A stretch of DNA of 49,020 nucleotides, counting the filler, from Jimgerdemannia flammicorona (lineage: Eukaryota), in the NCBI GenBank assembly GCA_003990765.1. It is 2 parts of 2 records of this genome, joined end to end, with 100 filler letters (N's around TTAATTAATTAA, not from the genome) between each part and the next. Parts side by side here need not be neighbours in the genome. Positions count along the whole stretch, not along the records: positions 24,563 to 49,020 come from RBNJ01000973.1; 1 more part is not named here. One strand, written 5' to 3'. This document shows positions 1 to 49,020 of the stretch, piece by piece. A program made the position numbers and the translations under genes. The notes beneath the pieces were generated by a model. That model was given only the letters and a program-made list of their open reading frames with translations. It had not been told where the DNA came from and did not search any database. Numbering within the stretch: position 1 is the first letter of the stretch; each line of letters opens with the position of its first letter.

Positions 1-74
<74 letters not shown>
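1..74. repeat. poly-A homopolymer at window/contig edge
   Basis: Pure A run; other edges here (24563-24588, 49011-49020) are also homopolymers. Confidence 0.9.
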
Positions 75-76
<2 letters not shown>

Positions 77-272
77 TGATTCAGATGGGTAATTTGGATA
101 GAGTAATTCAGATGAGGTGATTCAGATAGAGTAATTTGGATGGATGATTCAGATGAGGTGATTTGGATTAATCTAAGTTAATTTGGATTACTTCAGATTT
201 GAAATTCAGATCAAACTGTCATATGACAAATGGAATCTGGATTTGATTTGAATTTACTCATTTAGAGCACTA
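75..272. mobile_element. terminus of a hAT-family DNA transposon (TIR ...GAGCACTA) with ~14-bp subterminal tandem repeats
   Basis: Ends in AGCACTA (reverse complement TAGTGCT, as at 2575 and 7490). Preceded by repeated GGTGATTCAGATGA/GGTAATTTGGATAG units. Cuts the adjacent LINE RT at the GRG|VRQG motif. Confidence 0.75.
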
Positions 273-2574
273 CCTCTACCCAGAGAAAATGTTACCCCCT
301 GATGACTATTATATATAAGTGCTGCTCTACTCCCTTCCAGTAGGCTGATCATTACTACTTAGAACTACTGAGGAACTCTAATCCTATCCAGCACCTTCAC
401 CAACCAGACCCACCTAATATGGTCATAGGCCTTCTTCTGACTAGGAAGACCAATCTCTCATTCAGCTCACAGGCTCAAGTCTCTCCAATAACACCATAAA
501 CCCAAGCTGTATCATCCTAAATGAGCTGGCCCCCAATGAAATCTTATTGCTCCTTATCTAAGACTTACTGGGCTACCTTTTGTAGTTTTGTAACAACTAT
601 CTTAGTGATCAACTTTCTATTCATATCCAGGAGTATAATAGATCTCCAGTTCTTCCAGTCCTCTCTCCTGCTCTTGTCCTTATACAACAGTACCACCAGT
701 CCCAGATCCTGCTCTCCCACCCACTTTTCTGACTATAATACCAAGTTACAAAGTACCATCATCTCTTCCAGCACCCAAGGGATTTCTACCATCTTCTTCC
801 AGAAGTCTCAGAGCAGACTATCCTCTCTTGGTGCAGTGCCTAGCATAGTTATAATAAGAATCTGGAGAATTACCTCCTCTTGAACTAGTATCACCAAACT
901 ACTAAGTCTATCTACTTATAGTGAATGCAAATTCTCTAAAGCATATTCAATAGTAGCAGTATTGGCCCCACTCTCCTTCTCACTTCACAGGCCACTCCAC
1001 CTCTTCTTCAGTAAATCTAAAATATCTTATAAACTATATACCAGCAGATCATCAGAATCCAGTACCCCCTCCCACCTCTGCCTTACTCTCCTTGTCTAAA
1101 GGATCTTTGAGAGATACTTAAAAAACCTCTCTCTCTTCTCCAGCCCCTGCCAGCATAGCCATGTAGCCATTCTTTATACTAGTATCTCCTCCTCCTCCCT
1201 CAATATCTGTTGTAACTCAGCAATCTCTAGCTTTGCTCACATCAACCCCTAGTCCTCAACCCCCTCCAAGGCCAAAAGACCTGTTCAATTCTCCTGAAGC
1301 TGGGCCAATCTAGCAGAGGCCCAGGTCACCCTCCTCCTCCTCTGTCTTCCTGTCACCCTACCAGTCTCACCCCAGTAAACCCTAGCAGCCTCCTTCAACC
1401 TCATCTATTAAACACCCACTGGGGCACTCTCTTGGACCCAACCCTCCACTTTCTGCCTAATGTTCTTGGTCCAAGTATCTCACAACCTCTTCTCAGCCAG
1501 CAAAGAGAAATTGAGGCACTAATGTCCAGGCCCATCCCCACTTCCCCCAAACTGACCATTCCCTAACAAGCTCTAATAGTCTGATCATAAATACCACTCA
1601 ACCTCCAGGGACTTCCAGACATCTAGACCCTAGCAATCAGCTGTCAGCACCCAGTCAATTCTAGTCCCCAGACCACTCACCCAATGGGTATGGATCCTTC
1701 TATCTCCCCATATTGCTCAACCAGTATCCATCAAAGAGCTAAGTCACTCCACCTCCTCTCAACCCTCCAGACCACTACTCCTGCCCTCTACATTCCTCCC
1801 CCTATCTGTTCTGTCCAACTGTGCTAAGTGAACCATATTGAATTCTCTCCAAGCATTATTCCACTATCCAAAAAACTATCAATCCACTCTACATGCTTAC
1901 TTCTAACTACAGAGTAGTAGTAAGATCCAATTATAATTGACTCTTATCTAGGCCAACACCACTCTCCCCAAACTATATAATCTCCTTAATTTCTGCTATC
2001 ATATATTTCCCCTCACCCTTTCTGTACTAGTAGTCCAACCTTACCATTCCAGACTGCAGCTCCACCCCATTTTCTTGTTCACTCCTGTAGATCAAGGTCC
2101 TCCTCATATCATATATTCTGCAGAAAAAAAATATCAGCCTCTAATCTCTTTAACTAAGTAAAAATGTTATGTTGTCTCCCAGAACCCCTCAGGCTATTAA
2201 TATTTAATAAAAAAATGTTAATTATACTATTCATAGGGAATAATATTGAGATAGACATATCCTCTTCACAACTCTATATTTACTTCCTCCCTAGCTAAGT
2301 CCAATCTATGCTCAGCAGTAACCTCTGCCCCCTTGATCTGCTTAGCTTCTAGTTCAATCAAAAGTTCATCTATTGCTATATCATCCTTCAACTCCATTTC
2401 CTCCCAGTACTCCAAGCAAGCCTCTTGTCAAATTTCCAGCCCATACCTCTGTTCTTACCAGAAGACTGCACACTCCCTAGCTACTACTACCATCTCTACC
2501 TTCCTTGTAACATCCACCTCATAACTCTTCTCATCTAAATACACTGCCAGCATCTCCTTCACCAGGGCCTCCAC
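273..2574 (-). mobile_element. degenerate L1/Tx1-like non-LTR retrotransposon (APE endonuclease plus N-half of RT)
   Basis: Minus-strand reading gives LNINSLRG...ADIFFLQ (~2200-2120, APE start), TRIDWV, and in RT LVVLLYKDK..EDWKNWRSIILLDMNRKLITKI, EQ*DFIGGQLI, QKKAYDHIRW, FSLGR. Many stops. Confidence 0.85.
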
Positions 2575-5500
2575 TAGTGCTTGGAATGAATCAAATCAAA
2601 TCAAATTTAGACCAAATTCAATTTGATTCAAACTAATTTGAATTAGAGTCTAATTTGATTCAAGTCAAATTAAATTAAGGACCAATTTAATTCAAACCAA
2701 TTCAAATTAGAGTCTAATTTGATTTGAATTAAATTAAGTCACAATTTGAATCAAATTGAATTCAAAACTAAATATGGTAATTCCAAACATATGTAATATA
2801 ACTCACAACATATACACACACTCTCTCTCCCAAAGTAATCATATCAGATGTACCTTTTACACTCTCTATAGAGGATACTATGACAATAGCCTCAGTGTCA
2901 GATACAGCTTTAACAAGTCTAGCTTTAACAAGTCTAACTTCAACAAGTCTAATTTCATCTGAGAAAGGAAAAGGAAAAGTATAAGAACAATCTGATATTT
3001 AGAAGAAGTTCACAAAGAAGTATAAGGAAAATGGAGATATCTAACTACTATAAGATATCATATAAGGCTATTGGTGGCTCAACAATAAATTTGTAGGTAC
3101 ATTTTGACAATAAGAGTTGTCAAACAGGAGTGATAGAGTCATTTTTTCCAAAAGTATGGTTTTTATATAACTTGTCTGCTTTTTTTTTTTTTCTTATTAT
3201 TAATTCATTGCTACTGATAATTCTCTAAATAGCCAAGATTCTCTGTAAAGTCAAGACAAACTTGTTTACTAGATTATCTATAATAGTCAGCCTTTTATAG
3301 TTGTTGAGAATTTAGAGCTGAAAGATCTTTTTTACCTTCCGAAACCAGATATTACTATTCTTTCTACTGGAACTATACAAAGTAAAATTAGACTGACCTT
3401 TTAATGAAAACATAATGCTATCAAAATTACACTATAGGTAAGATTTAATATTTTAATGTTGAATATAAATTTGAATATTTCAAAGTTAAATAGCTTTAAA
3501 TTAACCTTATTTCAATTTATTTATTTGGAAATATAATGTACCTGGTCAAATATTCTTCACTATTGACACATAGATATCACCCAATATATATACATTTCTT
3601 GGAATTAATGTACACTGGATTTGTCAAAATTGGTAACTCAACTATATATTAATTAATTTTGTTAAGCTATCAGAATCTCATTTGGGTGAAAATCTTGCTG
3701 ATGCCTTTGTAAACTGTGTTTGAGATTTTGGCATATAGACAAAAGTATGTAGAGAACAAGCCTTTCAAAAATATTGTATTTTAAAAAAGTTGGGTTTTCA
3801 AAAAAGGACAGATTTTCAAAAAAGGTCAAATTTTCAAAAAAGATCAGATTTTCAAAAAAGGTCAAGTTTTCAAAAAAGATCAGATTTTCAAAAAAGGTCA
3901 GGTTTTTGAAAAAGGTCAGATTTTCAAAAAAGATCAGTAGTTGGGTTTTTAAAAAAGGTTAGGTTTTTGAAAAGGTTAGGTTTTCAAAAAAGATTGAGTT
4001 TTTGAAAAAGGTCATCTTATATTTGAATTATTAATTTTCCACTCTAGATATTAGCTATAATAACAGACAATGCATCTAACAACACCTTGTTTTTTCTAAC
4101 AATCAGAACAGAGTTCAATCATACTAACCTCAACTATTAGCCAATATAATATATATGCTGTCTGGCTTATATTATTATTTTGGCTGTTCAGGACTTTTTA
4201 GTCTACTTAAAAGCTAATGATGATATGAGTGAAAATGGTTCTGGAAAAATAATTTCAAATCTCTGATTAATTATTATCAAGATCCAGTTATCACCATAAT
4301 ATCAAGAGAGATTTACTATATAATGTAAAGCTTTTGGAGTCTACAATTCAAAAGAACTTATTTTGGACATTAAAACTTGATAGAATTCAACATATTTGAT
4401 AATTAAACAGGTCTTAGAATTATCAGAGGTAAGCTGATTATATTATATTTAATTTTTTATTTTTCAGTATTTTCTTCAAATAATCTAATGAATTAATTTA
4501 TTAATAGCCATTAACCTCAATAGTTATAACTGATAAAGATTTGCAAAAATATACTATAGAAGACTATATTTGGCAGATGCTAAAAAACATTATTGGTGTA
4601 CTAAAGTACTTTAAACAAGCAACAGATCTTGCAGCTCAATATAAATATCTAACAATTTATTCTGCTGTTCCTATTTATAACTTTTTAATGGATATGTTAG
4701 AGAATAATGCTTAAGAAATTTGAAAATATACAGAAGAGCTAAATATTATTTACCTGGTACTAACTATAGCTATTACCAAGTTGAAGATATATTATTCAAT
4801 AACAAATACTCTAATTTATTATATTGATACTGATAAGTAAATATTTTGATATCAGAGACAATATAAATCTATTTTGAAATTCACTTGTTAGCTACTACTA
4901 ATATATTTTAAATTTTATTTTATTTTATTTTTTAATGAAAACCAGTACTTGATTCCATACTTAAGCTAGAATATTATTTATTGCATGATTGGGAAGATAT
5001 TTGGATTGAAGAGGCCAAAGACAAACTTCATATAATTTATAATGAAAACCATGTTTCTCTATCTGGATCAACTAATTAAAGATCATGAAGTAGGAGATGA
5101 TGTCAATACTATGTATACTATATAAACATATATTCAATAAAGACAAAAACTGATGACAAATCCTAAGCAGGAGGTAGATACTTATTTAAAAAGTAAAACT
5201 GTTAAATTTTAAGCAGAAGTTGATATATTATCTTGATAACAAGTGAGTTGGGAATTCATATTCGAATAAGGTCAATTCAAAATATTATTTGAGTTTCTTT
5301 AATTGATTTAATTGATTGGGAATATTAGAGCTATAGTGGAGATTTCTCAAATCTAATAAAATGATATACAACTACTTAGCTATCCCAGTAACAAGTACTC
5401 TAATTGAGAGAGTTTTTTCAAGTAGTGAAGATCTTATAGCAGCTAATATAGATACTTTAGACCCTGAAACAATTTGTGAATATATATATTTAAAGATATA
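2575..5500 (+). mobile_element. degenerate hAT DNA transposon with intron-containing transposase relic; right end not located
   Basis: Starts TAGTGCTTGGAATGAATC, then AATTCAAA/ATTTGATTC subterminal repeats (2585-2770). Transposase motifs: FTIDT*ISPN (~3556), AIITDNASNN (~4055), LDIKT**NSTY (~4365, from D-x-x-TRWNSTY), and the C-terminal dimerisation motif YLAIPVTSTLIERVFSS...LDPETI (5373-5475). Confidence 0.88.
3780..4012 (+). repeat. 18-bp minisatellite (TTTTCAAAAAAGGTCAGA)n, ~13 copies, inside a probable transposase intron
   Basis: Visible periodicity; lies between a GTATGT donor (~3745) and a CTCTAG acceptor (~4048). Confidence 0.9.
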
Positions 5501-5879
5501 ATAATTAGTCTAGTATTTCAATAACAATAGCTGATCCCAAATCTTGAAATATAGTTAAATTTTGAAATACCAAATAAATATAATACTTGGATATCATATT
5601 ATGCAAGTATAATCTAGAACTTATGGATGCACTATATCTGAATATAATCTCTGAATACCTGATTGTTATATACATATATCAAATATGATTTCTGTCATTT
5701 CTAGCTCCAATGAGATAAGTGAGATATTATTGTATCTGTCTGAAAATACTAGAGACAGATAACAAGTAGCATAAATGGCATAATATATAGAATTTCAAAC
5801 ATATTCAAAGCTTAAGAGTATATATTATACATACTTAGTTACTATATCTGAAATACTTATACTTGTAAGCTTATCACTC

Positions 5880-6360
5880 CATAAGCCTACAAGTAACAAG
5901 TATAAGTTAAGAGCTTTAAATATTGCAGCCCATAAGCCCACAATCTCATGAGCAATAAGCATAAGCCAAAAGCTTTGAATATTACAATAAGTACAAGCCC
6001 ATAAGTTTATAATCTCATGAGCAAAAGTATAAGCCAAGAGCTTTGAATATTGCAACAAGTGTAAGCCTGCAATCCTGTAAGTAATAAGCATAAGCTGAGA
6101 GCTTTAAATATTGTGGCAAGTATATACTGCAATTCCACAAGCAATAAGTATAAGCTGAGAGCTTCAAATATTATAACAAGTATAAGCCAAGAGCTTTGAA
6201 TATTGTAACAAACATAAGTCCACAATCTCACAAGCAATAAACATAAGCTGAGAGCTTCAAATATTGTGGTGAGCATGTACTACAATCCTGTAAGTAATAA
6301 GTATAAGCTAAGAGCTTTGAATATTACAACAAGCATAAGCCAAGAGCTTCAAATATTACT
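5880..6360. repeat. degenerate tandem array, core ATAAGCYRAGAGCTTYRAATATT, period ~60 bp (sometimes ~32)
   Basis: About 9-10 copies of the core, often alternating with an AAGCCCACAATCTCATGAGCA-like subunit; CpG-free. Confidence 0.85.
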
Positions 6361-6589
6361 CAGGTAAAATGTATATAAATAAGCTAGCTTTAATAATAAA
6401 AAACAAAACAAATAACCTCACCTTATAAAACTTCAATTCTATATTGATTATCTTTCTAGAGTCTTTGAGGACATAAACCATACTATCAATAAGGTTGTCA
6501 TCTAGTTAGATGATGAGAAACCTAAGACTGATGATAAATGCAAGAAGAAGAAAAAAAAAATTAAAGAAGCAATCAAGCAATTTATCCTC

Positions 6590-6800
6590 CTCAGGCTATC
6601 CCTGAAGCCTCCACTTCTGAGGCCCCTGAAGTCTCCACTCTTGAGGCCCCTGAAGCTGTTGCTGCCACCACCCAAGCTGTCACCCAAGCCCAAGCCACCA
6701 TCCAAGCACAAGCTGCTGCCCTAGTCCAAGCCACTGCTGCCCAAGCCTAAGCCACCACTGCTGCCCAAGTCACCACCCAAGCTGCTGCCCAAGCCCAAGG
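6590..6800 (+). repeat. low-complexity CCCAAGCCACC/CTGCTG repeat (PKPPLL-like if coding)
   Basis: Repeated ~12-21 bp units; reads PKLSPKPKPP...PKPPLLPK with a stop; CpG-free, so probably part of a dead repeat. Confidence 0.6.
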
Positions 6801-7489
6801 TCCTGGGAGCAGAACTGTGCATGGTATTAATATCCTATAAAAGAGAATGATGAGGAATACCAAAATGACTCATTTTGTCCTCACCTTCTTGATGCTCTCT
6901 CTACAGGTTCCTTGAGCTTGTGAAAGACACATTGCTGATTCTGTCCCTTCATAAAGACTAGGACAGCACCAAAACAATAATATCATTTCCATTTGTATGC
7001 ATATTATAGGTGTTTCAGCGAGGTCCTCTAGATGATTAGCCCCCCGATTGTCAGGATTATCAACTTCTCCAAGAAAGTAACCAACGCCTGCATGTCAGCA
7101 AATGTTAGTATTGTAATCTTTTGCAGTTAATCATCCAGTTTGTCAAGAGAGTGGGCTAATATGATAGTGGTCCAGTTTGTCAAAGGAGTGGGTTTAATGC
7201 GACATTGATTATCTCTTTCTCGTTCATATAGGGAAGCTGTACGTGGTAGACATGCGTATTCTCACACGCATCCAATTTCCACCTCATATCTTATCGGATT
7301 GCTCTGGTTGGATGCCAAACTTGCTGAACGGGCTAACAAAGTTGGGGAACCTACGACGAGAAGACAAGCAATAACAATATAAAGACAAGAGGCGGGAGGC
7401 ATCGTCTTCAAGAAGTTGTTCGAAGCTCAGATATACTTAATACGAAAGTATATAAAGGTAAGATAATATATATTATTCAGTGTTGTATC

Positions 7490-7580
7490 TAGTGCTTCCC
7501 AACGAATCGAATTGGCATTTTTACTATTCGAATAAGAAATTATATGCGTCCGACATGTCGAATCGCATTTGGGAGCACTA
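7490..7580. mobile_element. 91-bp hAT-type MITE with TIRs and an 8-bp target-site duplication
   Basis: Left end TAGTGCTTCCCAACGAATCG; right end reverse complement TAGTGCTCCCAAATGCGATTCG. Flanks GTTGTATC (7482-7489) and CTTGTATC (7581-7588) match 7/8; an 8-bp TSD is typical of hAT. Confidence 0.88.
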
Positions 7581-8974
7581 CTTGTATCATTTTCGAACTT
7601 AATTAATAATAATATATATCTAGTTTTGCCATTTAAAGTTCATCGGAAATCGGCGGAGAAAATAAAGGAGGTATATAACGGCGTCGCCATCAAAAACAAG
7701 GTATATATTAATAGATAATATGAGTTTATAATTATATGAACTTGTAGTTAGAAAATTCACACAGGTTTTTTTTTTTTTTTTAACATATAAGCTTATACAG
7801 CTTGGCTGGCACAGCTTGCATCAAAATCATTGAAAAGGCTGAATGCGCGGTACCCGGTAGATATCGGGAGAAAATACCTTATTTTTTCTCTCTATGATGA
7901 CGAAGATAGCTGGGACAAGAAGGTGCTTCGCTTTTTGGTATACATCTGGCCAATTGTCAAGCAAAAAGCGGCACAAATTCTACTGAAGGAGTGGAGTAAG
8001 TATTAATCTGAACAGAAGGGTTGAGGTCCTTGATCGTGGTGTCCGGAACTGGGGGCCTGAAGCCGCGGGCGGCGTTGGAGCAGTGGTTCGATTTACGGCA
8101 AAAAATTCGGAGGTCACCAAAAGGGCGTCACGGGATGGGGCGGTTAAGGTAGTGGGGGTGAATGGGACTTGCAAGACCTGGATGCTTAATCTCACTTATC
8201 CTTTATCCATCAAAAATAGTGACGGATTCCCCGGCATCACACATTATTGAGTACTTTGATGAGTGTAGCGACCAGTCATGGGCCAAGCCCGGTCAGCAGG
8301 CCGCTCTCTCATTACTCGTGATGTCCGGGGATGAGGAAGATATGGATAGAGTGAGGAGAGTTGAGGTCCACACCGAGAAGAACGTGGCGTATGGTATGTA
8401 TTTTTTCCATGCTCTTGAATGTAGTGGTTGACCCTGTAGCTTCTATTACTAATTCATGACACTCTTGTGTAGACGTGTTGAGAAGAAAGATGCACGGGAG
8501 AAAGCAAAGGCGCGGAGGAATGGATATGTGTGGAAAGCTTGAAGGAAAGGAAATTCGTTCATCATTAGAAATGATTCTCACAGTAATCTAACATATGAGG
8601 AATTCGCTATTAAAAAGAAGCTTATTTATTAGTGTTATAATAACCCTAAGGTACTTTTTAATCGCCTCGACCTCATATATACATCTCTTTCTTATGTATT
8701 GCATATTTGTAAATAATTCCCATTCCTTAATCTATCATAGCAAAGGGAGTTATGGTTTGTCTGTGCGTCTACGTAGTAGTATTTTTGATAGTTACACTAC
8801 AAAAAGGAGACTATATAACACGCACCTTTGTCCATTTCATTCCGCAGTGGTGCACATTTCACAGTCATCCATAATGTTAGACCGAAAACCGCAATTGTGC
8901 TTCTATATTCCCTTTAACCCTTTTCCAGTGGCTTATGATTCCGTTGAATCTCGCTCGTTCACACATCTCACAGG

Positions 8975-9550
8975 CTCTACAATTTACAACCCAACTGCCT
9001 GCTTTATGGCGATATTCAAACCGAATGTCTCGCTAAAACCAAAAGCGTCGGAGATCTCAAAATCTGGATACAATCGATCATTCACCAGCTTCAAGACGTT
9101 GCCCTTGCAAAAGTCAAGCACGATGTGAGGCTACGGATGGTATTGTCCGCGAACGGGTTCGGAACTTGGGAAATGTTGAGGGATTTTGTTGCGAAAAAGG
9201 ATGGAATATTTACTGTGATCATGGAAACCCATACGTGTATCTTTTCGCTAGATGAGAGAATGAATGTCTTCCACCTCTCGGTATCAAATCTAACACCACC
9301 GTTGTCACCATCGCAGGTTACATTGAATTAAAGAGTGGATTCTCTCGTGCGATTCTCAAACATCTCATTGCAGAGCTGAAAGGAAATGCAATTCCCGTGT
9401 ATGGAATATCATCCGATAGTTCCTCGTCACTTAACTCACGAATTTATATTAGGCGCGCATAAAAAATATCCTATCGAGGAAAGCGAGGCTTCGAAATCTG
9501 AATACATATGTTGCTACGGCAAACCTCTATCAAAATCAGTCCGCAAAGGT
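8975..9550 (+). CDS. possible exons of an unidentified gene (Ubl/Crinkler-N-like segment)
   Basis: Open frame after a CAG acceptor: LYNLQPNCLLYGDIQTECLAKTKSVGDLKIWIQSIIHQLQDVALAKVKHDVRL; a further AG...GTAAG-bounded segment at 9373-9548. Resemblance only. Confidence 0.25.
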
Positions 9551-11749
9551 AAGAATGGACACTCCACTCGATTTGCATGCGACGTGGAAAGGGTTTTGTC
9601 CAAAATTGGTGCATGTGGATAAGTATATACACGTCTGAAACCGTCGTCTTTGGTTTTATGTGATAAACACGTACTTGCTCTCTGCAAAATGTATTGGCAG
9701 ATGAATTGTAAACGCAGGTTTAGCGAAATTGAAGATGAGCCATCGACTGAATGCGTGTATGACATTACCAAGGATGGTATTTCCTAGAATGCATTCTAGG
9801 TAAAAAATTCAAGCTATCTAACCCGATTTTCATCAATGTATATACGGGGGATATTACGAAATGTGAAAAAATAGTTTCCGGAAAAGTGCAGAAATCAGAT
9901 GTTTCGGACAATAGCAAAATTTTTTATTGATTGAGACTTATTGTATCTGGAACGAAGCGGAGGACACATTTTGTTCATTGATAATGTGTCCGTTGTTTCT
10001 GCCTACGTCACCAGCACTGGCAAGAAACGTTTTTCGCTGCTGGACAATGGCAAACAACTTCTCTGGCACGCTGTGCATCCTTTCACCGGGATATCGAAAG
10101 CAACACTGGCACCCATGAATGAGTGGCCTTCGGGTGGTTCCGAAGAGAAAGAAAAAGGCCGACCAACCTTTGGTACGGGGCTGGTCGTCTTCCATGTGAG
10201 ACGGTAAATCTCATGACTCTACCGTACGGGAGTTTCGGATTCGTACAGGTGCCAATCATGAGAAGTATGCCTTGCGTTGTTGGAATGTTTCTGGAGTTGA
10301 GTATTTTGTTTTTATTCTATTGTCTTGTTTGTGTTCTTCTCGGTTTCAAATGAACTATAACTGACTATCACACATGACCGGTGCACGTTCACTGGTCTTG
10401 GTAGCTTTATAGCCAACTGATGGGCCCCTTGAACAAGGGCGAAACCAGCACACAACCCCATACCAAATCCGGTTCTCTACCTTAGCCACGTCTTTATTTT
10501 ATTGTATTTTATTTTATTTTATTTTATTTTTTCAATAAATTCAACGTGCTTCTCACTCCCCTAAAAGAGAATTTGGAAATGGTTGATGTCCAAGAGACAA
10601 GGAAATGGTATTGCCTATTATTGCCAACCAAAAAAAAAAAAAAGGCAAATAAAACAAATGCACTCATCAGCGACCCTTTCCCATCCTCAACGTAAACCGG
10701 GGAAGTCCAGAACATGTGGTTACGTGGCCATATGCGCGGTAAACATTCACGGATGTAGTTTCCACCACTTCTCTCTAGCATCGATGTTGATGCAGTTTCT
10801 CTAACGTTTTTGTTTACGAGTGTCACCATATGTCAAAACAGATCGATTGCTTGTCGCGTAAACTATTGAACTATTCAATGACGTGACAGACATTCGACCG
10901 ACCGACAGAAACAGCACACTATCTACCAGAACATAAATTGTCCTTCGCTTCGCTCCGGACAATGACTCACCACCACTACCACCGGCCTGCTCGGCCGTCC
11001 AAAACTCGCACCGCCTTACTTCAGGCAATGGTCACTCATGCTAGAAGGGACCGAGTATAGAGTATAATTGTAGTTGGCGCCGTGTTGGAATTGGTTGTGA
11101 GAGTGATGCGAATTGGAGACACGTGTGATGGCAACGATCGTTCTGGATTGATGTGCGGACCAAAGCGTGAAATTTTGGTATTAGGGAAAAACGACGGATA
11201 CTTAATGGAATCGTGTCAACAATTGGCAGTTGATCTTGAGAGCATTCAAGATCGCTTTATTCCACCCCTCCGAATCACTTTAGTACATCCTTTGAACCAC
11301 TTTACTTGATCCCAAGGTCGCTTTAAGACACCAATCGGCCCCCCATCATTTGGCTCTTCAACTCCACCAGCCGAAGGCGCCGAGGCGGTGGACTTGCAGT
11401 TGGTACTGACACCCGTAATGTGAATCCCCTCCATGGTGACCGATAGTTCGAATAATCTGCGAATCATGAGAAACGTCAACCAAATAATTACATAATAAAG
11501 AGAACTACGCATACTCAATCAGTCTTGAATATGGCATACCGCTAAGACCCGCGCCCCTGCCCCCCCGACCACGGCTGGACTCCTCGACGAGCAGCTTTAC
11601 AACCTAAACATACGTTAAACATATATCAATATAAATGTCTATTTTCGTTCACCTCTATATTTCCAAGGCACCACCCCGCCCTTTGTAAACTGACCTTAAT
11701 AACTCAAATCATTCTGAACAGCCTCACGACCCCGACGCGCCCGTTGCTC

Positions 11750-12700
11750 ATGACCTGATGGAGTATCGTCCGTCTGTACCCATCTTCGGCATGTCTATGG
11801 AGCTCAGCCTGCTGTCGCCCAGCTTGAGGAAAACCTCACTCCCAGAGCGGACGATGATGGGCGGGTTTGCATATGGCTTACGGTAGGAGGCGACAACCTC
11901 TAGACCCGCCGCAGATGATGGCGACCAGGTTGGAGTGCCCGTGTAGCGGACGGAGAGCGCGACGCCACAGGTGGATTCGATGAGGAAGCGATGGTCGTCT
12001 GGGTGTTGGGTTGTGTAATAGTGGACCATAAAGTCAATACGTTTACTGTCATTCTTGTTATATATGCATGCGAACCCTTCACCATTACAAGAATTACATT
12101 ACCCATACAACGACTCTTTCAAGTCTTGCATAGTCACTCACAAAACCCACCCGCGAACAAGTAAACTGCATCCACTGCGGCATCGCTCATGGAAAATGGT
12201 ACCACGGGGTGCACAAGGCTGAGCTCGAGCGACTTGGCGCTGACATCTTGGTCAGGCTCGTTGCGATGTCGAGATGCAGTCGAAAGTGATTAGTTTTCCG
12301 GCGACAACAGAGGACCGGAACGAGTTGCTGCGGTAGGTTTCGACGGCGATAACTGGGACTAGGGGAGGATCAAAGGATCAAGATCAAATGACTATTGACT
12401 ATAGGCATATTCGGGAGTTTTAACACGGACGAACTTTTTTACACACCGAAAACAATGCCACGTTTCAAATAGATCCGGAGGAAACCTACCTTGCGCCCAG
12501 CCCACGTCCTGCAACGCCACAATGACGCCATTGAGCAGGCCATGGCCACCTACTACGCAGAATGATGGCGTCCGGCGGGTTGTCGTCAAGCTGTTGCTTA
12601 TCATGCTCGCGTAGACGAAATTTGTGACGTTACAATCAAAGCCACTCCTACACCCACCTTCGCCTGCTACATATAGGCTTACCAAAACGCAGCCCGTGGA
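11750..12700 (-). pseudogene. L-serine/L-threonine dehydratase (fold-type II PLP enzyme, SDS/CHA1-like) pseudogene, C-terminal part
   Basis: Motifs in order: PPDAI./CVVGGHGLLNGVIVALQDVGWAQ, intron 12489-12359 spliced in frame, VPVIAVETYRSNSFRSSVVAGKLIT..., AKSLELSLVHPVVPFSMSDAAVDA, DDHRFLIESTCGVALSV and, in another frame, SNLVAIICGGS. These match VGGGGL..G, VP..A.ET.G, DD.R.LVEPACG and V.IVCGG. Several frameshifts; N-terminal SFK.RG motif not seen. Confidence 0.8.
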
Positions 12701-12913
12701 CAGTATCCTGACGCAATAATACATTCTTGTCGAGAATATTATAACTGAATGGTCTTAATCCACGCTCCCGCTTTGATTTTTTCCCCATTCCTTCCAGGTA
12801 ATAAATATCATCCCATTTCAATTACCTCGTAACATATTTTCCACCTCCCCCAAAACACACATACCCCATAACTGTGCAAAACCCCCGTCTTTCAAATATA
12901 TCCTAGTGTTAAA

Positions 12914-12950
<37 letters not shown>

Positions 12951-14184
12951 GTTATCACTATATCTGTTTTATCAAAATGACTGAAAGTCTCGGCGGACCA
13001 GTTTGCCCCTGAGGACCAGGTTACGTATATATAGTCGCCCGCTGAATCAAATTAAGAAAATGTCTTAGCCTGAATATTCTTCATATTCTTCACATTCACC
13101 AACTCGCCACATACTGAAGTGAGACACACTATCGTTTTGCAAAACGTGCTCGAACATACAGCAGCAGCTTGGGTACCAAAATTTTGATGTTGAAAAGCGG
13201 CTTAAAAAGCTTCGATGGTCAAGGTCTGCGTCGATCCGCAGATCGGTGCGGCTTGTCGCTGTTCGGCATCCCCGCATTTATAAACCAGCATGTATATGTG
13301 CATTCGCAAAATTGCGCGCAACTAGCGTAGATATTTTTATGAAGCTCAAAATATCGTACAGCTGCTTGCGTGATTACTGCTTTTTAGAAATATTTTATAG
13401 TATATCCTGATACAATATTGTCGGGTGACATTCCACGACCCCCATACTAATCCGAAGGGCAATGCTCGATTTTTATAAAATAGCTCTCGAGCGTAATGCC
13501 ATAATAATCTTTCTTGTACACATTCTTGTTACATTTTACGATGGCAGGCACCCTGTTTGTTGAAGAATGGGAAATGTTATATCATAGGAAAACTATTATT
13601 CGGGTTGATTACCGCACTCTCAACTTCCATACTCAGAAACAAAACGGGCCCTAGGCCTGGTGAAATATGAGACATAAAAACCCGACTTGCAACTTCCCAC
13701 AAACCGCAAACAGCATGACAGCAAGTTATTCAAGGGCAAACGAATTGACGTACAATATACAATGTACGATCAATGGTTCATGTAAATCTGATGGCCAACT
13801 GGTATTACATCGCAAATAGAAGGTTGAGCTCAGCACATCAAAGTTATCATTCTACTGTTGGAAGAGAGCGTACTGGCTGAGTTCATTCCTGATAAATGCA
13901 CCCGTTCGAACATTTGCAGCCTCCCACAGATAAGTCAGTCATTACATTCCTTCCAATAAGGTTATCAGGATGTTCATTTCTACACCATTTGGATACTCCG
14001 CCACGGATCGCTGACCCAATGGGAACCGACCGACGTTCGGCTGTGGATAGCCACACCAACGTCACACCAATATATGAGCGAAAATGTAACTTGTCGTCAA
14101 AGTAATAAAAAGCTGAGCATAATCAATCAGTTCTCACACGTATATTCATAAAAAAATTCGACACAAATAACTCCTTCGGTTTCA

Positions 14185-16138
14185 ATGGAGCGAGGCTATT
14201 CGTTTGAAGAATATACCCCATTGGCATTGGCGGCAGAGGAGACAAGTACGTCCGACATTCATGACATTTGATTACTAATTTTTTCTCGTCTCATTCGTTG
14301 GCTTCATATTTTATTTTATCTCGGTTAAGACGTGGAAGTCGAGGTCCATAAAAATGGTGAATATAATGAATACTCAGGAGGACAGGGGTGGGCCGTCGTC
14401 GGTTCCTCATTTTTAATCAACTTTATTGTCCTCGGATGTGGAACTTCCTGGTATGTGGGTTTGAAACTGATTTTCCTTTTGGATTTTGGATTTTAAACCA
14501 ACACTCGCTGACGTCGCGTAATTTTCCACATTATTTAGGGGTAACGTATATATACCACGAGTCTTCCGCGTCGTTTCTCCCAGACTTCTCATTATTACTG
14601 ACCCACTTTTCGCTTCAATTTTTCAGGCGTTTTCAAGGATCACTACTACAACCACGTTTTCAATCAAATCATTCCGATTGTAACGCTCGATCTGATCGGA
14701 AGCACCATCTCCTAATCGGGCCCCATCATTACTTCATCCGTGGCACGGTTTGGTCTGCGGCCGGCGATGATGACGGGCACTTGCTTTGGACGGCAAGTTT
14801 GTTTTTGGCAAGTTTCAGTACCGAGGTGATTTTTAAATTCATTTTTATTTTATTTTTTTATACGAGTTTTGCTTGCAATGCGGAGAGCACATTTAATGCA
14901 GTCCCTTCTCTTCTCTTTATTAGATTTGGCAACTGCATGTAACTCAAGGAATTGCTTTTGGAACTGGAGCATCATTGCTCTTCATTGTAATTACGTGTCG
15001 GCCTAGGCGCCATAAAGAACATTTCGTAAGCGATGGCGACCAATACCGACGCTCATCTCAAATTAGACAATCCAACCCATTCGCGGCACGAAAAGGCGCG
15101 CAACGGCTTTGGGGATTGCTTCCAGTGACAATGACATTGGTGGGCTCATTATATCCCCTCTTGCCTCAGCGCTGATCATTGCCACCGGTATAAGGTGGTA
15201 TGTGACGCATTCGTTCCTCGTCTTCATCAATCGTTTCCTAATGATATGAATTTTTTATTCAAGTTGGGGGTAACCTCAATGGTATCCAGGTGCTACTGCA
15301 TCATTGGCATCGTTTTTCTTTTTCCTTGCCACAATTGCGGTCGTCTTCGCCAAAGCCAAAGTTCCCGCCAAATTTTCTGGATCTGGCTGTAATTAAAACA
15401 AAACGTATTGTGTGTGGGTTGCGGCTTCCGTGCTCTCCATGGCTGGATATCTTTTCTACCTACCGAGAAAGTTTGAAGTTGTACGGTATGTTGTTACTTT
15501 CAATCACCGGCGAACTAACTAAAAATATTAAACCTCTCCGTCTTTCCAAAATTATAAAACAGCATTCGCCAAAAGCATCAACATTCCAGCTTCCACCGCC
15601 TCCATACTCGTGGGTGTCATGTCCGCACTGAACGCCATCGGCCGCATCGTCTTTGGGATAGCTGGCGACCGATTCGGTCATATCAATTGCTTCATGGTGT
15701 CGACGTTGGCCGCGGCGTTCTCGTGCCTGGTGATCTGGAATTTTTCAAAGACCGTGGCCGTGCTGTCCATTTTCAGTTCGCTCTTCGGGGGGTTTTTTTT
15801 TTTTTTGTGGTGTCTGGTCGTTCCAATCACGGCGGAGATTGTTGGTAAATATTTTAATTGAGATTTTTTTAATAGATTCTATCTCGTTGCGAACTCTTCT
15901 ACCTTCATCTATTTACGTCGTCGTAGGTATGGAAAAGCTTTCAATCGCCACCAGCTTTATCTTCTTTTACAACTCCATCAGCGTTTTCGGGCCGACAATC
16001 GCCGGTAGTATCCAACAAATCATCAGTTCCTTGTTTCTGGAAGTTATCGTGATGTGGACTGGGGTCGCGTACTTTGTCAGTTTCCTTTTCACAGGGGTGC
16101 TGAGGTTAAGAATGAGCCAAGGAAAGTTGCAGATGTAG
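14185..16138 (+). pseudogene. multi-exon MFS monocarboxylate-transporter family (SLC16/Mch-like) gene, apparently disrupted
   Basis: ATG 14185; GGQGWAVVGSSFLINFIVLGCGTSW-GVFKDHYY; ARFGLRP; LFLASFSTE|IWQLHVTQGIAFGTGASL; KRRATALGIASS; NAIGRIVFGIAGDRFG; GPTIAG; stop at 16138. In-frame TAA at 14713-14715 and a frameshift near 14780. Confidence 0.82.
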
Positions 16139-19100
16139 CCCCAAGATCTGCTGCCCAGGAGAACTCAAAAGCGAGTTATAAGCTCTCACGAAAGTTGAGG
16201 TGGCTGATCCCCTGTATTTAGTTGGGAGTTGGGAATGTAATCGGGTCACAGTAGACCCCATAGTTGACGATGATAAAAGTTCACTCTTGCCATTGAAGGC
16301 ACCATTCGCCATGTAATGCATACGCGCCTTGCTGACAGAAGCAACCCATTCACGATCCTCGTCAAACCTGTAGAACAAAGAAAACCTTATACACTACGTC
16401 CAAGCTGTAAATTTTTAGAAAGAGACTTTACTATAAATAGAATATTTAAAATCTCGAAATTTTGGTAGACCACGTTGAGGACAAGTGTTTGACCGACGTG
16501 GTTGTTGACACAAAGCTACAACCTTTTCGGCAATTGATTTCGTAAGCCTTGTGGTAAAACAACCATTTCCGTCGACAGTGCAACCAAGCCCACAATCACA
16601 CGATCCAACTACGAGTTCTGATTATAACGAATAGATCAGTCTAAATAAATATTTACATAATTGAAACCGGTTTCCGCAGGGGGAAGTGTGCAGAATAAAA
16701 CCCGGGAATGTTCAGTGACCGCGAAACTAACCGTTATCGGAATATATATACTATACCGCGCACTCGTCGATGACGCCAGATGACCATGACGCTTGGGTAC
16801 GATCCGTGGCCGGAACCAGAAGTTTTTGGTCTATGCAGGTATGAAAATGAAGGTGAATCAATCGCATGATCTCTCTCTTATCGATTATAAAGTTTCTCTT
16901 CATTACGACAGGCTTGATAATTATATTAACAACTCTCTTCCTTTACATATTCCGCCTCTTCTCCCATTACAAATATTCCGTTCAGGGTTAGAGAACTGCT
17001 TTATTCGCCAGGCCCCCGTTCTGAAAAGCGGTTCGCAAAACCATATAGTCGGCGCTTACCGATCATGGCGAGGTCTCGCGATAAAGGCGGTGCGTTTTTT
17101 AAGGGGGGAATTTCTGTGTCACAGATATGCTCTATGAGGGGTTGCATCTCGTGGCGTTGTCGTAAGGGTGGTTGTTGGGAAGGAGGTTCTTTCACGATTC
17201 TGGAAGGCATAAAAAAAAAAAAAAAAAAAAACAGGTATCGCATTCCAATGATAATGATTAGCTCCCAGTAACCCATGCCCTTACCTGTTCGATATCGCCT
17301 TGAACTTCTTGTTTTCAACTGCCTTCTATATTGAACAATGTGTATATGCATTGGAAATCGGAGAACTCTGAAATTCCTTTTTCTGCCGAGGGGTATGGAT
17401 GAAAAGACGAAAAATCAAGCCATTTACCTTTGCAAGGCTCGAAAAGTTAATGCCACGGTAGTGGAACGAAGGGATTGTTTGGAGAGGTGTGCAAGGGTCT
17501 GCCGGACAGGACAAGCGTGCCAAACACATACAATGAGGAAGGAGAAGGGGCAGGAAGAGAAAGGTTGCGCGCAAAGAAAACAAAGAAAGGCTAATTTCTG
17601 GTATACAAGATTTGCACCGGACGATCTACAACATTCCGAAGGTTCCGCTGTCGATGAATCTCACTTGCACGCCGATCGAATTCTTGTTGTATTCGCCGAC
17701 CGCGTGTGACAAGGGTCGAGCGGATGATCTTCGGTAAAGCATATTGGTTTACTTTATTTCAATATTACATTTTCCATCGTTAAAGCAATATCAGCTTCGG
17801 CAGGTATCACTCAAGCATATTTCTTACCATAGAATAAGCTTGAGTGGAATACGGAATCCCGGTGATATATAACAATGAGAACCATTATTTGTCAGCGTTA
17901 AGCGTGATCCGTATTCGATTGTTAGAGTGTGTACATGATATACATATCGACGCTTTCCAACGTGATCTCGCTGGCATTCTCTATTTGTTGCATCTGCTTT
18001 ATCCAAGAAATTGGCGGATGTAGACGTGCTACGATTTATTGATATTCGTTTAGTTTGGTATGTTTATGTTTTCCAAACTTACGAAAGCATTGTTGACTCT
18101 CACCATTGTTGACGCTCACGGTGTCGCCTTATCCAGCCAATTTGTCTTGCACTTTTTGTTTTTTACCCGTTTATTATTCGCTCCCTGACCAAGTCCTCTC
18201 GCTTCGTGTGGGAGGTCAATTGCAAACAAGTCTGCCCACTCCCAAATAGTGCGTTGTGCATATGTTTCATGCACCCTGTAAATTTGCTGTCATTGGAAAA
18301 TCACGTTTTTTCTTCTTCTCAAGCATAGAAAGACCATAGATTGGTCCGGAATAAACCTACATGCAATTTTTGCGAGCAAAGCACAGCCGAGCTCGTGTTT
18401 CTAATTCGGGTTCATTTTGCATGGTATCAACAATCATTCATGTCAATCTAATAAACGTCACGTATACGAAACGTTGGGTTTTGCATGCCCTGGGTTTGCG
18501 GCGCTCGACCCAGTATCCCCAGGACTCCGAACCGGCCCCATGATCTGGGTACCTGCAGCTCATAGACCGGAAGACCCCGCAAGATGCTTCCTTTTTGGTG
18601 AGCTCCGGTGTGGATGGAAATGGCCCAACAATTTCGGTCTTGTTTCAGCCTCATTTGCCGCGGCTTCGGCAAAGTTGTGTCGATGCCCTGCGAACGGAAT
18701 GAAGCTGTCTTTCTGACAGGCTACTACATAGTGCGCAATACCTTGGCCAAAATGGATCGAGGAATGCGAATCGGCGATCTCATTGGTCCCTCCAATCGTA
18801 TAGTTGGCGAGTTGTAGAATGGAGGAAAGAGGTCATGTGTGCAGCAAAACATTTATTGTATAGGGTGAGGTAAATAATCCGAAGATGAAGACGGACGATG
18901 CTTGGGCGCAAGGGATGAAGAGTCAAAACTGGGCAAAAGTGAATGCTTTTGGTAATGGGATTCGTGTAATATTTACCTGCTGCACGGCATGTGATCGTTG
19001 CCCAGTCAGATTGACATGCATCCGATCAATGATTTATGCTCGGGCCACCCAGGGGTTTGGAATTCATCAAGGGGCCACTATTTAAGTCGTCGTACCGTAG

Positions 19101-19141
19101 TACTACTATCCCACCCTCCCGACCTTCCCTCCGACCCAACA

Positions 19142-20560
19142 ATGGTCCTTGTCAAGCTCCTACTCCTCTCACTAGGCGCTGCACGAATAGCCGCTCAATC
19201 CAACTACCCCTGGGTTTCCGGCAACGAAAGCCAGTTGGCATGTTGGATCTCCTCCTGGAGGTCTGGTGAAAACAGGTCATCTAGTGACACTCCCACTCCC
19301 GTGTCGATTGCGGGGATCGACTTCGCCTGGGTCAACCCGCTTCCCAACACCCTTGTCGCCGGCGTTCCCATCAACTCCACTGTCCGCCTGAACCTCACAG
19401 ACACATTTAACAGCAGCGGCATCTTCTCTTCAAAGGACGATACAGACAAGTTCACCACGCTTTGTATAAATCGCCAGAACTCGCGTAACGTCACCCAGCC
19501 CGCGTGTATACAACCTGTATCCCGCAACTCCTGCTGTGTCTACTTCGTCAATTGGCACGTTTGCTCGTTGACATATACGAATGCGAGTAGTTGTACGCCA
19601 TGGACTCAGCCTGGAAACATCCAAGTCACCGAATCTGTCGAGCAGTACGGGTTCCCCGGGCAAACTTGGAACTCTGGCGGATTCTTCCTCCCGCAACCCG
19701 ACCGATACCTGATCCTGGCTAGCTTTAAGATGGGTAACATCCAGTGTGCCATTGGTGCTACTCGTACCGTGGTCGGCACTAACACCTCCTTCACGTCCAC
19801 CGCTGGTACGGATAATTCGACCGGCGCCGTTCTGGACACGAATGATATCGCCGGCATCGTCGTAGGGACTATCCTTTTTCTCCTTCTCCTGGCCCTGACC
19901 ATCCTCTACTTCCGCCGTCGGATCCGTCGAAAAAGTAACGATCCAGATATCGACGGCACCTCCCATACCAGTACAGGCGAGGATCCTACACCGGTTGCAG
20001 TACCACCTCCGGCTATGTCCGAGCCGTATAACACCACCGGAACCTCGCTCGCTTTGCCGGCGGCGACGACCCTCGCCAACGCCGGTATAAAAAGCAATAA
20101 TCGCGAATCCACATCAACCTTTGGCAACCCTCCCTACACCACGAACCGAGGCAGCATGACTCCATCCACCACCTCCACCGCGACCTACGACCGCCGTCGC
20201 GAGAGCCAAACAGACTACTTGCCGCACGTGAGGCTCAGCGCACCACTCTTCCTCGACGATAACCCTTTTGCGCACCAGCAGCAGGAAGAGCCCTACTTCG
20301 CGGCCTACTCGCCCCATGTTGATGACAACGACGACGACCACGCGGCCGCACGCCAGATCCAGCCCACGCTGTACAACCCCGTTTACTACTCGAATCAGAA
20401 CCAGCATGCACCGGAGAGCAATGAAGTCAGGGGTCGGGGTGCGTCACAGCAGGCTGCGGCGTCGCCGCCGGAAAATCATACGTTGTGGCGAGGTAGCTAT
20501 GCCAGCTCGTCGTTGCTTCCGTGGGATGATCATCCTGACCTGCAAAAAACGAGCGCATAG
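19142..20560 (+). CDS. intronless type I single-pass membrane protein (472 aa): signal peptide, Cys-rich N-glycosylated ectodomain, TM helix, low-complexity cytoplasmic tail
   Basis: Longest ORF in the window. ATG 19142 gives MVLVKLLLLSLGAARIAA; 8 Cys and many NxS/T sites; TM IAGIVVGTILFLLLLALTILYF then RRRIRRK; C-rich third codon positions. Confidence 0.88.
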   Translation: MVLVKLLLLSLGAARIAAQSNYPWVSGNESQLACWISSWRSGENRSSSDTPTPVSIAGIDFAWVNPLPNTLVAGVPINSTVRLNLTDTFNSSGIFSSKDDTDKFTTLCINRQNSRNVTQPACIQPVSRNSCCVYFVNWHVCSLTYTNASSCTPWTQPGNIQVTESVEQYGFPGQTWNSGGFFLPQPDRYLILASFKMGNIQCAIGATRTVVGTNTSFTSTAGTDNSTGAVLDTNDIAGIVVGTILFLLLLALTILYFRRRIRRKSNDPDIDGTSHTSTGEDPTPVAVPPPAMSEPYNTTGTSLALPAATTLANAGIKSNNRESTSTFGNPPYTTNRGSMTPSTTSTATYDRRRESQTDYLPHVRLSAPLFLDDNPFAHQQQEEPYFAAYSPHVDDNDDDHAAARQIQPTLYNPVYYSNQNQHAPESNEVRGRGASQQAAASPPENHTLWRGSYASSSLLPWDDHPDLQKTSA

Positions 20561-21390
20561 GATCCTTGGACCTTTTCTTTTCTTTCGTTGGAGAGGAATT
20601 TTGCGAGGGATCTTGGTTTATATTTAATGGTGTGCTTTAAAATGTACAGTTTACACGAAAAGTATAGAAAGGTGCTAAAAGGAAATTATTGGAATAGTTT
20701 GTAGTTTTGCAGATACCTTTTTTTTTTTTTTTTTTTTTTTTTTTTCTCGTTTCGCTTCGCATCACACACATACACACAATCAATGGACAGAGACTCTCGT
20801 GGAGAAAGAAATAATAATGATTCGAAAACTTGATGTTGATAGTATCTGGAAGTCGCTTCTCTACACCTTATCTTTCTGGTCGACTCAATTGGACAACCCC
20901 AGAACACGAAAACCCGTCCAACTCGCGTAGCCACACAACCTGGAGATTAGACTTCGCGTCATAGTAGTATCATAGTATTCATCCTGATGAGAGATCGATC
21001 CACTCATTAAACGCACGTATGTAGTTTTGGCCAAACATAAATTCCCCTTCTCCCCGATGTCGACCTTCGCCGACAACGAATGCGGTCGTAAGCCGTTGTC
21101 TCGCGGTCCGAGAACGCGCCCCTTTGACATAACACGTAGTTATCTTTATCTCGCCGTAGGAGCCTCAAGGACACCAACCGCAAGGACCAGCCCAGTTTTC
21201 GTAGACGCTCTACAACCAGTGGCGAGGACACCCGCAAGAGATGCACGCGGCCGCTGCTGACAAGGCCGAGAGCCGCCATCTCCGCCAATGAGTACATGGA
21301 CTACAAAGCAAAGCAGAAGCAGCTTCGCTTTTGGAGACATAAGTTGAAGCGCATGGTACTGGGGTGAGTTACGGGAGGGTTTGACGATTG

Positions 21391-21391
<1 letters not shown>

Positions 21392-21423
<32 letters not shown>
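21392..21423. repeat. (TG)n microsatellite
   Basis: About 16 TG units. Confidence 0.95.
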
Positions 21424-21426
<3 letters not shown>

Positions 21427-22430
21427 ACTTGTTTGAGTTGGAAATTCGGAAAATAATGGCTAAGGACTCGTAGATTAGCTAAAGTTGGGTGGCATGTCGC
21501 TTGAATTGTTTATTGCGTGAATGACGCACCAGTAGTGTTTGCTAATAATGGTCGAATTTCATCTCTCTTTGTCCTGACAGGCCCAATTGTCTCTCATCGT
21601 CGGCTGTTGGTACTATATTTCCAAGAAATGCTATGCCAAGATCCACCTTTCCGTTGGTTAGGTCAGTAGCTATTGTTCTGGAATGGCAGGGAGTCAAGGC
21701 TGGACTGGGATTTTCAGTCTTGTTTTGTGGCGATCGTTATACAAATGAAGGCTTGGTTTGTCTTGTGTAGTTCTCAATAACTCGATATTTCTTATTGACA
21801 TCATTTTCTATATGATTACATGAGAGTTAAGATGGCCAAGGCAATTTAGGCCGCCTACGCTCAGAACGACCCTGATGACGAAGGATCGTGTGTCACGCCT
21901 GACCACGTGCACGTCACCGGAAAGGATGGCAAAACGGTGCGCACATGTGGCATACCGAGGACGAACAACCGGGCGAGGGCATTGCGGGACCAATGAAGGC
22001 TGCGGGCAAGCACGGAGAAGGAGAAAACCATCTTCTTTATAACGGGTCGTCGAAAAAGAGAGACGTCGCGCCACTGAAAAAGGTATGTGTATATGCCACG
22101 TTGCATGGATTGTAGGTGCGGCGTATTGTATAGCGCAGGTTGTGGTTCATAGGTAGCCGTTGTCTATTAGATGCATGACATAGTTATCGAGGTTGTGGGG
22201 TCCCTTTTGAACGATTCGATGCGGTCAAGTCTTGGGTAGACCTATGCGTCAAACAAATGACGTGCGTGTGCAATGGATAACTGAAGAAAATCCAACCACT
22301 TGAAGTGTACGTATATATACATATCCCTCCTTCTCGCGATGAACACGTCAACCTCGAACAACGATAAATCGAAATGGTCGTACCCATACTAAAAGCACTC
22401 CCTCTCTCCCTCATTGATAGCATATACGTA

Positions 22431-22635
22431 CCTTCTTGCCAATAGTCTCGGCGACGGCGTAGACGGAGGCGACGGCGTAGACGGAGGCGACGGCGAAGAC
22501 GACGAACCAGATGACCAGAACCACTAACATTATCAATGAGGCAGGCTGGGGCGATGGGGATGAGCGGGCGAGGAATGGTAGCATTTGTCCTTTTTTAAGA
22601 GGAGGGAGTTCGGAGGTGGATGAAGGTGAGTGCAT
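22431..22635 (-). CDS. possible first exon of a secreted or membrane-anchored protein
   Basis: ORF with hydrophobic MLVVLVIWFVVFAVASVYAVASVYAVA ending at an AAG|GTACGT donor; contains an in-frame 18-bp tandem duplication. Downstream exons not resolved. Confidence 0.35.
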
Positions 22636-24462
22636 GTTTTGAACCGTGGATGATTGAAAATATATCCTGTATCGGCAAACTGAACATCGACCGCGCCCTC
22701 AGCGAGTAAGTTGATTGCCACCTCGAGGACGTACCATACATTCTCATCCACGTTCTCTTATTGACAGCTGCTCATTTTTATCAGTATACTATTTTTCATC
22801 TTTTAAAAATGATATCAATTCGGAAATAAATTTCTTCTATTATTATTATTAAAGGTTTATATTTGAGCTATTCAATAATAGTTTATATTACATATTTAAT
22901 TTAAATAATATTACTATACTAGAATATGAATACGAATAAATATTAAAAATATACATAATAAATAGATTAATTATAATTAAATATAAAAAATATCTATTTT
23001 GAAAATTTTCTTTCAGAGCTATCCCACCTTGATAAAGTGAGAGTTTGGAGAGTTTAAACTGATACTAATGTGAATGTGATTTAATGTTCCTTTCCTTTCT
23101 ATTGAATGACTAGGGTTGGCCGCCGATAAGAGAGTATCACGGCTTCTGATTTTGAAAGCGTCGGCTTAACAGCCTGACAAATGTGACGCACATGAGGCGA
23201 AATGACGAGAGCGAGGAAGACGCTTTTACTTAGCTGGTGGAAAGAGTAATTGGAAGTTTTCGATCAAGCCAGACAACTGTTGAGGGGTTTCAAGATTGTA
23301 TCACTGAGCTTTCTGTACGGGATCTACGATTGTGTGAAATAGCCATTGTCTCTCTACTATGCCATATTTAATTATGTGAAGTGTAACTTGCCGGGTTATT
23401 CAATTATTGGTATATTATCGTTGCTTGGGTGGTTTAGTATTAGGTTAAGCCATTGTACAAAGGATGGTCAGAGCACATCACGCTTCGTTCTTGGCAATAA
23501 TCCGTCATGAGTTAAATGATTAAATCTCGTAGAAATTCTTACGATATATTACCATCGTTCAACTGCAATATACATGACGAGCCCAGCATTCTTTCCAACG
23601 CCGTCGCCGTCATTGGTTGGATAACTCTGGCGTCATGCATGTGGCATTACGAATCGGCACCGTCTTTGGAGAGTCAGATTCCGGTAATCTGATTCCCGGG
23701 CTGAGATGAAGCTCGAAGTGAACGAATCGAGTTACACATGCCATCCAAGGATTCCTCTAGAGAACTGGGGAAGAATTTTCTGGAGGGGGGAAAGGAGTGG
23801 AAGTCGAGCATGGCCATTCTATTGTTTGGGAACTACAATTAGCCAAAGGAGATGAAATTGAAAAGTCGATGCGCTTTAAATATTCGTGCCTGATAATAGC
23901 TAACGAGGCCTTGAAATTGATGGTGGCCTCCTTAGATTCCGGCAGCCGTTCAGAATACCGGAGAGAACTAATCGATTCGGCAATCTGTGAAGTAGCAGGC
24001 CCATCCCTGTCAAGTATACCTATTAAATTCAAGAGACACAACCATGACCAATTCCCAGCCGTTGAGAATGACATCAGGAAGACCATATTTGTTAGGAGAT
24101 CTGACGGAGGATTTAACCTGTATCTATGTCAGAAATTGTTAATAAATCTTGCACGGTTTTGTTTGCTTGCGCTTATCTTTTCTTCCGAGGGGTGACAGCC
24201 GGGTATCAGTGAGCCACGTCTAAGAATGTCTTGCTATGACTTCTTTAATATGGGCATCGTTGTAACCTTGGACAGCCTGTTCGTCAACGAATGAATAGGG
24301 CTGAGTTATCACCAAGTAGCATACTATGGTGGGGTCTGATGCTCACCAACTAGTGTTGCATACCCCTCGGTATTTATACCGTGAATATAACCCCAGTTGT
24401 TGATTGGTGCAGGGAAACAAAGTAAGTAATTGTCACAACATTAAGCTCTTTTTTTTTGGGGG

Positions 24463-24562
24463 NNNNNNNNNNNNNNNNNNNNNNNNNNNNNNNNNNNNNN
24501 NNNNNNTTAATTAATTAANNNNNNNNNNNNNNNNNNNNNNNNNNNNNNNNNNNNNNNNNNNN
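24463..24562. other. artificial contig-joining spacer N44-TTAATTAATTAA-N44
   Basis: Symmetric N runs around a 12-mer with stop codons in all six frames; exactly 100 nt. Confidence 0.97.
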
Positions 24563-24588
24563 AAAAAAAAAAAAAAAAAAAAAAAAAA

Positions 24589-27500
24589 CTGAGGTGAATC
24601 TTCTGATGTCTGCAGTCTTGACTGTCAGGATGTCTCACATGGTTGCAATATCCCATTGCTTGAAAATGATGTTCCCAGCTGTTTATCTCTTGTTGTCTTG
24701 GGAATTGATACCCATCTTGATTATAAGTTGGGAGAAGGGTAGATAAGGGGTATATTTCTGTTCAGGTGAAGAAGCCTTGTCCTCTAAATTGACTTTGTAA
24801 CCTTATAGTAACTTCTTCAAAGGTGGTTGACTGTATAAGTATAGTTGGGGGTTCTGGTCTCTGGGGTCTCTGTCTTTCTTATTGGTCTAATAGATGATAC
24901 TGATAGCAGTAGTCTTGGGGAGAGTAGGGGACCATTTGGTGTAGACATCTTCCTAGCCAAAAAGCCTTCTCTTGTTGAGTTTCTTTCTTGGGGATAATGG
25001 TAATTGTACTGGGTCCTTCTTCAATATTCCAAGGATCATTGTCTTCAGGTGGTGTCTATTGAGGGTCATCCCAAGAGATGAGTTCAGAGACTTCTTCCTC
25101 ATCAGGTACTTCTTGTTCAGAAACCTCTTGGTCAGAAGTTCCTTCTTCCTCAGATGATTCTTGACCCCAAATTGCTTATACCTCTGCAGCTTCAGCTACA
25201 GGTGTTTCTGGAATATGGGTGTATTTTTTCTTCTTCTTTCTGCACTCTGGGCAGACTGTATCAGGCGATTTCCTTGTTCCTATAATCTTGGAGGAGTGCT
25301 CAGGACACTTGTACCTCTTGAGGCAGATAGGGCATCCTTTGGCTTCTCCTGCAATAGCTCTGATGGTAATAGAGATGGTGTCCTTGGCCTATACATTGTC
25401 TTCTGGTCTGTCATCTACCAGGTTAATTTGGGGATTGAGTCTGAGATCATTTCCATCTTCAGATTCCTCTTCCTCCTCTGTAGTAGATTCCTCACCACTG
25501 GCATATTCTTCCTGAATAGTGACCTTCTTCTTCTTTTTTGATTGCTCATAGCTAGTCACCTTGACTCTGTACTTCCTGCCTTGGTAGTCAAACTTGAGTA
25601 CTTGTTGACTGATATTAACAACTGCATTCATTTCCTTCATCCAGTTGGAGCCAAGAATCATATCATAGGTGACAGCTTCTGTAACAATAGCTTTTAGGAT
25701 GGAGAACTGAATGTGTCCAAGGGAGATAGTGATATTTCATACTTCTCCAAGGGGTTGAGTTTGGGCTCCATCTGCTACTATGATGCTGAGGTTGGATGGT
25801 CTATCAATGGGCCATTGGAGGGTATTCAGCAATTATTTCACAATAACACAGATAGCTGCTCCTGTGTCTATGAGGATCTTTGTCTTTTGTCCTTCAATAT
25901 CTCCATATAGGTAGGTATTGACATATCTTTCAGCTGCTTAGACAGAGATGGAAGCTGGTTCTTGCTGTGGGATTGGGATCTGGCCAGTGCTAGACCTAGT
26001 TGTTCTCAATAATTTGTTTCAAACTCCAGCTGGTATCAGTTGCAGAAACTGCAGGAGAGAGACTTTTAGCTTGGCTTCTTGAATCTTCTACCAAGCTTCA
26101 TTATAGATGTTACTAGGCATGATCTTCAGGGTGTACATCTTTCTTGGCTTTGGAGCAGTAGGTTCCCATTCTTCTTGTTCCATTTCTTTCTCTTCTGGTG
26201 GCAACTCATTCGTCTTGGGGACAAAAGGTGAGGGCCTTCAGGGAGGTATTTCTACCTACTCCTCTTCATGTTCTTCATTCTCCACTTGGATAATTCTTCT
26301 GCTGATGTTTCTGGATGGCCTTCCCATAGGTCTCTTTCTCTTCTCTGCTGGATAGACTGTTTTTCGGGTAGTGACCTTGGTAGGGTACATGTCAAAGTCA
26401 CTGTAGTCTTCACTGTTGCTTGCTTCCTCGAAATCTTCAACTGAATGAGCTTTAGACTTTTTGTATAGAGTATCATTCCTTTGGTTTGGTGATTCTGGAT
26501 CTCTTCAGTCACTCCTCTTATTGTCACATTCAGTGGCATAGTGTCCAAATTATCCATGGTAGAAGCATTGGATGTGGGCTCTATCTTGGACAGGGTACCT
26601 TCTTTCTTCTTGCTAGTAATTTCTGTTATCTCTTGATGGATAACCTTGGCTCCTCTGTAGTGGATATCCTCTTTTGTCTTGGTAGCCCTGATTTTCACAT
26701 GTAGTGAGATTTTCAATCTGTACAACCAATCAGTCTAACTTGGAGCTGAGGTCTTGGATTTCACTTCTGTCTTTCTCTCCTTCCTTGGCTGGTCTTCTCT
26801 CTTCAGATCTTTCTTATTATGATCACTCTAAGTAGTTCCTTGTCTGACATTGAAGAATCCTTGGTCTGCATCTACTTGCTCTTCAGATCTTCTGATGTCT
26901 AGGGTTTGAACATGCTGGGCAATGTTTAGAGAAATTCCATTCATGAAGGTCATTAGACCTATAATGTCCTGGTTGGTGGCATTGAACCTGGCAGTATGCA
27001 TTCTCTTCTGGATTCTTGTGAAGAAAGCTCTGAGTAATTCTTCAAGATTCATCTTCATCCTCATAATGGACTCCTGGGCCTTATGGCAAGTTTCATTTCC
27101 TGTATACTTTTCAATGAGCCAGTGGACCATGGCCTCATATTCTAGCTCATATGACATTGCTACTTATATCTGTCTTGCCAGTTCAGAATCTGAGTTGTTT
27201 GCTATTTGGTGGAAAATTCCTCTGACTGGTTCTCTGAGCTGAGTCTTGTAGATGGTGATTTTTCTTTCATCTGAGAGATTTCTCAAGGCTGCAATTCCTT
27301 CAATTCCATCAAGGAATTCTCTGACGTCTTCCTCCAGATATCTTCCAAAGGTTGGTAATGAGGTGGCTATTTCATCATCACTTTCTTCTAATTCTGGTTC
27401 AGGTTCAGATTGTGATTCTGATTCACTTTCTGAACTGTCACTGGAAATGAGAGTGCTTGGGTATCTTGAGGATGGTGTTCTAGATCTTGGGCAAAGTGGA

Positions 27501-28345
27501 ATAAGCCTAGGTATTCTTATAGGAGCTACTTCTAATTCTATAAGGGGTTGTGGTATGGGTTCTATTGGTGAAATTGATAGGATTGGTACAGGATGTCTGG
27601 CTGTAAAGTCTCAGGTTTATGTGATAAGATCTTCTAGTTGTTGTGCAAGTTCTGTGAAATCTCTAGTGGGGCTGCCTATATTGTCTGGTTGATCTAGTTG
27701 GGGATTTTGAGCTGTACTGCCTTCTGGTTCTGATTGGGATCCTTCTGATGCTGGATAGTTGGCAAGTCTTGATATAATTACTTCTCTTCCTGTCCAGATG
27801 CTGGTGATAACTGGTTCTCCTATAGTGGCAGTAGTTAGTGTTATATCAAATGTATCCAGTTTGACTGTTGGTTCTTGTGAGCTGAAAAGTCATGTCAATT
27901 TTGAAATCTTCCCAGTTGAGCCCCCAAATGTAACATACTAGCTCAATGGAGGCCAATTACAAGGTTGGGGGTTGGTGTTATTAGGCTTGAACCCCCAGTT
28001 ACTTTGTTAAAAAGCAACAAAATATTCCATGATTTCTGGGGTCCTTGGTGTTTAGTGGTATAATTGTCAAGATGGATATCTGTGAGCAGTTTGTATATCG
28101 ATTTCCTAATTGGGACAGTTCTTTGGGTGTAGCAGTGATTCATGTGTGAATAGGTTTTCTTCTTGAGTCAACTGGGAATGCCACAATTTTGTGTAGCATG
28201 ATGATCTTGGTGCATGACAGTCTGGCAATTTGGTGGTTCTTCTTATGTGATTTCTGCATGATGATCTTGTATAGTACAACTGAGTTCCTTATGTGGGATG
28301 ATCTGATAATTATAGTGGTTTTCCTTATGCAGTTTCTGTGTGATT
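24589..28345 (-). mobile_element. Ty3/gypsy LTR retrotransposon copy A: partial 5' LTR, PBS, gag, protease, Cys/His-rich spacer (cut at contig edge)
   Basis: LTR end TGTTACA at 27929; PBS 27910-27926; zinc-knuckle relic CFYHG*FGHYATEC (~26530-26575); protease LIDTGAAICV (~25860) and YDMILGSNW; colinear with 30480-34250 at an offset of ~5.9 kb. Confidence 0.9.
27910..27926 (-). promoter_or_regulatory. tRNA-Pro primer-binding site of Ty3 copy A
   Basis: TGGGGGCTCAACTGGGA two nt after the LTR end; matches the Pro PBS pattern TGGGGGCTCG.CCGGGA after CpG decay. Confidence 0.8.
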
Positions 28346-29743
28346 CTTGAGTTCTTTGAAGGCTTTCCTATGTGATTCTGTCTATTTGTAAGGTACTCCT
28401 TTCTTGAGAAGAACTTGGATTAGGGCAGCAATTTGGGCAAAGTCCTTAATAAACCTTCTGTAGTATGATACTAGTATCAGGAATGATAGTGTTTCCTTCA
28501 GAGTCTTGGGTATCAGCCAATTGTTGATCTTCTCAGTTTTCTTTGGGTCTGTGTAGGTTCTTTCTTTGGAATCTATAAATTTAAGGAATTCAGGTTTCTG
28601 TTCCCCAAAGTAGTATTTTTTTGCATTCAGTCTCAAGTGGTTCTTGTGGGTGAGCTTGAAGAATTCCTCTAGGTGGTGCAGGTGTTCTTCGAAATTTGCT
28701 GAATAGATGTTGGAATCATCCATATATACAATTAGAAAGTGGTGGATCAAGGGGGCCTAGACTGAATTCATCATCCTCTGGAAGGTGGGGGGTGTATTGC
28801 AAAATCTAAAAGGCATTTGGAGGTATTCAAACAATTTTCCTAGAGTAAGGAAGGCTGTCTTCTGAATGGCTTTGAGGTCTATAGGGATCTTATGGAATCC
28901 TGTGAAAGATCCATACTGCTGAAGTATCTGGTATCTTATAGCTAATCCAAAAGGTCATCAATTCTAGGCAAAGGATAGACATCCTTTTCAGTGACTGAAT
29001 TGAGTTTTCTGTAATATACACAGAGTCTCCATCCTCCTTTCTTTGGTACAATAAGTATAGGACTGGCCCAAGGGCAGATAGAGGATTGGATGACTCTATT
29101 GTCTAAGAGTTCCTGAATGTGCTCCTTTTCGAATATTTTTAGGTGATGGGGTATTCTATAGGGTTTCTGCTGGATGGGTGTTGCATTTCCTGAATTTATA
29201 CTGTGGTGATATGATGGATTGTATGGCAGGTTGCCATAATCAGTAGTGAAGATATCTTGATATTAGTTGAGAAGTCCTACAATTTGTTGCTATTGTTGAG
29301 GTGTCAAATCTTCTCCAATATTGGTAGAAGGCTTCACTGTCTTCTGGGTCACTGAGGGGCCTTTCATTTCTTCTGGGACCTTTTGCCATTTCCCAATAGG
29401 TTTAGTACATAAACTTCTCTATGATTTCGGTTGAGAAAGGATACCAGGTATCCTATGATGGTTCCTTTTGGCAAGATGATGGTTTCCCTACTTTGGTTGG
29501 TTGCTCAGAAGTGCACTGGGTTCATCTTGTCAGAGAATGTGTGTCCCTCTATGTCCAGGTGTGGGATATCTTCCTTGGGTTCAAAGAAAAGATTTCTGGA
29601 GTCAGGTGGTGTAAAGATTTCGAAGGTGGTTTGTTCTCCAGGCTCCAGGATGAGGTTCTTGTGCAGTTTGACTGGTGGGCAGTACACTTGCTGGAGAGCA
29701 TTTCTCTTAAGGTGGTTGCTTGAAGGAGATGTACTTCCTTTGT

Positions 29744-30150
29744 GTCTGAACTTCCAAATCCTTTGGCTTGTCTTGTTCCTTCAGTCAGTTTAGAGACTTC
29801 TTGTAATTGTGGTGTCTTGACCTTCATGAAGACTGCTTGGGTAATCTTCTGTCCCCTAATAATTCAGTATCATTCTGTGCTACTGTTATATAAGATGACC
29901 TTGATTTCATCTGTATATCCTGGGTCAATGGTTCCTCCTTCTACAGTTATTCCTTGTCTGGCAAGTTCCGGCCTTGAGGTCAATTGGATGTAAGCTCCTT
30001 GGGATGGTTGTATAGCTAGTCCAGTTCAGATTATGAATGTTTTTCCAGACTTGATGGATTCATCCTCCAGACTGTGAAGATCATACCCTACATCTTCTGG
30101 GTGGGCTTTGGTCAGGAGTTTGGCCTTGGGATGTAGCAGGGCATACTGGG
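29744..30150 (-). pseudogene. dUTPase domain within the Ty3/gypsy pol, upstream of RT
   Basis: AKLLTKAHPEDVGYDLHS...TGLAIQ...TSRPELARQGITVEGGTIDPGYTDEIKVILYN...GQKITQAVF...TRQAKGFGSSD: all five trimeric dUTPase motifs in order, with TGA stops at likely CGA codons. Confidence 0.92.
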
Positions 30151-33100
30151 CAATATTCTTGCTGAGTTCAGGCTGTCCTTGGGCAGAGGCTCTACTAGCA
30201 GAGAGTCTCCAGGCTCTGAGGTTGAGGTTTGGCCATCTGGCTCTAGTAGAGGGGTCTTAGAGATAGTTGATTCCTCTTCTTCCTGTTGGGTCTAGGGCTT
30301 CCATGAAGTTGGTGGCATCTTCTAGCTATCCTTGGCAGGTTGCATGTCTGATAAGGGCTAGGATGTTTTCTCCTAAATTATAGATCTTAAGAGTCCTTCT
30401 TCCTGGCTTCTTGGTCTGGTTTTTCAGATCTGGCCTCTGTTGTCTCCTCTCTTCAAAGTATGGATAGCAACATCATGACTGATGATGTCTACAGTCTAGG
30501 CAGTCTGGGTGTCTGCCATAGTTGTAATATCCCATTGTTCTGAAATAGTGTTCCCAGTTATTGATTTCTTATTGTCTTAGAAGTCAGTACCCATCTTGGT
30601 CATAAGTTGGGAGAAGAGTAGACAAGGGGTATATTTCTGTTCAGGTGAAGAAGCCTTGTCCTCTAAATTGACTTTATAGTCTGGTGGTAACTTCTTGAAA
30701 GGTAGTTGACTGTACAAGTGTAGTTGGGGGTTCTGGTCTTTGGGGTCTCTATCTTTCTTGCTGGTCTAGTAGGTGGCACTAATAGCAGTAGTCTCAGAGA
30801 GAGTGGAAGACCATTTGGTGTAGACATCTTCCTAGCTGAAAATTCTTTTCTTGGTGAGTTTCTTTCTTAGAGATAATGGTGATTCCACTGGGTCCTTCTT
30901 CTATATTCCAAGGGTCATTGTCTTTAGGTAGTGTCCAACAAGGGTTATCCCAGGGAATGAATTCGGTGACCTCTTCTTCGTCTGGTGCTTCTTGTTTGGG
31001 AACCTCTTGGTTAGGAACTTCTTTTTCCTCAGATGATTCTTGACCCCAAATTGCTTGTACCTCTGCAGCTTTGGTTGCAGGTGTTTGTGGGATATGTCTG
31101 CATTTCTTCTTCTTCCTTCTACACTCAGGGTAGGCTGTGCCAGGCGAATTCCTTGTCCTAATAATCTTGGAGGAGTGCTCAGGTCACTTGTGTCTCTTGA
31201 GACAGATAGGGCATCCTTTGATTTCCCCTACAATGGCTCCAATGGTGATAGGGATGGTGTTCTTGGCCCATATATTGTCTTCTGGTCTGTCATCCACCAG
31301 ATTAATTCAGAGATTGAGTCTGGGATCATTTCCATCTTCAGATTCTTCCTCTTCTTCAGTGGTAGATTCTTTACTGCTGGTATATTTCTCCTGAATAGTG
31401 ACCTTCTTCTTCTTCTTTAATTACTCATAGCTAGTTATCTTAACTCTATACTTCTTGCCTCAGTAGTCAAACTTGAGTATCTGTTGACCAATTTCAACAA
31501 CTGCATTAATTTCCTTCATCTAGTTGATACCAAGGATTATGTCATAGGTGACAGCTTCAGTGACAACAGCTTTGGAGATGGAGATCTGAATGTGTCCCAG
31601 AGAAATAGTGATGTTTTGTACTTCTCCAAAGGGTTGAGTTTGGGCTCCATCTGTTACTATAATGCTGAGGTTGGATGGTCCATCAATGGGCCATTGGAGG
31701 GTGTCCAGGTACCATTTAGCTACTTCTGTGTCTATGAGGATTTTCGCCTTTTGTTCTCCAATATCTCCATATAAGTAGGTACTGACATATCTTTTAGCTA
31801 CTTAGACAGAGATGGAAACTAGTTCTTGCTGTGGGATTGGAACTTGGCCAGTACTATATCTGGTGGTTCTCAATAGTTTGTTTCAGACTCTAGCTGGTAT
31901 CTGTTGCAAGAATTGAAGGAGGGGGTCTTTCATCTTGGCCTCTTGAATCTTCTGCCAGGCTTCATTGTAGATATCTCTGGGCATGGACTTTGGGGCATAC
32001 TTCTTCTTGGGCTTTGGGGCAGTAGGTTCTCATACTTCTTGTTCCATTTCTTCATCTTCTGTTGCAAACTCATTTGTCTCAGGGACAAAAGGTGAGGGGG
32101 TTTGGGGAGATATTTCTACCTGCTTTTCTTCATGTTCTTTGTCTTCTTCTTGGATGATTCTTCTGCTGATATTCCTGGATGGCCTTCCTATAGAACTCTT
32201 CCTTTTCTCTGCTGGATAGACTGTTTTTCAAGTAGTAATCTTAGTAGGGTATAAGTCCAGGTCACTGTAGTCTTCACTGTTGCTTACTTCCTTGAAATCT
32301 TCAACAGGATGAGCTTCAGTCTTTTTGTACTGAGTGTCATTCCTTCAGTTTGATGATTCTGAGTCCCTTTGGTCACTTCTTTTGTTGTCGCATTCAGTGG
32401 TATAGTGTCTAAATTGTCCACAGTGGAAGCATTGGACTTGAGCTCTGTCTCAGACAGGGTATCTTCTTTCTTCTTGCTGGTAACTCCTGCTATCTCTGAG
32501 TAGATAACTTTGGCTCCTCTGTGGTGGGTATCCTCTGTTGTCTTGGTAACTATGATTTTTGCATATAGTGAGTTTTTCAATTTGTCCAACCAATTAGTCC
32601 AACTTGGAGCTGAGGTCTTGAATTTTACTTCTGTCCTTCTTTTCTTCTTTGGCTGGCTTTCTTTCTTCAGATCTCTCTTATCCTTGAAGGAGTCCTTGTA
32701 GGGTTTTGATCAGGATATCTTCTTTATCTTATTTCTTGTCATGATCACTCTAGATAGTTCCTTGTCTGACATCAAAGAGTCCTTGGGCTGCATCTACTTG
32801 TTCTTCAGACCTTCTGATGCCTAGAGTGTGGACATACTGGTCAATGTTCAGGGGAATTCCATTCATGAAGGTCATTGGACCTATGATGTCCTGATTGGTA
32901 GTATTGAACCTAGCAGCATGCATTCTCTTCTAGATTCTAGTAAAGAAGACTCTGGGTGATTCTCCAAGATTCATCTTTATCCCCATAATGGATTCTAAAG
33001 TCTTGTGGTGTGTTTTGTTTCCTGCATACTTTTTGATGAGCCAGTGGAACATGGCCACATATTCTAGCTCATAAGATATTGCTGCTTAGATTTGTCTTGC

Positions 33101-33832
33101 CAGTTCTGAATTTGGGTTATTTGCTGTTTGGTGGAAAATTCCTCTGGCTGGTTCTCTGAGATGAGTCTTATAGATGGTGACTTTTCTTTCATCTGAGAGA
33201 TTTCTCAGAGCTGCAATTCCTTCAATTTCATCAAGAAATTCTCTGGAGTATTCCTCTGGATATCTTGCAAAAGTTGGCAATGAGGTGGCCATTTCATTAT
33301 TACTTTCTTCTGATTCTGGTTCTGGTCCAGATTCTGATCCTAATTCACTTTCTAAGCTGTAACTAGAAATGGGGGTGCTTGGGTACTCTGATGATGCTGT
33401 TCTAGATCTTGGATAAAGTGGAATGAGTCTAGGTATTCTTGTAGGAGCTACTTCCAATTCTGTGAAGACTGGTAGTAAGGGTTTAATAGGTGAGATTAGT
33501 GGGACCTATATGGGATATCTGGCTGTAAGATCTCATACTTGTGTAATGAGGTCTTCTAGTCCTAGTACAAGTTCTTCAAGTTGTCTAGCAGGGCTATCTG
33601 TGTTGTCTGGTTGATCTGATTGGGGATTTCAGGGTATACTAGCTTCTGGTTCTAGTTGGAATCTTTCTGATACTGGGTAGTTGGCAAGTCTTGAGATGAT
33701 CACTTCTCTTCCTGTCCAGATGCTGGTAATAACTGGTTCTCCTATAGCAGCAGAAATTGGTGTTGTATCAAATATATCCAGTTTGACTGTAGGTTCTTGT
33801 GAGCTAAAACGTTATGTTGATTTTGAAAATCT

Positions 33833-33849
33833 TCCCAGTTGAGCCCCCA
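33833..33849 (-). promoter_or_regulatory. tRNA-Pro primer-binding site of Ty3 copy B
   Basis: Identical to the copy A PBS; next to the LTR end at 33852. Confidence 0.8.
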
Positions 33850-36499
33850 AATACAACATGCCTGAATCAATGGAGGAAAATTACAAGGTTGGGTGTTGAT
33901 GTAGTTTTGCTTAAGCCCTCATCTACTTTGTCAAAAAGTAATAAAATGTTCCAAGATTTCTGAGGTCCTTGGTGGTATTTAGTGGTACAATAGTCAAAGC
34001 TGGATATCTGCAAGTAATTTCCTTATTTGGATGGTTCTCTGGGTATAGTGGTGATTTGTATGTCTTTTCCTTCTTGGATCAATCTGGGAATTGGTAGAAT
34101 TTCATTTATAGCACAACCATCTCTGTATGGCATGGCAGGTTTCTTATGCAATTTCTGGGTTATGATCTTGTGTAGCATGACAATCTCCAAAAGTATGTGA
34201 TTTCTGATATAATGATCTTGTGTCCAAAAGTATGTAATTTCTGGCAGATAGCTTGATTTGGTGTGACTTCCCTGAAATGGTGGCTTGCTGGGAATTATAC
34301 TGGCAGCAGATTCCTTGCTGAAAATAAATGAATAACTTGGATGTCATGGATTCTTCCTGAATTGGTGGGCTTCTGGGAATAATAACCTGGGTGGAACAAA
34401 TTCACTGGGAATGTGAATAACTCGAAAATAGTGGATGATGTAAATTCTCCTAAATTGGCAGGCTTCTGGGAAATAACTCAGATAGTATGGATACTTCCTG
34501 AATTTGTAGCTTCAACTGGGAAACATGCTGGTGGCTTCTTGGAAAGAGTCTCTTGGCAAAGTTGTATTAAAGACTGGCTTCATTTGTATGAATGGGTCAC
34601 TGCAAAGTTATATCAGAAACTGGCTTGAGCAAGGCAGCTTTCTCTTAGGTGACAGAAACTTGGATTCTACAGGCTTATCTGACAAGCATACCAATAACAA
34701 TAATTCCAAAGGTGACAAAGTTCTTCACTTGAACTTGGCAGCAAAATCTTCAAGCTTTGTATCAGAAAGTAGACCAGAGGGGGAATAAGGAGACCAATGC
34801 TCAATCTTTAGAGGCTTCTTTGGTATGCACTTCAATTCAGACTGAGGTTTATTCACTCTTGTCTCTCAGATAATTTATACAAGTTGGTTGCTATCTAGTT
34901 ACTATGTTTCTAACTATAGATTTACTACTTATGGCAGATGTACAGAGTCTGTATGGATAAACAGACCCTATCTGATATGTCTGGCTAATTATAAGTGTAG
35001 TAAGCATGAGTAACTATGATATACTGGAAGTCATTCTAGGGCCCATATCATCTGGTTAAATATGCTAATTATTTATGTCATCTGGCTAAGTTATAATTTG
35101 GGTGATACATTTTGGTTTATTATATTATCTCAGAGATATTGTGTAAAACTACAAGTAAAACATAGTAATAAAAGAGTGTCCCAGCTCTCACAGAGTTCCC
35201 TTAGCTATTTTGAAAGCTTGGCAGTTTCTCTTCTTTCTTTTGACCCCTGAAACATTTTTTTTTTTCTGACTATAAACTATGAACAACTTCAACAGCTACA
35301 GCAACAGGCAGTCTTGACCAAATGGGCAGAGTTTATTTGATAGGTTACTGAAGCAGTTATCATCCACCTCTATCTTACTTTGCTGGATCTAGCTGTCATA
35401 ATTAAATGTGAATAATAGCAGGTCTTCAATTCTCTCTTCCTCTGATAGACTAGATATACCAGGAGCCTGGCTCCTAGACCTAACAAACAACTCAAGGATA
35501 TGGATGATGATGTCCCCACCAATAGTGATAGCAGTGATGAAGAATTCCTTACTACTGTGAGAACAAGAGCTATTGGCCATTTTACTATTCTGCCCACCTT
35601 TACTGATATTATTCCTACTAAATGTATCCATGTACACCTCACTCCCACCAGCCTCAGAAAGCTCATCTGCTGTAACCTGGAGCCCAAGGGTAGTGTCTTT
35701 CAAACTCTCTCTATCAATGAGGCATTCTTTTATAATTTCCCCAAAGCCACTTGGGATGCTGAGCATATCCTTGCTGACTCTTAATGTATAATCTACAATA
35801 TGCTCTACCCTGTTATCATCCTCCTTTATATCCTTAAGCTATAGAGTAATGGGGCCAATATTCACCAAGGCTTGATCTATGAAGCTATTATTGTCTCCAT
35901 AGTGGAAAAACTCCAAGATTCCCTCTGGATCAGATTCCACAAAGGTGAAAGCATCTTCATCTGCTGATATTGACCTTGCTAAGGCTGCTGGATAGTCTCT
36001 CACCCTCATCTTAACATGCTATACAGTCACCTCCAGTTCTGAGTATAATGGTGACCTCTTTGATACCAATTTTGTCCACCATTTTCATGACAATACCAAA
36101 TACCAGAAGCACCAACTTATATTCCAAACCTCCTCTAGCAAGCCCTCTACCCCCCAGAACAACTTCTCCTCTGCCTATGGCAAATTTATCTCCAGGAGCC
36201 AGGGCTGGAGAAACAGATCTCAGGGTGATCAATGCCCCAACTTCTGCCACTCTCAACAATTCTCTCCAAACTGCACTCCAAGTCAATAGAGTGGCTTCCA
36301 GAGTCAGACCCCAGGGCCAGACATGTTGACAACTGCCAACAATCTCTGAAGAATCTCTCTCTAAATCACTCACTGGTTCTGAAGGTATCCAATATCTCCA
36401 AAGTGTGTGCCCAACTGGCTCAAGTCTCCAAATCAGTTTGGCAGGCACTGGGTGTCAACTGCTGGACAAATAATATGACCTATGGTAAGATATATATTG

Positions 36500-38230
36500 A
36501 CTAGACACACCTCCTGACTTTGTTATACATCTAGCCCTACTTCTTATATAAATGAGATATTAGTGCCAAGGAGAATACCCTGGTAGACACTGCCATCCAG
36601 GACTTCTATGACAAAGAGGCCATCTATGAGGCCTATTCCAGAGAAGAGCTCTTCTTTTCCAGCATCTTCACTATCCCCCTAATCAACAAGAATCAGGCTT
36701 ACCTTAATATACATTTGCTGAATGAGTTCATATAGTGATTGTACTTCAAGATAGAGGGTATTCAAATGCTCTGCCATATGATATACTCAGGAGACTTTCT
36801 TATCAAGATAGATATCATGGATATCTACCTCTACATCCCTCTCTACCCCACCAACCAACAATTTCTGACCTTTCAATGGTGACAAATCAACTTGAAATTC
36901 CAGGCCATACTATTTGGCCTATCCTCAGCCCCTCAGATTTGGACAAAGATAATGACTGCTATTCTGGAACTACTACAGTAATGTAGCATTTGCCTCACCT
37001 ACTATATTGATGATATTTGCCTCCTAGGCTCTAGTCATGATGAAGCTGTTTACTATAACCTATTAGTTTATGACTATCTGGAAACTCTGGAGTTTCTCCT
37101 CCATCTAACAAAATTCACATGGAACCCCAAGCAAGTTCAGATATTCCTTGGGTTCCAGATAGACACTAATACTATAGAGCTATACCTATCTATAGATAAG
37201 GTATATAAGATCTATAAAGAGACAGCCTCTCTCCTTCATCTGGCCTCTGAATTCAGCATCCCAATCTGCAAGGTAACCTCTCTGATTGGCCTATGAAACT
37301 CCACAAACCAGGTGAATTTTCCTGCTTACTTCAATATCTGAGTACTCATCTGGAATATACAGGCTACTCTCTGCCATTCTAATTAGAATAGATAGATGAT
37401 ACTCTCTCCAGTATCATTGACCAACCTCTGCTGGTAGTCCTATAAACTGCTGGAATAGAATAGCCATTCTCTCCTCACTGAGGTTCCTGAGATCATGGTA
37501 GATATAGATGCCAGCAATATGGGATGGGGTTTGAGATCTCCTCCTCTATCACTAATATCAGTTATACAGTATAGAATGTAGCTAAATCTGGACATCCTTG
37601 GAATACTACCTGTCCATCAACTTCTATAAGCTAAAGACAGTCCTCTTTCCCCTACAAATCAACTTACACTACTGACAAAACAACACAGTACTGGTCCAAA
37701 TAGACAATATGACCATATGGGTATTTATCAATAAATAAGAGAGCTCTCTCCACTACCTCCACACTGTTATGGCATGCATTCACCTGATCTGCATGATGCA
37801 CCATATTTACCTCTTCATAGAATACCTCCTAGGTTCAGAGAATGTCCAAGCAGACTTTCTGAGCTATCTGAATCCTGACCCTGATGACTGGAAGCTGCAC
37901 CCAGTGGTCTTCTGGCATCTATACCACCTGTGGGGCCTGATCTAGCTTGACCTGTTTACCTCCCAAATAACTGCACAGATCTCTCTCTTTTATAGCTAGT
38001 GGGCCAACTCTGAGGCTTTGAGGACAGATGCTTTTCGACACTATTGGCATCCAACCAGGGCAAATGCAAACACTCCTTGGATCCTAATCAATTGTGCCCT
38101 ATGTAAGGTAAAGGAGGACTAATACTCCCACCTCATCCTCATTATTCCCTTCTGGCTATAACAGAGCTGGTGGTCTGAACTTCTGAGAGAGATGATATCT
38201 CCCCCAATTCTCCTTCTACATTAGACTCCG
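36500..38230 (+). pseudogene. DIRS pol: reverse transcriptase, RNase H and DNA N6-adenine methyltransferase-like domain
   Basis: RT: FKIEGI, KIDIMDIYLYIP, LFGLSSAPQIWTKIM, YIDD (37003-37014), FLGFQID. RNase H: DASNMGWG, QIDNMT, ENVQADFLS. MTase: DWKLHP...LDLFTS...DAF...NTPWILI...IPFW..QSWW. Confidence 0.9.
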
Positions 38231-38282
38231 ATGATAGTGATACAGATGCACTATTGACAGCTCCTTTCTCTGCTACCTTACT

Positions 38283-39421
38283 GGTAACAAGGTTTGGTAG
38301 GCAACCTTCTAAGTCTCCTTTCCCCTATTATTATCTCCTCTACCTCAGATTGGTTTGCTGTGCCTGTATGGGTATGGTGGGAGGAGGGCAATAGTGATGA
38401 GTTGTCCTTATATTGGTGTCCGATCAGTGTCTTCTCCACTTTTTCATGGTTTCTGATATCTTCAGCTGAATCTGGAGTGCATTTATTTTGGTGTGGCACC
38501 TTCTTTCTTTTGCTGTCACTAACAAGTTACTGTCTTGGTATATCTTGGGCTATGTAGGGAGTCAGCCAATTTTGGGTGTCAAGTGCTCAGTGTAGGTTAC
38601 CTGCAGGTCCTTGGTGTCTGTGGTGGGGCCCTCTGGCTTTGGCAAGCTTTCTGGCAAGCACAGTTCTAGTATAGGTGACTGCTTTTTGGGTAATGTTGGA
38701 TGGAAGTGGAGATGGCTGTCACAGATAGGAGAAAGGGCAATAATAGTAAACCAGTGGGGTACCAGGCTGGGGGCAGTCATCAGGGTTAGGGCAGATAATA
38801 TTTCAGTGGGGCCTTTTGATTGGCTGGTAGGGGGTGGGGTGGTACAGAGACTGGCATCCTGGCTGTACCCAACTGGAACTGAGAGCTGATGCAGCAATGC
38901 AATTGAGGCCTGCAGGCTTGGAGAGTGGGGCCTTCCTCATTTGGCAGTACCCAACTGGAACTGAGAGCTGACATGGCAATGTGATCAAGGCCTGCAGACT
39001 AGTGGGGTCTCTTCTGGCTCTAGCCCATGTGTAAGTCCTTTGTAGAAGATTCTGTGTATAAGTCCTTTACTCATCTATTTTGAATCTACTTTGCTCTCTA
39101 TTGGTTGATTGGGGGGTTTTTTCTTTGCCTTGGGCTTTCTTTTGGAGTTTGGGGGGCTATTCTTTATTCAGTCCCAGTATTGCTAGATCTGATGCATAGG
39201 TGTACTCTCACATGTAATTGATGATCCAGCCCTAGTGAGCAGAGAAGTCTGGTCTATATTGTGGGGGTTAACATAGCCAGGGTTTGACAGGCATAGCTGG
39301 AGCAGTGGGACTACTAGATAATTTAGTAGCCTATGTTAATGGAGGGATATTATTCAGTGGGTAGTGGGGGAGGGTTTTGGCCAGGTTCCCTTCCAATAAA
39401 AATCTGCAGGACTATGAGTCC

Positions 39422-39425
<4 letters not shown>
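38283..39425. repeat. unclassified CpG-depleted insertion inside the DIRS element, with an 82-bp-period direct duplication
   Basis: No DIRS motifs; GTACCCAACTGGAACTGAGAGCTGA at 38865 and 38947; followed by poly-A 39426-39483. Confidence 0.55.
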
Positions 39426-39484
<59 letters not shown>

Positions 39485-39485
39485 A

Positions 39486-39688
39486 GATATACCATTAGTT
39501 CGATTTGAACCTTAATTTTCAAAATGTAATAACTTGATGAAAACTCATCCAAATTTAACGTATTTTAGCTTGTTAGATTCACCGTATTAATGTGATTCTA
39601 ACAAGATAAAGTATGTTAGATTTGGATGAGTTTACGCTGAGGTATTGCATTTTGAAAATTAGGGTTTAAATTAGACCATTGAGATATC
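39486..39688. repeat. 203-bp hairpin: 97-bp inverted arms with a 9-nt loop
   Basis: 39486-39582 aligns without gaps to the reverse complement of 39592-39688 (roughly 80% by eye). Confidence 0.92.
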
Positions 39689-39719
39689 CTCACTTGATTG
39701 ATCAGCAGTATTCTCCAGA

Positions 39720-40640
39720 TACTACAATGCTGGTGGAACTAACTCACAATCTCATTCAAGCTAGTATCTGGACCTCTTCCTATAAGAATTATGAGTCCAC
39801 CTACCAATACTATATCTGTTAGTATTGTTAATGAAATATTGATCCCCTTTATACTTCTACTGAGCAGTGGACAAATTTTCTCACCCATCTCTTTTATGAC
39901 AGTATGAGTACCTGATACCTCTGAGGTGTCTGCACTGCCATTAGCCAGTGGACCCCTGCTATCAACAGTGTCTGATTCTCCAAACTCTCCATGATCTCTT
40001 GTCTCATCTGGGGGGTGGGCAACTTATATCCCCCTCTACCTCAGGATAAAGTCCAATAGTGGGATATTTCTGTCCTCATCCACTGGCTGGCTTCTTTAGG
40101 TCCCTTTGACTCTATTAAGCAGTGGGTCCTATATGGTAAGAAAACTCATGCTCTTTAGTACTTTGCATATTGTAATATATTGTAAGCAATTTTACACAAT
40201 ATTGGGCAATGGTAGATTTCTAGAGCAACCAAGTAGACTGGCTCACTGAAATTGTTCTCACAGTAGACATGACTAACGAATATATACCTGACTCTCCCTA
40301 TAAAATCTCCTGCCCCATCCCTGTACTCCTGGAGGATAAGGACATGTGCCCAGTATACTGGATCTACCACTGAATATATGAAATGGAATCCCTATAATCA
40401 CTATATGGCAGAGACCACCTCTTTATCAGTACATGCTCTCTCCATTATAACCTAACTATAGATTGCCTCTGCAACTGATTCTCAGAATATATGGCAGCTG
40501 CTGGTATCAATCTCATTTACAAGCCTTATTCTGTTTGGGCAGAATCCTTTACTGAGGAATTGAAAGGGGGAACTCTCATTGATGAAGTACTGGAGAGCTG
40601 GAATTGGAGCTCTAAGACCACTTTTGAACATCACTACCAT
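39720..40640 (+). pseudogene. DIRS tyrosine recombinase relic
   Basis: SSYKNYESTYQYY, SAISQW, WDISVLIHWL, CPVYWI, LFIS, AAGINLIYKPYSVW (decayed H-S-x-R, 40527-40538), LIDEVLESWNWSSKTTFEHHY. Confidence 0.88.
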
Positions 40641-41254
40641 CTATCCCAAGGTTGCTAGTTCTTTCCAAGACCTCTTAGGTAAAGTCTTTAGTGTACAAGG
40701 TCCTCTGGTACAAGGCCACTATACCAGCCCAGTGCTATACTCATCTCCAATCTGTGAACAACTAATACTGAAACAGTCTGGAACTAAGCAACGCTTAGTC
40801 CTAGATATATGAGATACCATAGGTACTGGAGTCTGTTCCATACTTTGTGAGCTTAGGGAGAACTGTGAAGAGTTGATTTTCCACCCATCCTGACCCTTTT
40901 TATTTTCTTCCTTATGGGTTCTTCTTTCTTCCTTCTCCAGTGACTTCAGCCATCAGGTCTTTTTTCCTTACTTTTAATTTCAGGCTCAATGCTAATTTGT
41001 CTTAGCTAAGGGAACTCTGTAGAAGCCAGGACACTCTTTTATTACTATATTTTACTTCTAGTTTTACACAATATCTCATACATATATCTTAGACAGATAA
41101 ATTTACAGTTACATATAAAACCAATATATTTAAGATAAAATAAAGCATACTAATGCTTTCAGGATGATATAAACCAACTCTTCACAGTCCTCCCCAAGCT
41201 CACAACGTCTGGGACAGACTTCAGTGCCTATGGTGCCTTATCTATCTGGGATTA

Positions 41255-41603
41255 CAGTATATAGCTCAAAGGATACTAATTGAGGAGGAGTAAAGCTTTA
41301 TTGGGGGTTTGTTAATTTAGGATAGGATGGCCTGGGTCTATGGGGTTATTGAAGGGGCCAGAGCTATATGGGTAGATAGATAGCTAGTTTTTCTCAACTA
41401 AAAGAAGATATATAACTAAATGTAGAGAGTATAGTTAGATAGGATATTGAAGTATATTAGAATTCTTCCAGACTTTTAGCAGTCTTTGATCAGTCTATTG
41501 GAGGGGAGTAGAGTGGCTATCTAAGTTAATAGATACTGAGAGATATTATTCCCTTTGGGTAGAGAGGTGCTACAGAGTGACCCATTATCACCTACTCTCT
41601 ATA

Positions 41604-41607
<4 letters not shown>
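41255..41607 (+). mobile_element. L1/Tx1-like LINE RT fragment, related to the 273-2574 element
   Basis: EE*SFIGGLLI*DRMAWVYGVIEGARA...SLLEGSR...FPLGREVLQSDPLSPTLYIL (from GRGVRQGDPLSP); homologous to 280-560 (-). Confidence 0.8.
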
Positions 41608-41675
<68 letters not shown>

Positions 41676-43230
41676 GTCACTCAGACTCTTCCTTTATTAT
41701 ACCCATCTATTCCATATAAGTACAGTGAACCCACCCCTTACCCTATCCCCCTAGGGGGCCCCTCCCCCCTACCTCTTCTCAATGAAACACCACTCTATCA
41801 AATATAATTTCCACTCTCCCACCACTCTGTTTGCATATCCTTATTACCAAACCTCACTGTCACTCCCCTGAAGGACCCCAACCTATCCACCATCCAGTCA
41901 TCAGATCCCCCAGCAGCTCCTCCCACCTTAAGACCTTCTCCTACAGATATACCTACCACTCCTCCTCAAACACAAATAACCAATGGCCTGCCAATCCCAC
42001 TCAAACTGCTAATCCCCACTCAATAGTGAGCCAACTATCCCCCTCACCCACCAGCCTGTGCCCCACACCCAGCCTATCTCCTATTTTAACCCAAAATTCC
42101 CCCAAAACCTCACACTCTCCCAGCCAATGTTCTAGTGTCTGCACCAAACCCCCAGCTTGCCCAATATTGTAACATTCCTCACAATCGAAACAGCCACCAT
42201 CCACCAGATGCCCGAAATGGAAATTCAGCATGACATTTCACTGCAGCATTTGCCACCACACTACCCAGAACTTGGGGGGAAGCCACTGCCATACCTTAGC
42301 ACTCCAAGACCAGATACCCACCCAGTCTCACTCCTTGCCAATCCCAACTGCCTGCCAGCTGCTTGGCCAAAGATCCTGGCCAAGGTCCTGTTGACACTCC
42401 ACTCCATCCCCAATATCAAAAGCAGCAAGTGGAGCACCCCCCAGTAGCAATCTATCTCATTGCCACATACTAGGTCCCCACAACATCTCCCCCTCATTGC
42501 CTTGCCAGTGCAGACCAATTCTGTGTACTCCATCGACCACTCCCCACCAAAAGCCCTTAAATCTCAGCCTCTGAATTCCTTTGAGCCCCACCAAAGAGAG
42601 TAGGTCTCCCGAGGACCCTTGAGGAGAGGTTTGCATCTCCCACACCTTCTGCAACAGAGGCACCCAACCCCCACCTTGCAGTTCAGCTGCTCTCTTCAAC
42701 CACCAGGCTTGCAAGCAGTGTAACCTCTTAGGGAAATCTACAAGGCCAAGACCTCTCCTGACCACCAGTGTCGCAAGAGTATCCCAACTGATCTAGGACC
42801 TCTGCCCTGCCCAAATCCAATCCCTAGCTACTTTTGTCAGCCTCTTCACCACCCAAGCTGAGAAGTCAAGGTAGTAGGCCATATACCACAGCTTGGGGAA
42901 CCAGTACACATTCAGAATTGCTACCCATCCTGCTAGAGAGATATGGTGGCCTCCCCAATCTCGAAGGGCCTCCCCCCAGGCAGCCACCCTGCTCTCCCAC
43001 CACACTCATGGCAGGACAGAGCCATATATAGAGAGGAAGATGCCCAGATACTGTACCACCTCACCAGTAGGGACAATTGTTCCAATGATGTCGACACCTA
43101 CCAGCCTATTCCCCAAAACCATAGTCTCACACTTATGCCAGTTGAGCTTTGCCCCAGAGTGATCCTCATACTATTCCACTGCCTCCTTAATTGCCTTGAT
43201 ATCTGCCATAGACCCAAGGCCAACTGCACT
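41608..43230 (-). mobile_element. 3' part of an L1/Tx1-like LINE with poly-A tail
   Basis: Poly-T 41608-41672 on the + strand. Minus reading: SGAKLNWHKC, VQYLGIFL, ISLAGWVAILNVYWFPKLWY, RGLGLVDF, C-terminal C..C...TLEHWLGEC zinc motif. Confidence 0.88.
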
Positions 43231-43297
43231 ATATTCTCTCTTTGAAACTCTTGCTAGACTGAATTAGGTACAGGGTAGAGAGATTGATAGTACTAGT

Positions 43298-45363
43298 TGT
43301 AAGAGGGTTGCTTTTTAGGATAATCATTACATAGTTCTAGAAGGGTTTTCTTGAAGTTCTGGATGTTCTGGAAGACTGTTTTCTTATGGTCAAGAGCAAT
43401 TTCATATAGAGTACATCCTCTATGCTTATTGATTTCAAGATTGGGTTGATGTCTCAACCAAAGTCCTTTTTTGGACTAGTTCTGGATGTTTAGAATTTTC
43501 TGTATTTCAGGAAGTTCAAAAAACTAAAACCAGCTTAGTTGAATTGGCATGTCACTGCAGACAATACCAAATTAGGAAATTTCGTGATGGAGTTAGGAGT
43601 GGGACCTAATAGAGAGCAGATTTACTTTAGAGTGATTTGTGGGTTATTAAATAGGTTTATTCACTATTTATGATATTGTTATACTAGGAGTAGTTTGTAT
43701 GAAGGAATATTGTTAGAAAGTGCTCAGGGGTTGTGTTTGGATTGTTCAGGTCTGGGATTCTAAGGTCTGGGGGTGGGGGTATTTATACTAGTGAGGGGCT
43801 ATCTGGACTATGCTAGATATGGATGTAGTACTTAGTGCCTTGCTGAGTCGGAATGCAGTCATATAGTACAAGTGTGATCTGATATATCAAGAGATCATCT
43901 GACTGCTGAGTCAGTTCACAGTCATGTCATATGAGGCTAATCTAACTGTACTATGACTGCTAAGCTATTTATAGGTTTTAGATACTGTCTGGATAGTCCT
44001 CAATGACATTACTGTCAATGACATTATCTCTGATAAAGTAGTCATCTAGGAAGAGGGATTTGTGAATTACTTCTCCTTGTTCATTGAGATAATAATACAT
44101 TGAACCTTCATCATCATTCCACAGAATAGCATTGTCTGTCTCATATGCTGGATAAGGTATTGGGGGGCGAAGGAGTAGTGCATCATCTTCACTTTCATTA
44201 GATTCGCTGTCTGCATATCTTCTATAGATTATGGTACTATGAGTTATGGGGTTGTAGTAAGCTGGTGGCTGTGGTTCATGTTGCTCATATTCAGGTAGTG
44301 GGGTGGTTGATTCAATCTCAAGGGTTGTCTGGAGATACAGGTTGTGTTCTCTTATCTCTTCATTATAGTTGAAGTAATCAGGGGTGAATGTAGGTTGGTA
44401 TTTATGCCAGTGATCATTGTCTCAATAGGTCTTGTAGGTGGTTATGAACTGTTATAAGTTCATTGGCAAGGTTGGCAGGGTGATCAGGATTGACAGAGAT
44501 TCTTGGCTGGAGGTCATATTGGCATCAGAGAGATCATTGTCTTCTGCTTCATCTTCATCAAACCAGATATATTATAGATATTCTTCATAGCTTATCCAAC
44601 TTGAGGCATTTGCAGGATATAGTTGTCAGGGTGTGAGAAGGTTCTGTCTGTGGTCTGGACATACTTGAGATACTTATGATTGAGTTCTTATATCATGTCA
44701 TCAATTTGACCATAGGATAGGGTAGAAACCATTTCAGTAGTAGTAACTTAGAGGTGGAGAATAATGGTGCAATACTCATAGAAGAGTTCTCGATGTTTGT
44801 GGACAATGAGTTTCTGGTGTTGAGACATCTTGGTAATGTCTGTGTCATGGTAGTGTTTGACCATATCTTCTAGGAGGTGGCCGATCTGATAGTAGCTTGA
44901 GATTTGTCCGATTTGGTGGGCCTCACTAAGCATGTTCAGAGCATTCCATCATACTTCTACAAAGTAGAGGGGTACTCAACTATGGATATTCATGAGGGGC
45001 AGAGGGGGTGTGGCTCAATTGATAATGGCATTCCAAATATCAGCACGGATGTGGTTGTAGATCTCAGTGGTCATGTTTGTGTATATTCAGAAGTTATAGT
45101 TGTTATTTGTTTTGGTTCTCTGTTCAACACATCTTGGTGCTCAGTATATATGTATTTGGTTCTGATTGATAAGATTCTGTTTGTATAAATCTTGTGTTCT
45201 ATGACTTCATATTGACTCAGCTTTGTGTACTGTGACTTTGGTTTGACTCAGCTTCATGATCATACAGGTGATTTCCAGATTTGTTCAGAGGTCATATGTG
45301 ATTTCAGTGGCTTGTTTGGAGGGTGACATGTGATTTCTGTGGCTTGGAGGTTGTGTGCTTATA
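43298..45363 (-). repeat. putative 2.07-kb 3' LTR of the chromovirus
   Basis: Begins right after PPT AAGAAGGGGAGAGT (45377-45364) with TATAAG (TGTAAG with one G>A) and ends CTTACA at 43298; TATAAATA at 43787-43780; AATAAA downstream. No second LTR in the window to confirm. Confidence 0.6.
43978..45074 (-). pseudogene. extra ~365-codon ORF of unknown function downstream of pol, inside the putative LTR
   Basis: ATG 45074 MTTEIYNHIRADIWNAII...; the stops read are TGA/TAA that revert to CGA/CAA; one frameshift near 44630; acidic C-half ending DNVIDSNVIEDYPDSI* at 43978. Confidence 0.7.
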
Positions 45364-48300
45364 ACTCTCCCCTTCTTAGCTTTTGATGTCCTCATTGGGC
45401 CTTCTAATTTTATTCTAGTATTATTATACCATTTGGGAGATCAAATGTCTGCTAAAGTCCATTTTTCTCAGAAAGTGGCATATTCGTAGTATAGTTGCCT
45501 AATACATTGAGTTTATATGTTAAAGGGTTGTGTGTTCAATGCCATGTACTGGAAGTGATTCTGAAGTCATTCACTGCTGGAGAATTTCCTCTAAGGAATC
45601 TTCTTAATATCTATGCCTCATTTCCCATCAGGGGTACAGGGAGAATAGGCTTGCTTTCAGTTTTGTTATTTTTCCAGAAGGTCAATATTCTTTGTCTTGA
45701 CTTACTGAGTTCTTGATTTTTTACTCAAGATAATTATAATATTTGGGAGGGTAATATATAGTATATACTAATAGGTGTCGGATATTTGGTTTTAGTTATT
45801 TGAGGAATCATATTTCTGAACCAAGTCAGTAGTATTCTGGAGATTGGTCTTGGGTTCCTATGTTGCATTGTGGGTCAGGTAACCTTTCCATTTAACAAGA
45901 TACTTGGAGTGGTTCTTGTTATCATATTTGTTAAGAATTTGATCAACTTCATATTCTTCTTGGTCATTAATTATGACAGGTACAGGTGGTTCAGTGATCT
46001 GGTTTGGGAATAGCTTATCATTGTTTTTATTATATTGCTTGAGACATTGGACATTAAAGACTGGGTGAATCTTAATAGTGTCTGGTAGTACCAATTTGTA
46101 GGAAGTTGGAGAGACCTGAGCAATGACTTCAAATGGTCTAATGAACTTACTGTTCAGCTTTGTAGATGGTCTGTACTTGAGGTTGTCAACTTGGTATCCT
46201 CAGATATCCAGTAGGACTTTTTCTCTAATATTAAAGGTTTATTTTCACTGGTGTTGGTTAACATACTGTGACTGTTGTTCTTGAGCTTGCAATAAATTCT
46301 CAATTGTGATCTGGCTTAGATTATACATTCGGAGTAAGAATTCTTCAACAGCCTTAACTGTGGAGGTTCTTCAGTAGTTCAAATAAGTGATAAGGGGGTG
46401 TTTGGGTTTTGTCCAGTATTGGCGAAAAATGGGGTCATTCCAAGAGAGGTTTGCTTTCTGTTGTTTTAGACAAACTCGACTATGGTGAGGTGTTCATGCC
46501 AATTATCTTGTCTATAGGAAATGTAGTTCCTTAGCATTTGTTCCAGAGTTCAGTCCATTCTTTCAGTTTGGCCATCAGTTTCAGGGTGAAAGGCTGTAGA
46601 TAGTGCAAGTTTCATTCCAAGGTATCCATGGAGGGCTTTCCAAAAATGGCTGGTGAATTTCGGATTTCAGTCACTAACAATGATCCTAGGAAGGCCATGA
46701 TAGCAGAAGATGTTATCAAAGAAGAGAGTGGCTATGTCTGGTACTGTTGCAGTAGTGATAGTTGGCACAAAGTAAGCTTGTTTGCTGAGATAATCCATAA
46801 AGACAACAATTGCATCCTTCCTATTCTTGGTTCAGGGTAGTTGTACAATGAAGTCCATAGAGATTTGTTCCCAATTAGCAGATGGTACTGGGATAGGGTG
46901 GAGTAAGCCAGGTTTTGCTAGTGTTGAGGACTTGTTTCACTAGCATGTATTACAGGAAGTGATGTAGGTCTTGAGCTGATCTGCCATATAGGGCCAATAG
47001 AAGTTTTATGAGATAACTTCATAGCATTTGCAAATTCTAAATGTCCAGCTGTAGAGGCATCATGACATTCAAATAAGATAGCCTTTTGGAGATCTCGGTT
47101 GTTTGGAACATACAATCTGTCCTTATAGTAGATGGTATTATTCTTAAGTTGGTATTGGTTGTACTGGGTATGCTTGTCAGTATCATCATTGTTCAGGATT
47201 TCTTGGAGTGCTTGGGCTTCTTTATCATCAGCACATACTGTGATAATTTGTTCCATAATAGAGTTTGTAACCAGGGTGAGAGTTTGGATAACTTCTTCAA
47301 TTGGTGGTCTGGAGATTGCATTGGCAACAATGTTTTCCTTGCCAGGGTGATACTGGATTTCATAGTCAAAGTTGGTGAGAACTTTTATCCATCTGGCTTG
47401 CTTTCGAGAAAAGGTAGCCTGTATCTTGATATTGACTAATGACTTGTGGTCAGTCAATATGGTAAAGTGTGCTCCTTCTAGGTATGGTCGCCATTTGATC
47501 AGAGTGTCTATAATGGCTAGCATTTCCTTCTCATGAGTTGTATAGTTGATTTCAGCATCATTGAACTTGTGGGAATGATAGGCCACAGGGTGTCCTTCTT
47601 GTATAAGCACTGCTCCAAGAGCTAGATCAGAGGCATCAGTAGTGACTTCATATGGCAGGACAGGATTTGCTGCTTGAAGTACTGGAGTGGTTGTCAGGGC
47701 ATCCTTTAGTGCTTGAAAGGCAGTATCTTGCTTGGGTCCCCAATTTACAAGATTGTTGAAGTCTTTCTCTTGTTTCATGGTCCAGAGTTATTCTTCTTTC
47801 TTGCTGTGCTTGGTCATTTGAGTAAGGGCAGTAGCAATTTTGGCAAAGTTGGCAATAAATCACCTGTAATAGTTTGTGAATCCCAGGAATGACTGTAGGT
47901 CTTTCAGCTTCTTGGGTCTGGGCCAATCCTTGATTGCAGAGATTTTGCTGGGGTCTACTTTGATTCCATTGGGCATAACAATATATCTAAGGAATTGGAT
48001 TTCCTTCAGGAGGAATTCACACTAAGTTTTGCAAAGAGTCAGTTTTCTTGGAGTTTCAGTAGCACAAGTTCAAGGTGTTCAAGATGTTCCTCCAGTGTTT
48101 TGCTGAAGACTAGGATGTCATCAATGTAGATGATTACAAATTTGTCTAGGTATGGGTGCAGGATGGTGTTCATCAGTGTTTGGAAGGTTGCTGGAGCATT
48201 AGTTAAGCTAAAAGGCATAAACAGGAACTCAAAGTGTCCATATCGAGTTCAGAAAGCTGTCTTGTAGATGTCTTCTTCTTTCATAGCAATTTGCCAATAG

Positions 48301-49010
48301 CTATTTCACAGATCAAAAGAGCTCATGAATTGTGAGTTAGTGAGTCTATTGAATATCTCATTAATTTAAGGTAGTGGACAATAGTTCTTAATAGTCTGTT
48401 CATTGAGGTTATGGTAATCAATACACATTTGCAGGTCTCCTCCTTTCTTGACAACAAAGAGGACTAGTATGCCATAGAGTGATACACTGGATCTGATAAA
48501 TCCTTGTTCTAGAAGCTCATCAATTTCTTTCTTGAGTGTATCGATTTCTCTTGGTGACATATGGTAGATTGACTTGAAGGCTGGCTTGGCATCTGGGATA
48601 GTCTTGATACCATGGTCTACTTCTTATTTAGGAGATAGGCCTTTCGAAAGCTTCTTTGGAAATATGTCTCAGAATTTCAGAAGTAGTGGTCTGACATGAC
48701 TGTCAACTTTGAAAAAGTCTTCTTCAGAGTTCTCAGATTCTCCTTTGGATGGGCAGATGGAGAGAGCAAAGAGAAGGTATTTTTTGGCCAATTTCTTGAG
48801 TTATAACTTGTTGATACAGGTGATCTTTGGTCCAGGGTCACTAGGACTAAGTGGGTCCTTTTCGCCTTGCAGTTTGAAGTTGTGGCATCCTTTCTTGATG
48901 GTCAGAGAGTTGTTTACCCAATCAATCATAGGGTTCTCTTGTTGCAACCATAGAGTTCCAAAGATGATTTCATTATCTAGAAGTGGTACAATTTGGAGAG
49001 TAATATGTAC
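45364..49010 (-). mobile_element. degenerate chromovirus (Ty3/gypsy) pol: protease end, RT, RNase H, integrase, chromodomain; continues beyond the window
   Basis: [33 protein letters not shown] (~48120-48130); [62 protein letters not shown]...YLVKWKGY (45860-45960). Confidence 0.93.
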
Positions 49011-49020
49011 TTTTTTTTTT

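Follow-up and report, generated by a model that had tools for sequence, protein, structure and literature searches.

Why does a stretch of repeats that has lost nearly all of its CpG dinucleotides keep a few dozen of them, most with a T on the 5' or an A on the 3' side? The question arises in a window of 49,020 nucleotides (the whole stretch of DNA analysed here, filler included), for which the original prediction had proposed a methylation/RIP-like genome defence, mutating C to T at CpG and CpA in repeats and tending to spare TCG and CGA.

Layout of the window and loss of CpG

The window contains two contigs, the first of which (the gene side with the 472-aa protein) ends at 24462. It is followed by an artificial junction (Table 1), which we take to be a six-frame stop linker for concatenating contigs. 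Since the contigs were concatenated at 24463-24562, the gene/repeat contrast is one between two separate contigs. The idea that genes adjoin the repeats is therefore not confirmed at the junction. The same switch in CpG content is found within contig 1: 2 CpGs up to 7018 and dense CpGs from 7019.

Table 1. Features of the window, with positions counted along its whole length.
Feature	Position	Strand	Remarks
CpG-void left block, contig 1	1..7018	n/a	only 2 CpGs; next CpG at 7019; poly-A tract 1-74; tandem arrays 3763-4014 and 5927-6357
CpG-rich gene block	7019..24380	n/a	CpG O/E ~1.07 (7001-24460)
MFS transporter exon	15532-15858	+	MFS_1 E=5.9e-9
Ser/Thr-rich membrane-protein ORF, 472 aa	19142-20557	+	within gene block
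Artificial contig junction	24463..24562	n/a	N x44, TTAATTAATTAA, N x44
Copy A, degenerate Gypsy-type element	24604..28353	-	gag-like and protease-like ORFs; cut by contig start
Copy B, same Gypsy-type element as copy A	28354..34259	-	from alignment with copy A; extends into dUTPase-like and RT regions; Pfam: RVT_1 28385-28756, weak dUTPase 29552-29863
Unclassified degenerate CpG-poor sequence	34260..45797	n/a	CpG O/E 0.0-0.12; poly-A 39425-39483 and poly-T 41609-41672 bracket a 2.1-kb segment
Chromovirus-type Gypsy pol	45798..49007	-	RT, RNase H, integrase SH3, chromodomain; Pfam and tblastn
18 surviving TCGA sites, C position	26429, 28099, 28690, 29130, 29621, 34423, 38036, 39501, 42186, 42534, 42962, 43092, 44791, 46477, 47405, 48244, 48542, 48645		

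CpG loss is limited to repeat or non-genic blocks, and genes are spared: we counted 2 CpGs in 1-7018, 931 in 7001-24460 and 56 in 24563-49020, as expected from the predicted contrast between some tens of CpGs in the repeats and a CpG-rich 7000-24460. The observed/expected ratio (O/E) is about 0.05 in the repeat block (0.01-0.16 per 2-kb bin) and about 0.01 in 1-6500 (0.0-0.03 in the 2-kb bins up to 6000). The two CpGs of the left block, at 3340 (CCGA) and 5263 (TCGA, inside TTCGAA), lie beyond the interval of the original prediction, and both occur as CGAA. In the gene block, O/E per 2-kb bin is 0.99-1.24, the NCGN distribution is flat and TCGA is found 75 times with 71 expected; this block is presumably unmethylated.

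Instead of the five types of transposable element (TE) that had been proposed, Pfam and tblastn back just two Gypsy-type families, one of them in two copies. Copy A is 80% identical to 30483-34259 in a 3.8-kb alignment, and Gypsy polyproteins cover 28328-29472 of copy B in tblastn. The chromovirus-type pol (RT_RNaseH_2 E=4.4e-33, SH3_Tf2-1 E=8.4e-16, Chromo E=2.2e-6 in Pfam) is less decayed than the other elements and keeps a 289-aa open frame. No close copy of this RNase H ORF was present among 257 protein matches, mostly plant Gypsy elements with at best <=48% identity. The 148-aa gag-like ORF had no match among proteins, and a Pfam scan of 63 ORFs detected no protein family in 1-6900 or 34000-45900. 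A YIDD-like motif was seen by eye in the ORF at 36982-37296, which has no Pfam match.

Two sequencing runs compared with 29021-49020 at 85% likeness yielded short contigs, which are mostly 85-95% alike and therefore represent paralogous or related copies. A or T in the window faced G or C in the contigs at 171 places (X1) and 107 places (X2), with 128 and 90 in the reverse direction; the comparison covers 443 differing places, 40 of them shown individually. In metagenome contigs, the exact 22-mer common to copies A and B had 0 matches and the gag-like ORF had 592 pattern matches, 0 of them confirmed; the flank bias described below is therefore without an independent replicate.

The same two sequencing runs share 0.14-0.16 of the gene-block words, and no RNA run among those listed shares such words. 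A protein search with the 472-aa ORF matched solely the window's own record. For a 474-aa protein, the nearest entries in the Atlas were Basidiomycota clusters at 0.90, which we weighed below the MFS matches. Of the top 20 relatives found for the MFS exon, 16 are named proteins, and every one of these comes from an early-diverging fungus. Judged by these relatives, the host probably belongs to the early-diverging fungi rather than to the basidiomycetes, and the basidiomycete/ascomycete frame of the original prediction is probably wrong for it.

Strand symmetry and RIP tests

At 24-49 kb, CpG is depleted and TpG (O/E 0.92-1.38) and CpA (1.01-1.77) are in excess, while TpA (0.63-1.06) is not, which is the pattern expected from 5-methylcytosine (5mC) deamination. 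The same picture emerges between copies A and B: TG opposite CA is the commonest double difference (43 versus 18 for the next), CG/CG was found only once in the 3.8-kb alignment, and 11 CAA/TGA codon pairs represent an ancestral CGA. Transitions outnumber transversions by 510:154. At the 43 TG/CA sites, copy A has 21 TG and 22 CA, and a runs test (24 runs versus 22.5 +/- 3.2 expected, P=0.73) indicates that which strand mutated varies at random from one site to the next. The 510 transitions likewise form no strand-polar clusters (P=0.91). APOBEC-like cDNA editing was ruled out by the strand symmetry.

The proposed hypermutation of CpA was not confirmed. C/T differences per conserved C in the two aligned copies were 0.34 for CpA, 0.28 for CpC and 0.15 for CpT, so that CpA equals CpC (OR 1.31, p=0.10), reaches about 2-3 times CpT and lies near the background level. 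Per C, CpA transitions are about tenfold rarer than CpG loss. We read CpA>TpA as part of the normal transition background and not as a second target.

RIP bursts strike one strand per event, as known from Neurospora work, and RIP indices have established thresholds. Composite RIP index values run from -0.35 to -0.81, and from -0.46 to -0.81 in the repeat blocks. There, (CpA+TpG)/(ApC+GpT), which RIP lowers, is elevated at 1.40-1.52, and TpA/ApT, which RIP raises, is 0.72-0.95. With negative indices and a random mutated strand, the label 'RIP-like' is not supported. A repeat-triggered, premeiotic hypermutation directed at CpG, of the kind proposed for Pucciniomycotina but preferring VpCpG and avoiding TpCpG, would still account for a near-total depletion confined to repeats and non-genic sequence and for the excess of transitions between the copies, and proposals of RIP-like processes directed at CpG exist for fungi (PMC3318451, PMC4352252). 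We nevertheless consider it quite unlikely: strand alternation and indices speak against it, 1-7018 is depleted too without a recognisable TE, and the flank preference reverses that of the sole CpG-type case described (PMC3318451). Sequence by itself separates such a process only incompletely from slow 5mC decay.

Regional hypermutability of CpG could also be independent of methylation, as in heterochromatin that replicates late or is poorly repaired, and in S. pombe CpG sites are reported to be highly mutagenic despite absent DNA methylation (PMC4704713). Against this, O/E is about 1 in the adjoining gene block, and the boundary is sharp within ~1.8 kb. Known effects at unmethylated CpGs are far weaker than the ~20-fold depletion found here, and we regard such an origin as very improbable.

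Flanking bases of the surviving CpGs

Of the 56 CpGs in the repeat block, 47 have a 5' T or a 3' A and only 9 have neither (TCGN 36, NCGA 29, TCGA 18). All 16 TCGA sites listed earlier exist, within 1 base, and those at 39501 and 42534 are additional (Table 1). Sites with none, one or both of the T and A flanks number 9/29/18, compared to ~24-28/23.5-26/4.5-6.2 expected (chi-square p 1e-7 to 2.5e-12). The expectations derive from four nulls, namely base composition, a first-order Markov model built on TC and GA counts, the contexts of NTGN+NCAN sites, and NCGN as distributed in the gene block. The NCGN counts beat all four, which confirms the predicted bias of the survivors towards TCG and CGA.

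When both strands are read separately, the bias extends further upstream. A 5' T is present on 65 of 112 surviving strands (29.5-32% expected), TT precedes the C on 32 (8.9% expected, p=1.7e-9) and TTT on 18 (1.9% expected). The proportion CG/(CG+TG-type) is 1.9% without a 5' T and reaches 16-38% where three or more Ts precede the C, and T is enriched at -1 to -3 only, with none at -5 to -8. Under all four nulls, each T flank adds 0.95-1.33 to log survival, the steps being nearly equal. TCGA makes up just 3 of 36 inferred already-mutated ancestral CpGs versus 18 of 56 survivors (p=0.010). The spared motif is thus refined to a T-run followed by CG (TTCG/CGAA), acting additively per strand. Among the 5' dinucleotides, TT is the most protected (survival ratio 3.2x), CT is neutral (0.87), and TG (0.41) and GC (0.38) survive least. 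ACGT (4 versus 4.8 expected) and ACGA+TCGT (5 versus 10) are not enriched, by which a general solo-WCGW effect was ruled out; regional AT-richness was ruled out by the absence of T enrichment beyond -3. The sample comprises 56 sites of one window, and both the hypothesis and its T-run refinement were formed on those data.

The bias might reflect T/A richness, the abundance of TC and GA, or TCG derived from CCG; indeed, between 25 and 34 kb the + strand is rich in T, with an AT skew of -0.2 to -0.35. The TCG/CGA enrichment, however, stayed under all four nulls. In T-flanked survivors the 5' T is also T in the sister copy wherever the alignment is gap-free; being common to both copies, it did not arise from CCG after they split. 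Together with the flat profile at -5 to -8 and the unenriched ACGT and ACGA+TCGT, these findings leave an artefact hardly any probability, and we rejected it.

The ratio CG/(TG+CA) is 0.0156, which speaks against simple decay in that it is also a mutation-equilibrium value; some 'survivors' may be regenerated CpGs. At such an equilibrium most CpGs would be new, having arisen from TpG/CpA in T-rich surroundings through T>C or A>G changes, and the bias would be one of gain. They would persist if new CpGs were never methylated (maintenance-only) or if T>C were favoured at T-run ends. By our estimate, the value fits a CpG lost at some tens of times the rate of ordinary transitions, and of the CpGs in the copy pair (n=11) 1 is shared and 7 face TG/CA, these 7 being without polarity. 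The shares of TT and TTT among TG-type sites (8.9% and 1.9%), however, predict 10 and 2 strands under unbiased back-mutation, where 32 and 18 were seen. It would take a strong T>C bias at the ends of T-runs, for which there is no other support, and the near-equal steps per flank match per-strand loss. We therefore consider an equilibrium of this kind unlikely.

A candidate mechanism and its relation to known systems

The explanation that we favour, and hold to be rather likely, is long-term deamination of 5mC in CpG-methylated repeats, in which the decay of TpCpG is slower by several-fold. The repeat blocks would be symmetrically CpG-methylated heterochromatin, now or long in the past, and the gene block would be unmethylated. 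Spontaneous deamination of 5-methylcytosine on single strands would, over a long time, turn nearly all CpGs into TpG or CpA, at a rate set by the base or bases 5' of the C on each strand. A C after T, and more so after TT or TTT, would be lost several-fold more slowly and, with the two strands acting independently, TCGA and TTCGAA would then be the main survivors. The slower loss may stem from poorer methylation by DNMT1-class or DNMT5-class enzymes, from methylated TpCpG being intrinsically less mutable, or from both. A point against the 5mC model is that the host looks early-diverging: a 2026 review describes 5mC as generally near-undetectable in this group (PMC13297926).

The signature suggests that repeats are or once were heavily CpG-methylated in what is probably an early-diverging fungus, from a group usually called 5mC-poor. 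If the bias is an enzyme preference, the CpGs left in old repeats document the specificity of a fungal CpG methyltransferase, and genomes alone could suffice to compare that specificity among fungi and with animal DNMT1. We put forward only tentatively, and with some doubt, that an early-diverging fungus possesses a CpG methylation/mutation system that strongly disfavours C after a T-run (TTCG, TTTCG) on each strand, in which flanks alone cause an at least tenfold difference in CpG persistence. Were this true, the effect of T at -1, common with vertebrate DNMT1, would be an ancient DNMT1-class hierarchy that predates the animal-fungal split, the added effect of T-runs would be an enzyme property specific to the lineage, and genome sequence would suffice, without methylation data, to read the flank hierarchy. 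The evidence base is a single window with 56 informative sites. The disagreement of standard RIP indices and strand-polarity tests with the label 'RIP-like' calls for caution when it is applied to CpG-poor fungal repeats.

Compared to ascomycete RIP (CpA>TpA, RID-dependent), the window shares the concentration of C-to-T changes in repeats and differs in showing no CpA depletion, TpA excess or strand polarity and a negative composite index. Pucciniomycotina offer a repeat-associated CpG C-to-T process with a trinucleotide flank effect, but TCG is described there as the target (PMC3318451), whereas it is spared here in a host that is probably no basidiomycete. With a 5' T on more than half of the surviving strands, the claim of a flank preference opposite to the TpCpG target thus stands. 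The 5mC decay known from vertebrates, with a CpG-type signature in several fungi (PMC4352252) and Agaricomycotina (PMC3318451), is likewise repeat-restricted, converts CpG to TpG/CpA on both strands equally and spares genes. The difference is that methylation is predicted here from the sequence, in a host whose apparent group is described as 5mC-poor (PMC13297926).

The flank effect itself has counterparts in animals. In human, chimpanzee and macaque, a 5' T strongly lowers the mutability of methylated CpG, the flanks on the two sides act independently, and the slowest human dyad is TCGA (4.14 versus a VCGB mean of 5.52; PMC13245866, supplementary table 1), all of which agrees with the window. 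The effect in the window is about twice the human one, with a dyad loss rate reduced by 25-30% per T flank compared to ~12% (our estimate). A second and third T add protection in the window, whereas human TTCGAA (2.53) is lost faster than ATCGAT (1.88) or CTCGAG (2.02) (PMC13245866). DNMT1 has a flank preference of ~100-fold in vitro (PMC7381644), and in vertebrate maintenance methylation CTCGAG is the lowest and TGCGCA the highest hexamer, with additive flank effects; for Arabidopsis, the same preprint reports no such ranking (PMC13082072). If survival is taken as a proxy for methylation, the window would resemble DNMT1 in the effect of T at -1 and in flanks that add up, and TG and GC survive least here. 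The worst 5' dinucleotide in vertebrates is CT (PMC13082072), while in the window TT is the most protected and CT neutral. By analogy, the TpCpG-sparing flank preference would thus partly resemble systems known from animals, which offer a partial precedent, rather than represent a new kind of genome defence.

CpG depletion and the flanks of surviving CpGs

The window consists of two contigs concatenated via an artificial spacer at 24463-24562 (44 N, the 12-mer TTAATTAATTAA, 44 N), probably a six-frame stop linker; the 12-mer has stops in all six frames. In the protein collection, the contig bearing the 472-aa open reading frame has a length of 24462 nt. The CpG-rich gene block (7001-24460) and the right repeat block (24563-49020) therefore need not be genomic neighbours. 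All results refer to this one window of two concatenated contigs, and searches of sequencing runs, protein collections and metagenome contigs yielded no usable independent replicate. In bins of 2 kb, the observed/expected ratio of CpG was 0.99-1.24 from 8 to 24 kb, 0.01-0.16 from 24 to 49 kb and 0.0-0.03 from 1 to 6 kb; the CpG counts were 931 in the gene block, 56 in the right block and 2 in 1-6500. Within contig 1 the switch is abrupt, with a final isolated CpG at 5263 and dense CpGs from 7019.

The 56 survivors comprise 18 TCGA sites, 29 with either a 5' T or a 3' A and nine with neither. All 16 TCGA places named in the original prediction are present, together with two more at 39501 and 42534. 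We compared the classes none/one/both (number of T/A flanks) with four nulls, namely base composition, a first-order Markov model (TC and GA counts), the right block's own NTGN and NCAN contexts and the gene block's NCGN distribution. Against expectations of about 24-28, 23.5-26 and 4.5-6.2, the observed 9, 29 and 18 gave chi-square p-values between 1.1e-7 and 2.5e-12, and no TCGA bias was found in the gene block (75 observed, 71 expected). The TCGA excess appears in four of the five sub-blocks of the right block; the fifth (30483-34300) has no TCGA, but five of its six CpGs carry one T/A flank. Both the depletion of the repeats and the bias towards TCG/CGA, TCGA above all, which had been proposed from the sequence alone, are thus real.

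Relative survival was about 0.32-0.38, 1.13-1.23 and 2.9-4.0 for none, one and both flanks, and the log-survival steps (0.95-1.33) were near-equal under all four nulls, as expected when the two strands are lost at independent rates. If decay alone is at work, the loss of TCG would be slower than that of CpGs with another 5' base by a factor of roughly 2-5, an estimate that hinges on the number of ancestral CpGs.

Several further features were noted. The left block (1-7018) is as CpG-free as the transposable elements, yet without a recognisable transposon protein; it carries tandem arrays at 3763-4014 and 5927-6357 (periods 18/36/54 and about 60-153). Its two CpGs, outside the interval of the original prediction, are both in CGAA context, one being TTCGAA. 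Homopolymers open both contigs (A x74 at 1-74, A x26 at 24563-24588), and A x59 (39425-39483) and T x64 (41609-41672), inverted relative to each other, flank a CpG-poor segment of 2.1 kb; these long tracts may be non-LTR element tails or assembly break points. Directly past the A x59 tract, four CpGs lie within 135 bp (39501-39635), three of them among the nine unflanked survivors; this patch may be younger or less methylated. Contigs of two sequencing runs pile up with 85-95% likeness at 37692-39025 and 43028-43694 (summed word depth reaching 482 in the former and 1671 in the latter). Neither region has a recognisable protein family; both appear to belong to repeat families that are very abundant and possibly transcribed.

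T-runs and the origin of the T flank

Scoring the C of each strand separately gave 112 strand contexts, of which 65 have a 5' T. A refinement formed post hoc on the same 56 sites describes the bias more sharply: TT precedes the C on 32 strands (8.9% expected from TG-type sites or from genes alike; p=1.7e-9) and TTT on 18 (1.9% expected; p=7e-12). Relative to TG-type sites, survival was 3.2 after TT, 1.6 after GT, 1.5 after AT and 0.87 after CT, and poorest after GC (0.38), TG (0.41) and AG (0.43). With preceding T-runs of 0, 1, 2, 3, 4 and at least 5, CG/(CG+TG-type) was 1.9%, 3.8%, 5.3%, 16%, 38% and 29%; runs of A, C or G before the C showed no comparable climb. T enrichment fell from 1.81 at -1 through 1.38 at -2 to 1.21 at -3, with none left at -4 to -8, which indicates a local flank effect and rules out regional AT-richness as the source. 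A general effect of A/T flanks is likewise rejected, since ACGT (4 observed, 4.8 expected) and ACGA+TCGT (5, about 10) are not enriched.

Two degenerate copies of one Gypsy-type element, A (24604-28353) and B (30483-34259), align over 3823 columns, of which 3040 match, 664 differ (by a transition in 510, by a transversion in 154) and 119 contain a gap; one or both copies carry a CpG at 11 places. Copy A begins exactly at the end of the reverse transcriptase (RT) region of copy B (28353/28354), and the two are head-to-tail with B truncated, a tandem or nested arrangement and not two separate insertions. Conversion of CCG to TCG after the copies split was rejected as the origin of the T flank: for every T-flanked survivor in gap-free alignment, a small sample, the other copy likewise carries a T at -1, so the flank did not arise after the split.

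Among the double differences of A and B, TG facing CA leads by far (43 cases; the second most frequent class has 18), each case marking an ancestral CpG mutated on opposite strands in the two copies; ancestral CGA is marked by 11 CAA/TGA codon pairs within frames that are open elsewhere. Among the 36 of 43 pairs whose flanks agree (the other seven, whose flanks disagree or contain gaps, were left out), TCGA accounts for 3, compared with 18 of the 56 survivors (p=0.010), and T-flanked strands for 29/72, compared with 65/112 (p=0.023). Part of the 56 CpGs may instead have been regenerated, and CG/(TG+CA)=0.0156 is also about the value of mutation equilibrium. However, unbiased back-mutation predicts about 10 TT and 2 TTT strands, so that regeneration needs an additional bias to explain the observed 32 and 18.

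Depletion process and the CpA claim

At the 43 TG/CA sites, copy A carries TG in 21 and CA in 22, in random order (24 runs, 22.5 +/- 3.2 expected), and the 510 transitions show no polarity clustering (267 runs, 252.9 expected). This pattern is the one expected if symmetric sites were hit on one strand at a time, each event independent of the others. The random order at both sets of sites speaks against strand-polar bursts, and the 21:22 split and the random order against editing of one cDNA strand. Read by customary thresholds, the RIP indices also point away from classical RIP: TpA/ApT was 0.72-0.95, (CpA+TpG)/(ApC+GpT) 1.40-1.52 in repeats and 1.15 in genes, and the composite index negative throughout. 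The RIP-like process originally suggested is therefore not upheld.

The companion claim of CpA hypermutation is likewise not supported as stated. Per conserved C, C/T differences between the copies were 154/452 (0.34) at CpA, 79/280 (0.28) at CpC and 61/418 (0.15) at CpT; CpA exceeded CpT (OR 3.0, p=2.5e-11) and was similar to CpC (OR 1.31, p=0.10). Changes were polarised by in-frame stops facing a sense codon within an open reading frame of at least 50 codons in the other copy. CAG>TAG (7/46), CAA>TAA (7/89) and TGG>TAG (5/30) do occur, and these CpA-type stops together (19/165) compare with 0/30 for the CpC-type control TGG>TGA (p=0.049). Among the non-CpG contexts there may thus be a mild preference for CpA, but we estimate its change per C to be about tenfold rarer than CpG loss (in each copy, about 12% of CpA sites have changed and about 6% of CpGs have survived since the split), and the label hypermutation is unwarranted.

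Host and comparison with known systems

Annotated features of the window
Feature	Position	Strand	Evidence
MFS transporter exon	15532-15858	+	MFS_1, E=5.9e-9
Ser/Thr-rich single-pass membrane protein, 521 codons (472 aa from Met)	18995-20560	+	open frame
dUTPase-like domain (weak), upstream of RT in the Gypsy-type element	29552-29863	-	E=4.9e-4, 20.3 bits (cut-off 22)

The window is eukaryotic and fungal, and the MFS exon is its sole conserved host gene piece usable for placement. Among its best 20 cluster representatives, all 16 named ones are early-diverging fungi, with Endogonales closest (51% identity), and otherwise Mucorales, Mortierella, Bifiguratus, Calcarisporiella, Basidiobolus, Conidiobolus, Piptocephalis and chytrids; Dikarya are absent from these 16. 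The closest Atlas neighbours of another window protein are Basidiomycota clusters (0.90), to which we gave less weight. Judged by these relatives, an early-diverging fungus is the probable host, and the choice of apt comparisons shifts accordingly. The 472-aa protein matched no Pfam family and, among 8000 scored candidates from a collection of 5.8 billion proteins, no relative but its own record; its Atlas neighbours are Mid2-like fungal proteins (0.88-0.90). The candidate dUTPase domain, whose match lies below the cut-off, would be noteworthy in a fungal LTR element.

The most economical mechanism, judging from these sequence patterns, would be ordinary CpG decay driven by 5mC in methylated repeats, with flank-dependent rates. 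A limited literature search found no report of fungal CpG decay that spares TCG or T-runs. According to Horns et al., hypermutation in four Pucciniomycotina targets TpCpG, and Agaricomycotina and Ustilago are without trinucleotide bias beyond CpG (PMC3318451); as had been predicted, the window shows the reverse of the TpCpG pattern, with TCG spared. Amselem et al. tie a CpG-only signature in basidiomycete transposable elements to a Masc2-like Dnmt1 and 5mC deamination (PMC4352252). According to a 2026 review, 5mC is near-undetectable in early-diverging fungi, and genes of the DNMT1 class, Dim-2 and DNMT5 occur in some Mucoromycota (PMC13297926).

In human, chimpanzee and macaque polymorphism (2026), a 5' T acts strongly negatively and a 5' A positively on the mutability of methylated CpG, and the upstream and downstream flanks act for the most part independently (PMC13245866). 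In the human table, TCGA has the lowest summed dyad rate (4.14); the mean is 4.90 for dyads with a single T/A flank and 5.52 for those lacking both (supplementary table 1). The order is the same as in the window and the steps are again almost equal, but a single step amounts to no more than about 12% of the rate. The human ranking at -2 departs from that of the window, where TT is most protective: TTCGAA has 2.53, compared with 1.88 for ATCGAT, 2.02 for CTCGAG and 2.05 for GTCGAC. In vitro, mouse DNMT1 prefers some flanks over others by a factor of about 100 (PMC7381644), and a 2026 preprint on vertebrate maintenance methylation ranks 225 hexamers from TGCGCA (first) to CTCGAG (last), with additive flank effects and a ranking absent in Arabidopsis (PMC13082072). 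In the window, the effect of T at -1, the additive flanks and the low survival of sites behind TG or GC agree with this vertebrate DNMT1 picture; the TT/TTT preference does not. The direction of the flank effect has precedent in animals, and the unusual parts are its strength and the extension to T-runs.

Follow-up and report, generated by a model that had tools for sequence, protein, structure and literature searches.

A decayed LTR retrotransposon in the window (the whole stretch of DNA analysed, 49,020 nucleotides) probably encodes a protein in its terminal repeat, which is unusual outside retroviruses. Our reading, to which we give a probability of about 0.6, is that this is a dead chromovirus copy, worn by CpG loss, with a 3′ LTR of ∼2.07 kb (45363–43298) that holds a family-specific protein gene in its U3 region. 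Coordinates on the element refer to the minus strand throughout.

The element and its decay

The element is a dead, decayed copy of a chromodomain-bearing Ty3/gypsy chromovirus. On the minus strand it runs from pol with its chromodomain through a polypurine tract (PPT), T[A]TAAG, repeats, the relic of an ORF, TATAAAT and AATAAA to CTTACA. Its first part consists of the following features.

45795..49019, minus strand: decayed Ty3/gypsy chromovirus pol (end of the protease, RT, RNase H, integrase, SH3 and chromodomain; the frame ends at ∼45797)
45384..45794, minus strand: non-coding spacer of ∼410 nt from the pol stop to the PPT, delimited by translation

The identification as a chromovirus, made in a sequence-only reading of this DNA, was borne out by Pfam, which found a Ty3/gypsy-type reverse transcriptase and RNase H in pol (RVT_1, E = 5.1e-14; RT_RNaseH_2, E = 4.4e-33; RT_RNaseH, E = 3.7e-32) and, at its C-terminus, SH3_Tf2-1 (E = 8.4e-16) followed by Chromo (E = 2.2e-6, 27.9 bits with a cut-off of 25.1). 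The chromodomain runs on past a TGA that sits at the position of a tryptophan. The integrase core fragment at 46667–46831, in a region broken by stops, matched no Pfam family at E ≤ 0.01. The edge of the window cuts the element on its 5′ side, within the protease, and the 5′ LTR falls outside the window, in which no further copy of the element was found. Downstream, none of the three frames is gag-like: each has 48–58 stops in ∼866 codons.

The observed/expected CpG ratio is 0.01–0.11 in the repeat stretches, compared with 1.0–1.16 in the genic part at 10–24.6 kb. Classic RIP of the CpA type was rejected as the mode of decay, the CpG loss being near-total and confined to repeats. In the contigs from the first of four runs belonging to four studies (X1–X4), transitions make up 947 of the 1,121 kinds of change. 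Joints in contigs from three runs (45383 to 45463, 45393 to 45463 and 45383 to 45927), which are weak and have short sides of 21–35 letters, suggest that the spacer between pol and the PPT may differ in length among copies.

A second mobile element lies next to the chromovirus.

43229..43297, minus strand: original flank of 69 bp, the last 11 bp of which (43239–43229) are one target-site duplication (TSD) copy of the neighbouring retroposon
41599..43228, minus strand: 5′-truncated, poly(A)-tailed, LINE-like retroposon (body 43228–41673, A-run 41672–41610)
41609–41599, minus strand: second TSD copy of the retroposon, AGAGAATATAG

From its tail, its TSD and a hand reading of its frame the retroposon looks like a LINE; no Pfam family was found in 41599..43228. 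It is outside the chromovirus, but it defines what the original 3′ flank was.

An orphan gene with open homologues

The gene relic lies beyond pol on the same strand.

43978..45074, minus strand: relic of a 365-codon orphan gene (ATG at 45074–45072, stop at 43980–43978)

Its 1,097 nt amount to 365 codons and a stop once one base is added: frame A covers 45074–44569 and frame B 44568–43981, with a one-base deletion that shifts the frame near 44568–44570 and eight in-frame stops. The sequence-only reading had described a relic that opens when stops are reverted, apart from one frameshift, and this description holds: homologues are open, and most of the stops are explained by transitions. Aligned with the homologues, TGA stands opposite Arg twice and opposite Gln and Trp once each, while TAA stands opposite Gln twice and opposite Arg and Tyr once each.

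Two metagenome proteins are homologous to the relic. P0004 has 247 residues and 58% identity (E = 5.8e-64 with P0003 as the query; one protein among 56 candidates) and P0005 has 128 residues and 81% identity (E = 8.6e-64 with P0002 as the query; one protein among four candidates). P0005 begins at the start codon of the ORF in the window (MTTEIYN), and P0004 shares with this ORF the C-terminus YPDSI followed by a stop. In tblastn, residues 1–55 of P0004 fall on frame A and residues 56–247 on frame B, so that the match crosses the frameshift. With a stop probability from composition of ∼0.058 per codon (calculated by hand), frames as long as these two would be open by chance with probabilities of about 4e-7 (247 codons) and 5e-4 (128 codons). 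Loose ends of contigs carry CpG-retaining versions of the ORF at 44980 in X1 (three records), 44555 in X2 (three records) and 43978 in X3 (two records); translated by hand in the frame of the ORF, these yield APLYFVEAR, IYDIINFD and VIEDYPDSV, respectively, and at the site of the frameshift X2 has one base that is missing from the window. These sequence comparisons show the relic to be that of a real, family-conserved protein gene that is open in two other copies.

That there is no gene, and that A-rich non-coding LTR sequence has produced a near-ORF by chance, is very improbable. The copy in the window does have eight stops and a frameshift, and the protein belongs to no Pfam family and has no confident fold; against this, the start and the end are conserved in homologues from two sources, and in 44000–44499 the coding frame has two stops versus eight and 26 in the other frames. 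The two open homologues effectively refute this explanation.

Relatives of the protein were sought more widely. A phmmer search of 1.84 billion representative proteins returned the query alone, Pfam gave no family for P0004 or P0005 at E ≤ 10, and no sequence in the PDB matched P0005 at an E below 1.1. These Pfam, phmmer and PDB searches found no homology to Sag, to Nef or to any other accessory protein that is known.

Position of the gene relative to the LTR

The features that bear on the extent of the LTR are listed below in the direction of the element.

45364..45383, minus strand: PPT, AAAAGCTAAGAAGGGGAGAG, plus one T ahead of the LTR; core AAGAAGGGGAGAG at 45377–45365
43298..45363, minus strand: putative 3′ LTR of 2,066 bp, from T[G>A]TAAG to CTTACA, proposed from its termini and signal order, with contig abundance as a hint
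45363–45358, minus strand: TATAAG, start of the LTR
45192..45345, minus strand: repeat region of the 5′ U3, with three ATCACATG-like units and a 31-bp tandem repeat
43973, minus strand: another TATAAAT
43844..43913, minus strand: second AP-1/Gcn4-like site pair, TGACTCA at 43913 and CGACTCA at 43850, ahead of the main TATA box
43781..43787, minus strand: TATAAAT, the presumed promoter of the genomic RNA, which would put the U3/R border ∼25–30 nt downstream
43656..43661, minus strand: AATAAA, presumed polyadenylation signal and end of R
43298..43303, minus strand: CTTACA, the presumed 3′ end of the LTR and an inverted match to its start

We think it likely that plus-strand priming at the 45377–45365 PPT would place the ORF wholly in the U3 of a 2,066-bp LTR, because of the position of this PPT, the 6-nt terminal inverted match, the order of the signals and weak hints from contig abundance. 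The sense ORF, 45074–43978, falls entirely between the PPT and TATAAAT (43787) and AATAAA (43661), and the succession of enhancer repeats, ORF, TATA, AATAAA and end fits an LTR. Seven purine-rich 13-mers occur at three sites between 45800 and 43200, and 45377–45365 is the sole strong PPT among them; the other two sites (44361–44347 and 44082–44070) are inside the ORF and have no ends of the TG/TA…CA type after them. The spacer of ∼410 nt between pol and the PPT, which is long, counts against the placement in U3, as does the terminal inverted match, which has 6 nt and requires one assumed G>A change; a G-to-A change in the TpG at which LTRs start is described for crapaud, a RIP-affected fungal chromovirus (PMC10787394). 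The chance of a match of the CTTACA type within 43229–43640 is estimated to be about 10%. A TGG at 43569–43567, ∼87 nt past AATAAA, is where a primer-binding site would follow a shorter U5; this would shift the 3′ end of the LTR and leave its start unchanged.

The ORF could instead be internal, a third gene (ORF3) that is placed after pol and followed by a 3′ LTR of only ∼400–700 bp, an arrangement that we consider rather unlikely. Such an LTR would begin beyond 43978 and comprise no more than TATA, R and U5, which would leave the 45377 purine tract as a second PPT or a coincidence. However, the 190 nt from the ORF stop to TATAAAT contain no purine run, and one could not have been lost through transitions, which neither make nor destroy such runs; nor is a TG…CA pair with an inverted match seen in these 190 nt, whereas the strong PPT directly adjoins T[A]TAAG, which matches the CTTACA at the far end. 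Contig depth, which cannot rank the parts of the element and gives hints only, points both ways. Just past the PPT (45055–45289) it is 5–10 times that just before it (45525–45759) in all four runs, rising from 142 to 777, 6 to 58, 12 to 110 and 0 to 33. A further hint of this kind is that, among the 40 rows listed for X1, the median contig count is 20 in the block (18 rows) versus 9 on the pol side (17 rows). In favour of an internal gene, the depth peaks at 43410–44114 (975–2,445 in X1, and highest there in X2–X4 too), and in X1 the middle of the ORF (425–591) is near pol (∼350), while 43410–43879 reaches 1,713–2,445. Such unevenness within the block would equally be expected of a shorter LTR, or if LTR variants that have no ORF are abundant. 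Internal extra ORFs are known in LTR elements, such as ORF0 of Retrosat2 (available part of PMC3485330) and those of bdelloid elements (available part of PMC5408684), and the LTRs of crapaud, a fungal chromovirus, are 339–443 bp long (available part of PMC10787394).

The copy in the window is not alone in having the block that begins at the PPT and runs to the end: many diverged contigs cover it in all four runs. This argues against the ORF block being foreign, a captured host-gene fragment or other repeat that came to lie behind the PPT in an ancestor and has no role, which is quite unlikely. The two X3 records at 43978 likewise link the end of the ORF to the downstream U3 in other copies, the gene is open in two copies that differ by 19–42% from that in the window, and a host paralogue was not found among the 1.84 billion representatives. 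A foreign origin would agree with a protein that has no relatives among retroelement or any other proteins, and with the two promoter-like modules that flank the ORF as if a gene had been inserted into an older, shorter U3. It would also agree with the premature stop held in common with P0005, which terminates exactly at the TAA at 44690–44688 in the window; the gene thus seems to have been down to 128 codons before at least one subfamily spread or was duplicated, which argues that the full-length protein is dispensable.

The 5′ repeat region, which may be the ORF's own promoter or enhancer, contains ATCAC[AC]T[AG] three times (at 45334, 45302 and 45272) and a tandem repeat (45192–45254; two 31-bp copies, 81% matches) with TGAGTCA twice (45250 and 45219). 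Eight contig joints or replacements fall inside 45207–45348 across the runs, and the region is therefore hypervariable among copies. We take the later TGACTCA/CGACTCA pair to be candidate sites akin to those bound by AP-1/Gcn4. TGASTCA is not enriched in the window (six occurrences versus 9.5 expected from shuffles); three of the six lie in the 2.07-kb block and two of these are copies within one tandem repeat.

If the ORF is in U3, a copy of it would stand in each of the two LTRs and would persist in solo LTRs. It would be driven by a promoter-like module of its own, made of the ATCACATG-like and TGAGTCA repeats and an AT-rich, TATA-like stretch ∼75 nt before the ATG, and its transcript would end at the LTR's own AATAAA. 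Each LTR could thus be a self-contained expression unit, and the genomic RNA would carry the ORF as well, at its 3′ end.

The protein, its possible roles and known systems

The N-terminal part of the protein, ∼160 residues, seems to be helical in the predicted models, and the tail of ∼200 residues (pI about 4, 15% aromatic, no cysteine and no confident fold) is apparently disordered. Structure prediction, which the sequence-only reading had called for, gave five helices for P0005 (AF2, pLDDT 51) and no confident fold for P0004 (AF2 pLDDT 31.5; Atlas pLDDT 0.39). The absence of a transmembrane segment or signal peptide noted in that reading agrees with the highest 19-residue Kyte–Doolittle means, 0.57 for P0005 and 0.97 for P0004. 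Marks of an env-like or ORF3 type of gene are absent: the ORF is downstream, not upstream, of the only strong PPT, and it has neither signal peptide nor transmembrane segment.

P0004 has a pI of 4.05, with 46 Asp/Glu against 10 Lys/Arg and 36 Phe/Tyr/Trp in 247 residues, and its last 47 residues have a net charge of −11. This tail fits an acidic activation domain in its net negative charge mixed with aromatics and in its disorder (pLDDT 31.5). The one basic cluster found is RKHR in P0005. The identity to P0004 is weakly patchy, with 130 of 5,000 shuffles matching the observed clustering. PPAY and LPEY, put forward as functional motifs, occur in the window copy only (one of the two sequences that span the site): P0004, the sole homologue that covers them, has PLAY and LSEY, and the recruitment of a ubiquitin ligase through PPxY is left unsupported, as is an anti-silencing function. 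YPDSI, a YPx(1–3)L/I motif, is at the extreme C-terminus in both sequences, with YPDSV as a variant in one contig consensus read by hand, although five residues alone prove nothing.

We infer from this that the protein would be a regulator or adaptor encoded by the element. As a role we would tentatively put first an acidic, activator-like regulator that feeds back on the LTR promoters; a passenger of no use to the element is somewhat less probable. An adaptor acting through short motifs such as the conserved C-terminal YPDSI, an anti-silencing factor and something else are each unlikely. It is possible, at rather less than even odds, that the 2-kb LTR is a gene cassette (enhancer/promoter, 365-codon gene, TATA, R and poly(A)), with every 5′, 3′ and solo LTR expressing the regulator.

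Retrotransposon LTRs are regarded as non-coding promoter and terminator modules, and those of fungal chromoviruses are usually a few hundred base pairs long and non-coding. To our knowledge, the textbook cases of protein genes in U3 come only from a few vertebrate retroviruses, and the open-access full texts searched yielded no fungal LTR retrotransposon for which a protein ORF is described within the LTR. If the placement is correct, this would be the first protein gene wholly in the U3 of a non-retroviral LTR retrotransposon, and 3′-terminal accessory genes would have been gained independently of those in retroviruses. Solo LTRs could be coding units and could still serve the family in trans, and LTR length and `U3 variability' may hide genes that repeat masking has removed from annotation. 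If functional, the protein would be a new kind of element-encoded factor.

The closest parallel is MMTV sag, a superantigen ORF within the U3 of the LTR. Like sag, the present ORF is in the sense direction, has a few hundred codons and fits entirely into the interval from the PPT to the LTR promoter or R. The differences are that sag is present in both LTRs and the ORF here is known from the 3′ side alone, that this protein has no sequence likeness to Sag, a membrane glycoprotein, and contains no hydrophobic segment, and that the carrier is a chromovirus, which has no env and probably a fungal host, rather than a vertebrate retrovirus. HIV/SIV nef and foamy-virus tas/bet, accessory genes at the 3′ end, overlap U3, and foamy virus has an internal promoter. 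The ORF resembles them as a 3′-terminal accessory gene for which an upstream promoter of its own and an action on the LTR are possible, but nef and tas/bet start upstream of the PPT, merely overlap U3 and show no homology to it.

In the available descriptions, Cassandra (5S) and the retrozymes (hammerheads) also have a functional unit within the LTR, which is thus duplicated and kept in solo LTRs; there, the carriers are non-autonomous plant elements and the units RNA genes or ribozymes, whereas here a protein gene is found in an element of autonomous type. Retrosat2, RIRE3 and RIRE8 of rice combine unusually long LTRs (>3 kb) with an extra, fast-evolving orphan ORF, ORF0, but the available part of the source places ORF0 of Retrosat2 internally, upstream of gag-pol, in plant elements that have no chromodomain (PMC3485330). 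Crapaud, the RIP-affected chromovirus of Podospora, is similar in being fungal, in the concentration of copy variation in the 5′ half of U3 and in the terminal TpG, the G of which can decay to A by point mutation; in the available part of its description the short LTRs are non-coding, in contrast to the 2,066-bp LTR with its 365-codon gene proposed here (PMC10787394).

The decayed chromovirus copy and its surroundings

A decayed Ty3/gypsy pol closes the window on the minus strand, with Pfam matches to RVT_1, RT_RNaseH, RT_RNaseH_2, a Tf2-type integrase SH3 domain and a chromodomain, which bears out the chromovirus identity proposed in the sequence-only reading. The pol frame ends at ~45797, and a tryptophan codon of the chromodomain is now TGA. 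The gag region and the 5' LTR of the element lie beyond position 49020, outside the window. The items that the same reading had listed downstream of pol were all found where it had placed them, within or beside a block of 2,066 bp (45363-43298, minus strand) that we take as the putative 3' LTR.

Features from pol to the neighbouring retroposon
Between pol and the PPT, minus: spacer of ~410 nt
Core 45377-45365, minus: polypurine tract (PPT) AAAAGCTAAGAAGGGGAGAG, with no other strong purine run from 45800 to 43200
45363-45358, minus: T-TATAAG, directly after the PPT
Between TATAAG and the tandem repeat, minus: three ATCACATG-like units
Upstream of the ORF, minus: 31-bp tandem repeat with two TGAGTCA sites
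ATG at 45074, stop at 43980-43978, minus: the ORF
Between the ORF stop and TATAAAT, minus: TGACTCA and CGACTCA
43787, minus: TATAAAT
43661, minus: AATAAA
43303-43298, minus: CTTACA, the far end of the block
43228-41610, minus: 5'-truncated retroposon, with a poly(A) tail of 63-64 nt at 41610-41672
43239-43229 and 41609-41599, minus: exact 11-bp target-site duplication of the retroposon, AGAGAATATAG

The CpG observed/expected ratio is 0.01-0.11 in all repeat stretches of the window against 1.0-1.16 in the genic stretch 10001-24600, the borders between the CpG-poor repeats and this genic island (10-24.6 kb) are sharp, and eight CpG are left in the block. When the window was compared with contigs of X1, one of four sequencing runs (X1-X4) from four studies, transitions made up 947 of the 1,121 kinds of change; A/T in the window stood against G/C in other copies in 575, and the reverse in 372. 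The decay indicates that repeats were the target of CpG hypermutation or methylation decay, as would be expected if the cytosines of repeats are methylated. CpA-type RIP was rejected as the cause, the pattern being CpG loss confined to repeats. A nearby MFS gene with short-looking introns, together with the soil-metagenome origin of the runs, makes a fungal host likely.

Several other repeats are present. The retroposon has a long, nearly open frame that, in our reading, resembles the C-terminal part of a non-LTR reverse transcriptase; Pfam returned no family for the retroposon or for 43229-43600 in three frames. Self-comparison of the window gave two direct repeats of 3.7 kb each, 81% identical and unrelated to the block (24604-28274 and 30483-34175, minus strand). 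Each carries gag-like and protease-like frames of a different Ty3/gypsy family, with an RVT_1 piece between them (28385-28756), and the two look like truncated copies side by side rather than LTRs. The original flank of the element also contains an inverted repeat of 84 bp (83% identical, 40796-40879 and 41171-41254), perhaps a small foldback or a MITE-like sequence. Plus-strand A-runs of 74 nt (1-74), 26 nt (24563-24588) and 59 nt (39425-39483) are possibly the tails of other retroposons. An open frame of 521 codons at 18995-20557 (plus strand), with a signal-peptide-like start, one hydrophobic segment, a Ser/Thr/Pro-rich tail and no Pfam family, is probably a host membrane protein. Rfam gave 0 matches over the whole window.

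Placement of the ORF relative to the LTR

The arrangement of the sequence suggests, with a probability that we put at roughly 0.65, that the ORF lies in the U3 region of an LTR whose 5' counterpart is outside the window. A PPT necessarily adjoins the 3' LTR, and the single good PPT sits upstream of the ORF; the two weaker purine tracts of 45800-43200 are both within it. The 190 nt from the ORF stop to the TATA box contain no purine run, and because transitions cannot destroy such a run, no PPT would have been lost there. The T[A]TAAG right after the PPT mirrors the CTTACA at the far end, although this inverted terminal match is just 6 nt long. The fungal chromovirus crapaud is reported to have decayed copies in which the G of the terminal TpG has become A (PMC10787394). 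Repeats, TATA box and poly(A) signal also follow one another as they do in U3-R-U5. Placement in U3 is weakened, however, by the 5' LTR lying outside the window and by a TGG at 43569, ~87 nt past AATAAA, where a primer-binding site (PBS) would be expected. TGGTATTGTCTGCAGTG starts at 43567-43569 on the minus strand, at the position of a PBS after a short U5; a tRNA scan of the window returned 0 genes, so that it holds no tRNA to match against this sequence.

In a tandem element the block would be followed by a PBS and gag. The far end is bracketed by the poly(A)-tailed retroposon, inserted 69 bp past CTTACA, and a gag-like frame was looked for in the restored 3' flank and none was found; the element is thus not tandem, and this arrangement was rejected. 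The block could otherwise have been a nested insert private to the window copy, and no second copy of it was found within the window. Many diverged contigs cover the block over its full length in all four runs, and X3 contigs link the end of the ORF with the downstream U3, so that the block belongs to a repeat family; the private insert was therefore rejected, and the ORF segment is not confined to this copy. Copies thus differ in repeat number in the 5' part of U3: within 45207-45348, the repeat region just 3' of the PPT, the runs show eight joints or replacements, 31-87 nt in size.

The runs are soil metagenomes with small shares (0.05-0.12) and short Logan contigs, and no RNA run was among those listed; among the contigs listed, none crosses an LTR boundary. 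In X1 the median number of contigs per site was 20 in the block versus 9 on the pol side (35 relevant rows among those listed), and in each of the four runs depth steps up 5-10-fold on passing the PPT from the pol side, values that serve as hints, as the tool cautions against over-reading them. Depth within the block is uneven, and the peak at 43410-43879 also fits a shorter LTR or LTR variants that lack the ORF, which counts against the U3 placement. The stretch 43410-43644 is by far the deepest of the 7 kb compared in each run (2,445, 305, 280 and 203); it could be the best-conserved part (R/U5) or else be common to another abundant repeat.

The ORF as a gene and its predicted protein

Judged by its homologues, the ORF is a real gene of which the window holds a relic with eight in-frame stops and one frameshift. 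The C-terminal reading, with stops as X, gave one match among 56 candidates, P0004 (E 5.8e-64, 58% identity), a 247-residue open frame on a 998-bp ENA contig that ends in the same YPDSI and stop as the window ORF. The N-terminal reading gave one match among four candidates, P0005 (E 8.6e-64, 104 of 128 residues identical), open on a 1,180-bp JGI contig and with the same first Met. By tblastn, residues 1-55 of P0004 fall in the upstream frame of the window ORF (45074-44569) and residues 56-247 in the downstream frame (44568-43981); because P0004 aligns across both, the window copy is the defective one at the frameshift near 44568-44570. Loose ends of contigs from the sequencing runs have an extra base at this site relative to the window, and among such ends CpG-retaining versions of three ORF stretches can be read in frame.

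At the eight stops the homologues have Arg (three), Gln (three), Trp (one) and Tyr (one), most of which yield the stops via C>T or G>A. The chance of an open frame of 247 codons is ~4e-7 (calculated by hand from composition), and within 44000-44499 the coding frame has two stops and the other frames eight and 26. The protein clusters of P0004 and P0005 are singletons. An alignment (A2) used as the query gave 316 pattern matches in metagenome contigs, 394 in viral contigs and 133 in genome contigs, with 0 confirmed relatives in each; P0005 against metagenome contigs gave 92, with 0 confirmed.

No Pfam family was found for the window readings (E <= 1) or for P0004 and P0005 (E <= 10). In a phmmer search of 1.84 billion representatives P0004 matched itself alone, the best E value for P0005 in a PDB sequence search was 1.1, and the Atlas gave no usable match by features and none by structure above a TM of 0.30. 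Structure prediction, which the sequence-only reading had proposed, gave AF2 models of low confidence (pLDDT 51.3 for P0005 and 31.5 for P0004) and no confident fold; Foldseek of the P0005 model against the PDB returned generic helical bundles (best E 0.9) that are meaningless. The N-terminal ~160 residues are predicted to be helical. The rest has a pI of ~4 and 46 acidic versus 10 basic residues; aromatic residues make up 15% of it, and it lacks both cysteine and any hydrophobic segment. The protein is not env-like, as the sequence-only reading held. The PPAY and LPEY motifs singled out earlier are not conserved in P0004, the one homologue that covers them; the C-terminal YPDSI is conserved between the window ORF and P0004.

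Acidic activation domains are acidic stretches studded with bulky hydrophobic residues. TGASTCA sites occur in each of the two promoter-like modules, one preceding the ORF and the other the TATA box. These sites, together with the acidic, hydrophobic-studded tail, tip us towards a regulator that resembles an activator and feeds back positively on the LTR, a tentative reading that we hold at well below even odds. It is almost as likely that the protein is a passenger without use, an alternative strengthened because P0005 stops exactly at the window TAA of codon 129 (44688-44690), where P0004 has Gln; this premature stop, common to the window copy and P0005, would mean that the gene had spread in truncated form on at least one occasion, and there may be a subfamily with the 128-residue N-domain alone.

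Comparison with known elements

In open-access full text we found no description of a fungal retrotransposon whose LTR contains a protein ORF. The ORF of MMTV sag lies wholly in U3, as proposed here; the present protein differs in having neither homology to it nor a membrane anchor, and is a member of no known family. Rice Retrosat2, according to PMC3485330, likewise has long LTRs and an additional orphan ORF; that ORF, however, is internal, upstream of gag-pol, unlike the ORF placed here in U3.
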